Assembly (NCBI GenBank): GCA_965209155.1 | Contig: OZ242383.1 | Coordinates: 928,001 to 992,000 of the forward strand | Direction: 5' to 3' | Length of the DNA: 64,000 nucleotides | Origin: a bacterium | GTDB lineage: Bacteria; SAR324; NAC60-12 | In this document: positions 1 to 64,000 of the stretch, one piece after another | Layout of the letters: every line of letters begins with the position of its first letter | Position numbering within the stretch: position 1 is the stretch's first letter | Position numbers and translations under genes: made by a program | The notes under the pieces: generated by a model | The model's database searches: none | The model's input: only the letters and a program-made list of their open reading frames with translations | What the model was told of the DNA's origin: nothing

Positions 1-755
1 CTTGCTTGCTCTAAGACTTTGGCCGAGGCCGGCAGTTCGTTGAAGGTCGCGCTCTCTGTCAGGTCGGAGGCCAGAATACCGCTGTTGTACGGGGCGCCGA
101 TGATGACGCTTATTTTATTCTCTTGGCAGAGAGGAAGGAATTCGGAAAGCGCCGAATGGACAAGAAGGGTATATTGTCCCGGCAGTAGGAAGCAATCGAA
201 GTCCCCCTCCCGAGCGAAACGGGCCAACATTTCCCATTGGGACATGCCGACGCCGATGGCTGAAATCACACGTTGGGAACGCAACTCTGAAAGGGCCTTG
301 TAGGCCCCGTTAATCGCCTGGTCGAAATGGTTGTCCGGGTCGTGGATCAAAAGGATGTCGACGTAGTCTAGTTTCAGCCGCTTCAGGCTTCCCTCGATAA
401 CCCGCATGGTGGTGTCGTAATCGTATATCCAAGGCATCTCGTTCTCCCTGTTCGGTCCAATGACCGCTCCCACCGGAGCAGGCGGCTTTGGTTCCAGTAC
501 CTTGCCTATTTTGGTGGAAATCGTGAAACTGGACCGTGGGATTTCAGAGAGAACCTTGCCGAGGCGTTGCTCGCTAACACCTCCGCCATATCCTGGTGCC
601 GTGTCAAAGTAGCTGACACCCAGTTCGATGCATTTGCTGAGAGTTGCGGCGGCCTCTTCGTCGGTAACAAATCGGCCCAACGGTCCACAGCCGGTCCCCA
701 GCCGTGATACTTTGAGCCCTGTACTTCCAATCTCGACCAATTCCAGTGGGTCCAT
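1..755 (-). CDS. Aldo/keto reductase, runs off the left window edge
   Basis: Manual translation from ATG at 755: MDPLELVEIGSTGLKVSRLGTGCGPLG...GVSYFDTAPGYGGGVSEQRLG...SLKRLKLDYVDILLIHDPD, typical AKR motifs; not in the ORF track because its stop is outside the window. Confidence 0.85.
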   Translation of the reverse strand, partial: MDPLELVEIGSTGLKVSRLGTGCGPLGRFVTDEEAAATLSKCIELGVSYFDTAPGYGGGVSEQRLGKVLSEIPRSSFTISTKIGKVLEPKPPAPVGAVIGPNRENEMPWIYDYDTTMRVIEGSLKRLKLDYVDILLIHDPDNHFDQAINGAYKALSELRSQRVISAIGVGMSQWEMLARFAREGDFDCFLLPGQYTLLVHSALSEFLPLCQENKISVIIGAPYNSGILASDLTESATFNELPASAKVLEQA

Positions 756-865
756 CACTTTTTCCTTAACTTAAGTCGCTAGCAATTTCTGAAAGTGCTG
801 AGGTGTTTAGATCAAATCTCATCTGCTCACTCTATAAAGCGGTTCATTGGATCAATAGGGCCATT

Positions 866-1942
866 TTACGGATGTTCTCCGGAGGGAAGGACATCGGCCA
901 ATTGGTCACGGACCCCGTATTGGTCGAAGAGGACTTCTACCTGAGCCCAAGTGGTGGGATCCACCGGGATGCCTTGGGCCAATCGCTCTTGGCGCGTCTT
1001 GGCGGATCTTTCCCCCGGAAAGAAAACACCGCTCGATCCTTCCATCGGGGGGGTGTCTTGAACGTATCTCATCATCTGTTGGACTTCGGCCCGGATGGTT
1101 TCCAGGGGCGCCATGCGGCCCAGGTCGATGGCGAGTATCGTGGATCCTCCCCAAAAATCAATCTTTCCTGGAGGCAAAGCGATCTGGCCAAGAAGTCCTC
1201 CGAAAAGAGCGATCATGACCGAGAGCGCATATCCCTTGTGGCCCCCTTGCATCCCGCCGACGGGTAGGTGCGCACCTCCATCGAAGAAATCGTTCGGGTT
1301 CCGACTGGGGACCCCATGCTTATCAATGATCCAAGTATCTGGAAGCACCTGTTCCTGGTTACGGTATAACCGTAGCGTCCCATCAGCCGTCATGGAGCTG
1401 GAAAAATCAAGCAGGATAGGGGTGCCTTCGGCATGAGGAAATGCCATCGCTAAAGGGTTCGTCGCCAGTCGGGCCTCGCGTCCTCCAAAGGGAGCCACGG
1501 TAGCGACCGGTCTTCCCGCCCAGCCCGTGAAAAAGATAGCAGCCATGCCAGTCGCTGCTGCCATTGCGGGGTAGGTTCCGATTCGACCCGTATTGGTATG
1601 ATTTCCCATCGTCACCAAGCTGATTCCATGATCACGAGCCTGCTCGATCGCCATTTCGGTCGCTCGTGTGGCAACCACCTGTCCGAAGGTAGAATGGCCA
1701 TCGATCTGGAGGATCGCCCCATGGTTTCCAACGACTTCCGGCTCTGCCTTTGGGTCGACCACGCCTTCCTCAATTTCTTTCAGGTACTGGGGGATGCGAA
1801 GGAACCCATGGGAATCGTATCCCGCAAGATTGGCCTGGGCCAGGTGGTCCGCCACGATACCAGCGTGGCCGGCCGAGGCTCCTCCAGCCTGCAACATCAC
1901 ATCGGTTATCCGGACAATCTGATTTTTCGTTAATATTGGCAT
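866..1942 (-). CDS. Ldh_2 family (malate/lactate/ureidoglycolate-type) oxidoreductase, intact, cassette copy A
   Basis: ANLAGYDSHG, TNPLA, GGHKGYAL and C-terminal PGE motifs of the Ldh_2/YbiC family. Confidence 0.9.
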   Translation of the reverse strand: MPILTKNQIVRITDVMLQAGGASAGHAGIVADHLAQANLAGYDSHGFLRIPQYLKEIEEGVVDPKAEPEVVGNHGAILQIDGHSTFGQVVATRATEMAIEQARDHGISLVTMGNHTNTGRIGTYPAMAAATGMAAIFFTGWAGRPVATVAPFGGREARLATNPLAMAFPHAEGTPILLDFSSSMTADGTLRLYRNQEQVLPDTWIIDKHGVPSRNPNDFFDGGAHLPVGGMQGGHKGYALSVMIALFGGLLGQIALPPGKIDFWGGSTILAIDLGRMAPLETIRAEVQQMMRYVQDTPPMEGSSGVFFPGERSAKTRQERLAQGIPVDPTTWAQVEVLFDQYGVRDQLADVLPSGEHP

Positions 1943-1963
1943 GAATAGCTCCTGAGAATTCAG

Positions 1964-2011
1964 TTAAATGGTTCCCCCACTGAAAAAAGCGACCTTGTCT
2001 TTCAGCTTCAC
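1964..2011 (-). pseudogene. N-terminal stub of a deleted SDR gene
   Basis: GTG AAG CTG AAA GAC AAG GTC GCT TTT TTC AGT GGG GGA (MKLKDKVAFFSGG) matches the starts of the SDRs at 23096 and 33642, then stops. Confidence 0.85.
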
Positions 2012-2023
2012 GGTTTCCCTTTT

Positions 2024-2704
2024 TTATTGATAATTGATGGTAGTTTGTCTCCCCGCTAACCACTGGATGCCCCGCCCCACTACCGTTCGAAAACCGGGGT
2101 TTGAGTAGGCCTGGTTATCCTCCCCGTTTTGATAGCAGAAAACCCTCGCCTTACCGAAGGTCCGCGTCCACGCGATCGTCTTCATACTCTGGGGATGATC
2201 GGTGGTGAGCAGGATGTGGCTATCCTCGTCCGCGTCATCTATGTGATAGGTCTCGTCGACGATGTCCCACGGCTCCAGTGTGGTCGTGATGGGGTGTTCG
2301 GTGTCCGCGACGTCAATGCGCACGGTCTGGTCAAGGGCGTACGATCCCATATCCCCTCGCGTACGCATTCCGCTAAACTCTCTCCAGAGGGGCCAGTCTG
2401 CAAAGGCCTTCAGCGCGTGATGCAGCAGAAATATCCCCTGTTCCCCATCGCCAAGGCTCTCCAGCGTTTCCTTCATGGCGGCCTCGAATTTGCCATCTTC
2501 TTCAGCGGGCGTGCTTTGGTGATAGTTGAAGAACACGAGTACGTCGTAGGTCCCTGGACCGCGTGCTGAGTCGAAAATGAAGTCCCACATGTTCTGAGGG
2601 TAGGCCTCGATTTCGGGAAGGGAGCGAAGCATGGACTGGAAGCCGACCACGTCATACTCGTGCTCGCCGGTAATCACTGCTGTTTTTATCTTTCCATTCG
2701 TCAT
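2024..2704 (-). CDS. ThuA-like (class I glutamine amidotransferase-like fold) protein, copy A
   Basis: Likely start MTNGKIK after GGAG; HPIT, DETY and AWTRTFGKARVF motifs of ThuA domains; paralogues at 27078 and 33655. Confidence 0.8.
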   Translation of the reverse strand: MTNGKIKTAVITGEHEYDVVGFQSMLRSLPEIEAYPQNMWDFIFDSARGPGTYDVLVFFNYHQSTPAEEDGKFEAAMKETLESLGDGEQGIFLLHHALKAFADWPLWREFSGMRTRGDMGSYALDQTVRIDVADTEHPITTTLEPWDIVDETYHIDDADEDSHILLTTDHPQSMKTIAWTRTFGKARVFCYQNGEDNQAYSNPGFRTVVGRGIQWLAGRQTTINYQ

Positions 2705-2735
2705 TTTTCTGTCTCCTGTAAATGATGAAGTGCAT

Positions 2736-2837
2736 CCCCCCTTTTTTTCAAAGGGGCGCAGGGGGGATTTTAAGGGTCGATCCAACCAAAAAATCCCGCT
2801 TCCGCGGACGGCCCTAACCCCCTTTTTCTAAGGGGGG
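2736..2837. repeat. REP-like palindromic pair (CCCCCC-TTT..-AAGGGG family)
   Basis: Two C-run/T-run/AAGGGG hairpins with GGGATTT/AAATCCC inner arms, in the BNR-ThuA spacer. Confidence 0.6.
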
Positions 2838-2908
2838 AATCTGGGAGTGCCCCTCTCCGATAATACAAGGTTAAGTCAAATAATGGAGCGGGTTTGCAAT
2901 CCATCCCT

Positions 2909-3907
2909 TTAGTTGGGCAGCAAGGCCACGGAACGGACCTCGCCAAACTCCTTTTGCAGCTTTTGCCACGAATCACCCCCGTCTTCGCTTACGTACACAT
3001 AGCCGAGGAGGCTGACCGCGACGATTACGTTGGGCCGCTCCTTGTGAGAGCTTATCCAATAGATAAGGGAGTTGGGCGCTACCGGCAGGGACACCCGTTC
3101 CCAACTTTTGCCACCATCCCGGGTGCGCTGCACGGCACCGGTGAAACCGGGAATAGTGTCGCCGTTGCCGACGAACATGACATCGGGGTCATCGGTCTTG
3201 ATTAAGATACCCCGGCAGTAGGACCCGGACTGTGCTTCATGGAACTTGGGGAACTCGTGGTAATCCCAGCTTTCGCCTTCGTCGTGGCTGGTGGCGAGCC
3301 CAAAGGGCGAGGTACAGTAGACTGTGGCACTGGCGCCAGTTTTCAGAGCCACATCGTGAATGTCGCCGTGGAAGGGATTAGGACCCAGGTCGGGCAGGTG
3401 GACCCAGGTGTCGCCACCATCCAGACTTTTGTAAACCCCGTCAACCTCCATGCTAGCCCAGATGGTGCGGTTGTCCCTGGGATCTACGACCATGCGGGTG
3501 GTCCGCGGCGCCCCGATGGGGCAATTCATGTTTACGCCCATATGAAGCTTGCTCCAAGACCTCCCCCCATCCTTGGAGCGGAATCCCTCGGGCCGCGTGC
3601 CCACGAATAGGGTGTCCGGGTCCGTGGGGTCCACAGCCACCGACCAGACCTCGAGGTCCGATGTGGGGGCATCCAGGTTTTCCCAGGTCACGCCACCGTC
3701 TTCACTACGGAAAACGCCCCCGTCGGAACCGGCCAATACCCGCCGGGGGTTGTCCGGATACACGCACAACGCCCTGACGTTGCCTTCATCCGGTATTGTT
3801 TTTCTGGGGTCCAGGCGACCAACATGGGTCCAGGATTCACCGCCGTCTGAACTCACGTTCAGGTCTTGGCCGACGGTGCCGATGAGAAGTGTGTAATCTT
3901 TTGCCAT
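2909..3907 (-). CDS. BNR/Asp-box beta-propeller protein (WD40/YVTN/BNR-like), copy A
   Basis: Repeated SxDGGxTW Asp-boxes; start MAKDYT after AGGAG; no signal peptide visible. Confidence 0.85.
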   Translation of the reverse strand: MAKDYTLLIGTVGQDLNVSSDGGESWTHVGRLDPRKTIPDEGNVRALCVYPDNPRRVLAGSDGGVFRSEDGGVTWENLDAPTSDLEVWSVAVDPTDPDTLFVGTRPEGFRSKDGGRSWSKLHMGVNMNCPIGAPRTTRMVVDPRDNRTIWASMEVDGVYKSLDGGDTWVHLPDLGPNPFHGDIHDVALKTGASATVYCTSPFGLATSHDEGESWDYHEFPKFHEAQSGSYCRGILIKTDDPDVMFVGNGDTIPGFTGAVQRTRDGGKSWERVSLPVAPNSLIYWISSHKERPNVIVAVSLLGYVYVSEDGGDSWQKLQKEFGEVRSVALLPN

Positions 3908-4053
3908 ATCACGTCTCCTTATTCGAGTTGTTAAAATAATGTTATTTACGGTCAGAAAATTATATAAATCGGGTGTCATCTCGACGGGGTGGCCTAGACG
4001 CCAAGAGAGATCTTAAGACCCCTCTCCTCCCCAAAGAGTCTCTTTGACAGATG

Positions 4054-5049
4054 TCATATGTCCCTCTTTAGTTCCCTGTACAAGTAGCACGAAGCCTGGT
4101 GATCATCGCCCACTGGGTACAGGGGTGGAGGACGCACGTGACAGATCCGCATGGCGTGGGGACAACGACGGTAGAACTTGCATCCCACCCGATCGCCCTT
4201 TCCCATCTCCTCTTCAACGGAGACCTCTACCTCCTCTTGCCATTTGGCGGAGGGGTCGGGAGTGGGGATGGAGCCGATCAGGAGCTGAGTGTAGGGGTGC
4301 TGAGGGTCATTGATGACTCCGGTGGCATCCCCGGTCTCCGCGACGGACCCCTGGTACAGGATGAAGATCCGGTCGCTGATCTGATACGCGGTGGAGAGGT
4401 CGTGGGTGATAAAGAGGAAGCTAATGCCGAAATCCTCCTTCAGCTTGAGCATGATCTCGAGGATCTGGGCTCTCAGCGAGGCATCGATCATGGAGACCGG
4501 TTCGTCGGCGACAATGAGGCGCGGTTTCAACAGGAAGGCGCGGGCCACGATGATCCGCTGTCTCTGTCCACCCGAGAGTTGATGAGGGTATTTCCTCAAG
4601 ATCTCCTCCGGTCTTAAGCCCACGACCTCCAGCGCCTCCTCGATCATCCTTCTCGACTCCGCCCTGCTGTGGGCCAGCTTAAATCCGGAGACGGCCATAT
4701 TGAACACGTGATCAGCGCGATAGAAGGGGTTAAAGACGGCGTATGGGTCTTGGAAAACGGCCTGGCACTCGCGGCGGTAAGCCATCCGTTCTTTCTTTGA
4801 CATCTTATGAAGGTTACGACCTCGCCAAAAGATTTCACCTGAGCTGGGTCGGATGAAATCGAGAATGAGGCGGGCCAGGGTCGTCTTGCCGCTGCCTGAC
4901 TCTCCGGCGATCGCCGTGATCATCGGTTTCTCGTCGAAGAGAGTCAGGGAGAAGTCTTCCAGGGCGGCCGGAGAGCTACCGAAGACCTTGGTCAGATTTT
5001 TTACTTCGAGAACAGCGTTGTCCCTCTTACTTTCTGTTCGCCTCCTCAT
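4054..5049 (-). CDS. oppF: Oligopeptide/dipeptide ABC ATPase (OppF/DppF-like)
   Basis: [24 protein letters not shown] and C-terminal Cys motif. Confidence 0.9.
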   Translation of the reverse strand: MRRRTESKRDNAVLEVKNLTKVFGSSPAALEDFSLTLFDEKPMITAIAGESGSGKTTLARLILDFIRPSSGEIFWRGRNLHKMSKKERMAYRRECQAVFQDPYAVFNPFYRADHVFNMAVSGFKLAHSRAESRRMIEEALEVVGLRPEEILRKYPHQLSGGQRQRIIVARAFLLKPRLIVADEPVSMIDASLRAQILEIMLKLKEDFGISFLFITHDLSTAYQISDRIFILYQGSVAETGDATGVINDPQHPYTQLLIGSIPTPDPSAKWQEEVEVSVEEEMGKGDRVGCKFYRRCPHAMRICHVRPPPLYPVGDDHQASCYLYRELKRDI

Positions 5050-6038
5050 TCTCCCCCCTCTCCTGCTGTCTCAACATCGCCATGGTAGAGATGGCATGCG
5101 ACGAATCTTCCAGGTTTGACCTCCCGGAACTCCGGTACCTGCTCCCGGCATTCCTCCATGGCCTCGGGGCATCTCGGGTGGAAGCTACAGCCGGGAGGGG
5201 GAAAGAGCAGGGTGGGGGGGAGTCCGGGGATCCCCAGCAGTTTTTTCTTCTCCTTGACCGAGGGCACCGAGGCGATGAGCAGTTGGGTGTAGGGATGGAG
5301 GGGGTCGTTATAGATATCCTCCACAGCGCTGACCTCGGCCACCTTACCGGCATACATGACGGCGAGCCGATCGACCAACTGGGCCAGGTAGCCCATGTCG
5401 TGTCCGATAATCATGAGCGATGCCACCAAACGTTCCTGGACCTTGACGAGGGTTTGGGTAACGACGCGCTGCATCACCACATCGAGGGCGCCTGTCGGCT
5501 CGTCGGCGATGATGACCTGGGGCTCGAGGACGATGGCCATGGCGATGCAGACCCGCTGCTTCATCCCTCCTGAGAGCTCATGGGGGTACATACGGTAGAC
5601 CCGGCTCGGCAGGCCGACCAGGCCCAGGAGCTCTGTGATTCGCTCCTTCATATCCCCCCGTTCCCGGGAGGCGGTATGAGCCTTGATCGCGTCGGCGACC
5701 TGGCTCCCCACCCTCACCACCGGATTGAGCGAATTCATAGAACCCTGGGGGACGAAGGAGATGCGGCTCCAGCGCACAGATCTCAGCTCCTCATCGTTTA
5801 AGTCGAGAACCTCCGTGCCGTCCAGGCCTATCCTCCCTCCCTCGATGGCAGCAGGCGGTTTGATGAGCCGGAGGAGGGACATGGCCAGGGTCGATTTGCC
5901 GCACCCCGACTCGCCGACAATCCCGAAGCGCTCTCCTTTCTTAACGCTGAGGCTGACTCCGTCCACCGCCTTGATCGGCCCGCGCTCGGTCCAGTAGTAG
6001 ACTTTGAGGTCCTCGATTTCGAGTGCCGATCCGCTCAT
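5046..6038 (-). CDS. oppD: Oligopeptide/dipeptide ABC ATPase (OppD/DppD-like)
   Basis: [34 protein letters not shown]. Confidence 0.9.
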   Translation of the reverse strand: MSGSALEIEDLKVYYWTERGPIKAVDGVSLSVKKGERFGIVGESGCGKSTLAMSLLRLIKPPAAIEGGRIGLDGTEVLDLNDEELRSVRWSRISFVPQGSMNSLNPVVRVGSQVADAIKAHTASRERGDMKERITELLGLVGLPSRVYRMYPHELSGGMKQRVCIAMAIVLEPQVIIADEPTGALDVVMQRVVTQTLVKVQERLVASLMIIGHDMGYLAQLVDRLAVMYAGKVAEVSAVEDIYNDPLHPYTQLLIASVPSVKEKKKLLGIPGLPPTLLFPPPGCSFHPRCPEAMEECREQVPEFREVKPGRFVACHLYHGDVETAGEGGE

Positions 6039-6931
6039 GCCGTCACTCCTCGCCTTAACCTGGGATTGAAGACCTCGTCCAGGCCTATGTTAACCAGCTG
6101 GAGACCGATGAATATCAACACGATGACGAAAATGGGCGGAAAGACCCACCACAGGACACCACGGATCAAGGCCGCACGCTCCATGGCCCAGTAGACCATG
6201 GTACCCAGGGTTATTGTATTCTGAGGCCCCAGGCCTAAAAGCTCCAGGAATACCTCAGCCAGGATAGCCGCTGAAATGGCGTTGGCCAAAGTCGTGCTGA
6301 CATAGGGAAGCATATTGGGTAGCACCTCTTTAAACACGATTTTCATATCGCTGAGACCGGAGAGTCTGGCCATATTTATGTATTCCCGCTTCCTGGAACT
6401 GAGAACCTGCGCCCGAAAGGTTCTGGCAGGAAATGGCCAGGCGAATATCGCTAAAATTAACACCATATACGGTACCGTCATATACCTCACGAAAGATGAC
6501 AGGACGACGAGTAAGGGGATGGTTGGGATGACCAGAAAGACATCAGTAACGCTCCTTAAGAGATCATCGACCCAACCCCCTTTGTAGCCGCTTATGATGC
6601 CCACGGTTATGCCCACCAGGAGGCCGGCTAACCCGGTAAAAATCCCGATGATGAGCGATTGCCTTAAGCCATGGATTAATTGATCGAAAACATCCCTGCC
6701 GAGGGTATCGGTGCCTAAGAGGTGCTCAAGAGAGGGGGGGCGATCTAAGGGGTGCAATCCTACGGCTGATGCGTCGTACGGGGCGATAACGGGGGCCAGC
6801 GCGGCAATCAGTAGAAGACAAAATATGATTGTAAATCCGGCAGAAAGCCTTGCGTTTCTTCGAAAGACGAAGTTCAAGGTTCCTTTAAAAGCATCGAAAA
6901 CATCCCCTCCGGAGACCGCGACATTCAACAT
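6035..6931 (-). CDS. oppC: Opp/Dpp ABC permease (OppC-like)
   Basis: LGTDTLGRD, EAA-like loop, hydrophobic helices, FNPRLR end. Confidence 0.9.
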   Translation of the reverse strand: MLNVAVSGGDVFDAFKGTLNFVFRRNARLSAGFTIIFCLLLIAALAPVIAPYDASAVGLHPLDRPPSLEHLLGTDTLGRDVFDQLIHGLRQSLIIGIFTGLAGLLVGITVGIISGYKGGWVDDLLRSVTDVFLVIPTIPLLVVLSSFVRYMTVPYMVLILAIFAWPFPARTFRAQVLSSRKREYINMARLSGLSDMKIVFKEVLPNMLPYVSTTLANAISAAILAEVFLELLGLGPQNTITLGTMVYWAMERAALIRGVLWWVFPPIFVIVLIFIGLQLVNIGLDEVFNPRLRRGVTA

Positions 6932-7947
6932 TAATCCTCTCCATGAGTGATGCGAGGATCTATCAGCGGATACAACATCTCTAATATGAGATTTGCGCTA
7001 AGGACTGCCATAACCGTCAGTAACAAGATTCCCTGCATAAGGTTGTAGTCAACGTTGCCTATTGCTAGTAAAAGTAAAGCGCCTATGCCGGGATAATTGA
7101 AGATGGTTTCCAATAGGATGGAGCCGTTCAAAACAAACCCCAACGCCATCCCCAATGCCGCCGCCTGGGGGAGGAGGGCGTTCCTGAAGGCGTACTTACT
7201 CAGAATAACGGACCTTTTCAGGCCTTTGGCTTCAGCCAGTAATGTGTAGTCTTCTCCCAGGGTGGTTATGATCAAAGATCTCATGGTAATAATCCAATAT
7301 CCGATGAAGCTGATTATTATAGAAAGGGCAGGCAAGGTGGCATGGTAAACGATATCCACTACCAGTCTTAAACCCTCATGCTGGGTCCCGATTACACTGA
7401 ACGCTCCTGTTGTTGGGAAAATGGGTAAAGTGTAGGCTAGAGAGAAGATGAGGATCAGGGCTATGAAGTAATAGGGAACCTGGTTGAGGCACAGGCTTAA
7501 ATATAAGATCGCTGAGTTGGTTTTAGATTCCCTCCTCCAGCCAACGAGTGCTCCAAGCAGGTTGCCAAGAACCCAACTGATAACGGTAGCGACAGCAAGG
7601 AGTCCTATCGTCCAGGGGATGGCCGTTATTAAGAGCTCTTGCACAGTCGTGGGGAAGGACATGATCGAAGGCCCCAGGTCACCTTGGAACAAATTTAGAA
7701 TATAGCTTTTATATTGAGTCAGCCAGCTTCCATCCAAACCGAACTGCTTTCTATACGCTTCTACTAGTTCTGGTCCATCCGCTGTCATGGCACCTGTTAT
7801 AGACATTTTACTCAACATGACTGTAATAGGATCTCCAGGGATTAGACGGGGAATAAAGAAATTAGCAGTAATTGCGACAAAAACCGTTATCATATACGGT
7901 ATCAACCTCCTCCCGATATATCTCATATATCTCATAAAAGCAGGCAT
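6931..7947 (-). CDS. oppB: Opp/Dpp ABC permease (OppB-like)
   Basis: PGDP, GDLG, AEAKGL, FNYPGIG, DPRI. Confidence 0.9.
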   Translation of the reverse strand: MPAFMRYMRYIGRRLIPYMITVFVAITANFFIPRLIPGDPITVMLSKMSITGAMTADGPELVEAYRKQFGLDGSWLTQYKSYILNLFQGDLGPSIMSFPTTVQELLITAIPWTIGLLAVATVISWVLGNLLGALVGWRRESKTNSAILYLSLCLNQVPYYFIALILIFSLAYTLPIFPTTGAFSVIGTQHEGLRLVVDIVYHATLPALSIIISFIGYWIITMRSLIITTLGEDYTLLAEAKGLKRSVILSKYAFRNALLPQAAALGMALGFVLNGSILLETIFNYPGIGALLLLAIGNVDYNLMQGILLLTVMAVLSANLILEMLYPLIDPRITHGED

Positions 7948-7987
7948 AACAGCTCTCTCTTAAGATTGACGTTGGACTCCGTCTGTA

Positions 7988-8028
7988 ATTCCCTCTCCCC
8001 TGAATGCCTTGGCAAGGAGAGAGGGAAT
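7988..8028. repeat. Hairpin element after oppA; second copy at ~23808-23866
   Basis: ATTCCCTCTCCCC..AATGCCTTGGCAAGGAGAGAGGGAAT followed by GTGGGCTTTCTACT at both sites. Confidence 0.7.
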
Positions 8029-8047
8029 CGGGAGGTGGGCTTTCTAC

Positions 8048-9787
8048 TTACTTCCCTGAAGGTTCAAGGTTTAGCAGGAGGTGGAGGAAGCCAGGTTCCC
8101 AGTGGAACGGCGTACTGGTGGGGTTCTCTTCACTCGGGTAACCTTTCCAGTAACGGGTATCATAGGTTTGGGCCATACTTCGATAACCAATGACAGGTAT
8201 CACCGGCAAATCCTGCATCCAGGTCTTCATAGCATTTTTGAGTATAGACATTGCCGCAGGACTATCGGGACTTAAAGCGGTTAGCTGTTCTATAAGCCTG
8301 TCGAACTCAGGGTTTGAGTAGCGAGCTGCATTATGGTTGTAGTTTCCTCCCTGGCCTGCAGGTTCTCCTTTAGGGACTACAAATTTACTATGGTATGAAT
8401 ATAATATATCATAAGGGTCTACAGCTGCTATACCCTGCTGACCACAAATCCATACTGCCGCCAGGTCATACTCGCCACGATTCCACTGGTCTTGAAAGGG
8501 TGGATATTCCAAAACCTTATACGCTGCATCTATGCCTATTGCCTTTAGATCATCGCTTATACTCTGAGCCAAATTATTGAAACCGGGCACACTACTAGTT
8601 AAAACAACCCAGGATAAGCGGGTTCCATCCGCTGTTACCCAGATACCGTCGCTCCCTTTTTTATATCCTCGCTCCTTAAATATCGATTCCGACATCGCCG
8701 GGTCATATTTCGTGATATCGTACTTCTCTAAAATGTCCTTATACTCTTCCTCCCAGTCTGTCTTTCCTTGGTTGGGAAATGGCATTGTAGGAATATAATT
8801 TGCTCCTTCATCAGTTACGATATTCGCTTTATTTCTGTTAATAGCATAGGAAATGGCCCATCTGACCTCAGGGGAATCCAATGGAGGATTAAGATGATTA
8901 ACATATACACCCTTTACGCACCCGGCGGAAACAAACCAGGGTACCACATGCTTATTCTTCGCCATTACCGTCTCGACCTGGGACTTTGTGAACTCAGACC
9001 AGACATCCATCCTATGATTTATCTGCTCTATCATCATTATCTCGGCAGCTTCTGTTCCTGTGACGTTTATGAACTTTGCACCTACGGATTTCCCCAGCAC
9101 GTCAATTGCCCAGTAATTATCATTACGCTCCCAGATCGTATTTTCAGCCGTGGCACTAACGAGTCTGTAGGGACCGGTCCACACCGGGTTGGGAAAGTTT
9201 TTAAAGGTAGTCGGGTCAATTTCAGACCAAAGATGCTCTGGGACCGGGGGAGGGGTATTCGTTCCGATTATGGTCTGGTAGTGCAACCTTGGGTTTGGTC
9301 CTTTAAGCTTAATGAAAACGGTGTAATCGTCTACCTTCCTGACCTCTTTGTACCACTCCTTTATTGTTGTTGACCATCTCAATTTGGGTGCATGCTCTTT
9401 AATCATGTTGTAGGTGAAGACAACGTCGTCGGCATTAAAAGTCTCTCCGTCGCTCCATTTAACACCTTTCCTTAATTTAAGGGTTATGGTGTCATGGTTC
9501 GGACCGTACTCAAAACCCGTTGCAAGCCACGGCACAACCTCTCCTGTGACCCAGTTCAGGTACATAAGGCGTTCAGCATTCCAATCGTTCCCCGTCCTTT
9601 CCTGGTGGGTTGGAAGGTAGTTGTTCATTACCTCGTAGTTTGTAATCTTGTGTAACATCCTGACGATTAACGTTTCTTCTCTGGGTATCTCCTGTGCTAC
9701 TACCGGCATCGCCAGGAGGATTCCGGCCATCAGCACTATCGCCGAAAACACCATAGCTAACCTTTTTTTCATTTTTATCTTTTTCAT
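8048..9787 (-). CDS. oppA: Family 5 ABC substrate-binding protein (OppA-like), cluster 1
   Basis: LRKGVKWSDG..ADDVVFT, TGPY, VRWAISYAINR; signal peptide after MKKIKMKK; start uncertain because the RBS/ATG region is tandemly repeated. Confidence 0.9.
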   Translation of the reverse strand: MKKIKMKKRLAMVFSAIVLMAGILLAMPVVAQEIPREETLIVRMLHKITNYEVMNNYLPTHQERTGNDWNAERLMYLNWVTGEVVPWLATGFEYGPNHDTITLKLRKGVKWSDGETFNADDVVFTYNMIKEHAPKLRWSTTIKEWYKEVRKVDDYTVFIKLKGPNPRLHYQTIIGTNTPPPVPEHLWSEIDPTTFKNFPNPVWTGPYRLVSATAENTIWERNDNYWAIDVLGKSVGAKFINVTGTEAAEIMMIEQINHRMDVWSEFTKSQVETVMAKNKHVVPWFVSAGCVKGVYVNHLNPPLDSPEVRWAISYAINRNKANIVTDEGANYIPTMPFPNQGKTDWEEEYKDILEKYDITKYDPAMSESIFKERGYKKGSDGIWVTADGTRLSWVVLTSSVPGFNNLAQSISDDLKAIGIDAAYKVLEYPPFQDQWNRGEYDLAAVWICGQQGIAAVDPYDILYSYHSKFVVPKGEPAGQGGNYNHNAARYSNPEFDRLIEQLTALSPDSPAAMSILKNAMKTWMQDLPVIPVIGYRSMAQTYDTRYWKGYPSEENPTSTPFHWEPGFLHLLLNLEPSGK

Positions 9788-9907
9788 AATAATTTCTCCA
9801 AATAATGATTTCATAATTATCTCCCAATTTATCTTTTTCATAATAATTTCTCCAAATAATGATTTCATAATAATTTCTCCAAATAATGATTTATAATTAT
9901 CTCCCAA
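9775..9907 (-). repeat. Tandem repeats of the oppA RBS-start unit (~27 bp)
   Basis: CATTATTTGGAGAAATTATTATGAAA x3 plus TTGGGAGATAATTAT(G/A) variants; translates as repeated SLFGEIIMK. Confidence 0.9.
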
Positions 9908-9967
9908 ATCTAGTTCTGCCCAGTGAAAATAAGTTTACAGTTAATCACATTCGATAATTTATGCAGT

Positions 9968-10074
9968 TGTCATTCCTGTGCTTGACCAGGAATCCGGGGG
10001 GTTTTCTGTGAATCCTGGATACCGGATCATCCTGGTCCCGGATCAAGTCCGGAATGATCCGGGACCGGCATGAC
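9968..10074. repeat. Nested REP-like palindromic element (GTCATTCC...GGAATGAC family)
   Basis: Self-complementary ends TGTCAT/ATGACA; related copies at ~34392-34531, 51282-51381, 52512-52640 and ~57140-57170. Confidence 0.7.
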
Positions 10075-10341
10075 ACTGTGGCTGTAAACGCGCTTTTGCC
10101 CTACGGCACTAGTTTTTTGGGGTTGAAGGAATAAACATTCTTTCTCTGCTAACGTGATTTCCCCATAGGCTTCTCCTGATACGATCAATTAGACTTTGAA
10201 CCACGCCATTAGCATGATCCAGAAAACCAGGGGACACGTAACAAGTACATCTCCCCAGTTTTTCTCCCATCCGCTGCTTCGGAAGGGGATGGATGGACAA
10301 ACAGCTCAGGGATACAGCATCCCAAAAACTCTCTTTCTAGC

Positions 10342-10358
10342 TTCAAGCAGTGTGCCAA
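10342..10358 (-). promoter_or_regulatory. Sigma54 (-24/-12) promoter upstream of oppA cluster 1
   Basis: Minus strand TTGGCACACTGCTTGAA (TGGCAC-N5-TTGA; one deviation from TTGC); identical copy at 42052-42068. Confidence 0.75.
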
Positions 10359-10433
10359 ATCTGAGACTATTCAGTTAACTTACTGTAATTATTATCTATT
10401 TTAAAAAAGGGGAGGGTTGGGTATGAGAAGCAA

Positions 10434-10544
10434 GTGTCTACATATATTGACACTACTAGATCGGAAAGAGAGGTTAACTCATTGATATTTAATATTTAAA
10501 CAACAAAATCTAGGTTTTAAGACATATGTCTCATATTCTGGACA
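10434..10544. promoter_or_regulatory. Enhancer pair TGTC-N10-GACA with an intervening IHF site
   Basis: Palindromes at 10435-10452 and 10527-10544, 92 bp apart; TATCAATGAGTTA (minus strand, 10475-10487) fits the IHF consensus WATCAANNNNTTR. Confidence 0.7.
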
Positions 10545-10648
10545 CTTTTATATTTATTTTATCTGATGAAACCATGTCCTTTGGGCGGGAATCCGAATGC
10601 GGCCCATCCTAGTCATGGTCAGAGATAATCGGCTCTGCCAGAAACGTG

Positions 10649-10822
10649 CCCGTGTTCGTAATCGTGCTCGTGCTCGTGCTCGATAGAAACGTTCCCGATT
10701 CCCTTGAGAGGAGGATTCCGAATAGAAGAGACGGCAGGGAATCCAGGATTCTCTGGGATACCGTTTCGTTCACGAGCACGAGTACGGCTCACGATTACGA
10801 TCACGAGACGCCCCTTCCAGGT
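10649..10822. repeat. ~175-bp element with inverted CTCGTG/CACGAG hexamer arms, copy 1
   Basis: CGTGCT hexamer run on the left, CACGAG run on the right; inverted homologue at 29057-29230. Confidence 0.8.
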
Positions 10823-10845
10823 CCTCATCAAAACCACCTTCTATG

Positions 10846-10887
10846 GCGGACGGCTAGTCGCGGACGGCTAGTCGCGAACGGCCAGTC
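10846..10887. repeat. 14-bp tandem repeat x3
   Basis: GCGGACGGCTAGTC GCGGACGGCTAGTC GCGAACGGCCAGTC. Confidence 0.85.
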
Positions 10888-10903
10888 AAGGTGAATTTTT
10901 TAC

Positions 10904-13900
10904 TTAAGGTCTTGGGATAGTACGAATTCCGTACTTTTTCATCTTATTGTAGAGGGCTGCGCGGGAGATTCCGAGGGCGGCAGCGGTTTTTACCTTGTGG
11001 CCCTGGGAATTTTTCAGGGCGCTGAGAATCGTCGCTTTTTCATAATCCGCAACGGCCTGATCCAGCGCCATTTTCCTGGGGTTGGTGTTATCTCTGAAAT
11101 TTGAAGTTTCGCTGATTTTGGAATTTATCCGTTCTCCCGGAAAATCAATCTCTCCCTGGGAGACATAGCGATGCAGGGTGTTTTGCAACTCCCGGACATT
11201 GCCCGGCCAATCGTAAACCTGCAGGGCTTCCAGAAATCCCGGTGTGATGGGCTTTCCTTTATGAAGCGATGCTGTGGATTTCAATAAATGCTCGACCAGC
11301 AGGGGGATATCCTCTTTTCTTTCCCGGAGCGGGGGCAGGCGAATGGGAAAGACATGAATCCGGTAATAGAAATCTTCTCGAATTTGCCCCGTCTTTACCC
11401 GATCACTCAGGTCCTGGTTTGAGGCTGCAATGAAGCGGATATCGGGCTTGATGACCTTGGTGGTGCCAACCGGGGTAAAGCCACTGCCCTCCAGGACACG
11501 AAGCAGTTTAACCTGCAGGTTCAGCCCGATATCGGCCAGTTCATCCAGGAACAAAGTGCCTTTGTCGGTCAGGTGCAGGAAACCGCGCTGATCGCTGTCG
11601 GCCCCGGTGAAAGCCCCTTTTTTGTGTCCAAAGAACTCGCTCTCGATCAGGTTTTCGGAGATGGCCCCGAGGTTCACCGGGAAAAACACTTGCTCCTTGC
11701 GGTCACTGGCCTCGTGAATGGCCCGGGAGACCAGTTCTTTCCCGGTTCCCGATTCGCCGTAGAGGATCACGTTCGCATCGGTGGCCGCCGCTTGTAAAAT
11801 CAGCTCATATACCCGTTGCATGGGCTCGCTTTTTCCGATAATGTCGCCAAACCGAAAGCGGTCTTTGCTGCGGGTTCGCAGGCGGACATTTTCTTCACGC
11901 AGGGAGGTTTCGCTCGCTTTCAGCTCGTCCAGCGCCTTTTTGAGGTTTTCGTGAAGCCTGGCGTTTTCCAGGGAAATGGCGATCTGGGAGCTAAGGTGTT
12001 TGATCACCTCGAATCGTCGGGAGGTGAAGGCTCCCTCAACCAGGTTGTTTTCCAGGTAAATGATTCCACTCAGGACGGACTGATGAGTGATCGGTGCGCA
12101 CAGGATGGATTTAGGACGTTCCCGTTTAATATAGTCATCCTCGACAAACCGTTCCTCCCGAGAGGCGTTGTCCAAAACCAGGTGTTCCCGGGTTTGTTTC
12201 ACCCAGGAGATGATCAAGAGGGAGATAGAGCCGACCTTTTCCACAGGCAGGGAAAGCGGTAGAAAACATTCGACCTGCTCGGCGCTCCCGCGGGCAGCAA
12301 TGAGAGACTGACCTTCGGTTTCCAGAATCAGGGTTGCTGTCTGGGCTCCGGCATTTTCCATGAGAATGCGGAGCAGGATCTCCAGCAGCGGTTCCAACTC
12401 AAGGGTACTGGAGATGGTCTCCGAGGCTTTGAGCATCGTTGCCAGGTCCAGGTTGGCCGAAGGAGACACCGCCCCTTCGGCACGATCATCGACAATCAAC
12501 CCGGGATATCGAGACTTCAGGTGCGCGACCTTCCGTTTTGCCCCCCAGGCTTCGTACTGCTCCATTGCTGAGTGCAGGTAAGACCTGGCGGCGGCGCTCT
12601 GCCTCTGGTTGAGCAAGTACCTGGCTGCCAGTTCATCGGCCAGGGCTTCCTCGTGGATAAACTCGCTCTCTCTGGCCAAAGCGATGGCCTGGTCATAGTG
12701 GTGCATAATGGTATCGGGTTCACCCTCCAAAATTCGCATCCGTTCGGCTTCCACCAGGTGATATTTATGCAAATAATTGGGCGGTGCGCAGCGCGCCAGT
12801 TTCTCCAATGTATCTTGATTGTCATCGACCTGGGTGAGGATCTCCTCCTTTTCCCCCTCGCTCCCCTGGCCGTAAACCGCCAGGAGAGCGAGGGATTGGT
12901 AGCAGTTGGCCAGGGGATCACCAAGGGAATCCTTGTAAGTTTTCATCAGGTTGATCATTTCAAAAACCGTCTCCCGGGCTGCTTCATATTCTTCGAACAG
13001 GTATTGCAGCACCAGCTTTTGGTAATTAAAATGGCTCTGTTCAGGATAGACGAACTCTGCACCTGTCACCCTGTGGTATTGATCCATGATGACGCTCGAC
13101 AGGGGCGAAGGTTCCTCCATTAGAATCGTGACCGCCTTCATCTGCATTTCGGCATGGCGAGACCCGAGAATAGAATCGATCTTCTTGAGAGCAAGCTTCA
13201 ACGTCGACAATTCCCCTTTCAGCCAATTCAGCTCCTTCCCGCACATAAACGCTATACGACACCTTGCGACGGCGCTAGCACCGGCATTGATGAAATCTCC
13301 CGTCTCGATTCCCATCTTATGAGCTTCCAGCAAGGGCTCCAATGACGCCGATAGCGGCTCCCGATAGAACCGGGTCGCGCCGTTGAAATACGTGGAAACT
13401 CTACAGTTTATTTCCTTCAGATCAAGCGCTTCCATGAGCTGTATGCCCAGACGAGCGAGTTCATAACCAAATTCAAAATCCTGCGTAAACACGCAATATA
13501 TAAATCCAAGGAGACAATAGAATTCGGGTGAATATTCAGGATAAAAATAATTGAGCAGAAAAGAGATACGTTTTGCAGCGATGGGCTGCCAAAGACCGTC
13601 ATCCAAGGTAGTCCCAGCCACGCCATATGGCATATGGAGCTCATACAGGATGTGAACAAGGACCTCGGCATCCGGTTGGGTGAGCGGCTCAAAGCGCATC
13701 ACGTCTGCGACGCTTTTACCGGCCAGGCTGGATTTGATTTGAACCAGGGTCTGCTGCCACTGGTCGGGAGACAAATGGCTCAGTTGACACCCCAATTTCT
13801 CTAGAATCTCCGCGCCTATTTCCATGGCCTTCTTTAATTCGCCCTGGGTCGTATACGCCTGGATCCGGTATCGATAAACATTGACCAGGTCCAGGTCCTT

Positions 13901-16900
13901 TTGGGCGTTGTCTTTTACGGCACCGGCCAGCTTCTCCATCAACTCGAAGCGTCCGCAGAGCCATGACATCTCCGTGGCGGCTTCATGCAGGGATAAGGCC
14001 AGGGGATATTGCCGTTTCCAGGCGGCAACCCCTAAAAGCTCCAGGCCGATGGTAAAATATTGCAGGGCCTGTTCAAAAGCCGAAGCCGCCCTGGCCTTAA
14101 GACCGGCTTCCAGGTTGAGTTCCGCCAGGTGCGATCGTTCTTTCGCCCTGTTGTTCACCCTCCGGGCCAGGTTGAGATGGTGGACGATGTCAAAGAGCAG
14201 ATTATCCCTTTCCTCCGGAGCGGATTGCTTGAGCAGGGTCTGACCGATTTGAAGATGGACCGACTGTCTCTCCTTTTCGGCAATGAGAGCATAGGCAGCC
14301 TGCTGCACCCGGTCATGCAGGAATTTGTAGCTGCCACCCTCAGTGTTCGCTCCGTCCGGGGGATTATCCGGCTGCGGAGCCTGGGAAAAATCGAGGATCA
14401 ACCCGGTTTCCAGGGCCGGCAACAGGTTCTCATAGAGCTCCTCGCTTCCGGATCCGCTGATCAGTTCCAACGATTCCAGGTCAAAGGTATTGCCGATGCA
14501 GGCCGCCAGGCTTAAGAGTCGCCTGGTTTCAGAGGAAAACCGGTGGAGCCGGTCTATCAGCAAATCCACCACATTCTCGGTCACCACCAGGAATTCGATG
14601 GCAGCCAGCTCCCAGGTCCATCGTTTTTCCTCAGGGGAGTAGCGGATCAGCTCCTTCTCGGAGAGTACGGTCAAGAACTGGCTCACAAAGAAGGGATTGC
14701 CGCCGGTTTTGCGCACCAGGACCTCTGTCAGCGGGTTTGCCTCCTCAGGACGGCAGTGGCAGGTTTGGACGAGCAGTTGTGAGATGTTCTCTGGGTTCAA
14801 GGGTTTTAAGGGAATCGTTTGCACAGGCTGGCCTGATTTTTTGATCACCTCACAACTGATCGTCAGCCGGTGGCCGGCATCCACCTCGTTGTCGCGATAG
14901 GCTCCCAGGAAGAGCAGAGGTTTCCCCTCTTGATCCTGAGCGATCCGTTCCATCAGCTTGAGGGTATCGGCGTCCACCCACTGCAAGTCGTCCAGAAAAA
15001 TAACCAGCGGATGGGTTTTTTCACAGAAAAGGTCGATGAAATCCAGTAAAACGGCAGTGAAGCGGTTCCGGGACTCCAGCGCTCCCATTTCCGGTAGCGG
15101 GGGTTGCGGGCCGATCACCTGTTCCAGTTCCGGAATCACCCGGGTTATCAGTTGTCCGTTGGGTCCCAGCGCTGCCCATATCCTGTTTTTCCAACGCTCC
15201 AATTCGGATTTGTCTTCAACCGGTATCTCCCGGGTGAGTCCCCGCAGCGCCTGGATCAGGGCGCTGTATGAGATATTGTGCCGGAGCTGATCAAATTTGC
15301 CGGAGATGAAGAAGCCATTTTTTTGGGCAACGGACCGGTGAATTTCACCGACCAGTGCGGTTTTACCGACACCGGCGGATCCCGAGACCAACACCATCTC
15401 GGTTGCTCCCTGGCTGACTCGCTCCAGGGCGGCCTCCAGGGCGGCGATTTCATCCTCCCGGCCGTAAAGCCCCGGGGCGATCTGCAGTTCTTTGGGAATG
15501 TCATGGCGGCCCAGGGGAAAATCGGACAGGTTTTCCTGGTTTTCCAGTTGCTCCACACATGCCAGGAGATCGGCTGAAAGGCCCGAGTGGCTCTGGTAGC
15601 GCGCCTCGGCACGCTTTGCCAGCAGTTTCATCACCAGGCGGGAAAGGACTCTGGGTACTTGCGGTTCAATCTCGTCAGGGAGTACAGGCTTCCGGGCAAT
15701 GTGAGCGTGGATAATTTCCATGGCCTCCCGGGATTCGAAAGGCACTCTCCCACTGAAAAGTTCATAAAGGGTAGCCCCCAGGGAATAAAAATCACTGCGA
15801 TAATCGAGGGGGCGGTTCATCCGGCCGGTCTGCTCGGGGGAGATATAGGGCAAGGTTTCCCCGCTTAGCTGGGGACTCAACGTCGTCAAATTTTCCTTAG
15901 GCAACCGGGTGGCCAGGCCGAAACCGCTCAGTTTGACCGTCCCCGATGCCGGATCGACAAAAATATTCAACGGATTGATCATTTTATGAAGAATACCCTG
16001 CCGGTGCACTTCTTTCAGGGTGCTGGTCAATGAAACCGCTATCTTCAGCGAGTCCAGCAGGTCGAGCCGGGCGGCATCCATCAGCTTTCTTAAAGGGAGC
16101 GCATCAGTATTTTCCAGGATCAAAGCCCATCCGTTTTCACACTGCGCCAGTTCCTCTGACCTGAGGACCCCATCGATCTCGAGAGCCTGAGTGATCTCAT
16201 GCTCATGCCGTATTTCTGCCAGCTCCTGGGCGCTCTGCTCGGAAGATGCCGCTCCCTTGATCAGGACCAAAAGCCCGTCGCTTTGCCGCTTGCCGCGCCA
16301 GAGCCGGGTCCGCCCACTTTCAAAAATGACCTCCTCCAGCGAGTAACCCGGGACCTCGGGTTTTTCCCCACTGGAAACGAACTTTGTTTTGTTCACAACT
16401 GGTTCAGGAGGTACAGAAGCCGCTTTATTCGCTTTGGCCGCAGATTTCCGCAGATTTCCGCGGATGTTAGATGCTTTGGGTTTAACAACCTGCTGCTTGC
16501 GGGGGGGCTTTTTTATCATCTCTTCGACGAATTCCTTTTCAAAGGTTTCCTCTTCAGATTGGTGGATAATTTCTATCTTCGTGTCATGGAGTCTGCAAAC
16601 CTCTTCCAACAGTTCAAAGTCAAAGCGAAGCAAACGCTCTTTGCGGAGGACGTAGATCGTTTCTGCTTGATTATTGATGATGGTGAAGAGCAATTGTTTC
16701 CATCCTGGCTTCTTGTCGTTGATGCCACCTCCGATATCCGTGATGATTTGATAGGGGCTTCCTTGAAGCGCAAGATAGGATTCAATCAATTGTTCTTCTC
16801 TGAGAAGATCATCTTGTTGATGAGGGGAATCCACACACGCATACCCTAGATTGATCCTGTTTTTGGGTTGATCGTTCTGGAGGACTTGTGCCAGTTGTTC

Positions 16901-17026
16901 GTCGCTATACATTCGGTGACCTCCCTGGCTCCTGTAGGCAGGCACAAGGATCCCTTTTCGCTCCCATATCCTGATGGTTTCAACGGTTTTCCCAACCTTT
17001 TTTGCAAATGGACCAATACTGTACAT
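10904..17026 (-). CDS. Giant sigma54-dependent activator 1: IS607-TnpA-derived N-terminus, Ser/Thr pseudokinase, AAA (STAND-like), helical region, GAF, sigma54 AAA+, Fis HTH
   Basis: MerR-type HTH plus resolvase-like region (aa ~1-171); YISPEQTGRMN..DYRSDFYSLG; SGSAGVGKT and LDDLQW; GIIYLEN GAF; GESGTGKE, GAFTGA, LFLDE, WPGNVREL; LGISRAALYNK. Confidence 0.9.
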   Translation of the reverse strand: MYSIGPFAKKVGKTVETIRIWERKGILVPAYRSQGGHRMYSDEQLAQVLQNDQPKNRINLGYACVDSPHQQDDLLREEQLIESYLALQGSPYQIITDIGGGINDKKPGWKQLLFTIINNQAETIYVLRKERLLRFDFELLEEVCRLHDTKIEIIHQSEEETFEKEFVEEMIKKPPRKQQVVKPKASNIRGNLRKSAAKANKAASVPPEPVVNKTKFVSSGEKPEVPGYSLEEVIFESGRTRLWRGKRQSDGLLVLIKGAASSEQSAQELAEIRHEHEITQALEIDGVLRSEELAQCENGWALILENTDALPLRKLMDAARLDLLDSLKIAVSLTSTLKEVHRQGILHKMINPLNIFVDPASGTVKLSGFGLATRLPKENLTTLSPQLSGETLPYISPEQTGRMNRPLDYRSDFYSLGATLYELFSGRVPFESREAMEIIHAHIARKPVLPDEIEPQVPRVLSRLVMKLLAKRAEARYQSHSGLSADLLACVEQLENQENLSDFPLGRHDIPKELQIAPGLYGREDEIAALEAALERVSQGATEMVLVSGSAGVGKTALVGEIHRSVAQKNGFFISGKFDQLRHNISYSALIQALRGLTREIPVEDKSELERWKNRIWAALGPNGQLITRVIPELEQVIGPQPPLPEMGALESRNRFTAVLLDFIDLFCEKTHPLVIFLDDLQWVDADTLKLMERIAQDQEGKPLLFLGAYRDNEVDAGHRLTISCEVIKKSGQPVQTIPLKPLNPENISQLLVQTCHCRPEEANPLTEVLVRKTGGNPFFVSQFLTVLSEKELIRYSPEEKRWTWELAAIEFLVVTENVVDLLIDRLHRFSSETRRLLSLAACIGNTFDLESLELISGSGSEELYENLLPALETGLILDFSQAPQPDNPPDGANTEGGSYKFLHDRVQQAAYALIAEKERQSVHLQIGQTLLKQSAPEERDNLLFDIVHHLNLARRVNNRAKERSHLAELNLEAGLKARAASAFEQALQYFTIGLELLGVAAWKRQYPLALSLHEAATEMSWLCGRFELMEKLAGAVKDNAQKDLDLVNVYRYRIQAYTTQGELKKAMEIGAEILEKLGCQLSHLSPDQWQQTLVQIKSSLAGKSVADVMRFEPLTQPDAEVLVHILYELHMPYGVAGTTLDDGLWQPIAAKRISFLLNYFYPEYSPEFYCLLGFIYCVFTQDFEFGYELARLGIQLMEALDLKEINCRVSTYFNGATRFYREPLSASLEPLLEAHKMGIETGDFINAGASAVARCRIAFMCGKELNWLKGELSTLKLALKKIDSILGSRHAEMQMKAVTILMEEPSPLSSVIMDQYHRVTGAEFVYPEQSHFNYQKLVLQYLFEEYEAARETVFEMINLMKTYKDSLGDPLANCYQSLALLAVYGQGSEGEKEEILTQVDDNQDTLEKLARCAPPNYLHKYHLVEAERMRILEGEPDTIMHHYDQAIALARESEFIHEEALADELAARYLLNQRQSAAARSYLHSAMEQYEAWGAKRKVAHLKSRYPGLIVDDRAEGAVSPSANLDLATMLKASETISSTLELEPLLEILLRILMENAGAQTATLILETEGQSLIAARGSAEQVECFLPLSLPVEKVGSISLLIISWVKQTREHLVLDNASREERFVEDDYIKRERPKSILCAPITHQSVLSGIIYLENNLVEGAFTSRRFEVIKHLSSQIAISLENARLHENLKKALDELKASETSLREENVRLRTRSKDRFRFGDIIGKSEPMQRVYELILQAAATDANVILYGESGTGKELVSRAIHEASDRKEQVFFPVNLGAISENLIESEFFGHKKGAFTGADSDQRGFLHLTDKGTLFLDELADIGLNLQVKLLRVLEGSGFTPVGTTKVIKPDIRFIAASNQDLSDRVKTGQIREDFYYRIHVFPIRLPPLRERKEDIPLLVEHLLKSTASLHKGKPITPGFLEALQVYDWPGNVRELQNTLHRYVSQGEIDFPGERINSKISETSNFRDNTNPRKMALDQAVADYEKATILSALKNSQGHKVKTAAALGISRAALYNKMKKYGIRTIPRP

Positions 17027-17255
17027 CTGTGATCTGTCCCGAATGAGTGATTGTAATCATTCATATAAAAAAGATTTAATAACAATTCAAGATATTTACA
17101 GATATTGGTTAACTGATTTGCAAATGGACCAATACTGTACATCTGTGATCTGTCCCGAATGAGTGATTGTAATCATTCATATAAAAAAGATTTAATAACA
17201 ATTCAAGATATTTACAGATATTTAGAGATATTTACAGATATTAGTTAACTGATCC
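16514..17255 (-). mobile_element. IS607-family relic: tnpA-derived domain plus candidate left end with 10-bp direct repeats
   Basis: TnpA motifs degenerate (YACVDS, DIGGG, ERLLRFDF); AGATATTTAC-type decamers x4 at 17206-17245; no tnpB follows. Confidence 0.75.
17001..17252. repeat. Tandem duplication (period 116 bp) of the activator-1 start and upstream region
   Basis: TTTGCAAATGGACCAATACTGTACATC...GATATTTACAGATATT at 17001 and 17117; the copies carry 2 vs 4 decamers. Confidence 0.95.
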
Positions 17256-17305
17256 TACGGGAAGATCAGGAAATAGAGCTACACCCCATTCTTTCCTTTT
17301 CATCT

Positions 17306-18460
17306 CTACGGCCAGTGGTTGGGTCTCAGTTGGAGGAGAAACTCATCAACTGGCCAACACGAAATTCCATCTACTAATAGTTTTTCTGTTCCTCGATAGA
17401 GCAATATCGTGTTTGCCTCAGGATAATCCGCTTGAAACACTTTGAGGGATCTCAAGGTTTTTGGGTGGATCTGTTGGGCATTTTTAACCTCCAGCGCATA
17501 GAAATGATGGTCTCCATATAAGACAATATCCACCTCAGAGCCTCCCCGCGATCGCCAAAAATAACAATTTGCATTACCCTCAGAATAATCACACCAGGCT
17601 TTTAAATGTTGTAACACCAAACCCTCCAAGGCAAGACCCCCTATTTCCTCTGGGCTATCAATGGGCCCTTTGGGACGCAAATGGTGGTAAACCCCGGCAT
17701 CAAACAGATAAAATTTCGCTTGCGCTGTCAGGGCGCGTCTGGCTCGTTTGGTAAAGACCGGCAGCTTATATCCCAATAGGAGATCTTCAAGAATCGATAG
17801 ATAATTCTCGACAATTTTTCGGGATACCTGGCACTCTCTGGCAATATTGCTGAGGTTCAAAACACTGCCGTGTGAAAAACTAATGACTTCCAGAAATCGG
17901 GCAAAGGTTCCGATATCCCGGACTAACGCCTCTTCCTTGACCTCTTCCTTCAAATAAAGAGAGAGGTAAGCCGCCAAGGTCTTATCCGGTTTCCTTGCCG
18001 AAACAATCAAAGGGATCAACCCATTGCCGAGTGCTGCATCCAGTGAAAAATCGGCACCCATTTCCGCAGCCAGAAAGGGATGGTAACGGGTTAATAAGGC
18101 GCGGCCGGCTAATAGATTGACGCCACCCCGGCGCAATTTTCGAGTACTCGAACCGGTCAGAATAAACTGATGGGATTTGTGCTCCTCAATCAAACTGTGG
18201 ATACTGTCCAGAATTGCAGGCACTTTTTGAACTTCATCAATAATGTAACGTTTGATTTGTGGGTTTGCGGTGACGATTTGTTTGATTCGCTCGGGGTAGG
18301 CCACGTGGTTTCTGAAAGTCCTGTCGTCCAACAAGTCGATGAGGTACGCGTCCGGAAAAGTTTTTTTGAGCCAGGTTGACTTTCCTGTCCCTCTGGGACC
18401 GAAAATAAAGAAGCTATCCGCAGGAGCTTCAAAAAATCTTTTGAAATATCTGTCCCTCAT
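17306..18460 (-). CDS. AAA+ ATPase with DUF4143 (COG1373-type)
   Basis: GPRGTGKST, IIDEVQK, ILTGSS, KFYLFDAG, YFWRS..EVD..EVK. Confidence 0.85.
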   Translation of the reverse strand: MRDRYFKRFFEAPADSFFIFGPRGTGKSTWLKKTFPDAYLIDLLDDRTFRNHVAYPERIKQIVTANPQIKRYIIDEVQKVPAILDSIHSLIEEHKSHQFILTGSSTRKLRRGGVNLLAGRALLTRYHPFLAAEMGADFSLDAALGNGLIPLIVSARKPDKTLAAYLSLYLKEEVKEEALVRDIGTFARFLEVISFSHGSVLNLSNIARECQVSRKIVENYLSILEDLLLGYKLPVFTKRARRALTAQAKFYLFDAGVYHHLRPKGPIDSPEEIGGLALEGLVLQHLKAWCDYSEGNANCYFWRSRGGSEVDIVLYGDHHFYALEVKNAQQIHPKTLRSLKVFQADYPEANTILLYRGTEKLLVDGISCWPVDEFLLQLRPNHWP

Positions 18461-18618
18461 CGATTCCTTTCGCTCACAATATTTTAACTGAATAGTAAAA
18501 ATTGAGTCTTAATTTTTCCTTTTCAGGTAAAATTATCAAGCTATATTGGACAAAATCTCTCCTTTCGTTACACCCGCCACATCACTCCCTGAAATCATTC
18601 CCCAGCCGATTGGTCTGG

Positions 18619-18700
18619 TTATGACCACCCCTTGTCGACGGCCTTCAGACTCCCGTCAATGTTGATGAACGTTCCCGAAACGAAGTCAGAGGTCTGGGAG
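18619..18700 (-). pseudogene. C-terminal fragment of an unrelated SDR gene
   Basis: Manual translation SQTSDFVSGTFINIDGSLKAVDKGWS* resembles the SDR terminal motif SxFVxG..IxIDGG. Confidence 0.5.
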
Positions 18701-18734
18701 GTAGGATGAATTTATAATAATTTGACCCATTGTA

Positions 18735-18881
18735 CTAGGGATTTCCTCCGGGGGGAAGGACATCGGCCAGTTGGTCACGGACCCCGTAGGGGTCGAAGAG
18801 GGCTTCTACTTGAGCCCAAGTGGTGGGATCCACCGGGATGCCCTGGTCCAACCGCTCTTGGCGCGTCTTGGTGGATCTTTC
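18735..18881 (-). pseudogene. 3' fragment of an Ldh_2 gene
   Basis: ERSTKTRQERLDQGIPVDPTTWAQVEALFDPYGVRDQL; closest to the copy ending at 21569. Confidence 0.9.
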
Positions 18882-18980
18882 TCTCGAATTTGATTTTAAA
18901 TTTCTGAAATGAATCACTTGTTAATATTCAAACTACTATTATAATATTAGTTATTGAATAAAATACTCTTAAATACTAAT

Positions 18981-19304
18981 ATGATATCACTATTAACAAC
19001 AGCAAAAGCACAAAAGGCCTTAGCGCAAAACTTGCAGGAACAGCGTGTGGGTATGGGATTCACCCAGGAAGGTTTAGCCAAACGATCGGGTGTGCCTTTA
19101 GCCACATTACGCAAATTTGAACAAAAAAGTCTCATTTCTTTGGAATCCTTTCTAAAACTTGCCATGAGTCTAGGGTTGTTAGAAGCGATCGTGAAAGCGA
19201 CCCAACAAAAATCTATCGAATTCTCGTCCATTGATGAATTAATTCAGGAAGGACAAACTGCCCAAACCCAAAAGCGCATTCGTAAAAAAGGGTGGCGGAG
19301 ATGA
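18981..19304 (+). CDS. XRE-family HTH regulator (HipB-like antitoxin), partner toxin missing
   Basis: TQEGLAKRSGVPLATLRKFEQ..ISLESF; an overlapping ATG at the stop is cut off immediately. Confidence 0.75.
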   Translation: MISLLTTAKAQKALAQNLQEQRVGMGFTQEGLAKRSGVPLATLRKFEQKSLISLESFLKLAMSLGLLEAIVKATQQKSIEFSSIDELIQEGQTAQTQKRIRKKGWRR

Positions 19305-19688
19305 GATGGATGACTGGTGGAACTGTTTGTGCCCCGGTTTGAGGCACTATTTCATTTTCCATTTGTGCCCCGCCTTGGGGCACAATTACTTCAGTCTCCG
19401 AAAAACCTGAAAAAAACTCATAAAACTTCTTCACATAGTATAGATTACGTCGGGAAAACCCTGGACATCGGGAAATTCTGATGTCAAGTCCTTTGATCAC
19501 TGATCAATCACCTTATTTCCCCAGATATTTTCCTGAAACTTTCCGGAGATGGATTCTCCCAGATCCCAATAAAACCAAATCAATTCCCGACTGGCTGCAA
19601 GAGCAGCATGAACCTGCACACTGGTGATTTTTTCCTTAATCTCCTGAAGCCAACAGGTATATTCAGGAGTTGAGCTGAGTTGTGTCAT
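19300..19688 (-). pseudogene. YhcG/DUF1016 N-terminal fragment
   Basis: ELIWFYWDLG..WGNKVIDQ*SKDL..GFSRRNL; in-frame stop, frameshift and truncation. Confidence 0.8.
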
Positions 19689-20007
19689 TTTATATTTCTC
19701 CTACCACTCAAAAAAACAACATTCCACGATTCTCATTTGAACCTCCTAAAATTGTAAATCGAGGGAAGTTTCTCTGGCATTTGCGATACTGACTCACTGA
19801 CTCACCGAACGAGGCTATAGAATAAGTCCAAAATTTCTAAAAGATACCGCAAACCACTGCCTTCTTCGAATAATTTTTCAAACAGAGGCCAGATCACCTC
19901 CTGCAAAAGCGGAGATCGCTCGAGGGAGTCGCTGAAACTCACCCCGTCTATGTTGGGAGAGCCCTGATTAACCTTGGATAAAGCTAAAAAAATGACTTGA
20001 CCCCGAA

Positions 20008-20184
20008 ATGTTCTTTACAGAAGGTGGCGGAAACTTACAGCAAGTAGCAGAGTATTTTCGAAGGGATCTTTCCACATTGAGTCGACAACTCATCGCGCTT
20101 GAGGAACAAATCCGAAACGATTCTAGCCTGCATGAAAAACTGGATGGCTTGAGGCAGTATCTTAATACCAAAATACAAGTCTGA
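20008..20184 (+). pseudogene. Possible C-terminal HTH fragment of a REP-associated (Y1) transposase
   Basis: LQQVAEYFRRDLSTLSR..KIQV* ending in CTGACCCC; TGACCCC also occurs at ~19998 and ~21550. Confidence 0.4.
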
Positions 20185-20407
20185 CCCCTTTTCGATTCTT
20201 CTATTTTCTTAGAGGTGTTGGCCAAAAACTGATCTTTTTCCTTCGAGCTGCTTGGATCGTGAAGGTTCAATGTTTTTTTACGAAAGCTTGATGGAAGCAT
20301 TTTCTTCCCGGTTATTGACTTGCAATCTTTTGTGATAAGTCTATAATATTATTCATATTTTCTTGAAAACATAATCTCAGAATTTGTCACATCCAAATTA
20401 TTGATCA

Positions 20408-20780
20408 ATGAAACCATTCCAAGTTTATAAAAAGCACTGGGAGGAAGCCTTTCTCAGAAAAGAAACAGAGAAAGAACAGCACCGACAGGCGGCTTTGAGA
20501 GAGGCTGAGAGGCTCAAGCAAATTCTCATAGACGAATTTCGTGTAAAACGTATTATCTTTCGGTTCGGTCTTATGCAGAGGTGCTTTTGAAGCAGATTCT
20601 GACATTGACTTCGCCGTCGAAGGATTGGCGAAGGAAGAATATTTTCCCGCACTGGCCAGGCTGATGATGGCTAGTCCCTGGGAGGTAGATTTGAAACCCA
20701 TCGAAGAGATGGAAAAATTGCTTAGAGACCATATTGCCAAAGGACAGATTTTGTATGAAAAAAGAGAGTCTTCCTGGAAA
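20408..20780 (+). pseudogene. Minimal nucleotidyltransferase (MNT antitoxin), frameshifted, HEPN partner absent
   Basis: Rejoined frames give II(L)FGS...DSDIDFAVEGL...VDLKPIE; shift near 20558. Confidence 0.75.
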
Positions 20781-20803
20781 GTTTTGAATCTCTCTAAAAT
20801 CAA

Positions 20804-20825
20804 TGTTATAACATATGTAATAACA
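20804..20825. promoter_or_regulatory. Probable TA operator (tandem palindromes)
   Basis: TGTTATAACA and TGTAATAACA just upstream of the AbrB antitoxin start. Confidence 0.6.
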
Positions 20826-20846
20826 CTAAATATAAAAGGATTAATC

Positions 20847-21074
20847 ATGCAAGCATTAAAATTAAGAAAAATTGGGAATTCATTTGGGATAGTGTTTCCA
20901 AAAGAGGTTTTGGGACAAATTGGTGTTAGTGAAGGAGATTCATTGTTTTTAGTTGAAACACCAGAAGGAGCCTTTCAACTCACACCTTATGATCCTGAAT
21001 TCGAAAAACAGATGGAAATTGCTGAAAGAGGCATGTCAAAATACCGAAATACTTTAAGGACACTTGCCCAATGA
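20847..21074 (+). CDS. AbrB/MazE-family antitoxin
   Basis: MQALKLRKIGNSFGIVFPKE..LTPYDPEFEKQM; overlaps the doc start. Confidence 0.85.
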   Translation: MQALKLRKIGNSFGIVFPKEVLGQIGVSEGDSLFLVETPEGAFQLTPYDPEFEKQMEIAERGMSKYRNTLRTLAQ

Positions 21075-21460
21075 ATCCTCCTATATGGATTGAGAAATCG
21101 TTAGTTTTAGCCATTCAATCCCGCCTTCTTGTTGAACATGGCGGAGCTTCAGGAATCAGAGACGAAGGGCTGCTTGAATCAGCGTCAGATAAACCAAAAA
21201 ATTTATATTCGTATGGAAATCCTGACTTATATGATTTAGCAGTAGCATATATTACTGGGCTTGTTCAAAATCATCCTTTTGTTGATGGAAACAAACGAAT
21301 AGGATTTATGGCAGGATATATCTTTTTGGCAAGAAACGGGAAAGAACTCATCGCTGATGAAGCGGAAGCAGCTCAAATAATTCTTGATCTGGCTTCACAT
21401 TCCATAGAAGAAATCCAACTGAAAAGATGGTTAATTGAAAACTGTGTGGATGAGGCCTAG
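21071..21460 (+). CDS. doc: Death-on-curing (Fic/Doc) toxin
   Basis: HGGASGIRDEGLLESA and HPFVDGNKR. Confidence 0.9.
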   Translation: MNPPIWIEKSLVLAIQSRLLVEHGGASGIRDEGLLESASDKPKNLYSYGNPDLYDLAVAYITGLVQNHPFVDGNKRIGFMAGYIFLARNGKELIADEAEAAQIILDLASHSIEEIQLKRWLIENCVDEA

Positions 21461-21568
21461 ACTGGCCACATAGTGGAAAATCCTCAGCTGAGCAAAAAGT
21501 ATCGAGGGATTACCCCACATTTAAACCTTGAATAAAGCGAAAAAAGATCTGACCCCTTTCTTTTCATT

Positions 21569-22233
21569 CTAGGGATATCCTCCGGCAGGAAGGACATCGG
21601 CCAATTGGTCACGGACCCCGTAGGGGTCGAAGAGGGCTTCTACCTGAGCCCAAGTGGTAGGATCCACCGGGATGCCCTGGACCAATCGCTCTTGGCGCGT
21701 CTTGGCGGATCTTTCCCCCGGAAAGAAAACCCCGCTCGATCCTTCCATCAGGGGGGTGTTTTGAAGGTATCTCATCATCTGTTGGGCCTCGGCCCGGATG
21801 GTTTCCAGGGGCGCCATGCGGCCCAGGTCGATGATGAGTATCGTGGATCCTGCCCTCAGATCCATCTTTCTTGGAGGACAAGCGATCTGGCCCAGAAGTG
21901 CCCCGAAAAGCGCGACCATTACCGAGAGCGCATATCCCTCGCCAGTTCGGTCGCTCGTGTGGCAACCACCTGTCCGAAGGTAGAATGGCCATTGATCTGG
22001 AGGATCGCCCCATGGTTGCCAACAACTTCCGGCTCTGCCTTTGGATCGCAATCTCCATCCTCAATGTTTTTCAGGTACTGGGGGATGCGAATGAACCCAT
22101 GGGAATCGTATCCCGCAAGATTGGCATTGGCCAGGTGGTCCGCCACGATACCGGCGTGGCCGGCCGAGGCTCCTCCCGCCTGCATCATCACATCGGTTAT
22201 CCGGACAATCTGATGTTTCGTTAATATTGGCAT
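21569..22233 (-). pseudogene. Ldh_2 oxidoreductase with internal deletion, cassette copy B
   Basis: About 410 bp missing relative to 866-1942; junction GGCGA|GGGATATGCG shifts frame. Confidence 0.9.
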
Positions 22234-22343
22234 GGATAGCTCCTAAGAATTCAGTTAAATGGCTCCCCTCCCCTCGTGAGAGCCATACGCGGAAGCAGTC
22301 GACGTGGAACGGGGTATCAGCGGAGAGCACCCTTACTCACCCA

Positions 22344-23096
22344 TCACCCCGCGGTTATTCCGCCGTCAATGGAGAAGTCGCTACCGGTGACATAAGAGGA
22401 CTCGTCCGAAGCCAGGTAAAGGGCGCCGTAGGCAATGTCTTCCGGCTGGCCCTGGCGGCCTAGGGGAATCATGTTGAACGTGTTCTGCCGGTATTCTTCG
22501 TCCTCCATCAAGTAGGCGTTCATCATTGTTTCGGTGCTGCCCGGATTTATGGCGTTGCCGCGGATACCTTCCCGGGAGTATTGACTAGCGGTGGACTTGG
22601 TCAATAGCCGTACCGCAGCCTTGGACACGGTGTAGGCGCACGATGCCTCCGCGCCGGCAAACAGCCCAGACACCGAAGCAATGTTGATAATGGAGCCGCC
22701 ACCCGCTTTCCGCGTCTCGGGTATGGCGTGTTTTGTCCCCAGAAACGCACCCTTGGTATTTGTATCCCAAACCTGGTCCCACTGTTCGCTGGTGGTCTCC
22801 TCCACCAGACCGGTTCGGAAAATAGCGGCGTTGTTCACCAGAACGTCCAGTTTCCCGAAGTGGGCGATGGTGGACGTCACGGCTTGTTGCCACTCAGCCT
22901 CGCTGGTGACGTCCAACCGGACGAAGAGGCACTCGGCGCCGGTTTCATTAATTTCGGTCTCGGTCTGACGCCCTTCTTCTTCCAGCACGTCTCCGAAGAC
23001 CACTTTGGCCCCTTCCCTGGCAAACAACTTGGCCATCGCTGCGCCCATGCCCCTGGCTCCCCCGCTGAAAAAAGCGACTTTGTCTTTCAGCCTCAT
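22344..23096 (-). CDS. SDR family oxidoreductase, copy B
   Basis: SGGARGMG, NNAA, YTVSK, NPG, IDGG. Confidence 0.9.
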   Translation of the reverse strand: MRLKDKVAFFSGGARGMGAAMAKLFAREGAKVVFGDVLEEEGRQTETEINETGAECLFVRLDVTSEAEWQQAVTSTIAHFGKLDVLVNNAAIFRTGLVEETTSEQWDQVWDTNTKGAFLGTKHAIPETRKAGGGSIINIASVSGLFAGAEASCAYTVSKAAVRLLTKSTASQYSREGIRGNAINPGSTETMMNAYLMEDEEYRQNTFNMIPLGRQGQPEDIAYGALYLASDESSYVTGSDFSIDGGITAG

Positions 23097-23790
23097 GGTT
23101 CCCCTCCGTCGTTGAATTTGGGAAGCAAGGCCACGGAACGGACCTCGCCAAACTCCTTTTGCAGCTTTTGCCACAAATCACCACCGTCTTCGCTCACGTA
23201 CACATAGCCGAGGATGCTGGCCGCGACGATTACGTTGGGCCGCTCCTTGTGAGTGGCGATCCCATAGATATTGGAGTTGGGCTCTTCCGGCAGAGGCACC
23301 GGTTCCCAGCTTTTGCCACCATCCTGGGTGCGCTGCACGGCACCGGTTGTACCGGGAATAAAGTCGCCGTTGCCGACGAACATGACATCGGGGTTATCCG
23401 CTTTGATGACCATGCCGCGGCAGTAGGACCCGGAGTCTGCTTCATGGAACTTGGGGAAATGCGGAATCCCTCGGGCCGCGTGCCCACGAAAAGGGTGTCC
23501 GGGTCCGTGGGGTCCACAGTCACCGACCAGACCTCGAGGTTCGATGTGGGGGCATCCAGGTTTTCCCAGGTCGCGCCGCCGTCTTCGCTGCGGAAAACGC
23601 CCACGTCGGAACCGGCCAATACCCCCCGGGGGTTGTCCGGATACACGCACAACGCCCTGACGTTGCCCTCATCCGGTATAGTTTTCTTGGGCTCCAGGCG
23701 ACCAACGTGGGTCCAGGATTCACCGCCATCGGAACTCGCGTTCAGGTCTTGGCCGACGGTGCCGATGAGAATTGTGTAATTTTTTGCCAT
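23093..23790 (-). pseudogene. BNR beta-propeller with internal deletion, copy B
   Basis: Junction GGATTCCGC|ATTTCCCCAAG removes the central blades and shifts frame. Confidence 0.9.
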
Positions 23791-24017
23791 ATCGCGTCTC
23801 CTCCTGGAATTCCCTCTCCCCTTAATGCCTTGGCAAGGAGAGAGGGAATCGAGTGGGCTTTCTACTCCGGACTCTATGCCATGCAGAACCTGTGATTAAA
23901 TCGATGGGTTCTCCGAAGATACCTGAATAGATACATTTACAGTTTGAAAAAACTGTGCAAAATAGAATAAAGAGTTTGTTACATAGGAATAGAGCCAAGC
24001 GATCGTTGAGGTAAAAT

Positions 24018-24344
24018 ATGTCTTCAGAGCAACCTGGATCACAAGAAAAAATCCTCTCACTCTTGTCGAGGATCGGCTGGGATCACAATCTCACGCCGAG
24101 GGAGTGTTATCAGCTATTGATCGGAGAAAATAAAGAAATAAGAGGGATGGACATCAATCATATTTACTATCGTATTCTTACATCATTTGACTGGTACACT
24201 ATATTAGAAATGATTCCTGCCCATAAGCTGCACCAGGCAGTCAGTCCTCCTGTTGTCAATAAGATCAAATCAGAAACCTTGAGAGAAAAATTCACTCATG
24301 CCAGACACATTTTATCAGGACAAACTGTACCCATTTCAGGATAA
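24018..24344 (+). CDS. Small protein, probable antitoxin/partner of the AbiEii-like toxin
   Basis: Overlaps the start of the AbiEii-like gene; role inferred from position. Confidence 0.6.
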   Translation: MSSEQPGSQEKILSLLSRIGWDHNLTPRECYQLLIGENKEIRGMDINHIYYRILTSFDWYTILEMIPAHKLHQAVSPPVVNKIKSETLREKFTHARHILSGQTVPISG

Positions 24345-24987
24345 AATTCTAAAAATTTTGGGGAAGGCAAATACCGAGTTTTATCTGACCGGAGGCACCG
24401 CACTCAGTCGGTTTTTACTCCATCATCGGTATTCTGATGATCTTGATTTTTTTCTCAACGCGTCCACCTCCTTTAAAAAACAAGTTCAAACCATCATTGA
24501 TCTTCTGAATAAAAATACAATCCCCTTTCAATCAGCGATTCCTTCCGAGGATTTTTTTAGAGTGTTGCTGCCCCTGCCTTTTGAACATGAGAAATCGCTG
24601 CAAATTGATTTTGTGAATGATGTTGGGGTTCATTATGGGGAGTTCCACAGTTCGGAATTATTCCCAAGAATTGATAATTGGCGAAATATCCTTTCGAATA
24701 AAATTTCTGCTTTAAGTCGAGAAGAAGCAAAGGACATAGTCGACCTTTTGTTGATATCACAGACTTATGAATTCGAGTGGAAAGAGGTGATTGGGGAGGC
24801 AAATCAGAAAGATGCATGGGTCGATCCCTTGGCGATATCAAAACGCTTGGATGAATTTCGAATAGAAACTTTACAATCCATTAAATGGGTCATCCCTGTG
24901 GATGTCCATGCGTTTACCAAAGCTTTAAAAACGCTACAGCAAGACATTTTCTTTGGCAAACAAAATTCTCTGGCAGCCAGGGCCTGA
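24298..24987 (+). CDS. AbiEii/AbiGii-family nucleotidyltransferase
   Basis: FYLTGGTALSR..HRYSDDLDFF, NKISA..R..KDIVDL. Confidence 0.85.
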   Translation: MPDTFYQDKLYPFQDKILKILGKANTEFYLTGGTALSRFLLHHRYSDDLDFFLNASTSFKKQVQTIIDLLNKNTIPFQSAIPSEDFFRVLLPLPFEHEKSLQIDFVNDVGVHYGEFHSSELFPRIDNWRNILSNKISALSREEAKDIVDLLLISQTYEFEWKEVIGEANQKDAWVDPLAISKRLDEFRIETLQSIKWVIPVDVHAFTKALKTLQQDIFFGKQNSLAARA

Positions 24988-25163
24988 TCGGCCATCACTG
25001 TGGCATAACTTTTCTGCCTCCCATCCAGGGATTCAATGCGCTTCAGGAGAGATTGGGTCAGTTCGACTGAAGAAATGTCCCGGTTTTGGAGGAGGGCGGC
25101 TACCTCCCGCAATGATTTAAAATGAAGCTCTTTAAATTCCTTAACATCCATAATCTTTTCCAT
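24970..25163 (-). pseudogene. N-terminal fragment of an amidase (GatA-like)
   Basis: LHFKSLREVAALLQNRDISSVELTQSLLKRIE..ATVMADQALAAR, then runs antisense into the AbiEii gene. Confidence 0.75.
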
Positions 25164-25293
25164 AATGTTTTTTAAAAGTTAAAATGTTGTTAATTTTTAT
25201 CCTTGAGCGACAGATCCGTTTATATACCAAAACCGTTTTTGGCGATACCCCTGAAGAAGCTTTGAACGATCAGCTCAAATGACTTGTTCTATT

Positions 25294-26370
25294 TTAAATT
25301 TGGCCAACCTGATTCAGGTATTTTTGTAGGAATGGCTGGACTTCGACAATTTTTTTCGAATGCGCTGACTCAAGGGCAGCAAACAGGAGAGCGGCGCACT
25401 GGATATTGTCTTCAAGGCTGTTTGGAGGTTCGGCTCCCCCTAGCAACCACTGACAGAAAAGTTCTGCCAACCAGGAATTCATCCAGGCTTCCTGTTCGAG
25501 AAGAGGAATCTCCTTTTCGAAAGCGTCCTCCAGTTGTGCGTGAATTCGCAGTTGCCGTTTATCGAGTTCAAGGGTCGCCAATTCGCATTCCGCACGCCAA
25601 TAATCCTGGAGCCAACCATTCAGTTGTGAAGCATTGGTTTTGGCACCTTCGTAAACCACTTTGACGCCATTGTCCATCTCCACCAGCATCACAGCTTGAG
25701 GATCTCCCTGGAACTCACTCCATTCAGGGTTCCATGTGACACAATGCACGGATTCCGCATTGGCTTTCGTGAGCGAACGCATGATATCGAAGTGATGAAC
25801 CAAGGCTTCAATCAGCAGGGGATCCGCAATGTCATAGGGGTACTCCAATCCCCATTGTCCGCGTTTGCGACAGGTCCATGTGTTACGTCCCACCAGATAG
25901 TCCAAACGACCATAGTGGCCCGAATGAATGTGGCGTTGCAGAGTTTGTTTGTCTTGATCGAAGCGGTGGCTCATCGTCACTGCCATCTTGAGCCCCGCCC
26001 CCTTGACTTTTTGATAGATTCGACAACTGGCCTCCATTGTATCGGCAATCGGTTTCTCAGAGAGGATGTGGTCATCATATCGAATGGCCAAATCCACCAT
26101 TTCTTCATGAGCAGCCGGAGGAACAACGATGGTGATAAAATCCGCATCTTGTTCTGCCAGTGCCTGTTCCGCCTTGGTATAGAGCTGTGTGTCGTCAAGA
26201 TTCAACTGTTGCTTCGCCTGACCAAGCATATCCGGATTGATGTCGACTGCTGCAACAGGGATCGCAAGACCAAGTTTTTTCAAGTGAGGCATCACGATTG
26301 TACACCAACGTTGTCCGTGTCCTCCTACGCCAATCTGGATGTAACGCAATGGTTTCTGTGCTGATGTCAT
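25294..26370 (-). CDS. Gfo/Idh/MocA oxidoreductase
   Basis: IGVGGHG, EKP motif, HHFD. Confidence 0.9.
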   Translation of the reverse strand: MTSAQKPLRYIQIGVGGHGQRWCTIVMPHLKKLGLAIPVAAVDINPDMLGQAKQQLNLDDTQLYTKAEQALAEQDADFITIVVPPAAHEEMVDLAIRYDDHILSEKPIADTMEASCRIYQKVKGAGLKMAVTMSHRFDQDKQTLQRHIHSGHYGRLDYLVGRNTWTCRKRGQWGLEYPYDIADPLLIEALVHHFDIMRSLTKANAESVHCVTWNPEWSEFQGDPQAVMLVEMDNGVKVVYEGAKTNASQLNGWLQDYWRAECELATLELDKRQLRIHAQLEDAFEKEIPLLEQEAWMNSWLAELFCQWLLGGAEPPNSLEDNIQCAALLFAALESAHSKKIVEVQPFLQKYLNQVGQI

Positions 26371-26390
26371 AACAGTTCCTTATTGCTATT

Positions 26391-27055
26391 CTAGGGATTT
26401 TCTCCAGAGGGAACGACATCCGCCAATTGGTCAAGGACCCCATAACGGTCGAAGAGTGCTTCTACCTGATCCCAAGTGGTGGGATCCACCGGGATGCCCT
26501 GGGCCAATCGCTCTTGGCGCGTCTTGGCGGATCTTTCTCCCGGAAAGAAAACCCCGCTCGATCCTGCCATCGGGGGGGTGTTTTGAAAGTATCTCATCAT
26601 CTGTTGGACCTCGGCCCGGATGGTTTCCAGGGGCGCCATGCGGCCCAGGTCGATGATGAGTATCGTGGATCCTGCCCACAGATCCATCTTTCTTGGAGGG
26701 GAAGCGATCTGGCCAAGAAGTGCCCCGAAAAGCGCGACCATGACCAAGAGCGCATATCCCTCGCCAGTTCGGTCGCTCGTGTGGCAACCACCTGACCAAA
26801 GGTAGCATGGCCATCGATCTGGAGGATCCCCCCATGGTTGCCAACGACTTCCGGCTCTGCCTTTGGATCGCAATCTCCGTCCTCAATGTTTTTCAGGTAC
26901 TGGGGGATGCGAATGAACCCATGGGAATCGTATCCCGCAAGATTGGCATTGGCCAGGTGGTCCGCCACGATACCAGCGTGGCTGGCCGAGGCTCCTCCCG
27001 CCTGCATCATCACATCGGTTATCCGGACAATCTGATGTTTCGTTAATATTGGCAT
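26391..27055 (-). pseudogene. Ldh_2 oxidoreductase with the same internal deletion, copy C
   Basis: Identical junction CTGGCGAGGGATATGCG as in copy B. Confidence 0.9.
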
Positions 27056-27077
27056 GAATAGCTCCTAAGAATTCAGT

Positions 27078-27773
27078 TTAGCGGTGATAGAGGGAAACCC
27101 TCCCCGCTAACCACTGGATGCCCCGCCCCACTACCGTTCGAAAACCGGGGTTTGCGTAGGCCTGGTTATCGTGCCCGTTCTGATAGCAGAAGACCCTCGC
27201 CTTACCGAAGGTCCGCGTCCACGCGATCGTCTTCATACTTTGGGGATGATTGGTGGTGAGCAGGATGTGGCTATCCTCGTCCGCGTCGTCTATGTTATAG
27301 GTCTCGTCGACGATGTCCCATGGCTCCAGTGTGGCAGTGATGGGGTGCTCGGTGTCCGCGACGTCGATGTGCACGGTCTGGTCGAAGGCGCATGGTACAC
27401 TGCCTCGCTGACGCATGCCGCTAAGCTCTCTCCATAGCGGCCAGTCGGGAAAGGCTACCAGCGCGTGATGCAGCAGAAATATCCCCTGGTCCCCATCGCG
27501 AAGGCCCTCCAGTGTCTCCTTTATGGCTCCGCTCTGCTTAGATGTTCCGGGCTCTAATTTGCCATCTTTTTCAGCGGGCGTGCGGAGGTGCATGTTGTAG
27601 AACACTAATACGTCGTAGTTCCCTGGACCACGTGCCGAGTCGAAAACGAAGTCCCACATGTTCTGAGGGTAGGCCTCGATTTCGGGAATGGTGCGAAGCA
27701 TGGACTGGAAGCCGACCACGTCGTACGGGTGCCCGCCGGTAATCACTGCTGTTTTTATCTTTCCATTCGTCAT
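27078..27773 (-). CDS. ThuA-like protein, copy C
   Basis: Paralogue of 2024-2704. Confidence 0.85.
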   Translation of the reverse strand: MTNGKIKTAVITGGHPYDVVGFQSMLRTIPEIEAYPQNMWDFVFDSARGPGNYDVLVFYNMHLRTPAEKDGKLEPGTSKQSGAIKETLEGLRDGDQGIFLLHHALVAFPDWPLWRELSGMRQRGSVPCAFDQTVHIDVADTEHPITATLEPWDIVDETYNIDDADEDSHILLTTNHPQSMKTIAWTRTFGKARVFCYQNGHDNQAYANPGFRTVVGRGIQWLAGRVSLYHR

Positions 27774-27925
27774 GTTTCTGTCTCCTGCGTAATGTTTCGC
27801 TTAACCACGTAAATCGTTTATTCCCTTGTCATAGGGTTTCGCTTCGCTCCACCGGAATGCCTGGGCCGCATTCGGAGACCACCCATGCTGTTATGACATG
27901 CTCCGTTGGAGCAAATACGGTCCGG

Positions 27926-28951
27926 TTAGTTAGGCAGCAAGGCCACGGAACGGACCTCGCCAAACTCCTTTTGCAGCTTTTGCCACGAATCACCCCCATC
28001 TTCGCTCACGTACACATAGCCGAGGATGCTGACCGCGACGATTACGTTGGGTCGCTCCTTGTGAGTGGCGATCCCATAGATATTTGAGTTGGGCTCTTCC
28101 GGCAGAGGCACTGGTTCCCAGCTTTTGCCACCATCCTGAGTGCGCTGCACGGCACCGATTGTACCGGGAATACCGTCGCCGTTGCCGACGAACATGACAT
28201 CGGGGTTATCCGCTTTGATGACCATGCCCCGGCAGTAGGACACGCGATCCGCTTCATGGAACTTGGGGAAATAGTGGTAATCCCAGCTTTCGCCTTCGTC
28301 GTGGCTGGTGGCGAGCCCAAAGGGAGAGGTACAGTAGACTGCGGAACGGGCGCCAGTTTTCAGAGCCATACTGTGAATGTCACCGTGGAAGGGATTAGGA
28401 CCCAGGTCGGGCAGGTGTATCCAGTTGTCTCCGCCATCCAGGCTCTTGTAAACCCCGTCAACCTCCATGCTAGCCCAGATGGTGCGGTTGTCCCTGGGAT
28501 CTACGATCATGCAGGTGGTCCGCGGCGGTGAGGGAGGTTCAGTGACGGGGCTCTTCATGTTTACGCCCATATGAAGCTTGCTCCAAGACCTCCCCCCATC
28601 CCTGGAGCGGAATCCCTCGGGCCGCGTGCCCACGAATAGGGTGTCCGGGTCCGTGGGGTCCACAGTCACCGACCAGACCTCAAGGTTCGATGTGGGGGCA
28701 TCCAGGTTTTCCCAGGTCGCGCCGCCGTCTTCGCTGCGGAAAACGCCCACGTCGGAACCGGCCAATACCCGACGGGGGTTGTCCGGATACACACACAACG
28801 CCCTGACGTTGCCCTCCGTCGGTAGTGTGTTTTTCAGCTTGGGCGTGTGGTAGATTTCAGGGCGAATGTTGGTCCAGGATTCACCGCCGTCGGCACTCAC
28901 GTTCAGCCCTTGGCCGATGGTGCCAATGAGGATTGTGTAATCTTTTGCCAT
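27926..28951 (-). CDS. BNR beta-propeller protein, copy C
   Basis: Asp-boxes; paralogue of 2909-3907. Confidence 0.85.
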   Translation of the reverse strand: MAKDYTILIGTIGQGLNVSADGGESWTNIRPEIYHTPKLKNTLPTEGNVRALCVYPDNPRRVLAGSDVGVFRSEDGGATWENLDAPTSNLEVWSVTVDPTDPDTLFVGTRPEGFRSRDGGRSWSKLHMGVNMKSPVTEPPSPPRTTCMIVDPRDNRTIWASMEVDGVYKSLDGGDNWIHLPDLGPNPFHGDIHSMALKTGARSAVYCTSPFGLATSHDEGESWDYHYFPKFHEADRVSYCRGMVIKADNPDVMFVGNGDGIPGTIGAVQRTQDGGKSWEPVPLPEEPNSNIYGIATHKERPNVIVAVSILGYVYVSEDGGDSWQKLQKEFGEVRSVALLPN

Positions 28952-28976
28952 CTCGCGTCTCCTTGGTATCGAGTTG

Positions 28977-29021
28977 TTAAAATAATGTTAGTTGCTGTTG
29001 GTGGAGTTTTTTATACTCCTT
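28977..29021 (-). mobile_element. IS200-type tnpA 3' relic
   Basis: KEYKKLHQQQLTLF*, same relic as 35729-35842. Confidence 0.55.
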
Positions 29022-29034
29022 ATTTCTTTCCGCT

Positions 29035-29250
29035 CCCCTTAGATCCTAAATTAGCTCCTGGAAGGGGCTCCTCGTGATCGTACTCGTGAGACGTGCTCGT
29101 GCTCGTGAACGAAACGACATCCCATAGAACCCTGGATTCCATACCTTCTCTTCTCTTCGGGCTTCCCCATCTCAAAGGGATCGGGAATGTTGCAATCGAG
29201 CACGTGCACGAGCACGATGACGAGCACGGGTCTGTCCCCCTTAGATCCTA
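29035..29250. repeat. CTCGTG-arm element copy 2 flanked by a 14-bp direct repeat
   Basis: CCCCTTAGATCCTA at 29035-29048 and 29237-29250; core is the inverted homologue of 10649-10822. Confidence 0.8.
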
Positions 29251-30338
29251 GCGGTAATTGAGGGAAACGCCCTCGTGGAAGACGTGAATCTTGGGGGGCT
29301 CGGCGGTCAGTTTGACCGTGTTGCCGCGCAATCCTGTGTGAATGCCCGGCAGCTTTGCGAGCATGGTATCCTTGTCCTGCACCCGGTCAAAGTGGAGCAG
29401 GGTCACCTCGCCCAATTCCTCGGTGATGCTCACCTTGCCCTCGAAAATATAATCGCCGTCGGTTTCTACCAAATCCTCCGGCCGAACCCCAACGTTGACC
29501 TTCAGGCCTTCCTCCGAGCTTCGCGTCGGGGCAGCTGAGAAGGCAACCCCGCCGGTCTCAAGTTTAATGGTGGTCTGCTCTCCCGTGCCGACAACTTCGC
29601 CGGGAAGCAGGTTCATGGCGGGTGAGCCGATGAACTGAGCGACAAACTCGTTTTGGGGTCGGGTATACAGTTCCAACGGTCTGCCGACCTGAGCAATGCG
29701 CCCACCGGGGGTGAGCAACACGATGCGGTTCGCCAGGGTCATGGCCTCCACCTGGTCGTGGGTCACGTAGATCATGGTGCTCTCGGGCATCGACTCCTTG
29801 AGCTGGGCAATCTCAATCCGGGTGGCCACCCGAAGGCGGCATCCAGATTGGAGAGCGGCTCGTCAAACAGGTAAACCTTGGGGTCACGCACGATCGCCCG
29901 GCCGATAGCAACCCGCTGACGCTGACCTCCGGAGAGCGCCTTGGGCAGTCGTTCGAGATAGGGCTCCATCTGGAGGATCCGCGCGGCCTGCGTGACGGTA
30001 GTATTGATCACCTGACGCGACTTCTTGGCAAGCTCGAGGGCAAAACTCATGTTCTTGTGCACGTTCATGTGCGGATACAACCCATAGGACTGAAACACCA
30101 TCGCGATACCACGCTGGGCCGGTGGCACATCGTTGACGACCTGCCCCTCGATCTCCAGAGTGCCCGACGTGATGGTCTCAAGCCCGGCGATCATGCGCAA
30201 AAGGGTTGTCTTGCCACAGCCCGATGGCCCAAGTAAGACGATCAGTTCACCCTGCTCGATATCAAGATTGATATCCTCAAGGGCCTTGACGGCTCCTCCA
30301 TAGATTTTTTCGACGTTGGTCAGCTTCATTTTGGACAT
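29248..30338 (-). pseudogene. MalK/AglK-like sugar ABC ATPase with a single frameshift (or sequencing error)
   Basis: [27 protein letters not shown] then shift near 29836 (one C short of L-R-V); YVTHDQVEAM in the next frame. Confidence 0.8.
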
Positions 30339-30434
30339 TGGTCCCTCCCTGTCTGTTTACGGTCCGGCGCCTCTGCCGGACCCGGTTCATGGACGACACG
30401 TGTGACGACGCCCTGCCCTCCATTCTTCAACCGG

Positions 30435-31595
30435 TCACCCTTTGATCGATCCGGCCAACAAGCCGCGCGCGAAATATCGTTGCATGGCGAAAAAGACCGC
30501 CAACGGCAGCGCCATAGAAATGAAAGCCCCCGTCGACAGGAGTTCCCATCGGCCGCCCCAGGTCCCCTGAAATGTATTAATGTGGTCGGTCATGACAATG
30601 GTGTCACCGGTGGCGTCAATCAGAAACACCTTGGCAGCCAGGAGATCGTTAAACATCCACAGAAACTGGATGATCGCGTACGCGCCGAGCGCCGGAATGC
30701 TGAGCGGCAGAACGATCCTCACGAAAATCTGGAAATCAGTCGCACCGTCGAGCTTGGCGTTTTCGATAATTTCGCGCGGTATGCCAGCCATGTAGTTTCG
30801 CAAAAGATAGATGGCGAATGGCTGTCCGAGCGCGGTATGGACGAGCCAAACGCTCAGGTAACCCTTCTCGATTCCGATGCCCAGGTGCAGCTTCAGAATT
30901 GGGATGAAGGCAAGCTGGCCAGGAAAGACAAGGGCCACGATGACCGCGGTGATCAACCATGCACGGCCTCGGAAATTCATCCAGGCGAGCGCGTAGGCGG
31001 CAAACGCGGCCACCACGAGCGGGATAATCGTCGCCGGAATGGCCACGGTCAGCGTGTTGAAAAAGGCCTGCAACATACCTTCGTAGTTCTTCTCGTCAAA
31101 CAGCATCCAGTGGTAATTTGCGAGCGAAAATTCGGGTGGCGCTCTTGCCGTGACGAATACGCGTTGTCCGCGGCCACTCAACTGATCGTCGTTGCCGCGC
31201 CAGACGTAGTCACCGTTGGCCTGAACCGTGATGCTTTCCCCATCTCCCAGGTCGGCCACCTCACCGGGAACATAGACATCAATCGCTCGCAACGAGGTGC
31301 CCCAAACGGTAATCTTCTTTGAGGCCCCCTCGCCGAACAGGTTGCCCGAGACCGTAAAGAGGTCGCCGTCAGCCACGCGAAAGTCGTCCGGATCGGCGGC
31401 CCGAAGAACTTCGTTCTGCTCGGTTGTAAATAGCGCTGCCCACCATCCTGAACCAATGATCTGGTCCCTGGTTCGGAACGAAGAGACGAACAGACCCAGT
31501 GTTGGAGCCAGCCATGCCGCAACCAGCACAGCGACTGAGATGTGCACGATCCATTTGTGCGTAGATTTGTTTTGTACTATTCCATCCATGGTCAA
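30435..31595 (-). CDS. Carbohydrate ABC permease (AglG-like, large periplasmic loop)
   Basis: SSFRTRDQI, AAYALAWM, IPREIIENAKLDGA. Confidence 0.85.
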   Translation of the reverse strand: MTMDGIVQNKSTHKWIVHISVAVLVAAWLAPTLGLFVSSFRTRDQIIGSGWWAALFTTEQNEVLRAADPDDFRVADGDLFTVSGNLFGEGASKKITVWGTSLRAIDVYVPGEVADLGDGESITVQANGDYVWRGNDDQLSGRGQRVFVTARAPPEFSLANYHWMLFDEKNYEGMLQAFFNTLTVAIPATIIPLVVAAFAAYALAWMNFRGRAWLITAVIVALVFPGQLAFIPILKLHLGIGIEKGYLSVWLVHTALGQPFAIYLLRNYMAGIPREIIENAKLDGATDFQIFVRIVLPLSIPALGAYAIIQFLWMFNDLLAAKVFLIDATGDTIVMTDHINTFQGTWGGRWELLSTGAFISMALPLAVFFAMQRYFARGLLAGSIKG

Positions 31596-31598
31596 TCC

Positions 31599-32834
31599 TC
31601 AGCTCATTTCTTTGCGGACGTTGCGCACATTCCAGATCATAATCGGCAACAATAGCAACAGAAGGATGATTGCAGATGCCGACCCGACGCCCCAGTCGAG
31701 GTCGTTGAATATCTTGCGGAACAAATAATTTGCCAGAACCTCCGTATTCCAATTACCGTTGGTCAACACAAAGACAATGTCGAACACCTTCAACACGAGC
31801 ACCGTGATGAGGGTCCACACCACGATGATTGTACCGACGATTTGCGGGACCTTGATGCGGAAAAATAACTGGAACGGAGTCGCGCCGTCGATGATGGCGG
31901 CCTCAACCGTTTCCTGCGGAATACCGCGCAGCGCCGCCGAGAGGATCACCATGGCTAAGCCGGTCTGGATCCAGATCATAATGGCCATCAGGAAGAAATT
32001 GTTCCAGAACGGTATCGTCAGCCAGGACAGGGGTTTGCCGTAAGGCAGGGTGATCGTGAACACGTCGATCACGTTCAGAAGCGCCAGGACGGCGAGATAG
32101 GCCGCCGCCGTAGCGGCAACTGCTCGCAGAGCCGCGGTGATGATTCCGCCCTTTCGTACTTCCGGAATGAAGAAGGGGCGCAGGAACAGGTAACAGACAT
32201 ACGCCGCCACCGCAGCAAAGCCCAACAGGATGATGGCCGGGAATATCCGCAGAAAAAGAAACGAGCCGTTCCCATCTTCGAACTGCATCCAGACCGCGTT
32301 CAGCATCCCGATCTGCACCCGATCCTCGGCTTGGGTATCATAGATCAGCTTGAAGATCACCGCGGCGCCGACAAACGAGATCGCCATGGGCATGAAGATG
32401 ATCGACTTGGCGATGTTGCCCCAGGCAATGCGGTCCGTCAGTTGGGCGATCAGGAGACCAAACGCCGTACACGCAGCGGGTACGACGCTCAACCACAACA
32501 TGTTATTGCGCATCGCTTCCCAGAATTTCGTCTCGCTGAACATCTGCTGATAGTTCGCAAGACCGACAAACGCACCGCCCAAATCGCGGTCGGTGAGTGA
32601 CAAGCGCAGTGTCTCGAAAACCGGGTAGACTATGTAGACCCCCATCATGAACATGGCCGGGAAGAGGAACAACCACGGTCGGACCAGGTTGGCGCGAGTG
32701 ATGTTATTTCCGGCGTTCTCGCCGCGCGGCGGGAACAGGACTTTGTCGAGCAGCTGGTTGGAGAGGTAGAAGTAACTGAGGCAACCGCCGATACCGATGA
32801 TGATGATGATGAGACCCTGGACTGCTGCGTTCAT
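31599..32834 (-). CDS. Carbohydrate ABC permease (AglF-like)
   Basis: RPWLFLFPA, FMPMAISFVGA, EAAIIDGA, KVFDIV. Confidence 0.85.
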   Translation of the reverse strand: MNAAVQGLIIIIIGIGGCLSYFYLSNQLLDKVLFPPRGENAGNNITRANLVRPWLFLFPAMFMMGVYIVYPVFETLRLSLTDRDLGGAFVGLANYQQMFSETKFWEAMRNNMLWLSVVPAACTAFGLLIAQLTDRIAWGNIAKSIIFMPMAISFVGAAVIFKLIYDTQAEDRVQIGMLNAVWMQFEDGNGSFLFLRIFPAIILLGFAAVAAYVCYLFLRPFFIPEVRKGGIITAALRAVAATAAAYLAVLALLNVIDVFTITLPYGKPLSWLTIPFWNNFFLMAIMIWIQTGLAMVILSAALRGIPQETVEAAIIDGATPFQLFFRIKVPQIVGTIIVVWTLITVLVLKVFDIVFVLTNGNWNTEVLANYLFRKIFNDLDWGVGSASAIILLLLLLPIMIWNVRNVRKEMS

Positions 32835-32886
32835 GTCCGCGCTCCTCCCTGAATGTTGTCAATGCGTATCATACTAAACTCACTCA

Positions 32887-33642
32887 TCACCTCCCTGCGG
32901 CTATTCCGCCGTCAATGACCAAGTCGCTGCCGGTGACAAAAGAGGACTCGTCCGAAGCCAGGTAAAGAGCGCCATAGGCCACGTCTTCCGGCTGGCCCGT
33001 GCGACCCAGGGGAATCCTGTTGAGCATTTTCTCTTGATATCCCTCCTCCGCCATCAAGTGGGCGTTCATAGTTGTTTTGATGCTGGCCGGAATTATGGAG
33101 TTGACGCGGATCCCTTCCCTGGCGTATTGAATAGCGGTGGACTTGGTCAAAAGCCGCACCGCAGCCTTGGACATGGTGTAGGTGCACGATGCCTCCATGC
33201 TGCCTTCCAGCCCAGCAATCGAAGAGATGTTGATCATGGAGCCGCCGCCCGCTTTCCGCATCTCGGGTATGGCGTGTTTTGTCCCCAGAAACGCGCCCTT
33301 GGCGTTTATTTCCAAATCCCGGTCCCACTGCTCGCTGGTGATCTCCTCCACCAGACCGGTCCGGTAAGTACCGGCGTTGTTCACCAGAACGTCCAGTTTC
33401 CCGAAGCGGGCGACGGTGGACGCCACGGCTTGCTGCCACTCGGCCTCGCTGGTGACATCCAACCGGACGAAGAGGCACGCGCCACCGGTTTCATTAATTT
33501 GTGTCTCGGTCTGACGCCCTTCTTCTTCCAGCACGTCTCCAATGACCACTTTGGCCCCTTCCCTGGCAAACAGCTTGGCCATCGCTGCGCCAATACCCCT
33601 GGCTCCCCCGCTGATAAAAGCGACCTTGCCTTTCAGTTTCAT
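32887..33642 (-). CDS. SDR family oxidoreductase, copy D
   Basis: SGGARGIG, NNAG, YTMSK, IDGG. Confidence 0.9.
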   Translation of the reverse strand: MKLKGKVAFISGGARGIGAAMAKLFAREGAKVVIGDVLEEEGRQTETQINETGGACLFVRLDVTSEAEWQQAVASTVARFGKLDVLVNNAGTYRTGLVEEITSEQWDRDLEINAKGAFLGTKHAIPEMRKAGGGSMINISSIAGLEGSMEASCTYTMSKAAVRLLTKSTAIQYAREGIRVNSIIPASIKTTMNAHLMAEEGYQEKMLNRIPLGRTGQPEDVAYGALYLASDESSFVTGSDLVIDGGIAAGR

Positions 33643-33654
33643 GGTTTGCCTCTT

Positions 33655-34353
33655 CTATTGATGATTGATGGTTGTCCGTCTCCCCGCCAACCACTGGATG
33701 CCCCGCCCCACTACCGTTCGAAAACCGGGGTTTGAGTAAGCCTGGTTATCGTCCCCGCCCTGGTAGCAGAAGACCCTCGCCTTACCGAAGGTACGAGTCC
33801 ACGCGATCGTCTTCATACTCTGGGGATGATCGGTGGTGAGCAGGATGTGGCTATCCTCGTCCGCGTCGTCTATGTTATAGGTCTCGTCGACGATGTCCCA
33901 CGGCTTTAGTGATGCAGTGATGGGATGTGCGGTGTCCGCGACGTCGATGCGCACGGTCTGGTCGAAGGCGCACGGAATTGCGCCTCGCTGACGCATGCCG
34001 CTAAGCTCTCTCCAGAGCGGCCAGTCGGGAAAGGCTACCAGCGCGTGATGCAGCAGAAAAATCCCCTGGCCCCCATCACCAAGGCCCTCCAGCATCTCCT
34101 TTATGGCTCCGCTCTGCTTATCGGTTCCTGGCTCTGATTTGCCATCTTTTTCAGCGGGCGTGCTTTGGTGCCAGTTGAAGAACACGAGTACGTCATAGGT
34201 CCCTGGACCGCGTGCCGAGTCGAAAACGAAGTCCCACAGGTTCTGAGGGTAGGCATCGATTTCGGGAAGGGAGCGAAGCATGGACTGGAAGCCGACCACG
34301 TCATACTCGTGCTCGCCGGTAATCACGGCTGTTTTTATCTTTCCATTCTCCAT
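33655..34353 (-). CDS. ThuA-like protein, copy D
   Basis: Paralogue of 2024-2704 and 27078-27773. Confidence 0.85.
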   Translation of the reverse strand: MENGKIKTAVITGEHEYDVVGFQSMLRSLPEIDAYPQNLWDFVFDSARGPGTYDVLVFFNWHQSTPAEKDGKSEPGTDKQSGAIKEMLEGLGDGGQGIFLLHHALVAFPDWPLWRELSGMRQRGAIPCAFDQTVRIDVADTAHPITASLKPWDIVDETYNIDDADEDSHILLTTDHPQSMKTIAWTRTFGKARVFCYQGGDDNQAYSNPGFRTVVGRGIQWLAGRRTTINHQ

Positions 34354-34391
34354 GTTCCTGTCTCCTGTATTAGATTAAAGATTACAATGAT

Positions 34392-34531
34392 GTGCCATCC
34401 CGGACTTGATCCAGGACCGGGATGATCCGGGATCCAGGTACCTGGTAGCTTTGCATATCGGTTCCACGTCAGCTGCTTCCGCGTACGGCTGGATTCCTGG
34501 TCAAGCCGCTCAGAGGACCGCCGGAATGACA
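34392..34531. repeat. Nested REP-like element related to 9968-10074
   Basis: CCGGACTTGATCCAGGACCGGGATGATCC is a near reverse complement of the core at ~10024-10058. Confidence 0.7.
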
Positions 34532-34561
34532 AAAATAGAAAATCACACCCAACTAGTGCTC

Positions 34562-34677
34562 TGTCAACTTTAATTTGACGGTAGGGCCGGGTGACGTCCC
34601 GGCCTAAGAAACGCCACGCTCGCATTGGCCGGGGCGTCACCCGGCCCTACCATTAACTCGGCATTTTAAAGTTGACA
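34562..34677. repeat. MITE-like element: 12-bp terminal inverted repeats enclosing a GTAG-REP doublet
   Basis: TGTCAACTTTAA...TTAAAGTTGACA around GTAGGGCCGGGTGACG...CGTCACCCGGCCCTAC. Confidence 0.75.
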
Positions 34678-34679
34678 AT

Positions 34680-35705
34680 CTAGTTGGGCAGCAAGGCCAC
34701 GGAACGGATCTCGCCAAACTCCTTTTGCAGCTTTTGCCACGAATCACCCCCATCTTCGCTCAGGTACACATAGCCGAAGATGCTGGCCGCGACGATTACG
34801 TTGGGCCGCTCCCTGTGAGTGCTTATCCCATAAATAATGGAGTTGGGCTCTACCGGCAGGGACACCGGTTGCCAACTTTTCCCGGCATCCTGGGTGCGCT
34901 GTATGGCACCGGTGACACCGGGAATAACGTCGCCGTTGCCGACAAACATGACATCGGGGTTATCCGCTTTGATGACCATGCCGCGGCAGTAGGACACGTG
35001 ATCCGCTTCATGGAACTTGGGGAAATAGTGGTAATCCCAGCTTTCACCTTCGTCGTGGCTGGTAGCGATCCCAAAGGGAGAGGTACAGTAGACTGCGGAA
35101 CGGGCGCCAGTCTTCAGAGCCATACTGTGAATATCGCCCTGGAAGGGGTCAGGACCCAGGTCGGGCAGGTGGTTCCAGCTGTCGCCGCCATCCAGGCTCT
35201 TGTAAACCCCGTCAACCTCCATGCCAGCCCAGATGGTGTTGTTGTCCTTGGGATCTACGATCATGCAGGTGGTCCGCGGCGGCGAGGGAGGAAGTGGTTC
35301 AGAGATGGGGTAATTCATGTTTACGCCCATATGAAGCTTGCTCCAAGTCCGCCCCCCATCCCTGGAGCGGAATCCCTCGGGTCGCGTGCCCACGAATAGG
35401 GTGTCCGGGTCCGTGGGATCTACAGTCACCGACCAGATTTCAAGATCCGCTGTGGGGGCATCCAGGTTTTCCCAGGTCGCGCCGCCGTCTTCGCTGCGGA
35501 AAACGCCCACTTGGGATGAGGGGACTGATTGACAATCAGCACCGGCCAATACACGCCGGGGGTTGTCCGGATACACGCACAACGCCCTGACGTTGGACTC
35601 ATGCCAGATAGGTTGATTGATTTTGGTCCAGGATTCACCCCCGTCGGCACTCACGTTCAGCCCTTGGCCGGCGCCGCCGATAAGGATTGTGTAATCTTTT
35701 GCCAT
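34680..35705 (-). CDS. BNR beta-propeller protein, copy D
   Basis: Asp-boxes; paralogue of copies A and C. Confidence 0.85.
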   Translation of the reverse strand: MAKDYTILIGGAGQGLNVSADGGESWTKINQPIWHESNVRALCVYPDNPRRVLAGADCQSVPSSQVGVFRSEDGGATWENLDAPTADLEIWSVTVDPTDPDTLFVGTRPEGFRSRDGGRTWSKLHMGVNMNYPISEPLPPSPPRTTCMIVDPKDNNTIWAGMEVDGVYKSLDGGDSWNHLPDLGPDPFQGDIHSMALKTGARSAVYCTSPFGIATSHDEGESWDYHYFPKFHEADHVSYCRGMVIKADNPDVMFVGNGDVIPGVTGAIQRTQDAGKSWQPVSLPVEPNSIIYGISTHRERPNVIVAASIFGYVYLSEDGGDSWQKLQKEFGEIRSVALLPN

Positions 35706-35728
35706 CTCGCGTCTCCTTATTCGAGTTG

Positions 35729-35842
35729 CTAAAATAATGTTCGTGGCTGTTGGTGGAGTTTTTTATACTCCTTCTCCAGCCCTTGGTTCTTTACATATTG
35801 GGTGAGAGTCGCTTCATCTCCTCCCCAAAGTGTCTCTTTGAC
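35729..35842 (-). mobile_element. IS200-type tnpA 3' relic with internal deletion
   Basis: VKETLWGG|DEATLTQYVKNQGLEKEYKKLHQQPRTLF resembles the C-terminus of Y1 TnpA (LWGG...YVxNQ). Confidence 0.6.
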
Positions 35843-35847
35843 AGATG

Positions 35848-37019
35848 TCATATGTCCCTCTTTAGTTCCCTGTACAAGTAGCACGAAGCCTGATGACCAT
35901 CGCCCACTGGGTACAGAGGGGGAGGACGCTCGTGACAGATCTGCGTGGCGTGGGGACAACGACGGTAGAACTTGCATCCCACCCGATCGCCCTTTCCCAT
36001 CTCCTCTTCAACGGAGACCTCTACCTCCTCTTGCCATTTGGCGGAGGGATCGGGAGTGGGGATGGAGCTCATAAGGAACTGAGTGTAGGGGTGCTGAGGG
36101 TCATTGATGACTCCGGTGGCATCACCGGTCTCCGCGACGGACCCCTGGTACAGGATGAAGATACGGTCGCTGATCTGATACGCGGTGGAGAGGTCGTGGG
36201 TGATAAAGAGGAAGCTAATGCCGAAATCCTCCTTCAGCTTGAGCATGATCTCGAGGATCTGGGCTCTCAGCGAGGCATCGATCATGGAGACCGGTTCGTC
36301 GGCGACAATGAGGCGCGGTTTCAACATGAAGGCGCGGGCCACGATGATCCGCTGTCTCTGTCCACCCGAGAGTTGATGAGGGTATTTCCTCAAGATCTCC
36401 TCCGGTCTTAAGCCCACGACCTCCAGCGCCTCCTCGATCATCCTTCTCGCCTCCGCCCTGCCGCGGGCCAACTTAAATCCGGAGACGGACATATTGAACA
36501 CGTGATCAGCGCGATAGAAGGGGTTAAAGACGGCGTATGGGTCTTGGAAAACGGCCTGGCACTCGCGGCGGTAAGCCATTCGTTCTGGACCTTGACGAGG
36601 GTTTGGGTAACGACGCGCTGCATCACCACATCGAGGGCGCCTGTCGGCTCGTCGGCGATGATGACCTGGGGCTCGAGGACGATGGCCATGGCGATGCAGA
36701 CCCGCTGCTTCATCCCTCCTGAGAGCTCATGGGGGTACATACGGTAACCCGGCTCGGCAGGCCGACCAGGCCCAGAAGCTCTGTGATTCGCTCCTTCATA
36801 TCACCACGTTCCCGGGAGGCGGTATGAGCCTTGTCGGTAACGCTCCTTAAGAGATCATCGACCCAACCCCTTTGTAGCCGCTTATGATGCCCACGGTTAT
36901 GCCCACCAAGAGGCCGGCTAACCCGGTAAAAATCCCGATAATGAGCGATTGCCTTAAGCCATGGATTATTTGATCGAAAACATCCCTGCCGAGGGTATCG
37001 GTGCCTAAGAGGTGCTCAA
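35848..37019 (-). pseudogene. Collapsed oppC'-oppD'-oppF' remnant of cluster 1
   Basis: Near-identical to ~4050-4790 (oppF), ~5430-5685 (oppD) and ~6545-6729 (oppC), joined by deletions. Confidence 0.9.
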
Positions 37020-37471
37020 AACTGAAGGAACGAATAAAACAGGTGGAAAAGCGGATTCGTCAACGGATCCAATTAAAACCAGAGTTTAAAAAATTGTTAA
37101 CCGTCTCAGGGATCGGAACAATCCTCTCCTTAACCGTCATGTTAGAAACAGGAGAGATTAGTCGATTTCCCGGCGTGAGCGATTTTGTTTCTTATTGTCG
37201 AAATGCTCCCAGTAAAAAAACATCCAATGGAAAAAAGAAAGGAGAAGGGAATCGGAAAAATGGTAACAAATACTTAGCCTGGGCTTTTGTGGAAGCGGCT
37301 CATTTTTCCCTCATCCATAATGAGCTGGCACGACGGTATTACCAGAAAAAAATATCAAAAACGAAATCGGTGGTGGCCATCAAAGCCTTAGCCAGTAAAC
37401 TGGCGCGAGCCAGCTATTTTGTCATGAGAGATCAAGTCGATTTTGAGGCCAGCCGTTTGTTTGGAAAATAA
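37020..37471 (+). mobile_element. IS110-family recombinase, C-terminal half only
   Basis: LLTVSGIG..ETGEISRF..SYC..SNGK..GNKYLAWAFVEAA..KALASKLAR; RuvC domain absent. Confidence 0.85.
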
Positions 37472-37800
37472 GATGCTTTAAGAAAGCTTAAATCGAATGA
37501 TAACGGAGACCGTGAACCATCATTGGGGTTGGACAACGAGCCATTGGCCTGATTGGAAAGCGGTCTCCAACCCTTCAGATGAATGCGATACAATTTTCGA
37601 ACGCCCTTGCGGTGAGCCATCAAGGGGATGGACGCGGACGGAACCGTGAGCCAAAAGCCTGTACAAACTATTGGACACAACAAGGTACATATGTTTTTCT
37701 GGGGCAAATTATTTTGCCAGGGGAGTCGGGACCTGAGGATCGGCCCACTCCTTGATCCTGATGAGTGACTGGAGCGTTTCTTTGATCAAATTTGAAGAAA
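37472..37800 (+). ncRNA. Candidate IS110/IS1111 right-end bridge (seek) RNA region
   Basis: ~330-bp non-coding tract after the recombinase; stem GGAGACCG (37505-37512)/CGGTCTCC (37561-37568) encloses a large loop. Confidence 0.45.
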
Positions 37801-37955
37801 TGACTCAAACTCTTGAAATAAATGGTGCGATTATTAAAAATTGTAGTGTTGAATCCTGAAGACTACACGCAAATTGGTTACCCTGATTTGTGGACGGGAA
37901 AGTATTTTTTTCTTGCCTATCCCTCTAATGAGTGAGTGACCCCGATTCCCGATTT

Positions 37956-38924
37956 CTAAGCGAAGGGGTTGATCAGTCGGGCGAGGAATCCTTTTTTGCG
38001 TTTCACCTTCGCGGTGCCGTAACTGCCCTGACCGCCTCGCAGTCGGGGGTCGAGCAGGTCCCTCACTGCGTCGCCGAACATGTTGAGGGAGTAGACGACA
38101 ATCGTCAGGCACAGCCCCGGCCAGATCGCCAGCCGTGGGGCCATCTCCATGAACTGGCGCCCTTCCTGGCTGAGCATGACTCCCCAGCTGGGAACCCCGA
38201 TGGGCAGACCGAATCCCAGGAAGCTCAGAGAGGCCTCAGACAGAATCACCCCCCCGATGTTGATGGAGAAGATGATGATGATCGGCGCCACAATATTGGG
38301 CAGCACATGTCGCAGGAAGATTTGGCTCGTGGGGGTGCCCACGGCCCTGGCGGCCAGAAAGTAGTCATTCTCTTTAATGCCGATCACGGCGCCTCTGACG
38401 ACTCTTGAGCCACCGATGCCTCCGGCGATGCCCAGGACCAGTATTATCTGTGGTATACCCCGTCCCACTATGGACATGATGGTTAACAACAGGAGCAGAC
38501 CCGGAAAAGCCATCCAGGCATCGACAAATCTCTGCACAGCCAGGTCCAGTTTACCACCAAGGAATCCTGAAGTACCGCCTATCAGGACCGCCACCACAAC
38601 ATTAACAGCGGTCGCTGACAGACCGACGACTAACGAAACACGAGCCCCGACGAAAAGGCGGCTCAGGAGGTCTCTCCCCAACTGGTCGGTACCCAGCAGA
38701 TACCGGGTTGATGGGCCAGTCAGCCGGTCTGCCAGGTGCATTTCCCAATATGGATAAGGAGCCAGAACATTGGCAAAGATAGCCACAAAAATCAATATCA
38801 ATATGATAATCCCGCAGGCAGTACCCAGTGGCTTCTCCCTGAGAAGCCTGATAAAGAAATCAGCCAGCCGGCCCCGTCGCTTGGGCTCCTTGATGGCGGA
38901 GGGTTTCTCTTTGGTGTTATTCAT
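37956..38924 (-). CDS. oppC: Opp/Dpp permease (OppC-like), cluster 2
   Basis: LGTDQLGRD, RHVLPN, SFLG, GDAVRDLLDPR. Confidence 0.9.
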   Translation of the reverse strand: MNNTKEKPSAIKEPKRRGRLADFFIRLLREKPLGTACGIIILILIFVAIFANVLAPYPYWEMHLADRLTGPSTRYLLGTDQLGRDLLSRLFVGARVSLVVGLSATAVNVVVAVLIGGTSGFLGGKLDLAVQRFVDAWMAFPGLLLLLTIMSIVGRGIPQIILVLGIAGGIGGSRVVRGAVIGIKENDYFLAARAVGTPTSQIFLRHVLPNIVAPIIIIFSINIGGVILSEASLSFLGFGLPIGVPSWGVMLSQEGRQFMEMAPRLAIWPGLCLTIVVYSLNMFGDAVRDLLDPRLRGGQGSYGTAKVKRKKGFLARLINPFA

Positions 38925-38946
38925 GATCCCGATTTTTCTATAATAC

Positions 38947-39077
38947 AGTCCTGGAGGGACGAAAGGTAATAGCCCAGCGATTCATCGTTGGGAAAGGAAC
39001 CCCCCCTCCTCAGCTAGTCCCAGAGGGACGACACTTCTTCGATCTAGCGAGTTACTCCCTTTCGTCCCTCCGGGACT
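38947..39077. repeat. REP-like inverted triplet (AGTCCCxGAGGGACG family)
   Basis: AGTCCTGGAGGGACGAAAG, AGTCCCAGAGGGACGA and inverted CTTTCGTCCCTCCGGGACT. Confidence 0.7.
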
Positions 39078-39125
39078 TCTTCTTACAGACGAATCTCAAA
39101 CCCATATTTACCAGAGGCATAACGA

Positions 39126-40133
39126 CTATTCATACCGCACCCTCGGGTCCAAATAGGGATAAATCAGGTCGATCATTAGATTTATTGCTAAAATCGCAGT
39201 GCCGAAAACCAGGTTTACTCCGGAGACCACCGGGTAGTCTCTCTCCGTGAGGGCAACCAGCAGGAGACGACCGAGGCCCGGCAGGTTGAAGATGTTCTCC
39301 ATGATCACGGCGCCCCCGACCAGGATCGGCAACTGCAGACCGATCAGGGTCACCACCGGGATGAGGGCATTTTTGATGGTGTGTCTGATCACCACGACCC
39401 GCTCCTTGAGCCCCTTGGACCAGGCCGTCCGGATATAGTCCTGCCTGAGCACCTCCAGCATCATGGTGCGCGTCATCCGCATGGTCTCGCAAGAAGCGGC
39501 CGTCCCCAGAATCAGGCTGGGAATGAATAACCCCTTGAGACTTCCCAGTGGGTCTTCGGTGAAAGGAATGTATACCAGAGGGGGCGCCCAGCCCCACCAG
39601 ATTGCCGGGAAGATCATGACCATAAGTGCCAGCCAGAAGTTAGGCGTTGCCAGGCCGATGATGGCGGCGGTGCGCCCAGCGTAGTCGGCGGCCGTATCCT
39701 GGCGAATCGCCGAGTAGATGCCGACAGGCAGGGCTATCAGCAGCCCGATTACGATTGCCATGACGCCAAGCTCAAGGGTGACCGGCAGTCTATCTATTAT
39801 CTGCTCCTCCACCGCCCCCCGGCCAATCAGTGATTCGCCAAGGGTGCCCTGGAGGAGACCGTTGAAACGCGACTCCATGCTAAACGGGTCAGGGGTCGGC
39901 AACACTCCTAGCCAGCGTCCATACTGCACGGGCACGGGCACGTCTAATCCCAGCATACGCTTAAGAGCTTCACGGTCAATCTCGAATGCCAGCACCCCCT
40001 CCGCTTCCATCTTAGCCACCATGGCGTCTATCATATCGCCGGGGATGAAGCGGACCGAGAGAAAGACTATGATGGTCAATATCCATAAGGTGGGAATTAT
40101 CAGCAATAACCGCCTGATGATATAGGCTTTCAT
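39126..40133 (-). CDS. oppB: Opp/Dpp permease (OppB-like), cluster 2
   Basis: IPGD, DYIRTAWSKGL, IFNLPGLG, DPRVRY. Confidence 0.9.
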   Translation of the reverse strand: MKAYIIRRLLLIIPTLWILTIIVFLSVRFIPGDMIDAMVAKMEAEGVLAFEIDREALKRMLGLDVPVPVQYGRWLGVLPTPDPFSMESRFNGLLQGTLGESLIGRGAVEEQIIDRLPVTLELGVMAIVIGLLIALPVGIYSAIRQDTAADYAGRTAAIIGLATPNFWLALMVMIFPAIWWGWAPPLVYIPFTEDPLGSLKGLFIPSLILGTAASCETMRMTRTMMLEVLRQDYIRTAWSKGLKERVVVIRHTIKNALIPVVTLIGLQLPILVGGAVIMENIFNLPGLGRLLLVALTERDYPVVSGVNLVFGTAILAINLMIDLIYPYLDPRVRYE

Positions 40134-40138
40134 AAACC

Positions 40139-41950
40139 CTAATGCCCCATTGCTTCCTTCAGCTCACTATCAATCCAGAGGCGGGCTAAGAATGACTGGG
40201 TTTCACCCATTCCTATTCTTATTTCGGCGTTATAACCTTTGACCCACGGCTGCCAAGCTTGGAACTGTGGGGTTTCGACCCCATATACGAATGAGTGCTT
40301 GGCTGTCGTGTACATAATTGCCTCTTTGCCCAGCCTATTCTGCTCCTCAAGGGTGGTAACGGCGTTTGCTTTGTCCCACAGGGCGTCATATTCGGGGTCT
40401 TTCAGGGACCAGTGCTGGCCGGAATCTGAATGAAACGACCACAGATGATCGGGGAGCCTATACCTGATGGCCACCGACGCGGATGTCATTCTGTAGGTAT
40501 CCTGATCTCCTTTTGTGGCCCCCACAATTGTCGGCCAATCCATACCAGCGTCTATCTCGATCACCACGCCAATCTGACGCCAGTATCCCGCGACCAGTTC
40601 TGCATAGCTCGGATCGAACCGTTCATAGTAGGCCATGCGGGTCTTGAATCTAATGCCGTCCGCGCCGCGGGTAAGCCCAGCCGCATCAAGCAACGCTTCT
40701 GCACCTTCCGGGTCATAGGTATAGCCTTTCTTCACCTCTTCGGGCCACTCCTCAAATGGCGTGCCAAACGGCATATCATTGGCTATATATCCCTGCGGAG
40801 TCGCATTGCCATAACCCTTATAGAAGGTATTCACAATGGTCTCGCGGTCCACTGCCATATTCATTGCCTGGCGCACCCGGATGTCATTCCAGGGCGGTCT
40901 GTGCACACCGACGAAAACGAAACTCTGGTCGGACCGATACGTAATAGGCCCCAGCTCAATTTCGGGGTCGGTCCGCTGGAGGCTCTCTATCTGGTCGATC
41001 GACCTTAATTGAGAGTCGCCGACAGTCCCCAGCATATCAATCGTACCCGTGCGCAGTGCCGCCAGACGGGTTGCCTCATCTGGCATGAACAAGGTTATTA
41101 CCTTGTCAACATAGGGCAAGCGGTTCTCCGGGTATTTTTCGTCGTAGGCCCAGTAGTCAGGATTTTTGGTCCAGGTCCTAGTGCTGTCTTCGACCAGCTC
41201 CGTCAGCTCATAGGGTCCGGTGCCGACCGTGTTCCGCCAATCCTTATAGTCGCCGTGTTGCTCGATGACCTCCGGAGGGTAGATCACAGCAACCCAGTGA
41301 ACCAGGAGATTTAGCAGGGCACGAAGGTCTGGCTCCTTCAGCTTAAAAACAACCGTATATTTGTCGGTGGCCGTTATCGACTCGAAATTGTCTGGCTTCA
41401 ACCCACCTACCACTGGGCTAGGGCCGGCTTCACTGAACTTGCCCAGCCCCAATAAACGATGCCAGTTATATTCGACATCCCTGGCCGTCAATGCTCTCCC
41501 GTTCACCGGTGCCTTGTCGTGCCAGTTAACGCCCTTTCGGATGTTGAAGATAATGGTTGTATCGTCGGGCGTTTCCCAGCTTTCCGCCAGTGCCCCTTTC
41601 CGGGAAGGTGGAGGTGGGTCTGCAAAGTACCGCCAGTCCCATACGTCCCTATCTATTCCCCAGTTCCCGATGCCGAGCATCTCATTAACCAAACCGATGT
41701 TATGGGTCGCCCAGCCAGAAATGTACCAGACATCAGAATGCGCAGCCCAACTGACCCGGCCATAGGTTATTGTCCCGCCATACTCAGGTGCACTCACCAT
41801 TTTACCAGTGGTCGGATCTTTGACCATCTTTTTCTCAGCCGCAATGGCCAAACCGACCCCGAGGGCGGCCACCATCAGGGTGAGGGACAGCAGGATTGCA
41901 CTGAAGGTTGATTTGCTGTTTAGATTAAACATTGCGATTTTCGATTTCAT
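40139..41950 (-). CDS. oppA: Family 5 substrate-binding protein, cluster 2
   Basis: Start MKSKI after GGAG; PEYGG, LAESWE, GTGPY, DIRVRQA. Confidence 0.9.
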   Translation of the reverse strand: MKSKIAMFNLNSKSTFSAILLSLTLMVAALGVGLAIAAEKKMVKDPTTGKMVSAPEYGGTITYGRVSWAAHSDVWYISGWATHNIGLVNEMLGIGNWGIDRDVWDWRYFADPPPPSRKGALAESWETPDDTTIIFNIRKGVNWHDKAPVNGRALTARDVEYNWHRLLGLGKFSEAGPSPVVGGLKPDNFESITATDKYTVVFKLKEPDLRALLNLLVHWVAVIYPPEVIEQHGDYKDWRNTVGTGPYELTELVEDSTRTWTKNPDYWAYDEKYPENRLPYVDKVITLFMPDEATRLAALRTGTIDMLGTVGDSQLRSIDQIESLQRTDPEIELGPITYRSDQSFVFVGVHRPPWNDIRVRQAMNMAVDRETIVNTFYKGYGNATPQGYIANDMPFGTPFEEWPEEVKKGYTYDPEGAEALLDAAGLTRGADGIRFKTRMAYYERFDPSYAELVAGYWRQIGVVIEIDAGMDWPTIVGATKGDQDTYRMTSASVAIRYRLPDHLWSFHSDSGQHWSLKDPEYDALWDKANAVTTLEEQNRLGKEAIMYTTAKHSFVYGVETPQFQAWQPWVKGYNAEIRIGMGETQSFLARLWIDSELKEAMGH

Positions 41951-42051
41951 AAGATTCTCCTTAAATGAATGAATAAAGGTTGAGTTGATCTCATACCACT
42001 TAAAGGGCATTGCCCCTTGCCCCGCGTTTTTCGGCAGGTTGAGTTTTATGC

Positions 42052-42254
42052 TTCAAGCAGTGTGCCAAATTTGAGGATATTCAGTTAACTTATTGTAATT
42101 ATTAACTAATTTTGACAAGTGGAGGTTTTTGTATGTGAAGCAGATGTTCAATTATGTTAATTTAAGCCGGGAGGAAATAGTAGTTAACCCACTGATATTA
42201 AAGATTTATAGATCAAAATCCAGAACTTGAAACAAATGTTTAATATTTTGAACA
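42052..42254 (-). promoter_or_regulatory. Second sigma54 promoter/IHF/enhancer module
   Basis: TTGGCACACTGCTTGAA at 42052-42068; TGTT-N10-AACA at 42237-42254, degenerate site at 42145; IHF-like site at 42185-42197; all offset 31710 bp from module 1. Confidence 0.75.
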
Positions 42255-42270
42255 CTATTAAACTCTATTA

Positions 42271-45200
42271 TTAAGTTCCTATAATGATCCTAATTCCGTA
42301 CTTTTTCATTTTGTTGAAGAGGGTGGTCCGGGAGATTCCCAGGGCAGCAGCGGTTTTTATCTTGTGACCCTGGGAATTTTTCAGGGCAATGAGAATCGTC
42401 GCTTTTTCACTATCCGCAACGGCTTGCGCCATTTTCCCGTGGTTGATCTTATCTCCAAAAATTGAAGTTTCGCTGATTTTAGAATTTATCCGTTTCCCCA
42501 GAAAATCGACCTCTCCCAGAGTGACATAGCGATTCAGGGTGTTTTGCAACTCCCGGACATTGCCCGGCCAATCGTAGGCTTGCAGGGCTTGCAGAAATCC
42601 TGGTGTGATGGGCTTTCCTTGTTGAAGCGGTGCCATGGATTTCAAAAAATGCTCGACCAGCAGGGGGATATCCTCTTTTCTTTCCCGGAGCGGGGGCAGG
42701 CGAATGGGAAGGACATGAATCCGGTAATAGAAATCTTCTCGAATTTGCCCCGTCTTTACCCGGTGACTCAGGTCCTGGTTTGAAGCCGCGATGAACCGGA
42801 TATCGGGCTTGATGACCTCGGTGGTGCCAACCGGGGTAAAGCCATTGCCCTCCAGGACACGAAGCAGTTTAACCTGCAGGTTCAGCCCGATATCGGCCAG
42901 TTCATCCAAGAACAAAGTCCCTTTGTCGGTCAGGTGCAGGAAACCGCGCTGATCGCTGTCGGCCCCGGTGAAAGCGCCTTTTTTGTGTCCAAAGAACTCG
43001 CTCTCGATCAGGTTTTCGGAGATGGCCCCGAGGTTCACCGGGAAAAACACTTGCTCCTTGCGGTCACTGGCCTCGTGAATGGCGCGGGAGACCAGTTCTT
43101 TCCCGGTTCCCGATTCGCCGTAGAGGATCACGTTCGCATCGGTGGTCGCCGCTTGTAAAATCAGCTCGTATACCCGTTGCATGGGCTCGCTTTTTCCGAT
43201 AATGTCGCCAAACCGAAAGCGGTCTTTGGTGCGGGCTCGCAGGTGGACATTCTCCTCGCGTGGGGAGGTTTCGCTCGCTTTCAGCTCGTCCAGCGCCTTT
43301 TTGAGGTTTTCGTGAAGCCTGGCGTTTTCCAGGGAAATGGCAATCTGGGAGCTAAGGTGCTTGATCACCTCGAGTCGCCGGGGGGGGGAAGGCCCCCTCA
43401 ACCAGGTTATTTTCCAGGTAAATGATGCCGGTCAAAGATGACTGATGAGTGATCGGTGCGCACAGGATCGATTTGGGACGCTCCCTCCGGATATAGTCAT
43501 CTTCGGCAAACCGTTCTTCCCGAGAGGCGTTGTCCAAAACCAGGTGTTCCCGGGTTTGTTTCACCCAGGAAATGACCGAGAGGGAGAGGGAGAAAGCCTT
43601 TTCCACAGGCAGGGAAAGCGGTAGAAAACATTCGACCTGCTCGGCGCTCCCGCGGGCAGCAATGAGAGACTGACCTTCGGTTTCCAGTATCAGGGCTGCT
43701 GTCTGGGCTCCGGCATTTTCCATGAGAATGCGGAGCAGGATCTCCAGCAGTGGTTCCAACTCAAGGGTACTGGAGATGGTCTCCGAGGCTTTGAGAATCG
43801 TCCCTAGGTCCAGGTTTGTAGAAGGAGACGTCGCTTCAGCACGATCATCGGCAATCAACCCGGGATATCGAGACTTCAGATGCGCGACCTTCCGTTTTGC
43901 TCCCCAGGCCTCGTACCTCTCCAATGCTGAGCGCAGGTAAGACCTGGCGTCGTTGTTTTGCCCCTGGTTGAGCAAGTACCTGGCTGCCAGTTCATTGGCC
44001 AGAGCTTCCTCGTGGATAAATTCGTTCTCTCTGGCCAAAGCGATGGCCTGGTCATAATGGGACAGAATCGCGTCGCTTTGACCCTCCAAAACCCTCATCC
44101 GTTCGGCTTCCACCAGGTGGTATTTATGTAAATAATTGGGTGGTGCGCAGCGCGCTAGTTTCTCCAATGTATCCTGATTGTCATGGACCTGGGTGAGGAT
44201 CTCCTCCTTTTCCCCCTCGCTCCCCTGGTCGTAAAGCGCGAGGAGAGCGAGGGACAGGTAGCAGTTGGCCAGGGGATCAACAAGGGCATCCTTGTAGGTT
44301 TTCATCAGGTTGATCATTTCAAAAACCGTCTCCCGCGCTGCTTCGTATTCTCCAAACAGGGTTTGCAGCACCAGCTTTTGGTAATTAAAACTGCTCTGTT
44401 CATGAGGTTGGTACTCTGTACCCCTCCCCCTATCGTATTGATCCATGATGCCGGTTGACAGGGTCGAAGGTTCCTCCATTAGAATCATGACCGCCTTCGT
44501 CAGCATTTCGGTCTTGGAAAACCCGATAATATAATCGATCTTCTTGAGAGCAACCTTCAACGTCGACAATTCCCCTTTCAGCCAATTCAGCTCTTTCCCG
44601 CACATAAACGCTAACTGACACCTTGCGAGGGCGTTAGCACCGGCATTGTAGAAATCTCCCGTCTCGATTCCCATCTTATGAGCTTCCAGCAAGGGATCCA
44701 ATGACGCCGATAGCGGCTCCCTGTAGATCCGAATCCCGACGTTGAAACCTCCGGAAACTCTACAGTTTATTTCCTTCAGATCAAGCGCTTCCATGAGCTG
44801 TATGCCCAGGCGACCGAGTTCATAACCAAATTCAAAATCCTGAATATACACGCAATAGATCATTCCAAGGAGACAATAGAATTCGGGTGATTGTTTCGGA
44901 TGAAAATGACTGAGCAGCAACGAGATGCGTTTTGAAGCGATGGGCTGCCAAAGACCGTCATCCAAAGTAACCCCAGCCTCGCTATATGGCAAATGGAGCT
45001 CATATAGAATATGGACTAGGACCTTGGAAAGCGGTTGGGTGAGCGGCTCAAACTGCATCACTTCTTCAGCGCTTTTACCGGCCAGGCTGGATTTGATTTG
45101 AACGAGGGTCTGCTGCCACTGGCCGGGAGACAGACGGCTCAGTTGACACCCCAATTTCTCCAGAATTTCCTCGCCCGTTTTCAGGGCCTTCTTTAATTCA

Positions 45201-48200
45201 CCCTGGTTGGTGTACGCCTTGATCAGGCATTGATAAACATTGGCCAGGTCCAGGTCCTCCCGGACGTTTTCTTTTACGCCACCCGCCAGCTTCTCCATCA
45301 GGTCAAACTGGCCACAGAGCCATGACATCTCCGTGGCTTCCTCATGCAGGGATAAGGCCAGGGGGTATTGTCGTTTCCAGGCGGTGGCTCCTGAAAGCTC
45401 CAGACCTATGGTAAAGTATTCCAGGGCCTGTTCAAAAGCCGAAGCCGCCCTGGCCTGACGACCGGCTTCCAGGTTGAGTTCTGCCAGGTGCGATCGTTCT
45501 TTCCATTTATCCTTCACCCTCCGGGCCAGGTTAAGATGATGGACGATGTCAAAAAGCAGAGCATCATTTTTTCCGAGAGCGTATTGTTTGAGCAGGGTCT
45601 GACCGATTTGAAGATGGACTGACTGTTTCTCCTTTTGTGCAATGAGGGCATAGGCAGCCTGCTGCACCCGGTCATGCAGGAATTTATAGCTATCGCTCTC
45701 CGTGCTCGCTCCGTCGGTCGGATTATCCAGCTGCGGGACCCGGGAAAAACCGAGGATTAACCCGTTTGCAAGGGCCGGCAACAGGTTCTCATCGATCTCC
45801 CCGCTTCCTTCTCCGCTGATCAGCTCCAAGGATTCCAGGTCAAAAGTATTGCCGATGCAGGCCGCCAGGCTTAAGAGTCGCCTGGTTTCAGCGGAAAACC
45901 GGTGGAGCCGGTCAATCAGCAACGCCACCACATTATCGGTCACCGCCAGGAACTCGATGGCAGCCAGGTCCCAAATCCATCGTTTTTCCTCAGGGGAGTA
46001 GCGGATCAGGTCCTTCTCGGAGAGTACGGTTAAAAACTGGCCCACAAAGAAGGGATTGCCGCCGGTTTTGCGCACCAGGACCTCTGCCAGCGGGTTTGCC
46101 TCCTCAGGACGGCAGTGGCAGGTATGGACGAGCAGTTGTGAGATGTTCTCCGGATTTAAGGGCTTTAAGGGGATCGTTTGGACAGGCAGGCCTGTTCTTT
46201 TGATCACCTCACAACTGATCGTCAACCGGTGGCCGATATCCACCTTGTTGTCGCGATAGGCCCCCAGGAAAAGCAGAGGTTTCCTCTCCGGATCCTGAGC
46301 AATGCGTTCCACCAGCTTGAGGGTATCGGCGTCCACCCACTGCAAGTCGTCCAGAAAAATAACCAGGGGATGGGTTTTTTCACAGAAAACAGAGATGAAA
46401 TCCAGTAAAACGGCAGTGAAGCGGTTCCGGGACTCCAGCGCTCCCATTTCCGGCAGCGGGGGTTGCGGGCCGATCATCTGTTCCAGTTCCGGAATCACCC
46501 GGGTTATCAGTTGTCCGTTGGGTCCCAGGGCAGCCCGTATCCTGCTTTTCCAACGCTCCATTCCGGATTTCTTTTCGACTGATATCTCCCGGGTGAGTCC
46601 CCGCAGCGCCTGGATCAGGGCGCTGTAGGGGATATTGTGCCGGAGCTGGTCAAACTTGCCGGAGATGAAGAAGCCGTTTTTTTGGGCAACGGACCGGTGA
46701 ATTTCACCGACCAGAGCGGTTTTGCCGACACCAGCGCTTCCCGAGATCAGCACTATCTCGGTCGCTCCCTGGCTGACTCGCTCCAGGGCGGCCTCCAGAG
46801 CGGTGATTTCTTCCTCCCGGCCGTAAAGCCCCGGGGCGATCTGCAATTCTTTGGGAACGTCCTGGCGTCCCAGGGAAAAGTCGGACACGTTTCCATTTTT
46901 TTCCAGTTGCTCCAGACATGCCAGGAGGTCGGCTGAAAGCCCTGAGTGACTCTGGTAGCGGGCTTCGGCGCGCTTTGCCATCAGTTTCATCACCAAGCGG
47001 GAAAGGACTCTGGGTACTTGCGGTTCAATCTCGTCAAGGGGCAGGGGCTGCCGGGCAATGTGAGCGTGGATGATTTCCATGGCCTCCCGGGAGTGGAAAG
47101 GCACTCTCCCGCTGAAAAGTTCATAAAGGGTGGCGCCCAGGGAATAAAAATCACTGCGATAATCGAGCACCCGGTTTATCCGGCCGGTCTGCTCGGGGGA
47201 GATATAGGGCAGGGTTTCCCCGCTTAGCCGGGGACTCAACGTCGTCAAATTTTCCTTAGGCAACCGGGTGGTCAGGCCGAATCCGGTCAGTTTGACCGTT
47301 CCCGATGCCGGATCGACAAAAATATTGAACGGATTGATCATTTTATGCAGGAGGCCCTGCCGGTGTACTTCTTTCAGGGTGCTAGTCAGTGAAACCGCTA
47401 CCTTCAGCGAGTCCAGCAGGTCGAGCCGGGCTGAATCCATCAACTTTCTTAAAGGAAGCGCATCAGTGTTTTCCAGGATCAAGACCGATCCGTTTTCATA
47501 TTGCACCACTTCCTCTGCCCTGAGGACCTCATCAATCTCCAGAGCCTGAGTGATCTCATACTCATGCCGCATTTCCGCCAACTCCTGCGCGCTCTGATCA
47601 GAGGAAGCCGCTCCCTTGATCAGGACCAAAAACCCGTCCCTTTGCCGCTTGCCGCGCCAAAGCCAGGTCCGCCCACTTTCAAAAATGACCTCCTCCAGCG
47701 AATAACCCGGAATCTCCGGTTTTTTTTGATCAGAAATCGTCTGCTCTTTTATTGGCCTGGGTGGCGTTTCCTTTCCCGGTCCGGTAGAGATTTCTTCACT
47801 GGACCTTTCAGGCATTTTGAAACTTTTCAGCAGATCCCCCATAAAACCCTGATTCTTTTCGATTTCGTGAATTTTTCCCAGCATTCTCCGGGCGGTATAG
47901 TAATTTAATCCGATTTTTTCTGATAATTGTTGAGCCGTCGTCTCGCCATTGCATGCCGCCACATAATAAATCCCCCAAAACCAGTAACGCAGTGGAGTCC
48001 GCGTCCGGTGCATCAGAGTTCCTGCGTTGAGCGAAGTCTGGTGTTTACAGTTTCTGCATTGCAGTATTTGACGTTTTTTCAGGGCATCGTATCGGTGACT
48101 ACCACAGAGGGAGCACACATAACCGGCTGGCCAACGCAGGTGGAAAAGGTGATTGCGACAGACTTCATCGTTCGAAAACAGCTTTTGGATCTCGTGAAAG

Positions 48201-48241
48201 GCATGAGCTTGAGTTGTTTCATCCACTTGGCGCTCCCACAT
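42271..48241 (-). CDS. Giant sigma54-dependent activator 2 with IS1595-derived N-terminus; +1 frameshift in a C9 tract separates the sensor part (43352-48241) from the activator part (42271-43401)
   Basis: Colinear paralogue of 10904-17026; N-terminal LRWPAGYVCSLCG..CRNCKHQTSLNAGT zinc ribbon; G9 at 43380-43388 where G8 restores the frame. Confidence 0.85.
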
Positions 48242-48325
48242 CTAAAATGGTTTAATGAACACTCAGGGATGGGCTTGAGCTAATTCATCCACTTGGCGTT
48301 CCCACATCTAAGATGGTTTAATGAA
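48199..48325. repeat. Diverged tandem duplication (period 66 bp) of the activator-2 start
   Basis: TTCATCCACTTGGCG(C/T)TCCCACATCTAA(A/G)ATGGTTTAATGAA twice; upstream copy encodes MWERQVDELAQAHP*. Confidence 0.9.
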
Positions 48326-48802
48326 TATTTTTGATTGTAAATTTTATGTTTGTATAACCTTTCAGATGGTTGAACGCAAGAAAAATTGTACTTCCATCAC
48401 AGAAATTTCATCACTTTTAAACTTGTCGCTATTTTTTAAAAAGAATAAAGCAGTTACTGAGCGTTCGCAAATTTTGAGTCAATCCTTTTTTTAGTTAAAA
48501 TTTTTACATGACCAATTTATACGACCTTAATCCAGTGTTTTTTCCAATAGCGATTGGGATGGGATTTATTTCTAAGCGGCCTTCCGCATTGCTCCCTTTG
48601 TCCTTTACACGCCCGTTTACCGATGCTATCATCACCCTTAACGTATTCCCTGTGGAGAAAAGTCCAAAGGAAGCCTGCAGGGGTTATCCCGGAGACGGCA
48701 AACGTCAATGCTGAGTAAGTTTTCAGTTGCAAGTACCCAAGAACGTAAAAAAGATGAATCTAGCGGTGGACAGCGACTGTTTCTCCACGAGTATGGAAGA
48801 TT

Positions 48803-50158
48803 TTGGTATCGCAAACAGCTATTTATCGAGGGAATGTCTTGAACAATTCTGGTCATCAAACACAACTACCGCAACTCTTTCTGGTTTGGAGTCTCCTGTT
48901 GGGCATGGCATTGATCTCAGTCTGCGGAGGGATGCAGGGCACCTTGTTGGGAGTCAGGGCGTCTTTGGAAGACTTTACGGTGAACTCCATCGGCCTCATC
49001 ATGTCGGCCTATTACGTCGGCTTTCTCCTGGCCGCACGGGTCGTACCCGGTTGGGTGCGAGAGGTGGGGCATATTCGCGTGTTCGCCGCCCTGGGTTCGA
49101 CCGCTTCTGTGGTTATCCTCTTGCATTCCGCCGTCATAGACCCGGCGATGTGGTTCCTATTCCGCACTTTGACGGGCATTTGCTTGTCCGGGCTGTTCAT
49201 GGTCTCGGAAAGCTGGTTGAACGCGATCACCAGCAACGACAACCGGGGTCGACTCCTTGCCGCGCACATGTTCACCGTCACATTGGGATTTATCGGCGGG
49301 CAATACCTGATAACGCTGGCGTCCCCACTGGGTTTCGAACTGTTCATCCTTGCCTCTGTCGTGCTGTCCATCTCTATCGTGCCCATGTTGCTGAGCAGGA
49401 TTTCCGCACCTTCGATTGCCTACGCGCAACACCTGGAGTTGCGCCGTTTGATCCGGCTGACTCCCTTGGGTGTCGTGGGAGTCTTCGTACAAGGCGTCAC
49501 TTTCGGAGCAGTCATTTGGTTGACCGCGGTATTCGGTCAGCAAAGCGGTTTCAGCGCTGCCGAAAGCGCCATGATGGTAGGCACCCTCATGACCGGGGGA
49601 CTGGTGCTGATGCTGCCCGTGGGCAGACTGTCGGATCGCCAGGACCGCCGTCGTACCTTGCTGATATTGTCAGGCCTCGCCACCTGCGCGAGTCTGCTGG
49701 TGCCGTTTGCCACATGGTCGGGCCAGTTCTGGCTGCTGGCTGGCCTCCTCTTCCTGGTCGGCGGGGCTGTCATGCCGTTTTATTCGGTTTCCATTTCCTT
49801 TATCAATGACCACGTGAGCAGCGATCAGATCCTTTCGGCCAGCGGCAGCATTATCTTTATCAGTGGTGTCGGCGGACTATCCGGCCCTGTGCTCGGCGCT
49901 CAAGCCATGAAATTCTTCGGCCCCGGCAGCTTGTATTATTTCGTGGCGTTGGTTTACCTGCTGATGGCCTCCTATACCTTGTATCGCATGTCGGTGCGTG
50001 CCCCTATTTCCGCCGAAGAACAATCCCAGGGCATGGTCGTCATGATGCAGACTTCACAGGTCATCGTTACGGAAGCCATGGACGAAACCGATCAGGGCGA
50101 TCCGCTGGCGCCGGAGGAAGATCATCACTTTCAAAGCGGGACAGAGCAAAAACGGTAA
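48803..50158 (+). CDS. MFS transporter (YcaD-like)
   Basis: VGHIRVFAA, ESWLN..NRGR, GRLSDRQDRR; many hydrophobic segments; start uncertain. Confidence 0.9.
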   Translation: MVSQTAIYRGNVLNNSGHQTQLPQLFLVWSLLLGMALISVCGGMQGTLLGVRASLEDFTVNSIGLIMSAYYVGFLLAARVVPGWVREVGHIRVFAALGSTASVVILLHSAVIDPAMWFLFRTLTGICLSGLFMVSESWLNAITSNDNRGRLLAAHMFTVTLGFIGGQYLITLASPLGFELFILASVVLSISIVPMLLSRISAPSIAYAQHLELRRLIRLTPLGVVGVFVQGVTFGAVIWLTAVFGQQSGFSAAESAMMVGTLMTGGLVLMLPVGRLSDRQDRRRTLLILSGLATCASLLVPFATWSGQFWLLAGLLFLVGGAVMPFYSVSISFINDHVSSDQILSASGSIIFISGVGGLSGPVLGAQAMKFFGPGSLYYFVALVYLLMASYTLYRMSVRAPISAEEQSQGMVVMMQTSQVIVTEAMDETDQGDPLAPEEDHHFQSGTEQKR

Positions 50159-50190
50159 AAAAAGGAGAGAAACACGTACGCGCTTTCGCC

Positions 50191-51174
50191 CTAGCGTGCC
50201 AGGCCTTTTTTCACCTTGCCTTTGATCAGTTGGAAGAGTTTTTTCACGGGACCATAGCGATCCACCATGTCGAAGCGGCCTGCTCCACCACGGAGGCTGG
50301 GATCGAGCAGGTCACGCAGGGCATCGCCAAACATGTTGATGCCGTAGATCACGACCGCCAGGGAGAGGCCGGGCCATAAGGCCAGCCAGGGGGCCTGTAG
50401 CATGTATTTCTTGCCTTCCAGGCTGAGCATGCCTCCCCAACTCGGCTGGGGCGGTGGGATGCCAAAACCGAGGTAGCTGATGGTGGCCTCGTCGAGGATG
50501 ATGCCGCCGAGGGCCACGGAAAACATGGTAATGATTGGTGCCCATACCTGGGGCAGGATGTGTTTGATGAGGATTCTCCAGGTGGGAGCCCCCACGGCCC
50601 GGGCTGCCTCGACATACACGTTCTGCTTGGCGCTCAACACTACTCCCCGGACCATGCGGATGTGAGCGATTCCCCAAAACGCGCCTAAGACCAGGATCAC
50701 CTGCACCATCCCTGGTCCAATCAAGGCCATGACCGCCAGGATGATGAACAGCCAGGGAAACCCGAGCCAGGCGTCTACGAACCGCTGCAAAATGAGATCG
50801 AATTTACCACCCCAGTACCCGGAGACAAGACCCAGGACGGTCGCAATCACCAGGGCCAACGCGCATGCCGAGACCCCCACCACCATCGAGATACGAGCCC
50901 CGTGAATGATCCGGCTGAACTGGGAGCGCCCCATGTGGTCGGTCCCCATAATAAATTCGGCAGACGGAGCTTTCAAGCGATTGCGCATTTTCATCTGGTA
51001 GACATCATCTGGCGCAATGAGAGGAGCAAAGACTCCGATCAGAAAAAAGAGGATCACGATTATGGCGCCTAAAAAGCCCAACTTCTTCTCTTTGACCAGT
51101 CGGTAGAGGAACTCCCCAAAAGAGCCTCTTCGCATGGTCGGGACTAAGCGGGTGGGTTGCTCTGTTTGTGCCAT
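50191..51174 (-). CDS. oppC: Opp/Dpp permease (OppC-like), cluster 3
   Basis: MGTDHMGR, YVEAARAVGA, GDALRDLLDP. Confidence 0.9.
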   Translation of the reverse strand: MAQTEQPTRLVPTMRRGSFGEFLYRLVKEKKLGFLGAIIVILFFLIGVFAPLIAPDDVYQMKMRNRLKAPSAEFIMGTDHMGRSQFSRIIHGARISMVVGVSACALALVIATVLGLVSGYWGGKFDLILQRFVDAWLGFPWLFIILAVMALIGPGMVQVILVLGAFWGIAHIRMVRGVVLSAKQNVYVEAARAVGAPTWRILIKHILPQVWAPIITMFSVALGGIILDEATISYLGFGIPPPQPSWGGMLSLEGKKYMLQAPWLALWPGLSLAVVIYGINMFGDALRDLLDPSLRGGAGRFDMVDRYGPVKKLFQLIKGKVKKGLAR

Positions 51175-51281
51175 GGTTTATGCGTTTTTTATTGATTGCT
51201 GAAAACTGATAACTGAGGGCTGAAAGCCAACTAACCAGAGTTCGACATAAATCTGTAATAACAGGTGTATCCTGGTGTATA

Positions 51282-51381
51282 TGTCATCCTCGCTAAACTT
51301 GTCCCTGCGAAAGCAGGGAGCGGGGATCCGGATTTCTGTCTGGCTGCATACCTCTGGATTCCTGCTTTCGCAGGAATGACA
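51282..51381. repeat. REP-like palindrome (CCTGCGAAAGCAGG / GGATTCCTGCTTTCGCAGGAATGAC)
   Basis: Inverted arms visible between oppB and oppC. Confidence 0.75.
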
Positions 51382-51452
51382 AGATTTCTCAATGATATGA
51401 AGATTCCATAACATATTGAATTTATTAAATTCTAATCTCAAACTCAGGTTAA

Positions 51453-52427
51453 CTAACTATACCGAATCCGCGGGTCGAACCAGGCGTAGCTGATGTCGAC
51501 CGCTAAATTGATGAGCAAGACAAAGGCTGCCAGGAAGATATTGACTCCCGTAATGACGGGGTAGTCCCGGGTATTGATCGCTCCCACTAAAAACGACCCC
51601 AATCCCGGGAGGTTGAAGATATACTCCACCACGATGGCCCCCCCAATCACAACAGGGAGTTGCAGGCCGATCATCGTGACCACCGGGATCAATGAATTCT
51701 TCAGCACGTGCCGCAGGATAATATTCCGCTCCCGCAGTCCCTTGGCCCAGGCCGTCCGGACATAATCCTTGCGGAGCACTTCCAGCATCATATTGCGCGT
51801 CAAGCGCATGGTCATCCCGGAGAGCCACATTCCCAACACAATGGCCGGGACGATGAACATCACCAGGTTTTCCACGGGATCGTCAAAGAAAGAAATCCAC
51901 GTGGTCCGGGGAGACCAGTACCACCAGATGGCCGGATAGACGACGATCGCCGTCCCCAGCCAAAAACTGGGGATGCAAATAAACAAGATGGCAATGCTTC
52001 GTAAAAGATAATCCAGCCCCGATTCCGGCCGCATGCCCGAGACGATCCCCACCGGGAGAGCGATGGCTAAAGAAACCACTATGGCCAGGAGGCCCACTTC
52101 GAGAGAGACGGGCAGCTTAGTCAGGATGCTATTCAGTACCGATTTCCCGGACCATAAGGATTCCCCCAAGTCTCCTCTCAGCAATCCGGCGACCCATCGC
52201 CCATACTGGACATGGATGGGTAAATCCAGTCCGAGGGCATGACGGATGGCCTCATGCGGGGTCATGACATCTTTATCTTGTGATCCCGCATGCATCCCCC
52301 GCGCCTGAGTGACCATCAGGTCCACCGCGTCACCCGGAATGAAGCGCAGGATTCCAAAGCAGAGCGTGGTCGCAATGATCAGGGTGGGAATGATCAGCAG
52401 TACTCTTCGAATGATATAGGGCCTCAT
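51453..52427 (-). CDS. oppB: Opp/Dpp permease (OppB-like), cluster 3
   Basis: IPGD, GDLGES, DYVRTAWAKGL, DPRIRY. Confidence 0.9.
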   Translation of the reverse strand: MRPYIIRRVLLIIPTLIIATTLCFGILRFIPGDAVDLMVTQARGMHAGSQDKDVMTPHEAIRHALGLDLPIHVQYGRWVAGLLRGDLGESLWSGKSVLNSILTKLPVSLEVGLLAIVVSLAIALPVGIVSGMRPESGLDYLLRSIAILFICIPSFWLGTAIVVYPAIWWYWSPRTTWISFFDDPVENLVMFIVPAIVLGMWLSGMTMRLTRNMMLEVLRKDYVRTAWAKGLRERNIILRHVLKNSLIPVVTMIGLQLPVVIGGAIVVEYIFNLPGLGSFLVGAINTRDYPVITGVNIFLAAFVLLINLAVDISYAWFDPRIRYS

Positions 52428-52511
52428 GGTAGTTTAGCTCTGAAAATTAAAAGGCTTTTGATGGATTCCGGAACCTTGAAATATTGAGTTAAAATTACCT
52501 CTGCCCTTTGT

Positions 52512-52678
52512 TGTCATTCCTGCGCATGTACGAATTCCAGGGAATTGACAGGAACCCTGGATTCCTGGTCAAGCCAGGAATGACAAAGAAATCGCCAGTC
52601 CGGAATGTGTTAATAAAATGCGGGTTCAAGCCAGGAATGACAAATGGATCGTCAGTCCGGAATGTGTTAATAGAATGC
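52512..52678. repeat. REP-like palindrome with a 57-bp tandem duplication
   Basis: TCAAGCCAGGAATGACAAA..ATCG.CAGTCCGGAATGTGTTAATA.AATGC twice. Confidence 0.8.
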
Positions 52679-52832
52679 CGGATTTCATACCAAAAATTGA
52701 AAAAGCTACTGGAATCCATATGAGCCTTAATAAAAATTTTAACATGGGGAGGGAAACTATAATTCCAGGTGAAGGATAAGGGTGGGACGGCTTCCTCCCA
52801 CCCCTGTTATTCGTATGGCACCCGAGCAGGTG

Positions 52833-54674
52833 TTATTCGTTACAGTCTCGACCGCTCCTCTCTTTCTTCAAGTCGCAGTCAACCCAGAAGTATTTCAAAT
52901 AACCATACATAGCATAAACGGGAGTCTGTCCCTCCATTCTATGGACCCAGGGTTGCCACATATTATAGTTTCTCGGCCAAAAACCCGGCAGCGCCCACAG
53001 CGTTTCGTAGACGGCGAGGTAGTTTTCTACCCATTTATTCCGGTAATCGACAGGATCATTTTGGAGTTTGAGTTCGTCGAACAGTCTCATCAATTTCTCC
53101 CCTTCAGCGATGGTCGCTTCAGAGAGACCGGGTTTCCATTCCCCTTTCTGTTGATCCCAGGGGCGGCCTGACCAGAAGTATTGGCCGCGGGGGTCGGTGT
53201 GGATGGTCAGGGAGAAGATCAGTCCGGTGTTCGGCGAACCACTATCCGACATGGTCATCCCACTATAGACCTCATCATCCGGATCTTGGCCAATTCCAAT
53301 GGTGGCGGCGTAGAATAGGCCCTCTTCGAGCACTTTCAGTTCGGCACGAATCCCCACCTCTCTCATGTAGTTGGCAAATATTTCCGCGGCTTCCTGAAAT
53401 CGCGGGGGGGTGGCCAGGACCGTATCAAAGCCATTGGGGTAGCCTGCTTCGGCAAGCAGCGCTTTGGCCTCTTCGGGGTGATGCTCAAACAATCTGGCAA
53501 GGTCCGGCCGGATGGTTTTGAGCATGTCATACCCGATGAAATCCGGAGCGAGCCCCGGGATGGCCGGATAATTGGGGTATTCTCCGACGCCTTCAAAAAA
53601 GACTTCATCAATTTCCGGATGGTTGATGGCGTACATAGCGGCTTTGCGAACCCGGATGTCATCCCAGGGCGGCCCCAGGTCAACCCTGACAAACATATGG
53701 CGGTTATCGCCGCCACCCAGGGTCCATCCCAACTCGGGATTGGTTTCGCGCAGGCTTTCGAAATTCGGCTTAGACAACCCTTTATAGATAAAATCCAACT
53801 TCCCCGTGCGCAAGGCGGCCACTTGACTTTCAAATTCATCAAAGAGGACCAACCTGAGGCGATCTATATAGGGTAATTTGTTTTCAGGAATGAAGGGATC
53901 TACCGCCCAGTGCGTCGGGTTCTTTTTATATTCGACATAATTCCCCTCGACTTCCTCGAGTGGGATAAAGGGGCCGGTGCCGAGAGCGTTTTTAAAATCA
54001 TTACGATTGACACCGGAGTGCCACATCTCCGGATGTCCAAAGACCCAGGTAAAAACCAAATCATAGATCCACTGTTCGGTCGCATTGGGCTTGGCGAACT
54101 TGATTTCAACCGTCCAATCATCCGTAGCCGTCAAAGTATAATCTTTATCCCGGCCATATTCACCCGCCTTTTCCCATTTGGAAGTGATATTCCAGACATC
54201 GATAATGGTGTGGGCATTGAATTCTGTCCCATAAGCCGATTTGAGTTTCGGATTGGGAAAGGGCACGTCGGATTCTTCAAAAAATTGAATGCCCTTGCGG
54301 ATTTTCAAGATCACGTTGCTGGTATCCACACGCTCCCAAGATTCAACCAAAGAACCGGTCAGTGCGCCAATACTCATCTGATCCGAGTTGGAATAGGTGT
54401 ATTCACCGGTTCCCAATGGTCCCCTGAGCGGATCATGCCTCAGCCAGCCATCGTAGGCGGGAAAGGCCGTAATGTGGAAGGCAATGAAAGGGTCCCAATT
54501 GGTAGGTCCCCAGTCTCTCGAATTGATATGTAATGCGCCTCCATATTGCGGATCATCAAAGGCCCACGCGGTGCCTGTCCCGGACAGGTCAACGAAAGGC
54601 AAAGCAATGGCAAACACAGCGCTTACCACACCCAGTCCGACGGAGCGGACCAACATTTTTTTTATGTTCTTCAT
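52833..54674 (-). CDS. oppA: Family 5 substrate-binding protein, cluster 3
   Basis: PQYGG, LVESWE, GTGPF, DIRVRKA, LLAEAGYPNG. Confidence 0.9.
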   Translation of the reverse strand: MKNIKKMLVRSVGLGVVSAVFAIALPFVDLSGTGTAWAFDDPQYGGALHINSRDWGPTNWDPFIAFHITAFPAYDGWLRHDPLRGPLGTGEYTYSNSDQMSIGALTGSLVESWERVDTSNVILKIRKGIQFFEESDVPFPNPKLKSAYGTEFNAHTIIDVWNITSKWEKAGEYGRDKDYTLTATDDWTVEIKFAKPNATEQWIYDLVFTWVFGHPEMWHSGVNRNDFKNALGTGPFIPLEEVEGNYVEYKKNPTHWAVDPFIPENKLPYIDRLRLVLFDEFESQVAALRTGKLDFIYKGLSKPNFESLRETNPELGWTLGGGDNRHMFVRVDLGPPWDDIRVRKAAMYAINHPEIDEVFFEGVGEYPNYPAIPGLAPDFIGYDMLKTIRPDLARLFEHHPEEAKALLAEAGYPNGFDTVLATPPRFQEAAEIFANYMREVGIRAELKVLEEGLFYAATIGIGQDPDDEVYSGMTMSDSGSPNTGLIFSLTIHTDPRGQYFWSGRPWDQQKGEWKPGLSEATIAEGEKLMRLFDELKLQNDPVDYRNKWVENYLAVYETLWALPGFWPRNYNMWQPWVHRMEGQTPVYAMYGYLKYFWVDCDLKKERSGRDCNE

Positions 54675-55038
54675 TTATCATCTCCATTTGAGAATTGATC
54701 AGAAAGATTCATCCTACCATAGAACAAATTTCAGCAAAAATATAACCGTTAACAGGAATTTACAATAAAAAAAATATTTTTTTCTTTTTTTCATACTTTT
54801 AAAGCCCGGTCAAGTAGTTTTTCCGCCATGGTTGCTCATTGCGGAAAGATTCGTAGGGAGGCGCTTGCGGGTGGCGCTTCTGAATCCCCTGAACTCCCGG
54901 AGGTTTGAAAAACGGGTTTACGTCAGGGTGAAGCCTGCTCAATATCGAGACCTCGAGTCTTGCCAAAAACAGAGACTGAGGGCAAATTCCGGACCAACGA
55001 CTTTGCAGGTTCCCAGCGGAGATCGGCTTTCAGCTGAA

Positions 55039-55959
55039 TCAACGGTGGCGAATACGCGGGTCCAGAGCGTCGCGAAGCCCGTCACCGATGAAGTTCACGC
55101 TGAGCACTGTGAGTGAAATGGCCAATCCCGGCCACAAAACCCGGGAGGGGGCGAAGGAGAGAAAGTTGATTCCGTTGTAGAGCAAACGTCCCCAAGTGGG
55201 AAAGTCCGAAGGAAAGCCGAGTCCGAGGAAACTGAGCGCCGATTCGGTAATGATCGCGCTTGCCACTCCAAGCGTTGCCGAGACCATGATCGGGCTCAAG
55301 ACGTTGGGAAAAATATGATGGGTAATGACCCGAAGCCGGGGGGTTCCGATCCCATGCGCGGCCAGGATGAAGTCCTGCGCCCTGAGCGCAAGAACGTCTC
55401 CGCGAACGATACGTGCGGTTTGCATCCAACTGGTGATCCCGATGACAAACACAACCAGCAGAAAGATTCCCATTTCGGGGCCAAAGGCATTACGCAGCGT
55501 CTCGCGAAAAAGCATGATGATGACCAACAACAAGGGAAGCAGGGGTAAAGCGAGAAACAAATCGGTGAAGCGCATCAAAGGTCCATCCAAAAACCGGAAG
55601 TAACCTGCCAGCACTCCAATGAATGCGCCTAAAATCAAGGATAACAACATCGCCGTGAATCCAACCGCAAGGGAAATACGCCCCCCTACCAGTACCTGGG
55701 CGAGCATATCCCGACCCAGGTTGTCGGTGCCGAAAGGATGATTCCAGGAAGGTCCCTGGTTCTTGGCGCTGAGGTCGAGATACTGGGGATCGACGGTATA
55801 CAAGACGGGGCCGAAAACGACTGCGCATACGATTGCGAAAAATACGATGACGCCGACCAAGGCGCCATAATGCGCTTTAAATTGCAGCCAGACGTCGCCC
55901 CAGAGTGAGCGATGAGCTTGACTGCTGTCACGAGCGTCGGGTCGGATAGGATCAACCAT
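55039..55959 (-). CDS. oppC: Opp/Dpp permease (OppC-like), cluster 4
   Basis: HPFGTDNLGRD, ESALSFLGLG, GDGLRDALDPR. Confidence 0.9.
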   Translation of the reverse strand: MVDPIRPDARDSSQAHRSLWGDVWLQFKAHYGALVGVIVFFAIVCAVVFGPVLYTVDPQYLDLSAKNQGPSWNHPFGTDNLGRDMLAQVLVGGRISLAVGFTAMLLSLILGAFIGVLAGYFRFLDGPLMRFTDLFLALPLLPLLLVIIMLFRETLRNAFGPEMGIFLLVVFVIGITSWMQTARIVRGDVLALRAQDFILAAHGIGTPRLRVITHHIFPNVLSPIMVSATLGVASAIITESALSFLGLGFPSDFPTWGRLLYNGINFLSFAPSRVLWPGLAISLTVLSVNFIGDGLRDALDPRIRHR

Positions 55960-56965
55960 AGCGAATCCTCGGATCCAGTACCCCGTACGCCAGGTCGGCG
56001 ATGAAGTTGAACAACACGATCAAAACGGCGAAGAGGAAGGTCAGAGTTTGTACCAAAGGGAGGTCCGCGCCTTGAATGGCGATAATGAGCAGTTGTCCCA
56101 GTCCGTTGACTCGAAAGATCTGCTCGGTGATGATGGCTCCCGAAAAAACCTGAGGAATTCCCAAAGCGATAACCGTTACCACTGGAATCAAGCTGTTACG
56201 CAAGATGTGAACGAGAAGAACCGATTGCTCCGGAAGTCCTTTGGAACGCGCGGTGCGCACGTAATCGAGGTTCAGGTTGTCCAGTATCGATGCGCGCATG
56301 AAGCGGCTGAGTTGGGCGGCGTTGAAGAGAGCCAAAACGGAAACAGGCATGACCATCTGCTTGCACTGGACAATGAAGCTTGTCCAATCACGGACCTGGT
56401 GGGTGGTATCATAGATGGACGGAAACCAACCGAGATGCACACTGAAGACAACGATCAAGACGACTCCCGTGAAGAAAGTGGGGATGGAATAACCGACCAT
56501 CGAGATGAAGGTTCCGACTTGATCGAAAATCGAATATTGCTTGTAGGCAGAGAGGATCCCTATCGGAATCGCAATGAGGAAACCCACCAGGTAGGACAAA
56601 CCTACCACCCAGAGCGTCTGGGGCAATCGCTCAAAGATGAGATCCACGGCCGGTCCGCGTGTGGCCCATGAGCGGACCCTGAGACGCTGAGCGGAGTCAC
56701 CGATTGCAATCCCCGTCCACCGTTCGAGGAAATTGAGAGGTTCGTTGATGATGAATTGCTCGAGCCACTTGAAGTAACGAAGGTGAAAAGGCTGGCCGAG
56801 TCCCAAGCTCTGACGGATTTTCTCGCGAATCTCCGGGGGAATGGTCAAGGGCACCTGGCTCGTTGGATCTCCCGGCGCGAAATCCAAGAGGGAGAATACG
56901 ATAAAACTGATGATCAACAAGGTGGGAACGGCAAACAACAACCTTCTGATCGAATAACTCAGCAT
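55952..56965 (-). CDS. oppB: Opp/Dpp permease (OppB-like), cluster 4
   Basis: Likely start MLSYSIRR; APGDP, DYVRTARSKGL, LDPRIRY. Confidence 0.9.
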   Translation of the reverse strand: MLSYSIRRLLFAVPTLLIISFIVFSLLDFAPGDPTSQVPLTIPPEIREKIRQSLGLGQPFHLRYFKWLEQFIINEPLNFLERWTGIAIGDSAQRLRVRSWATRGPAVDLIFERLPQTLWVVGLSYLVGFLIAIPIGILSAYKQYSIFDQVGTFISMVGYSIPTFFTGVVLIVVFSVHLGWFPSIYDTTHQVRDWTSFIVQCKQMVMPVSVLALFNAAQLSRFMRASILDNLNLDYVRTARSKGLPEQSVLLVHILRNSLIPVVTVIALGIPQVFSGAIITEQIFRVNGLGQLLIIAIQGADLPLVQTLTFLFAVLIVLFNFIADLAYGVLDPRIRYG

Positions 56966-57204
56966 GAATGCGAGATGGAAAGAATTTTCAAAGAGGTGTT
57001 GAGGCCGAATCCCCAACCCACGTGGTTCCGGCAACGTTGGTACGGCATTGCGAAAATACGCTTACAGATTTTCACACCCGGGATTCGACAGTGTTTTCAT
57101 TCGAGCCGAAGACCCGGCGTCCAGGAGGCTTGCCATAGATACCGGATGCCGGGATCGAGTCCGGAATGAGATTAACACCGTAAACGAATTTTTATCACGG
57201 TGCG

Positions 57205-58890
57205 CTAGCGGATGCGATGCCAGTCTTCAATGTTCCAGAGTTCCACATCCCAGACATTGTGCCTGATTCCCCCCAACGTCAAGGAGTGGGCGGAAACGCG
57301 CCCACGGTGAATGAGGGGGAGGTGAGAACCATGGTCGACGAGCATGTCGTTCATCTTCTTGATGAGGGCCACGCGCTTTTCAAGAGAAGCCGTCACGCTC
57401 AGTTGCTTGACCAATTCGTCGTATTCCTCATTGCAGTAGCGCGGAACGTTCCCCCCTTGCCATTGATTTTCGGGGTTGGGAATCTGGCTGCAAATCCAGG
57501 CTCCCATGTAAGGTTCCGGGTCGATGTTGAGGAAGAGATTGGTGTACATCTGGATGTCGGCATAGAATTTCTGGTAGGTATCGGGGTTCGCCGGGTCGCT
57601 ACCAAAGAAAACCGAGCCACTGATGTTTTTCAGTTCCGTCTCCACACCGATCTCTTGCCACATTTGCTTGATGAGCGCTTGGGTGTCTTGCCGCACGTTA
57701 TTGGTCGAGGTCTGGTAGAGGATGGAAAGTCGTACGCCGTCTTTTTCCCGTACGCCATCCGCGCCACGCATCCAACCCGCTTCATCCAGGAGCATATTCG
57801 CTTTTTCGACGTCTTGCGTCTTGCACCAGTCATTGGCGGTAGAGACGTAAATGGCAGGAGCCGGTACGACGTTGCAGGTAACTTGCCCGGTTGGACCGTA
57901 ACCCGTATCGACCAGGACCTGGCGATCGATGGCAAGTGAAAGGGCCCGTCGCACGGCGGGGTCACTCAAAAAAGGATGCTCGCCGCCTTCCAGGGTCGAA
58001 CGCATATCATCCAACTCCACGTCCGGGTTGGACAGATTCACTACCAATCGTTCAACGGCCGTGCCAAATCCGGCGACGATCTTACCTTTACCTGCTTTTT
58101 CCATCTGGCGCATCACTTCGGGTTCGATCTGCAGGTTCCAGGCGAAATCGAATTCCCCGGTTTCCAACACCGAACGGGCTGCGGAAGCCGCATCCCCCCC
58201 TCCTTTGAGCACCACCGTGGCAAAATGAGGTTTGTCCAATTCACGGTAATGCTCATTGGCGGCATAGACCGCGACGTCGTTGGCGCGAAATTCAGTCACT
58301 TTGAAAGGGCCGGTACCGATGGGGCCGAAATTTTGCTCACTACACTCCTGGGCTTTTTCATCACCCAGGCAGTCCTGAAACTGCGCTTTTTGCAGGATCG
58401 GTTCCCCCGCGCTGACAAAAAGTCCATAGGGAAAGGGTTTGGGAATCGAAAAATTCACTTTGACCGTGAGATCATCGAGCTTCTCTACGGATGAAACATC
58501 GCGGTAGCTGGCTGTAGCGCAGCTTTCCATTTGCTTGCAATATTCAGCGGTGAAAACCACGTCGTCCGCGCTGAAAGGCGTTCCATCGGACCAGAGGATG
58601 CCCGATTTCAGTTGCCAGGTGATCGATTTCAAATCCTCCGCGGCCTGCGGAATCGCTTCCGCCAGAACCGGGACCATGTTGCCGTTTTCATCGAAATTGG
58701 CGAGGGGTTCCAGGACCAGGGAGGACGCTTCCGTATCTTTCGACCCCCCGGAAAGATAGGGGTTCAAAATGGAAGGCGCCTGCCAGTAGATGAGATTGAG
58801 TTGACCATCCGCGCCGCGTTCCGCATGAGCGACGCTCGTTAAGATGGCCATACCCGTCAGAAATGCGATTGAGTTCCTTTTTACGGACAT
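57205..58890 (-). CDS. oppA: Family 5 substrate-binding protein, cluster 4
   Basis: Start MSVKRN after GGAG; WSDG.PFSADDVVFT, GTGPF, VRRALSLAIDR. Confidence 0.9.
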   Translation of the reverse strand: MSVKRNSIAFLTGMAILTSVAHAERGADGQLNLIYWQAPSILNPYLSGGSKDTEASSLVLEPLANFDENGNMVPVLAEAIPQAAEDLKSITWQLKSGILWSDGTPFSADDVVFTAEYCKQMESCATASYRDVSSVEKLDDLTVKVNFSIPKPFPYGLFVSAGEPILQKAQFQDCLGDEKAQECSEQNFGPIGTGPFKVTEFRANDVAVYAANEHYRELDKPHFATVVLKGGGDAASAARSVLETGEFDFAWNLQIEPEVMRQMEKAGKGKIVAGFGTAVERLVVNLSNPDVELDDMRSTLEGGEHPFLSDPAVRRALSLAIDRQVLVDTGYGPTGQVTCNVVPAPAIYVSTANDWCKTQDVEKANMLLDEAGWMRGADGVREKDGVRLSILYQTSTNNVRQDTQALIKQMWQEIGVETELKNISGSVFFGSDPANPDTYQKFYADIQMYTNLFLNIDPEPYMGAWICSQIPNPENQWQGGNVPRYCNEEYDELVKQLSVTASLEKRVALIKKMNDMLVDHGSHLPLIHRGRVSAHSLTLGGIRHNVWDVELWNIEDWHRIR

Positions 58891-59061
58891 AGTTATCTCC
58901 TTTATTGAAGTTTTAAAAATCGAATGAAATTTTGCTTTCCATGAAATCTCCATGTGATTTTTCAAGGGGAACAAAAAAAACTTGATGTCAGAAGGATTGT
59001 GAGTTAATTTTGCCGAACTTCAGTAAAAAGGCAATCTATCTATGTAAATTCTTAAGAAAGC

Positions 59062-59934
59062 ATGATTTTTTCATTATTCAATCAACCCAAAAGGAAGGGA
59101 ATTGTATCTTCTAAGGAGATCATTCGACTTATCTCGAGAAAGATATCCCGGCTCACTTTCGGGTTCGTCTCTAAGTGGTACAATGCGATTTTTGCGCTGT
59201 CCCTGGTGCTGGTGATAGCAAGCGGAGTTCCGGTGAGAGCCGAGAGCGTCGTCTACTCTCTCGACCAGACAGGGGTTTACGCGGGAGTCTTCGCGGGATT
59301 TGGCCGTTTGAACAACCGGATCGTCGACGTGGAGGGTTTTGCGAACTGGGGTAACCCCGGTTCGGTTGTCGACTACGAGGAGAACGAGTATACCGGTGGC
59401 GTATTTGTGGGGAGGAAAATCGACACCGGTGGCGCGTTACTCAGGATCGAAGTCGACGGCATATTCGGCGTGCGACACGCAAAATCAAATTTGCTTGATC
59501 CCGTCGGTCTGGACGAGACGGTGGAAACGAAGATTCCATGGATTGCCACCTCTCGCGTCGGCGGTGAATATGCGATCGGCCGGGCGAAACTATTCGCCAC
59601 TGGCGGGTTGGCGGTAGCTCAGATTACCAATTCCGTAACCGACATCGATTTTGGACGGAACATGCCACGCAGGTTAGACCCCGACGATTCCTTCCGGGAG
59701 AGTTCGACAAAAATCGGATGGGTGATCGGAATCGGGATCGAAACTCTTTTTGACGATGCCTGGACGCTTCGCTTCGGGGGTTCTTACCTGGATTTCGGGC
59801 GAAGCGTTCACCAGGTGAACCGCTCCGGAAATAACTCCTGCGGTCCAGGTGGTCCTCGAACTTCCTGCCCTTACAAGATCGAAAACAAGTATGGCATCAT
59901 ACGTTTGGCGATAATTCGCCATTTCGGTACGTAA
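59062..59934 (+). CDS. Outer-membrane beta-barrel protein (Omp25/RopB-like); start uncertain
   Basis: GVYAGVFAG, FATGGLA, GWVIGIGIE, YLDFG, terminal aromatic strand. Confidence 0.7.
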   Translation: MIFSLFNQPKRKGIVSSKEIIRLISRKISRLTFGFVSKWYNAIFALSLVLVIASGVPVRAESVVYSLDQTGVYAGVFAGFGRLNNRIVDVEGFANWGNPGSVVDYEENEYTGGVFVGRKIDTGGALLRIEVDGIFGVRHAKSNLLDPVGLDETVETKIPWIATSRVGGEYAIGRAKLFATGGLAVAQITNSVTDIDFGRNMPRRLDPDDSFRESSTKIGWVIGIGIETLFDDAWTLRFGGSYLDFGRSVHQVNRSGNNSCGPGGPRTSCPYKIENKYGIIRLAIIRHFGT

Positions 59935-60278
59935 TTCCGCTTGATATTCAGTCCTGCATATCGTGTTGGAAGCAGTCATGAAAATGAAGGATCGCTCTTT
60001 CCAGAAGCCAGTTTAAAGTGACGATCTTTCCAAATCGTCCGGACAGCAATTCAGGAATTTGATCACTTTCGGGTAATCATCACTTTTCCGGAGTTTCCGC
60101 CCTCCTTGCTGTTTTTCATCGTATATTCGTCATGGCCGGTATCGAAACGGACAAGAGAAATACGGGCATAAGGAGATGGAGGCTATGGAGTAAAATTTGC
60201 ATATCCGCTAAGTGTAAGTCCCTGCATAAATTTCAGAATATCGATCCGCAATTCAACTCACACGCGCATGGAGTCTTG

Positions 60279-61487
60279 ATGCAAAAATATCCCATCTTTT
60301 CAATTTTCTGTTTTGTTGTTTTGATGCTGACAGTGATCAGTTGCAAAACCGTTCCTGAACCGGAGCTGCACCTGCTTTCGACAGAGGAGGTTCGAACATT
60401 CAACTGGGAAGACGACCTGGACCTGGAAAGTTTGTCGCAAGCGATCCGGCAATCGATTCGCTACTACCAAAGCAGCCCTGAAACATCTGAATTCCGCTAC
60501 AAGGACATGCGTTACACTCCTCAAGAAATGGAAGCTTCTCTCCAATTATTTCTGGAGATCTTCCGGACTTACGAAGGGGAGCAACGTATCGCCGAAATAC
60601 AAGAGAAGTTTTTGTTTTTTGAAAGCAGGAATTCGAACAATAATGCTTTTTTCACGGGATATTACGAACCGATCCTGCTTGGCTGTTTAAATCCGAATGA
60701 AGCCTGTTCCGCTCCTCTTTATGCAACCCCTGCAGATCTCCTCAAAGTCGATTTGGAAGCATTCAGTGAGAAATGGGAAGGCCGGCGTATATTCGGAAAA
60801 ATCAAAGGGGACCGATTTATTCCCTATGATTCACGTGACGACATCGTCTATCAACATTCCTTGCGTGAGAGAGCGGAGCCTATAGTTTACGTTGAAAACG
60901 ATATCGAATTGTTTTTCCTGCAAATTCAGGGTTCTGGTCTGGTGCGACTGCCTGACGGCCGTCTGAAAAGGGTCAACTATGCAGCTCAAAACGGGCATCC
61001 TTACCGAGCCATCGGTAGACTTTTGATCGAGGAAGAGAAAATTCCTCGTGAGAAGATGTCCTTGCAGGCTTTGAAGGAATACCTGTATGCCAATCCGGAT
61101 GAAGTACGAAGGATTTTGAATTACAATCCAAGTTACACGTTTTTTCGTGAAGTGGAAGAAGGACCCTTGGGAAACATCGAAGTTCCCCTGACGGCAGGAC
61201 GTTCAATCGCCATGGACCGCCATCTCATACCACGTGGAGGGCTGGTTTACGTAACCACCGAGATTCCTGTTTTCGAAAATGACGAAATGATTGGATTGAA
61301 GCCTTTCACGCGTTTCATGCTGACGCAAGATACCGGAGGTGCCATCCGGGGTCATGGACGTGGAGATATTTTCTGGGGACATGGCGAACTCGCGGAATTG
61401 ACGGCAGGGCACATGAAATATAACGGGCGCGTCTTTCTTTTGGTTGCTCGCAAGGAATACCTGAAACCTTCTTTGGATTCGACATGA
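60279..61487 (+). CDS. mltA: Membrane-bound lytic murein transglycosylase A
   Basis: Lipobox VISC; FTGYYEP, FFLQIQGSG, NPSYTFF, QDTGGAIRG..RGDIFWG. Confidence 0.92.
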   Translation: MQKYPIFSIFCFVVLMLTVISCKTVPEPELHLLSTEEVRTFNWEDDLDLESLSQAIRQSIRYYQSSPETSEFRYKDMRYTPQEMEASLQLFLEIFRTYEGEQRIAEIQEKFLFFESRNSNNNAFFTGYYEPILLGCLNPNEACSAPLYATPADLLKVDLEAFSEKWEGRRIFGKIKGDRFIPYDSRDDIVYQHSLRERAEPIVYVENDIELFFLQIQGSGLVRLPDGRLKRVNYAAQNGHPYRAIGRLLIEEEKIPREKMSLQALKEYLYANPDEVRRILNYNPSYTFFREVEEGPLGNIEVPLTAGRSIAMDRHLIPRGGLVYVTTEIPVFENDEMIGLKPFTRFMLTQDTGGAIRGHGRGDIFWGHGELAELTAGHMKYNGRVFLLVARKEYLKPSLDST

Positions 61488-63361
61488 GCTTTTTATACCA
61501 ACTGACCAAATTCAACTTCGAAATGCCTTTTGCCATCATCAAAAAGCAGGTCGAAGAGGATGCCCTGATCCTGGAAGGAGACGCATTATCTCTGCAGCGG
61601 CTTTGCGAAATCCCCAGAAAAACCGGAAAAATTCCTCAAGGGGAGATTTTCGATACCATTAGTTTGATCCCGTTTTGTCAATTGAAAGAACGAGCATTTC
61701 AGGTCCATGATGCAGGAGAGAAGATATTATGTATCCAGATTCATACACAAACCCGAATTGCGCTGGAAGATCTGATCAACATCCTTCCCAGTGAAGAGGT
61801 CTCCTTGAAAAAAGGGCTTCGGTACAATTATTCATACGAAGCGTATGAACAAATCATCCGAGCTGTGGTAGAAGACGAGATTGGCAATGGGGAAGGAGCA
61901 AACTTCGTCATTCCACGAAGAGGAGAAGCCCAGATCATCGATATGCACCTGACGAAGGCGTTGAGTCTTTATAAGAATTTGCTTCAGAACGAGATGGGGA
62001 GTTATTGGAAGTTCATTTTTTTTAACGGAGAACGATATTTCATAGGCGCCACGCCGGAACGTCATATTTCCGTTTATAAAAAACAGGTTAAAATGAACCC
62101 CATCAGTGGAACTTTTCGAAAAAAGAAAGATAAAATCAGCCGTACCGAATTCAAAGCGGATCTTCTCCAATTTTTAACGGACCAGAAAGAAATCAATGAA
62201 TTGTTTATGGTGGTTGATGAAGAGCTGAAAATGATGGCGCGTTTTTGCGAAGAAGGAGGCATGGTTGTCGGCCCTCTCTTGAAAGAAATGTCCAAGCTCA
62301 TTCATACGGAATATCTTTTGGCCGGGAAAAGCAATCATGACATAATCGAATTGCTGCGAAACTCCATGTATGCGGCTACCGTCACGGGCAGTCCCTTGGA
62401 AAATGCCTGTAAGATCATTCATAAATATGAAAATGAATCACGCAGCTATTACGCAAGCGCCCTGGCTTTGATTGGCCGTGATGAGGATGGCGAGGACACT
62501 CTGGATAGTCCCATCACCATCAGGACGGTGGAAATCGATAAAGACGGGGCGATGGTGCTGCAAGTGGGCGCAACTCTGGTAAGGGACTCGGTTCCATCAG
62601 AGGAGGTGAAAGAAACGGTAGCTAAAATCGGGGCAATGCTTGAAAATATTGAAAATCCCCCTTCCAGAGCTCCGGAAGCGATTTTACCTGACTTTGCAGG
62701 AGACGATGAGATCCAGATCGTCATGCAGCGGCGTAATCAATTTCTTTCCAAATTTTGGTTTTTTGACCAAGCTGAAGCTTCTGAATTGAAAATATTTTCC
62801 AACTATAAAATCACCATCACTGACAATGAGGATGATTTTTGTCTGATGATGCGGCACATGATCAATCGTATGGGAGCCACGGCACGAGTGGTTCGGTTTT
62901 CGGAATACGAGCTGGAGGCCGATGATGCGGACCTCGTCATCGTGGGACCGGGCCCCGGTAATCCAAACGAATTGGATCATCCGAAAATGAAAACCGTCTT
63001 TGAACTGACGCAACAGCTTCTTGCTTCTAAAAGAAAATTCATGTCCGCTTGTTTGGGACACCAGATCCTCTGCAAAGTTTTAGGTTTTGAAGTTCTAAAA
63101 AAACACACTCCCTTTCAGGGAACTCAGGAAAGAATCGATTTCTTCGGTCAACTGCAGCGCGTCGGATTCTATAATACTTTTACCGGCAAATATGAGAGAG
63201 CAATTCCTGGATTGGAGGTCTCATACGATACCGAAAATAAAGAAATCCATGCGTTGAAGTGCGAACAGTTCATCAGTTTTCAATTCCATGTGGAATCAAT
63301 CCTGACGCAAAATGGTTATGAGATCCTCAAAGAGGCTTTACAGTCTCTGCATTGCGCATGA
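61484..63361 (+). CDS. PhzE-like fused chorismate-aminating synthase (ADIC/anthranilate synthase plus GATase)
   Basis: GEGANFV, GATPERH, MNPISGT, ELFMVVDEELKMM, HTEY, VTGSPLE; GPGPG, CLGHQ, FYNTF, QFHVES. Confidence 0.85.
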   Translation: MSFLYQLTKFNFEMPFAIIKKQVEEDALILEGDALSLQRLCEIPRKTGKIPQGEIFDTISLIPFCQLKERAFQVHDAGEKILCIQIHTQTRIALEDLINILPSEEVSLKKGLRYNYSYEAYEQIIRAVVEDEIGNGEGANFVIPRRGEAQIIDMHLTKALSLYKNLLQNEMGSYWKFIFFNGERYFIGATPERHISVYKKQVKMNPISGTFRKKKDKISRTEFKADLLQFLTDQKEINELFMVVDEELKMMARFCEEGGMVVGPLLKEMSKLIHTEYLLAGKSNHDIIELLRNSMYAATVTGSPLENACKIIHKYENESRSYYASALALIGRDEDGEDTLDSPITIRTVEIDKDGAMVLQVGATLVRDSVPSEEVKETVAKIGAMLENIENPPSRAPEAILPDFAGDDEIQIVMQRRNQFLSKFWFFDQAEASELKIFSNYKITITDNEDDFCLMMRHMINRMGATARVVRFSEYELEADDADLVIVGPGPGNPNELDHPKMKTVFELTQQLLASKRKFMSACLGHQILCKVLGFEVLKKHTPFQGTQERIDFFGQLQRVGFYNTFTGKYERAIPGLEVSYDTENKEIHALKCEQFISFQFHVESILTQNGYEILKEALQSLHCA

Positions 63362-63479
63362 ACAAGCTGCCCTGGCCACATTTGTCTTCTCTCTTGCTTC
63401 CTCGGAAAGAACAAAGGCGTAGAGTTCACAATCCCTTTTGACGCACGAGCGTAAAATTACAAAATCTGCGGATTATTCA

Positions 63480-63971
63480 TCAAAACAGGTATTGGAGCTT
63501 TTGACCCACTTCGAGATTCAATATCTTCGCTTGTCCTGCAGCCAATTCCAGGACAAAATTGGCTTTTTTATCGGGAACGAGGGTACGGGGTTCCTGGTTT
63601 TGCAGAGGAGGGGTGGCATGTTCGATGTGCACGATGCGATGATTGTCCATCCATAGAATATCAAGAGGAATGAGCATATTTTTCATCCAGAAGGAATGCT
63701 TTTTTTTTTCATCGAAAATAAAGAGCATTCCTTTCCCGGGTAGCAATTGTTTACGAAAACTCAATCCGATCCTGCGTTTTTCCTCAGTGTCCGCAATTTC
63801 GACATCAATGGTATTACCTCGGGGGGTAATGACTTTGGCATGGGTATATTGAAGTGATCCGGCTCCTTCCCGGGCACTGGCAATGAAAGCAGGATCAAAT
63901 AGAAGAACGACCGTACAAAGAAGCAGTAGAAATCCAGAATTTTGCAACGGAATCGACCTGGTGGAATTCAT
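63480..63971 (-). CDS. DUF192 family protein
   Basis: VEIADT, GMLFIF, FWMKNMLIPLD, VLELAAG. Confidence 0.9.
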   Translation of the reverse strand: MNSTRSIPLQNSGFLLLLCTVVLLFDPAFIASAREGAGSLQYTHAKVITPRGNTIDVEIADTEEKRRIGLSFRKQLLPGKGMLFIFDEKKKHSFWMKNMLIPLDILWMDNHRIVHIEHATPPLQNQEPRTLVPDKKANFVLELAAGQAKILNLEVGQKLQYLF

Positions 63972-64000
63972 GCGGATTTACGAGATTGCTTGATCAACCT

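Follow-up and report, generated by a model that had tools for sequence, protein, structure and literature searches.

Giant sigma-54 activators with recombinase-derived N-terminal modules: a family of 24 paralogues in one bacterial genome

Introduction

What do pieces of transposases do at the front of giant transcriptional activators? The question is raised by two genes, A and B, in a 64,000-nucleotide stretch of contig OZ242383.1 (the window, to whose positions all coordinates refer). An earlier note had described them as a pair of paralogues, each joined at the same point to the remains of a different transposase by an independent capture. Their comparison with the rest of the genome and with other assemblies shows that A and B both belong to a lineage-specific family of giant sigma-54 enhancer-binding proteins.

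Gene A carries an inactive IS607-type head

The features of gene A, from its N-terminal to its C-terminal end, are the following.

10904..17026, minus strand: gene A (P0001), giant sigma-54 activator, intact ORF of 2040 amino acids (ORF, translation, Pfam)
16886..17023, minus strand: MerR-type HTH of an IS607-type TnpA, residues 2-47 (PF13411 MerR_1, E 1e-10)
16514..16852, minus strand: remnant of an IS607-family serine-recombinase catalytic domain, residues 59-171 (PDB matches)
16352..16513, minus strand: Lys/Pro-rich linker of the arm-class type, residues 172-225 (linker identity)
15578..16297, minus strand: pseudokinase (Pfam Pkinase; PknB alignment)
14909..15469, minus strand: AAA_16, P-loop NTPase of putative STAND type (PF13191, E 4e-42)
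11969..12400, minus strand: GAF domain (PF01590)
11342..11842, minus strand: sigma-54 interaction AAA+ domain (PF00158, E 7e-66; GAFTGA in the translation)
10931..11053, minus strand: C-terminal Fis-type HTH_8 (PF02954)

A helical region separates AAA_16 from GAF. The succession of a MerR-like HTH and a serine-recombinase fold is that of IS607-family TnpA (PDB IDs 6dgc, 6dgb, 3lhk, 3lhf, 3ilx), and the earlier identification of this head holds: Pfam returns MerR_1 and Resolvase, the latter at residues 61-170 with 23-26 bits, barely over the cut-off, and residues 59-171 match the solved catalytic domains of 3lhk, 3lhf, 3ilx and 6dgc with E-values of 1e-19 to 9e-12. Unlike TnpA, the remnant is fused to a regulator of 1,800 amino acids, into which the ORF runs on, and it ends at about position 116 of 140-154. 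In the alignment it lacks the catalytic serine and the conserved arginine: a “CVD” stands opposite the “RVS” of 3lhk and 3lhf, here as in the copies of the same-genus genome G001, and the nucleophile, which we take to be the serine of “RVS”, is therefore gone. Gene A is not a complete IS607 mobile element, with its ends, often a tnpB, and further copies. The kinase domain is also altered. Compared to PknB, it reads HKM at HRD and SGF at DFG, missing both the catalytic and the Mg-binding aspartates, and is therefore a pseudokinase. Matches of the core to the Pfam models nSTAND, NB-ARC and TPR_CHK1 all lie under their cut-offs.

Gene B is a frameshifted paralogue with a zinc-ribbon head

Gene B (42271..48241) had been read as a single protein colinear with A. 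The colinearity stands, with 84% identity over 1463 amino acids starting at A205/B159; the single protein does not, as the gene occupies two frames separated by a +1 shift.

43352..48241, minus strand: 5' part of gene B (P0002, 1629 amino acids), Zn-ribbon/HTH module, linker, pseudokinase, AAA_16, GAF (ORF, Pfam)
47852..48241, minus strand: IS1595-type zinc ribbon (residues 24-68) then helices, residues 1-130 (PF12760)
47711..47851, minus strand: linker of the zinc-ribbon class, residues 131-177, predicted disordered (pLDDT 32-35)
43380..43388, minus strand: run of nine C giving the +1 frameshift (frame comparison)
42271..43401, minus strand: 3' part of gene B (P0003, 376 amino acids), sigma-54 AAA+ and HTH_8, in another frame (ORF, Pfam)

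With eight C in the run, colinearity with A would return; three other runs each contain one contig that is shorter by one base at this point, a weak indication. The 3' part retains a sigma-54 domain (PF00158, E 1e-61), and the GAFTGA and GESGTGK motifs are legible in the translations of gene A and of this part. The IS1595 assignment of the head is borne out as well (Zn_ribbon_IS1595, PF12760, E 1e-11), and the four cysteines are invariant in the alignment of nine paralogues. As in IS1595-family transposases, the zinc ribbon is followed by helices; the DDE catalytic domain of these enzymes is missing among the Pfam matches of gene B, and the module stops at about residue 130. Both heads are thus devoid of transposition catalysis, as had been proposed. 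The predicted structure of the Zn module is of modest confidence, with a pLDDT of 60.6 overall and of 75-87 for the helices of residues 84-129. Searched with Foldseek, this model gives no PDB match with E < 0.7; a short local resemblance to winged-HTH regulators is seen.

A family of 24 paralogues with three types of heads

The 4.26-Mb genome encodes 24 kinase-bearing paralogues, and all 24 possess an N-terminal module: 13 an Arm-DNA-bind_3 domain (integrase arm-binding), nine a Zn_ribbon_IS1595 and two a MerR domain, according to Pfam. Their common core runs from the pseudokinase and AAA_16 through an extended helical region to GAF, the sigma-54 AAA+ domain and HTH_8; some members have PAS in addition to GAF. 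The arm domain (PF13356), typical of P4/lambda-type integrases, heads neither A nor B and, unlike in these integrases, is followed by no core-binding or catalytic integrase domain. The MerR class consists of gene A, in which the dead catalytic domain follows the HTH of the IS607 TnpA head, and L006, in which the resolvase domain and the linker have been lost and the reading frame is still open. In one zinc-ribbon-class paralogue, an ATA stands in place of the ATG of the others.

Outside this family, the modules are not found in the genome. All 15 Arm-DNA-bind_3 matches are family members or fragments, and no integrase with a PF13356 domain is found. Queries with the gene A module and the Resolvase model revealed no standalone IS607-type tnpA in the genome: the former matches only gene A and L006, the latter gene A only. 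IS1595 is resident as ORFs of 311 amino acids, whose residues 18-121 match the Zn module at ~26% identity.

The linker of gene A (residues 172-225) is 63-78% identical to eight stretches, belonging to seven arm-class paralogues and one arm-class fragment, and has no match among the zinc-ribbon class linkers. This homology places the true junction of A about 50 residues upstream of the kinase; the fusion point that A and B had been said to share is common to them only superficially. Since it retains this linker, gene A has the appearance of an arm-class gene in which the head has been exchanged.

Module class is not clustered on the core trees (8-10 changes, compared to 7.8-9.1 in shuffles), and well-supported branches in the trees of the middle and C-terminal regions require at least five module-class changes. 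By phylogeny, the modules have evidently been re-assorted among paralogues. Recombination among paralogues, rather than one capture per gene, is the simpler history, and the earlier idea of two independent captures at one position gives way to three module types distributed over 24 genes.

Relatives in other genomes

Among 105 close relatives encoded outside this genome, 78 carry a module (38 Zn, 37 Arm and 3 MerR), as a search for similarly headed proteins, suggested earlier, was meant to reveal. Most of the 27 others are N-terminally cut gene calls, and nine begin 16-51 residues before the core. Other assemblies also encode full-length MerR-Resolvase fusions of 2038-2040 amino acids, whose modules are 91-98% identical; in G001, module and core are in different frames in both MerR-type copies. 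RNA contigs do not extend over the junction.

Beyond the genus, the core belongs to a wide group of kinase-AAA_16-GAF signalling proteins (PF00069, PF13191, PF01590), being 37-44% identical in thousands of proteins whose outputs are of the histidine-kinase, cyclase or sigma-54 type (for example, HisKA/HATPase at the C-terminal end of P0169 and a guanylate cyclase at that of P0127). These start at the kinase domain at 19/19 loci and in 140 of the 150 best representatives, in agreement with the earlier expectation and unlike the headed family. A homologous Zn module is present on a more distant protein, P0125, the core of which is only 41% identical. In these comparisons, the recombinase-derived heads are confined to the lineage, the zinc ribbon of P0125 apart.

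Selection on the modules

The Zn and Arm domains have median dN/dS ratios of 0.23 and 0.26, respectively, compared to 0.29-0.32 for the kinase, and the MerR module gives 0.10-0.14 against the L006 and G001 copies. The resolvase remnant yields ~0.38, from 23-25 non-synonymous and 14-15 synonymous differences. The linkers reach 0.71-0.86 overall (0.71 in the zinc-ribbon class). These ratios, the check that had been called for, indicate modules under purifying selection and almost neutral linkers; the heads are tied to the core by a fast-evolving, probably disordered, linker. The earlier view of domesticated recombinase-derived modules, in frame and kept by selection, is supported by values of 0.1-0.26.

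A repeat-rich genome, probably assembled from long reads, and the homopolymer frameshift of gene B could raise the suspicion that the fusions are chimeras, created when IS fragments were wrongly joined to regulator genes in assembly or annotation. This is practically negligible: fused ORFs are seen 24 times in the genome and in the 78 proteins of other assemblies, and the selection signal extends across the modules.

The same values bear on a second explanation, in which mobile elements inserted upstream would have provided start codon and promoter, with the DNA-binding piece as a by-product that has no role in the protein. Such promoter capture would explain why module and 5' region move together (see below), why gene A resembles a paralogue whose arm head was exchanged for an IS607 tnpA, and why L006 remains open despite its losses. 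Real decay also exists in the family: B, L023/L029, L024/L026 and L025/L027 are split, and L024/L026 contain stop codons. However, modules without a role would hardly evolve as slowly as the kinase beside linkers near 0.7-0.9, nor keep invariant zinc ligands, a Zn module across core divergence down to 41% identity and a MerR module nearly unchanged in full-length orthologues. Promoter capture is therefore considered decidedly unlikely.

Target operons and control regions

The regions lying 3' of both genes are organised alike.

10342..10550, minus strand: control region 3' of A, with two UAS (upstream activator site) palindromes side by side, then an IHF-like site, a further UAS and a promoter
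10342..10357, minus strand: sigma-54-type promoter-like site of A
866..9907, minus strand: putative target operon of A (Pfam; same layout beside other paralogues)
42052..42255, minus strand: control region 3' of B, with UAS sites, an IHF-like site and a promoter
42052..42067, minus strand: sigma-54-type promoter-like site of B
35848..42010, minus strand: putative target operon of B, damaged (Pfam)

According to Pfam, the putative operon of A encodes SBP_bac_5, two permeases, two ATPases, a BNR/sortilin-like protein, ThuA and Ldh_2. That of B contains an SBP and two permeases, an IS110-family fragment (37001-37471, plus strand) and a single, 5'-truncated ATPase gene. The -12 element reads TTGA at both promoter-like sites, one mismatch each to the consensus TTGC. 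Genome-wide, 17 of the 33 exact promoter matches lie downstream of a paralogue at a distance of no more than 4 kb, a relaxed pattern is present for 22 of the 24, and ABC operons follow the paralogues on the same strand. The genome possesses rpoN, and about 25 of its 28 sigma-54 activator domains belong to the giant-activator family. The survey shows each regulator adjoining a sigma-54-type promoter with three UAS and an IHF-like site, which would drive an ABC uptake/catabolic operon.

The recognition helix of HTH_8 agrees with the UAS subtype in 20/20 regulators, which fall into only five HTH/UAS groups; extra specificity would thus be useful. The N-terminal module might provide it by making an additional DNA contact at the target enhancer, near the sigma-54 promoter or by bridging the 5' region to the UAS ~6 kb away, so as to stabilise the oligomer or to discriminate promoters among regulators with the same UAS type. 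Integrase arm domains do bridge distant sites. Yet UAS group and module class or subclass are independent of each other (10 shared pairs, compared to 9.7 in shuffles), no element tracks module class in an alignment of the 230 bp that precede the promoters, and none of the listed 9-mers repeated in the MerR class reappears 3' of its two genes. Such an enhancer contact is an unlikely alternative.

The nature of the operons bears on the decoy for a cognate IS that the earlier note had envisaged, in which the module would detect a mobile element, by its DNA ends or its transposase, and couple this to gene activation. The modules are indeed recombinase-derived, and the STAND-like core is reminiscent of immune sensors, its nSTAND and NB-ARC matches lying under the cut-offs. 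Against this, the outputs are ABC uptake and sugar/organic-acid catabolism operons, not defence genes, neither IS607, in searches with the gene A module and the Resolvase model, nor an integrase with this arm domain was found in the genome, and the resident IS1595 is only about 26% identical to the module. The idea is very improbable.

The modules and their own 5' regions

The 5' regions of the paralogues track module class and contain tandem repeats.

17001..17242, minus strand: 5' region of gene A, tandem duplication and 10-bp repeat
48200..48325, minus strand: 5' region of gene B, 66-bp tandem duplication, 88% identical, start codon included

In gene A, the duplication (116 bp, 100% identical) takes in the start codon and the first codons, and the 10-bp repeat is present in 3.7 copies; this region is common only to the other MerR-class gene. 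Repeated 9-mers are found in the MerR class alone: neither the Arm nor the Zn class has an exact 9-mer that is repeated as well as shared across all its upstream regions. A consensus scan upstream of A detected no sigma-70-like promoter. According to passages of an eLife 2018 article (PMC6188088), IS607-family TnpA binds multiple subterminal repeats, which the short direct repeats upstream of gene A parallel.

Among the regions compared, only the regulator's own 5' region tracks module class, and the modules therefore most likely bind there, for autoregulation or tethering in cis, our best guess for their role. A ligand perceived by the large sensor region would free the AAA+ domain, which would then turn on the neighbouring operon, the target enhancer not being selected by the N-terminal module. 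The latter would have arrived as a cassette together with its own 5' region, and most likely binds the repeats therein, either repressing the regulator's own promoter or tethering the protein to its locus in cis. Similar behaviour at their own ends is a feature of truncated transposases and of the arm domains of integrases. This reading as a whole, binding of the own 5' region by the module and activation of the neighbouring operon by the AAA+ domain, is considered slightly more probable than not.

Comparison with known systems

The C-terminal part and the control region are those of GAF-sensor bacterial enhancer-binding proteins, which we take to be those of the NifA, FhlA and NorR type: a Sigma54_activat AAA+ domain with GAFTGA, a Fis-type HTH_8, palindromic UAS, an IHF-like site and an adjacent -24/-12 promoter. 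Unlike them, the present proteins have a sensor region of ~1,500 amino acids (pseudokinase, AAA_16 and helical region before GAF) and a second DNA-binding module at the N-terminus, and occur as two dozen paralogues in one genome. Eukaryotic transposase-derived transcription factors and truncated bacterial IS transposase repressors likewise keep a recombinase DNA-binding domain for regulation, without catalysis. To our knowledge, domestication of transposase or integrase DNA-binding pieces of this kind is rarely seen in bacteria, and literature searches yielded no description of such recombinase-headed sigma-54 activators. What sets this family apart from these factors and repressors is that three unrelated recombinase families have supplied heads to a single family of bacterial regulators, at the same position.

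Architecture of the Two Genes and Their Family

Gene A is a single open frame of 2040 amino acids (10904-17026, minus strand). Its domains, called by Pfam as were those of gene B, are from the N- to the C-terminus:

aa 2-47: MerR_1
aa 61-170: Resolvase (23-26 bits, barely over the cut-off)
aa 244-483: Pkinase
aa 520-706: AAA_16
aa 1543-1686: GAF
aa 1729-1895: Sigma54_activat
aa 1992-2032: HTH_8

In alignments to IS607-family TnpA catalytic domains, a CVD motif of gene A stands opposite the transposase RVS, the serine of which we take to be the TnpA nucleophile; the resolvase remnant thus retains the fold and has lost the serine. Aligned to PknB, the kinase domain is without both catalytic aspartates and is therefore a pseudokinase. 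Gene B is 84% identical to gene A over 1463 amino acids, starting at residue 205 of A and 159 of B. Its N-terminus is a Zn_ribbon_IS1595 domain (aa 24-68), and no DDE domain is found among its Pfam matches.

The window is part of a single 4.26-Mb contig, and this genome contains 24 kinase-region paralogues, 83-100% identical to the kinase region of gene A, as well as further fragments. The fusions described in the earlier note are real and selected, but they are not special to two genes: all 24 paralogues possess an in-frame N-terminal head. By Pfam, 13 of these heads are Arm-DNA-bind_3 (the arm-binding domain of P4-type integrases), nine are Zn_ribbon_IS1595 and two are MerR, in gene A and in L006, where the helix-turn-helix (HTH) joins the core (pseudokinase onward) directly, without resolvase part or linker. 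Every one of the 15 Arm-DNA-bind_3 matches in the genome falls in family members or their fragments, the only Resolvase match is gene A itself, and the seven resident IS1595 transposase ORFs are just ~26% identical to the Zn module. When this module (aa 1-140) was searched against long proteins, 43 were retrieved, every one of this family.

Outside this genome, 105 close relatives divide into 38 Zn, 37 Arm, 3 MerR and 27 headless proteins; the latter are mostly N-terminally cut gene calls, but nine of the 27 start 16-51 amino acids ahead of the core. MerR-Resolvase fusions of full length (2038-2040 amino acids) occur in other assemblies (P0004, P0005 and P0006), with heads 91-98% and whole proteins 85-93% identical to gene A. 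In both MerR-type copies of a same-genus genome (L032 and L035 of G001), the MerR-Resolvase head lies in a different frame from the core. The frame breaks within the linker, whether by decay, as a two-gene form or through an assembly error. This, like the ATA of L014 described next, speaks against the heads being kept by selection.

Other variations were observed. The Zn-class paralogue L014 (G000:C1:4155229-4161210) has ATA at the position of its relatives' ATG start, right after a stop codon, and is otherwise open for 1994 amino acids. In seven paralogues (L015-L021) the C-terminal part has diverged to 54-66% identity with gene A, and close relatives in other assemblies harbor PAS besides the GAF and sigma-54 domains. 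An AAA_14/DUF4143 ATPase gene (17306-18460) is located immediately upstream of gene A in the same orientation, and 37-38% identical relatives of it precede two further paralogues (genome positions 3149267 and 2727320).

Constraint on the Heads

The earlier note had proposed dN/dS on the IS-derived parts as a check. Heads prove to be constrained (0.10-0.26, and ~0.38 for the resolvase remnant) next to linkers at 0.71-0.86, and are under clear purifying selection.

dN/dS by region (Nei-Gojobori; medians among paralogues for Zn, Arm, kinase and linkers)
Zn domain: 0.23
Arm domain: 0.26
Adjoining kinase domain: 0.29-0.32
Linkers, module to kinase: 0.71-0.86
MerR HTH: 0.10-0.14
Resolvase remnant: ~0.38, small counts

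Nine paralogues have four zinc-ribbon cysteines in common, without exception. AlphaFold models the Zn module with modest confidence (pLDDT 60.6): first a ribbon, next helices at pLDDT 75-87 and last a linker at 32-35. Foldseek returned no match to it in the PDB at E ≤ 0.001; the closest local likenesses, not significant, are to Lrp/AsnC- and MarR-type HTH over 44-54 columns.

Origin and Reshuffling of the Heads

In other genera of the same family or order, homologues are 24-46% identical and start at most ~46 amino acids before the core, at 19 of 19 loci. A wider survey drew on 1.8 billion proteins, of which it covered the 150 top-ranking cluster representatives. For 140 of them the match begins in the first 18 residues, and the offsets of six more point to short N-termini. 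Not fitting this pattern are the representative of the family itself, P0127 (an additional kinase domain), P0169 (an N-terminal stretch of 76 amino acids with no recognised domain) and P0125, which combines a core just 41% identical with a head of clear homology to the Zn module. The Zn fusion therefore predates the genus.

Mapped onto three trees of the core, one each for its kinase, its middle and its C-terminal part, head class requires 8-10 changes, against 7.8-9.1 with shuffled labels, so that no clustering beyond the shuffled labels is found on any of the three. In the middle tree and in the C-terminal tree, branches with SH-aLRT of at least 95 allow no fewer than five changes of head class. 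Synonymous divergence is 0.49-0.75 in the heads and so exceeds that of the kinase domain (0.28-0.29). Both this and the scatter of head classes fit recombination or gene conversion among cores, the non-homologous heads staying distinct. What had been taken for two independent captures thus looks like cassette shuffling within a large family. Nor is the fusion point the same in both genes, as had been supposed: the gene A linker is homologous to that of the Arm class and not to that of gene B, and the two junctions therefore differ. From these sequences, gene A is best read as a former Arm-class paralogue whose head was swapped for IS607 tnpA.

Putative Target Operons and Sigma-54 Control

Nearly all paralogues are followed, on their own strand, by an ABC uptake operon, encoding either SBP_bac_5 with Opp-type permeases or MalFG-type permeases. 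BNR/sortilin-like, ThuA, SDR and Ldh_2 genes are frequent companions. This catabolic module is present in three copies in the window (866-3979, 26391-28951 and 32887-35705) and beside many paralogues elsewhere; some copies are fragmentary, with Ldh_2 pieces at 26391-26873 and ~21569-22233.

The genome possesses rpoN, and the family dominates its sigma-54 regulon, with ~25 of the 28 activator domains; only two of the 28 belong to conventional proteins of 474-487 amino acids. The genome contains 33 exact matches to a sigma-54-type promoter pattern, 17 of them within 4 kb downstream of a paralogue, and a relaxed pattern is present for 22 of the 24 paralogues. The sigma-54-type promoters downstream of the two genes are:

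10342-10357: sigma-54-type promoter, gene A, TTGA replacing TTGC at -12
42052-42067: sigma-54-type promoter, gene B, TTGA replacing TTGC at -12

The 230 bp upstream of the promoters are built alike: a pair of adjacent palindromes comes first, followed by an IHF-like site and then by a third palindrome ahead of the promoter. For 20 regulators out of 20, the HTH_8 recognition helix agrees with the subtype of the palindromes.

Also in the window (20625-21460 and 24298-24987) are two small overlapping ORFs, by eye a putative AbrB/SpoVT-type antitoxin and Fic/Doc-type toxin, and near them an AbiEii-type nucleotidyltransferase toxin gene (Pfam).

The Frameshift in Gene B

Gene B, previously treated as one protein, is in fact split into two frames by a +1 shift in a run of nine C:

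43352-48241, minus strand: 1629 amino acids
43380-43388: nine-C run
42271-43401, minus strand: 376 amino acids, sigma-54 domain and HTH_8

Eight C at this position would bring gene B back colinear with gene A, and the ninth may be a homopolymer error. The run and the junctions were checked on Logan contigs, in pieces of 100-300 nt with paralogues mixed in at 92% likeness; X1, X5 and X6 each provide one contig with one base fewer in the run, these contigs being short and paralogue-mixed. Contigs of the RNA run X19 cover 8 of 30 bins, with the junction outside the covered bins. Conversely, the downstream operon is damaged. An IS110-family transposase fragment (37001-37471, plus strand) occupies the expected position of its first ABC ATPase gene, and the surviving ATPase gene (35848-36579) is 5'-truncated, with positions 1-56 of the ABC_tran profile absent. 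Since other family members are also clearly decayed (the split L024/L026 carries stop codons), it is plausible that gene B is a real pseudogene. A break common to relatives was considered and rejected, because the truncated Zn-class proteins P0107, P0108 and P0112 of other assemblies break at other positions.

What the Heads May Bind

Head class is independent of the HTH/upstream activator site (UAS) group (10 shared pairs, 9.7 in shuffles), and no element tracking it is visible in the aligned 230 bp of the target control regions; the heads are therefore unlikely to choose the enhancer. The idea that module subclass and UAS group combine into an address code was rejected, the observed pairs equalling the shuffled expectation. 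The sole DNA that tracks head class is the gene's own 5' region, which also bears tandem duplications:

17001-17222: gene A, 116-bp period, copies 100% identical, start codon and first codons inside
Gene A 5' region: short repeat, 10-bp unit, 3.7 copies
48200-48325: gene B, 66-bp period, start codon and first codons inside

The identity of its two copies makes the gene A duplication a very recent event. Leader duplications are also seen in L017 (6409-6692) and L002 (7460-7607), with periods of 174 and 80 bp, and thus in every paralogue examined.

According to published work on IS607 (PMC6188088), TnpA binds multiple subterminal repeats via its N-terminal domain, a likeness to the tandem repeats in the 5' region of gene A. 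By this analogy, and by elimination of the enhancer, the likeliest binding place of the heads is the 5' region of their own gene, where the gene would be autoregulated or the protein held in cis. Among the upstream regions of the Arm or Zn class, no exact 9-mer combined presence in 60% or more with repetition in 40% or more; exact words make this a strict test, whose outcome does not argue that a motif is lacking. Upstream of gene A, a scan for the sigma-70 consensus gave no site, where shuffled sequence gave 2.0 on average.

A bolder proposal, which we consider rather unlikely as it stands, is that the head and its repeat-bearing 5' region form a portable, self-addressed cassette exchanged among paralogues, each head binding its own ancestral end-repeats. 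Recombination at a conserved junction would swap both together, and the domesticated recombinase domain would anchor or autoregulate the giant regulator in cis at its own locus.

Significance

Domestication of recombinase DNA-binding domains into regulators is a classic eukaryotic theme and, to our knowledge, is scarcely documented in bacteria. A literature search, mainly of listings and abstracts, returned no description of this head-core architecture. Three unrelated recombinase families fill one position of one regulator family, in a genome otherwise without two of the three parent enzymes. If the cassette proposal is true, it would amount to a bacterial equivalent of the eukaryotic transposase-derived transcription factors, built three times with a tyrosine integrase, a DDE transposase and a serine transposase as sources.

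Sequencing runs with near-identical DNA mostly carry sponge or marine metagenome labels, the top run containing 0.48 of the sampled words. The family appears to control nutrient-uptake operons. This, its dominance of the sigma-54 regulon and the origin of these runs suggest that it is probably central to substrate sensing in this uncultured bacterium. Twenty of its regulators, which share five enhancer specificities, also constitute a natural test set for how near-identical enhancer-binding proteins escape cross-talk.

Follow-up and report, generated by a model that had tools for sequence, protein, structure and literature searches.

The window, a 64,000-nucleotide stretch of bacterial DNA, carries on its minus strand a reading frame (16514-17026) that resembles the TnpA transposase of IS607-family elements and departs from the family at catalytic residues. 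The question is whether this frame has been taken over for a host function or is the decaying remnant of an element. The preliminary description had read a targeted loss of catalysis as the signature of domestication. Translation of the interval yields aa 1-171 with zero stops, in line with the open frame noted there. The module comprises the following features:

16883-17026, minus strand: MerR-type winged-helix DNA-binding domain (aa 1-48; Pfam MerR_1, pLDDT, Foldseek, dN/dS)
16511-16852, minus strand: serine-recombinase (IS607 TnpA) catalytic core, predicted to be catalytically dead (aa 59-172), ending in the first half of helix E
16829-16837, minus strand: codons for C64-V65-D66, where the family has R-V-S (conserved Arg, nucleophile Ser; alignments and residue table)

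Family, fold and catalytic motifs of the module

The module exceeds the cut-off of the NCBIfam profile NF033518 (IS607 family transposase) with 122.8 bits against 110, and aa 7-172 align with profile positions 3-169 of 187. Pfam MerR_1 matches aa 2-47 (E 9e-11) and Pfam Resolvase matches aa 61-170 (26.7 bits, cut-off 23.3). A phmmer search against PDB sequences retrieved the IS607-like catalytic domains 3lhk, 3lhf, 3ilx, and 6dgc with E-values of 8e-20 to 6e-12. The structure prediction called for in the preliminary description gave a confident fold, with a pLDDT of 85 overall and 96-97 in the winged helix. The predicted core fold matches the same four catalytic domains, and Foldseek places the winged helix on DNA-bound MerR-family HTHs with an rmsd of 1.2-1.6 across 48-52 columns.

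Motifs were called from a 56-sequence alignment and a residue table. The family motif GYARVSS reads GYACVDS in the module (R64C and S66D), DIGSG reads DIGGG (S100G), and DRLLRFGF reads ERLLRFDF (D130E and G136D), which bears out the earlier observation that catalytic residues are lost; a further conserved core position is changed by Q77E. Established serine-recombinase chemistry implies that the module is unable to cut or rejoin DNA, and we regard it as catalytically dead because the nucleophile Ser is replaced by Asp and the conserved Arg by Cys. The near-invariant HTH residues T17, W21, and R38 are all kept, which agrees with the intact HTH described earlier. Similarity to TnpA reaches EEMIKK, before the midpoint of helix E, and stops there (profile position 169 of 187). 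The split helix E region of IS607 TnpA is incomplete in the module, where the second half of helix E is missing. The truncation in the last helix described earlier is real in this sense, but its boundary is a fusion junction and not an end. A two-copy homodimer prediction for aa 1-176, with controls not run, scored 0.01 against a mark of 0.42 and speaks neither for nor against a dimer.

The regulator behind the module and its paralogues

The module frame runs 1869 codons further to a stop at 10904. The supposed stand-alone protein of 171 aa forms the N-terminal portion of P0001, a sigma-54 activator of 2040 aa in which the TnpA-like module is followed by a linker, a kinase-like domain, an AAA_16 STAND ATPase, a long helical middle, a GAF domain, a sigma-54 AAA+ domain, and HTH_8:

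10904-17026, minus strand: P0001, a single 2040-aa ORF (ORF translation, domain profiles)
16349-16510, minus strand: basic linker (aa 173-226), common to the Arm-type paralogues
15578-16297, minus strand: protein-kinase-like domain (aa 244-483; Pfam Pkinase E 1e-23)
14909-15469, minus strand: AAA_16 STAND-type ATPase domain (aa 520-706; domain profile)
11969-12400, minus strand: GAF domain (aa 1543-1686; domain profile)
11342-11842, minus strand: sigma-54 interaction AAA+ domain (aa 1729-1895; Pfam Sigma54_activat E 7e-66)
10931-11053, minus strand: Fis-type HTH_8 (aa 1992-2032; E 6e-10)

Kinase motifs in their usual form are HRD...N and DFG. The translation of the kinase-like domain contains HKMINPLN and GFG, and the HRD Asp and DFG Asp of an active Ser/Thr kinase are absent. 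GESGTGKE, GAFTGA, and LFLDE are readable in the sigma-54 AAA+ domain, which we take to be its Walker A, GAFTGA, and Walker B motifs. P0001 scores under the cut-off of every named NCBIfam equivalog, and a literature search for kinase/STAND sigma-54 activators of this architecture found nothing. RNA-library contigs (X1) number two and lie on 16552-16752 and 16824-17083 only, a weak hint of transcription given that DNA carry-over is possible in such libraries.

The genome encodes about 26 paralogues of this giant regulator, whose N-termini are DNA-binding parts from three recombinase classes: an integrase Arm domain in 14 (one truncated), an IS1595 zinc ribbon in 10, and an IS607 HTH in 2. The only catalytic recombinase domain among the 26 is the dead one in P0001. 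The second IS607-type paralogue (G000:C1, about 3999900-4005548) has an HTH with 86% identity to that of the window and an in-frame deletion of exactly 498 nt (166 codons), corresponding to the core and linker, that spares the HTH. Since this paralogue has cleanly shed the core and retains the HTH, the dead core can be dispensed with. These two copies, both within regulator genes and lacking tnpB, are the only IS607-type copies in the genome and do not form a mobile repeat; the 4.26-Mb genome holds no other IS607 TnpA or Resolvase match and no active IS607 partner. A search with a 191-aa query for longer fused forms (336-2000 aa) returned one among 369 candidates, the in-genome paralogue P0005, which is weak evidence. 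One paralogue within the window is frameshifted; the earlier remark that the region is full of broken genes is only partly true, and the argument does not need it.

Taking module, regulator, and paralogues together, the stretch probably represents an exapted, catalytically dead IS607 TnpA module that serves as the N-terminal part of a 2040-aa sigma-54-dependent enhancer-binding protein.

Relatives, selection and the fusion junction

Across the 41 genomes searched, relatives of the module form a clade that occurs in a single genus only, and the module is present in several assemblies. Asp occupies the nucleophile position (S66D) in 8/8 clade members, and position 64 is Cys in six of the seven members that cover it and Phe in the other. 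Arg and Ser are both present in 10/10 of the closest free TnpAs used for comparison (34-50% identity). The clade-wide changes are S66D and a change at R64 only; Q77E, S100G, D130E, and G136D are extra changes of the window lineage at conserved core positions. This distribution indicates that the motif changes other than those at R64 and S66 are later, lineage-specific drift. The nearest free relative, L019, reached with the single protein P0025 as query, is a normal tnpA + tnpB element.

Selection was estimated by the Nei-Gojobori method, with only 14-35 differences per comparison. The HTH gave dN/dS values of 0.14, 0.12, and 0.11. The core gave 0.38 and 0.39 when the window was compared with either copy of the sister species G001, and 0.17 when those two copies were compared with each other. 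For the remainder of the protein the value is 0.30, with single domains at 0.15-0.44. Synonymous changes are in excess in the core (binomial P 0.013, 0.017, and 0.002) and in the HTH (P 4e-5 to 2e-3). In the window lineage the core value is higher than the HTH value by a factor of about three, a difference that is not significant with so few changes (Fisher P 0.19). Variation within the clade affects 1/13 positions in helix D, 2/11 in helix B, and 6/12 in the helix E stump. The substitution pattern clearly indicates selection on the HTH, and it indicates that the dead core is constrained as well.

These values bear on the rival reading of a passive leftover: a piece of an IS607 element that happened to join the regulator frame and is now decaying, with only the downstream regulator mattering and conservation reflecting young age. 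Such a reading would accommodate the lineage-specific losses at conserved core positions, the deletion of the core in one paralogue, the junction that is out of frame in 3/8 sequences, and the restriction of the clade to a single genus. Young age is, however, at odds with a dS of 0.2-0.4 in the module alongside low non-synonymous change, with omega at 0.11-0.14 in the HTH and 0.17-0.39 in the core. The paralogue deletion spared exactly the HTH and kept the frame, and the other 24 paralogues also have recombinase-derived DNA-binding modules at the same position. We consider this reading improbable.

The junction itself lies on two homopolymers:

16501-16514, minus strand: fusion junction, an A6-G-C7 homopolymer pair on the gene strand (sequence; P0022, P0023)

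Full-length fused orthologues account for 3/20 matches (P0002, P0003, and P0004; 85-92% identity over aa 1-230). In P0022 the fusion holds as far as the truncation, and P0023 is out of frame beyond the C-run. The two G001 copies are each longer by about 110 nt at the junction, between two GATAAAAAA repeats, and have a TnpA-like ORF that is out of frame with, and separate from, the kinase ORF; one copy has stops inside the kinase part too. The kinase frame is +1 in one G001 copy (L012), and in the other (L004) it is -1 only after further indels. Frameshifting by -1 at A-AAA-AAC in the G001 copies was considered and rejected, as the -1 frame meets stops within about 10 codons. Overall, the fusion is in frame in 5/8 sequences that span the junction and out of frame in the others; draft assemblies may contain homopolymer errors.

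Changes in the length of the A6-G-C7 tract could in principle act as an on/off fusion switch, releasing the module as a separate small protein in some cells. The separate ORFs in both G001 copies, the break of P0023 at the C-run, and the position of the junction would fit such a switch. Against it stand the continuous frame in the window and the contigs from X2 and X6, which cross the junction with no indel; one of these (X6 record 14), from a second organism and study, spans it without gaps. One X7 variant loses 3 nt in all and stays in frame, and the homopolymer differences among draft assemblies may be sequencing errors. Production of the module as a separate small protein, as assumed earlier, through such a switch or otherwise, is very unlikely. 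That the module is still an active recombinase using another nucleophile, such as S67, which is kept along with R131 and R134, is scarcely credible, given that Y62 to Q70 align without a gap, which puts D66 at the nucleophile position, that the conserved Arg and half of helix E are also gone, and that just two copies exist in the genome, both in regulator genes and without tnpB.

An exapted module in a fused regulator thus remains our preferred reading, and the earlier proposal of domestication by targeted loss survives in part. The module is open, present in several assemblies, without tnpB or an active IS607 partner and, as far as its sequence tells, dead and under purifying selection. The proposal does not hold as worded: only S66D and the R64 change are clade-wide, the core is dispensable, and both G001 copies are out of frame with the kinase part.

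Upstream repeats, proposed origin and known systems

Repeats lie upstream of the gene, and the larger one takes in the first 26 nt of the ORF:

17001-17222, minus strand: perfect tandem duplication, 106-nt copies at 17001-17106 and 17117-17222, period 116 (sequence)
17090-17242, minus strand: direct 10-bp repeats of the AAATATCTGT type, with 17-mer copies at 17090-17106, 17206-17222, and 17226-17242 (sequence)
10343-10357, minus strand: TGGCAC-N5-TTGA, one mismatch from the sigma-54 -24/-12 consensus, between the regulator and downstream ABC-transporter genes

The 10-bp repeats are conserved in 4/4 loci compared. All 7 genomic occurrences of the 12-mer TATCTGTAAATA fall at the two IS607-type loci, with about 0.34 expected per strand. 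The upstream region shows weak similarity to that of L019. The repeats are candidate HTH sites or a candidate relic of the transposon left end. A scan of 16900-17400 for sigma-70 promoters and terminators found nothing, and a TTGAAT...TATATG pair spotted by eye upstream fails the promoter-scan rule. The site at 10343-10357 is identical to one at 42053-42067 below the other paralogue in the window; sites of this type lie downstream of both window paralogues, and their window-wide number is at chance level (4 found, 4.2 expected).

We propose that an Arm-type paralogue received an IS607 element in its 5' part and that its Arm domain was subsequently lost together with the helix-E tail, tnpB, and the right end of the element. 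A later deletion between the GATAAAAAA repeats would have brought the remnant in frame with the regulator. Because the Arm-type paralogues have the same linker, we read the linker as the mark of a TnpA module replacing an Arm module. The HTH would act as a sequence-specific DNA-binding 'address' domain, the role that the Arm and IS1595 zinc-ribbon modules would have in the sister paralogues. Its likeliest targets would be the 10-bp direct repeats that closely precede its start codon, as relics of the transposon left end, and binding there would lead to autoregulation or tethering; we give such binding somewhat less than even odds. PMC6188088 describes multiple short motifs in IS607-family ends, binding of TnpA to them in units of about 10 bp, end binding retained in a helix-E deletion mutant, and TnpA dimers that contact each other through core helices B and D. 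By analogy, and more tentatively still, the dead core might be a dimeriser that pairs two HTHs through this helix B/D interface, a role that would not be essential because one paralogue has lost the core.

The broadest proposal, which we regard as rather doubtful, is that about 26 giant sigma-54 activators in one genus captured N-terminal 'address' domains at least three separate times from unrelated recombinases (tyrosine-integrase Arm, IS1595 DDE-transposase zinc ribbon, and IS607 serine transposase), with the IS607 case midway, its dead core present as a dimeriser and its HTH still recognising relic end repeats. For eukaryotes, the reuse of transposase DNA-binding domains as transcription factors is well established; in bacteria it is rare. 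If true, the proposal would describe a bacterial route that turns transposase DNA-binding domains and their cognate ends jointly into a regulator-operator pair. Free element (L019-like), dead TnpA ORF beside the regulator (G001), in-frame fusion (window), and HTH-only fusion (paralogue) would form a dated series in living sequences, and the locus supplies a candidate operator from an old transposon end. The domestication steps and the reason for keeping a dead recombinase core thereby become directly testable at this locus.

A domesticated IS607 TnpA did not come up in a full-text literature search, and among the reports found, reuse of IS607-type elements concerned tnpB only. Like IS607-family TnpA (IS607, IS1535, ISC1926; PDB 6dgb, 6dgc, 3lhk, 3lhf, 3ilx), the module has the inverted order of a MerR-type winged helix followed by a serine-recombinase core, shares the fold, and exceeds the NF033518 cut-off; the short repeats about 10 bp apart upstream of the gene may correspond to the motifs that PMC6188088 describes in IS607-family ends. 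Unlike these proteins, it has lost the nucleophile Ser, the conserved Arg, and the second half of helix E, lacks tnpB, is not repeated as an element, and is fused to 1869 regulator residues. The TldR proteins (TnpB-like nuclease-dead repressors) are likewise reported to be dead IS200/IS605- or IS607-type proteins reused in gene regulation; in the module, by contrast, the reused gene is tnpA and not tnpB, recognition would be protein-based instead of RNA-guided, and the product has become part of a large host regulator by fusion. MerR-family regulators share the winged-helix fold and the Pfam MerR match, but only the HTH of the module matches them: a recombinase core follows it in place of a coiled-coil dimerisation helix and effector domain, and the module falls below every MerR-type NCBIfam cut-off. 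P0001 resembles bacterial enhancer-binding proteins of the NtrC, NifA, and PrdR type in its GAF domain, sigma-54 AAA+ domain with GAFTGA, and C-terminal Fis-type HTH; it differs from them in being longer by about 1500 residues on the N-terminal side (kinase-like domain, STAND ATPase, and helical repeats) and in having a second, N-terminal DNA-binding domain of transposase origin.

The module and the regulator that carries it

The minus-strand frame at 16514-17026 translates without stops into the residues cited in the preliminary description, which had reported an IS607 TnpA domain with lost catalytic residues, an open frame and an intact HTH, and had read it as domesticated. The first 191 residues of the ORF were used as queries for family searches. 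They matched NCBIfam NF033518 (IS607 family transposase; 122.8 bits, cut-off 110; aa 7-172 against profile positions 3-169 of 187), Pfam MerR_1 (aa 2-47, E 9e-11) and Pfam Resolvase (aa 61-170, 26.7 bits, cut-off 23.3). Phmmer against PDB sequences retrieved the IS607-like catalytic domains 3lhk, 3lhf, 3ilx and 6dgc (E 8e-20 to 6e-12), and aa 2-49 matched MerR-family HTHs. An AlphaFold2 model computed from a 56-sequence alignment had a mean pLDDT of 85 for the module, with 96-97 in the HTH and values below 50 only beyond residue 176. In Foldseek this model again matched these IS607-like structures (E 7e-10 to 2e-7; target-normalised TM-score 0.63-0.67), as well as DNA-bound MerR-type HTHs.

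The frame runs past 16514, and the ORF carrying the module (10904-17026, minus strand) encodes 2040 residues:

Domains C-terminal of the module
Basic linker, directly C-terminal of the module
Protein-kinase-like domain, aa 244-483 (Pfam)
AAA_16 STAND ATPase, aa 520-706 (Pfam)
Long helical region, between AAA_16 and GAF
GAF domain, aa 1543-1686 (Pfam)
Sigma-54 interaction domain, aa 1729-1895 (Pfam, E 7e-66)
Fis-type HTH_8, aa 1992-2032 (Pfam)

The sigma-54 domain motifs GESGTGKE, GAFTGA and LFLDE are readable in the translation. The TnpA match does stop at profile position 169 of 187, but since the frame continues into regulator domains, the truncation reported in the last helix is a fusion junction and not the end of the protein. 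Taken together, the comparisons argue that the module derives from an IS607 transposase and was exapted, its HTH being a putative DNA-binding domain. Domestication is supported, though for the front of a 2040-aa ORF and not for a free protein of 171 aa. A limited literature search found no published report of a domesticated IS607 TnpA. Contigs from an RNA library gave only a weak hint on the module.

Two further features were observed in this ORF. The kinase-like domain (15578-16297, minus strand) has HKMINP(L/F)N and GFG in place of the HRD..N and DFG of active kinases, as do all paralogues read, and the regulator family looks like pseudokinases. In the linker-coding region, CAGATTTCCG occurs twice on the plus strand (16436-16460) as a 10-nt direct duplication.

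Catalytic residues and selection on the module

In the 56-sequence alignment, near-invariant family residues are T17, W21, R38, Y62, R64, V65, Q70, L74, Q77, D97, G101, D130, R131, L132 and R134. All three of these in the HTH (T17, W21, R38) are retained in the window. The core carries C64, E77, E130, G100 (DIGGG), D136 and, at the nucleophile position, D66; the Ser-to-Asp assignment is secure because the alignment has no gaps from Y62 to Q70. All four motif observations of the preliminary description were borne out by alignment and residue comparison. The nucleophile position is Asp in all eight clade members, and position 64, where covered, is Cys in six of seven and Phe in one. DIGSG and DRLLRFGF are retained in the sister species (G001), D130E and G136D are limited to the fused set, and S100G and Q77E to the nearest relatives of the window. 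Arg and Ser are both present in each of the ten nearest free TnpAs (34-50% identity).

dN/dS by Nei-Gojobori on ungapped codon alignments (L004 and L012, the two G001 module copies)
HTH, window vs L004: 0.14
HTH, window vs L012: 0.12
HTH, window vs in-genome paralogue: 0.11
Core, window vs L004: 0.38
Core, window vs L012: 0.39
Core, L004 vs L012: 0.17
Rest of regulator, window vs paralogue: 0.30 (domains 0.15-0.44)

Synonymous changes are in significant excess both in the core (binomial P 0.013, 0.017, 0.002) and in the HTH (binomial P 4e-5 to 2e-3); at these small counts, HTH and core do not differ significantly (Fisher P 0.19). The dead core is constrained about as much as the rest of the protein, and has drifted further in the window lineage. 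Variable positions in the clade number 1 of 13 in helix D, 2 of 11 in helix B and 6 of 12 in the helix E stump. PMC6188088 places the dimer contacts of IS607-family TnpA in core helices B and D and describes helix E as a separate bundle required for cooperative filaments, a mutant without it still making a complex with an end. Within the dead core, conservation is highest in the helices of the dimer interface, and dimerisation of the module is putative.

Relatives of the module and interchangeable N-termini

The other IS607-type paralogue in the genome is P0005 (G000:C1, about 3999900-4005548). It shares the HTH (86% identity over aa 1-66), and in it ...RINPGY abuts ...EEVIFESG without the intervening core and linker. 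Its contig placed on the window leaves a gap of exactly 498 nt, or 166 codons; the dead core is demonstrably dispensable. No further IS607 TnpA or Resolvase matches were found in the 4.26-Mb genome. Full-length fused orthologues from other assemblies, three of the 20 matches in a protein search, are 92% (P0002), 86% (P0003) and 85% (P0004) identical over aa 1-230. P0022 is fused as far as a later truncation, and P0023 is out of frame beyond the C-run. Both G001 copies (85-86% identity) have the junction widened by about 110 nt lying between two GATAAAAAA repeats; their kinase part is in a different frame, and one copy has further stops downstream. The reading frame is therefore kept across the junction in 5 of the 8 sequences, a count that homopolymer errors of draft assemblies at A6-G-C7 may affect. 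L019, the nearest free relative recovered as DNA, is organised as an ordinary element: tnpA, then a tnpB of the OrfB_IS605/Cas12f-like type encoding 531 aa. Separately, L004 has at about 1380-1480 some 100 extra nt that separate the conserved repeats from the CACAATCACTCATTCGGGACAG leader, itself conserved; this may be a small insertion element. In P0024 (1015 aa, representative library), 14 separate stretches match the MerR-type HTH of the module, suggesting that TnpA-like HTHs are arranged there in an array.

Tblastn with the regulator core against the whole genome identified about 26 full or near-full paralogues (78-86% identity), each of ~2000 aa and together ~4% of the genome; two lie in the window (10904-17026 and 42271-48241). 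A second count put the matching places at 29 for this genome and 5 for G001. More distant copies, mostly about 30-45% identical, number 2-15 per genome in five other genera of the family, represented by six genomes; five further genomes have one weak match each. Read upstream of the conserved PGYSLEEVIFES start, the N-terminus is an integrase Arm DNA-binding domain in 14 paralogues (one truncated), an IS1595 transposase zinc ribbon in 10 and the IS607 HTH in 2, types checked by Pfam in one example each (PF13356, PF12760, PF13411) and assigned by sequence motifs alone in the others. The catalytic part of the recombinase is absent from all except the dead core in the window. Because the window linker (RKQQVVKPKASNIRGNLRKSAAKANKA...) is that of the Arm-type paralogues, the TnpA module probably took the place of an Arm module. 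The evidence for exaptation is strongest for the HTH, given its low omega, its survival of the core deletion and the parallel modules that other paralogues have in this same position. The IS1595-type paralogue at 42271-48241 (minus strand) is broken up into a pair of ORFs that overlap (43352-48241 and 42271-43401), which looks like a frameshift near regulator-core residue 1440.

DNA flanking the regulators

A perfect tandem duplication of period 116 bp covers the start codon together with the 80 nt preceding it. In the paralogue (L003) the corresponding promoter and 5' region is also tandemly duplicated, but differently, and the two duplications are independent. The duplication at 17001-17222 extends 26 nt into the ORF, giving a second ATG at 17142 with an out-of-frame 98-aa ORF. 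The module is preceded by between two and four AAATATCTGT-type direct repeats of 10 bp, which are kept at all four loci compared (window, paralogue and both G001 copies). The 12-mer TATCTGTAAATA occurs seven times in the genome, always at the two IS607-type loci. IS607-family ends, according to PMC6188088, contain multiple short motifs and are occupied by TnpA in units of about 10 bp. We infer that the upstream repeats are a remnant of the element's left end and the likeliest candidate target of the HTH. A promoter scan found no sigma-70-type site upstream of the ORF.

Downstream of both window paralogues lie ABC-transporter genes in the same orientation, and the intergenic regions 9908-10903 and 42011-42270 have ~240 nt in common. 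In this segment, which lies ahead of the ABC-transporter genes, an identical TGGCACACTGCTTGA is preceded by two TGT-N12-ACA palindromes. An identical TGGCAC-N5-TTGA in both regions differs at one position from the sigma-54 consensus, a match whose window-wide count does not exceed chance level. The segment may represent an enhancer and sigma-54 promoter for the adjacent regulators. A three-gene cassette also recurs beside ABC-transporter genes (866-3979, 22344-23790, 26597-28951 and 32887-35705), with products starting MPILTK..., MTNGKIKTAVITG... and MAKDYT(I/L)LIG..., some copies being shortened or overlapping other ORFs.

Follow-up and report, generated by a model that had tools for sequence, protein, structure and literature searches.

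The question raised by this locus is why part of an IS1595 transposase stands at the N-terminus of a large transcriptional activator. The window, a stretch of 64,000 nucleotides from a bacterium of the SAR324 lineage, carries on its minus strand a reading frame that is open for 1629 amino acids (1624 in the database gene call) and leads from an IS1595-like module into a kinase-STAND-TPR-GAF body (Table 1). The translation of 47861-48241, MWERQVD...GKIHEI, contains the cysteine pairs CSLC at residue 43 and CRNC at residue 62, together with the helix-turn-helix (HTH) stretches quoted in the original prediction, which had proposed an IS1595 zinc ribbon and HTH fused without the catalytic DDE domain. 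At the level of sequence this fusion to an activator is confirmed. Zn_ribbon_IS1595 (PF12760) scores 40.7 bits against a cut-off of 25.4, the Pfam scan of the window protein gave no match to DDE_Tnp_IS1595 (PF12762), and the alignment with intact IS1595 transposases ends immediately before the first catalytic E-x-D-D motif, with the loss falling at the domain boundary. The NCBIfam model transpos_IS1595 (NF033547) aligns residues 80-127 with its positions 2-50 of 215, under its cut-off. A further conserved helix, residues 129-141, also belongs to the module and lies beyond 47861-48241. Translation probably starts at the GTG at 48226, which has a GGGAG ribosome site, rather than at the ATG at 48241. 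That no convincing terminal inverted repeat (TIR) could be seen upstream had likewise been noted, and the best full-TIR matrix score is -1.6, compared with a minimum of 12.5 for real ends. The domain DDE_Tnp_IS1595 is diagnostic for the family, according to the part of PMC8101967 available; with neither this domain nor a TIR, the element in the window is not, as judged from its sequence, an IS1595 insertion sequence.

Table 1. Coordinates of the fused activator, its upstream region and related features in the window
Positions	Strand	Feature	Evidence or remark
48351..48379	-	Putative sigma70 promoter of the activator gene, TTGCGT-N17-TATACA	Conserved in 14 aligned type-A promoter units
48245..48374	-	Candidate operator TT(A/C)AACCAT(C/T)T, three copies: 48364-48374 (promoter spacer), 48311-48321, 48245-48255	
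48199..48325	-	Site, ribosome-binding sequence and start duplicated in tandem (66 bp)	61 nt at 89% identity
48038..48172	-	IS1595-type zinc ribbon, residues 24-68, CxxC...CxxC	PF12760, E 2.3e-10 in whole protein
47861..47992	-	Helix-turn-helix, residues 84-127; transposase-conserved W is R	Three helices in AlphaFold model
47819..47857	-	Tail helix GF-x-x-x-L-x-x-SF, confined to fused modules	L and S in 9/9 fusions
47708..47818	-	Disordered linker	pLDDT <50 for residues 143-171; dN/dS 0.64
46895..47707	-	Ser/Thr pseudokinase, HKMIN and GFG replacing HKDIN and DFG	PF00069 (residues 197-434), E 4.7e-22; PknB fold
46268..46828	-	STAND NTPase, Walker A GSAGVGKT and Walker B IFLDD intact	PF13191 (AAA_16, residues 472-658), E 3.4e-42
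43388..45544	-	TPR region and GAF domain	PF25503 (below cut-off); PF01590 (residues 1494-1611), E 1.1e-8
43380..43388	-	Run of 9 C, +1 frameshift ahead of sigma54 domain	Other copies in frame
42271..43401	-	GAF end, sigma54 activator ATPase (GAFTGA) and Fis-type HTH, in shifted frame	PF00158, E 1e-61; PF02954, E 9.3e-11
42053..42067	-	Sigma54-type -24/-12 site TGGCAC-N5-TTGA, presumed target promoter	Consensus match only
40139..42010	-	ABC substrate-binding protein, first gene of presumed target operon	PF00496, E 1.7e-71
10904..17026	-	Intact paralogue with IS607 MerR-HTH head and resolvase remnant	10-bp-period repeats AATATCT(G/C/T) at 17089-17242

The AlphaFold model of the module shows a zinc ribbon and a three-helix HTH with a pLDDT of 90. 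Its best fold matches are generic HTH proteins with middling Z scores of 5.4 or less, and among solved structures there was no sequence match under E 0.3 and no Foldseek match at E 0.001, which does not show that the fold is new. A search of the Atlas with the module returned PF12760 clusters only. A 450-residue model built from 10 sequences misfolded the zinc ribbon and is uninformative on domain contacts.

The body to which the module is joined is one that we take to be HstK/PknK-like. In the window copy an AAA_16 domain with Walker A and B motifs is followed by TPRs, the arrangement that identifies a STAND NTPase. The kinase lacks both catalytic aspartates and retains its fold, and the Walker motifs and GAFTGA are intact. 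Across the source genome and its sister species, 29 of the 31 copies have HKM(I/V)N at the catalytic loop (the others do not match the pattern) and 29 have an intact xGFG, with one further truncated GFGP. A relative in another genome (L044 in G004) has also lost both aspartates and has no N-terminal head, suggesting that loss of kinase activity preceded gain of the head. The sigma54 AAA+ domain with GAFTGA and the Fis-type HTH are in frame in 21 of the 26 copies in the source genome; in the window copy they are found only in the shifted frame. All 27 other script-matched copies are in frame where the window copy has its run of nine C, and contigs from runs X1, X5 and X20, possibly from paralogues, have one base missing at 43380-43387. 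The shift may be an assembly error in the homopolymer or a real mutation or slippage site. If it is real, the product would retain the head and might still act as a repressor at sister promoters. Window-copy DNA, or that of close relatives, occurs in sponge metagenomes, as seen in these contigs. Two metatranscriptome runs contained 0.06 of the words tested. An X20 contig over 47893-48094 was rejected as evidence of expression of the window copy, with 14 differences in 202 nucleotides marking it as a paralogue.

A query with the kinase gave 28 matches in the source genome, of which the 26 with a full kinase start were analysed and two fragments excluded. All 26 carry a head: ten have the IS1595 module, 14 an integrase arm-binding domain and two an IS607 MerR-type HTH. 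Pfam scans of 12 of the 31 N-termini in the two species confirmed PF12760, PF13356 and PF13411. Twenty-one of the 26 are unbroken. The sister species has five copies, three of them intact with an IS1595 head and two (L060, L061) with an IS607 head out of frame. The parallel that had been drawn with an IS607 case is borne out by the IS607-headed paralogue in the window, the body of which is 84% identical; its resolvase remnant has the motif YACVD where an intact TnpA (in G008) has YARVS, and its promoter and first codons are exactly duplicated (106 nt, period 116). The view that only the end-binding module was kept thus holds for the window copy, but was incomplete in that the domestication extends through the family and across lineages and includes a third class of module. 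The zinc ribbons fall into four divergent subtypes, with all four cysteines present in 13 of 13 aligned copies, and the linkers behind the arm and IS607 heads are rich in lysine and arginine.

Heads have also moved between bodies. The body trees are not sorted by head type: the kinase tree requires 13 changes of head against a mean of 12.8 after shuffling, and the STAND tree 10 against 12.1, a value as low being reached in 29 of 200 shuffles, while the TPR tree is distorted by a broken copy, L012. These are trees of the kind expected when homologous recombination within the common body shuffles heads among copies. One sister-species locus (L061:3350-5770) may show a head replacement in progress: a body of the same kind carries an IS607-type head, and some 1.2 kb upstream of that head are a type-A promoter and one half of a zinc ribbon.

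The next gene on the same strand, listed for 25 copies, appears by reading to encode a substrate-binding protein in 22 cases, a permease in one and an inserted transposase in two; for both cases in the window Pfam confirmed the substrate-binding identity. The substrate-binding genes at 8048-9907 and 40139-42010 begin with short tandem duplications (repeated MKSLFGEIIMKK-type peptides), like the activator starts. Downstream of the target operons, at 866-3979, 21569-28951 and 32887-35705, are repeated, partly broken copies of catabolic genes that by reading are dehydrogenase-like, ThuA-like and propeller-like. A sigma54 -24/-12 site, identified by consensus match only, lies downstream of 23 of the 25 copies that have a C-terminus. 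The type of the C-terminal HTH matches this site in 12 of 12 copies for type a, 5 of 5 for type b (one less exactly) and 6 of 7 for type c. Since IS1595 heads occur with all three HTH types (4, 2 and 3 copies for a, b and c), the head does not set the target.

Searches with the module found 43 and 56 close proteins, none with PF12762, and a profile search of 1.84 billion representatives added distant fusions (P0073, P0074 and P0075), labelled Deltaproteobacteria in their sources. Two of these, P0073 and P0075, have the same body at 34-38% identity (measured for P0075 and for P0223, a cluster-mate of P0073). The third, P0074, has a TPR-GAF-sigma54 body from which kinase and STAND are absent, as does a second such case, P0239, from a source with the same label; the module's persistence there means that it is not a partner of the kinase. 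A survey of 88 genomes from the phylum found long fused frames in the source genome, the sister species and G075, a member of another family; in this set, which includes many incomplete genomes, the arm fusion occurred only in the source genome and the IS607-derived head only in the source genome and sister species.

In a tree of 71 module sequences, nine fused modules and a partial 120-residue protein are separated from 61 transposases by a branch with support of 99/89. The tree was built from 116 columns in which long branches meet, and one row labelled as a transposase (P0242) has no listed DDE match. The tryptophan of the recognition helix, present in 59 of the 61 transposases, is arginine or glutamine in 9 of 9 fusions, and the tail helix, conserved in the fusions, could be aligned in none of the 61 transposases. 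With the caveat of the long branches, this suggests one old domestication of the module as the simplest reading. Four separate captures, first suggested by saturated dS among the zinc-ribbon subtypes, are less likely because the fused modules stand on one side of that branch and have their derived residues in common. A recent donor was also sought and none was close: the seven intact IS1595 copies and one fragment resident in the source genome are 25-26% identical to the module, and the best intact transposases 54%. The nearest IS1595 relatives presumably belong to the ISSod11 group. Two of the resident intact elements lie tail to tail (G000:C1:2183783-2186213). The partial protein in the tree (P0076), annotated as a transposase, groups with the fused modules and is probably a truncated fusion. 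Another protein, P0078, of 689 residues, has four tandem IS1595 zinc-ribbon/HTH units without a DDE domain and is possibly a separate domestication.

All three head classes are under purifying selection at least as strong as that on the kinase. Pooled over seven type-A copies, dN/dS is 0.20 for the zinc ribbon (bootstrap 0.09-0.46), 0.11 for the HTH (residues 73-128), 0.13 for the tail helix, 0.64 for the linker and 0.31 for the kinase. Values are 0.29 and 0.31 for the arm domains (7 and 6 copies) and 0.10 for the MerR head (2 copies). These are Nei-Gojobori estimates from pairs that are not independent, bootstrapped over codons. Translation of the module is supported indirectly, because purifying selection was measured on it, and the IS1595 module is, on these substitution patterns, very probably a translated and selected domain. 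It would seem most improbable, therefore, that the head is a neutral passenger, a tolerated leader peptide left when the 5' end of an IS supplied a promoter and a start codon. Any 5' capture brings the donor N-terminus with it, and the out-of-frame IS607 heads of L060 and L061 are what such a leader might look like. This reading is largely refuted by selection, with dN/dS of 0.08-0.20 on the module and 0.61-0.64 on the adjacent linker, by the invariance of the four cysteines and by retention of the module on bodies that are only 34-38% identical.

The putative promoter of the window copy was too weak to be listed by a sigma70 consensus scan. The upstream copy within the tandem duplication behind it runs into a stop after nine codons. 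Tandem duplication of promoter or start segments, seen in 21 of the 31 copies and in all three head classes, multiplies the sites. Each class has its own repeats: the 10-bp-period repeats of the IS607 class, an 11-bp-spaced TTGCTATC in one arm subtype and, in the IS1595 class, pairs resembling TT(A/T)AA(T/C)C(A/C), of which the first sits on the putative -35 box and the other 29 or 53 nucleotides further along. Within 250 nucleotides of the start, the IS1595-class motif is found in 10 of 13 copies with a zinc ribbon and 1 of 15 others, the arm motif in 12 of 13 and 0 of 15, and the IS607 motif in 2 of 2 and 1 of 26, for motifs chosen by eye in copies that are not independent. Such co-variation of head and promoter is also expected from linkage alone because the promoter adjoins the head.

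The promoters were also compared without a chosen motif. In six promoter regions that cannot be aligned (type A represented by L014), exact shared words did not reach significance (209 and 107 of 1000 shuffles), nor did two-copy words with one mismatch at k=7 and 8 (127 and 32 of 300). At k=9, CATTAAATC occurs twice, with one mismatch, in three of the six regions, one of them from another family, a result equalled in 0 of 300 shuffles. Inverted repeats were extracted for 56 of 90 IS1595-like frames and a matrix was built from 34 ends of the closest elements; the inner half of one such end, L097, is CTTAAATCAGC. No fusion carries a full TIR by this matrix. The inner half of the matrix picks out the repeat sites in promoter types B and D and in G075, with scores reached in 1 of 300 shuffles for type D, 0 of 300 for G075 and a modest 22-39 of 300 for type B; the window copy scores weakly (83 of 300), and such sites are absent in type C and L093 (120 and 125 of 300). 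None of the 15 controls came below 79 of 300. Combined by Fisher's method over six promoter types, the window copy included, p is 0.0016, compared with 0.30 for three controls. There is thus moderate support, from sequence comparison, for a resemblance between the IS1595-type promoter repeats and the inner half of IS1595 ends; of the comparison with TIRs that had been proposed for the upstream region, the full repeat failed to appear and inner-TIR-like repeats seem to survive at the promoter. Genome-wide there are 16 site pairs, six at family promoters, one at an orphan copy of the promoter and nine without shared context. The orphan, a type-B promoter with both repeats and no activator gene behind it, lies directly before the window (G000:C1:927661).

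We consider, with a probability of about one half, that the head is part of a captured promoter-operator-repressor cassette by which the activator gene regulates itself. The module would have been captured once, long ago, together with an IS1595 element's left-end promoter and its sites for transposase binding, and would now be a domesticated, sequence-specific DNA-binding N-terminal domain of sigma54 enhancer-binding proteins. These activators would switch on ABC importer operons, with target choice left to the C-terminal Fis-type HTH, and we infer that the head binds the direct repeats derived from the inner TIR over its own sigma70 promoter and represses the activator gene. Its specificity may have changed relative to the transposases, given the change of tryptophan to arginine in the recognition helix. 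The integrase-arm and IS607 cassettes, each with promoter, sites and DNA-binding domain, would be later captures serving the same purpose. As head and site are common to the copies of a class, repression would act in trans throughout that class. The common property of the three unrelated head folds is DNA binding, and all 26 copies carry one, which favours autorepression. An IS607-family TnpA is described as binding helically phased 9-bp direct repeats at its left end (PMC6188088, available in part), and the P4-type integrase IntS of KplE1 represses its own promoter (PMC2951348, likewise). In the same partial account of IntS, single arm-site mutations gave no derepression, which counts against the analogy, and repression by the arm domain alone was not found there. 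Also against autorepression, two copies, L004 and L010, keep the module despite an insertion of about 1.6 kb between sites and start, and the window copy is itself frameshifted and has a weak inner-TIR score. At L004:1844-3439 and in the matching part of L010 this insertion stands between the start and the type-B promoter with its sites; it carries an IS110 transposase in L004 and is a 97% identical stretch in L010. A broader form of the proposal is offered more tentatively: whole cassettes from three unrelated classes of mobile element may serve as plug-in feedback heads, with class-wide repression in trans capping activator dosage across the 26 copies, and with head cassette, sensor body, and C-terminal HTH with its target promoter recombining freely.

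The same candidate sites would be compatible with a different use, in which the head binds during translation of the 2000-residue protein, holds the activator at its own locus and so limits cross-talk between near-identical paralogues. Cross-talk is a real problem where 25 loci have only three main C-terminal HTH/promoter types, and each presumed target follows directly on its activator; in bacteria, the coupling of transcription to translation lets transposases act in cis, according to the part of PMC6182136 available. The sites overlap the gene's own promoter, however, which is the position of a repressor, the target is about 6 kb away and a site common to the copies of one class confers no locus identity, so that tethering appears unlikely. 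Nor does it seem likely that the head provides a second DNA contact that aids hexamer loading at target enhancers or changes the genes activated. The interchangeability of three unrelated DNA-binding heads and the basic linkers of two of them would suit such a role, but head type is independent of target promoter type, and the class motifs were found only upstream of the activator genes, the 8 kb that follow the kinase start having none. The nine genome-wide site pairs without shared context offer it no set of targets, the rest being family promoters and the orphan.

Binding of protein rather than DNA is a still weaker candidate. The head might dimerise, keep the activator off or sort paralogues into same-class oligomers, and the new conserved tail helix could be read in this way; small N-terminal differences do alter control and hetero-oligomerisation of the paralogous activators RedR1 and RedR2 (PMC10084136, in the portion available). 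Three unrelated folds would then need the same role, and it is the HTH that is the most constrained part. We find it improbable that the head is a sensor or decoy for mobile elements, comparable to the integrated domains of NLRs, in which binding of IS or att DNA or of an incoming recombinase triggers the STAND domain. The STAND-TPR architecture, the derivation of every head from a mobile-element enzyme and the divergence of the zinc-ribbon subtypes are all suggestive of this. Against it, the outputs are nutrient importers, the resident intact IS1595 copies resemble the module so little, selection is purifying and the module is kept where STAND is absent.

For autorepression a direct test is feasible, with domains of 130 residues and promoters of 130 bp, and a DNA target would follow for an IS1595 end-binding domain, for which no solved homologue was found by sequence. 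If autorepression is true, a family of regulators can grow to dozens of copies without runaway expression. Whatever its function, one activator slot has been filled from three unrelated recombinases, selection on the result is measurable and donor-like sites apparently came along.

No description of such a fusion was found in a search of the literature that covered mainly openly readable articles, excluding supplements. Eukaryotes offer well-known examples of regulators domesticated from the DNA-binding domains of transposases; to our knowledge there are few bacterial cases. Compared with IS1595-family transposases (PF12760 with PF12762), the fused module has the same zinc ribbon and HTH, at up to 54% identity to intact enzymes, and promoter repeats resembling the inner half of the element's TIRs, but lacks the DDE domain and a full TIR, has arginine for tryptophan and an extra tail helix, and is joined to an activator. 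The kinase-STAND(AAA_16)-TPR-GAF(-PAS)-sigma54 activators in other genera of the family have the same body and are about 35-42% identical over the kinase. They differ in starting at the kinase, without any comparable head, and in 6 of the 7 examined both catalytic aspartates are present; the family of the window copy has a mobile-element head, a dead kinase and 26 copies. In its sequence the fusion resembles a sigma54 activator to which a DNA-binding domain from a transposon has been added. With the autorepressing recombinases IntS (PMC2951348) and IS607-family TnpA (PMC6188088), as described in the available parts of these articles, it would have in common a DNA-binding domain and repeated candidate sites at or beside its own promoter; here the catalytic domain is gone, the cassette sits on a host activator and binding is predicted. 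On the part of its description available, TldR, derived from TnpB (PMC10705468), is the nearest bacterial precedent for such exaptation, a mobile-element protein that lost catalysis and was kept for gene regulation. ZBED6 (PMC2780926) and FHY3/FAR1 (PMC13306707), also seen through partial accounts, are likewise transposon-derived factors kept for regulation without catalysis. Unlike all of these, the module described here forms an accessory head of a bacterial sigma54 activator, in a slot where three unrelated donors are interchangeable.
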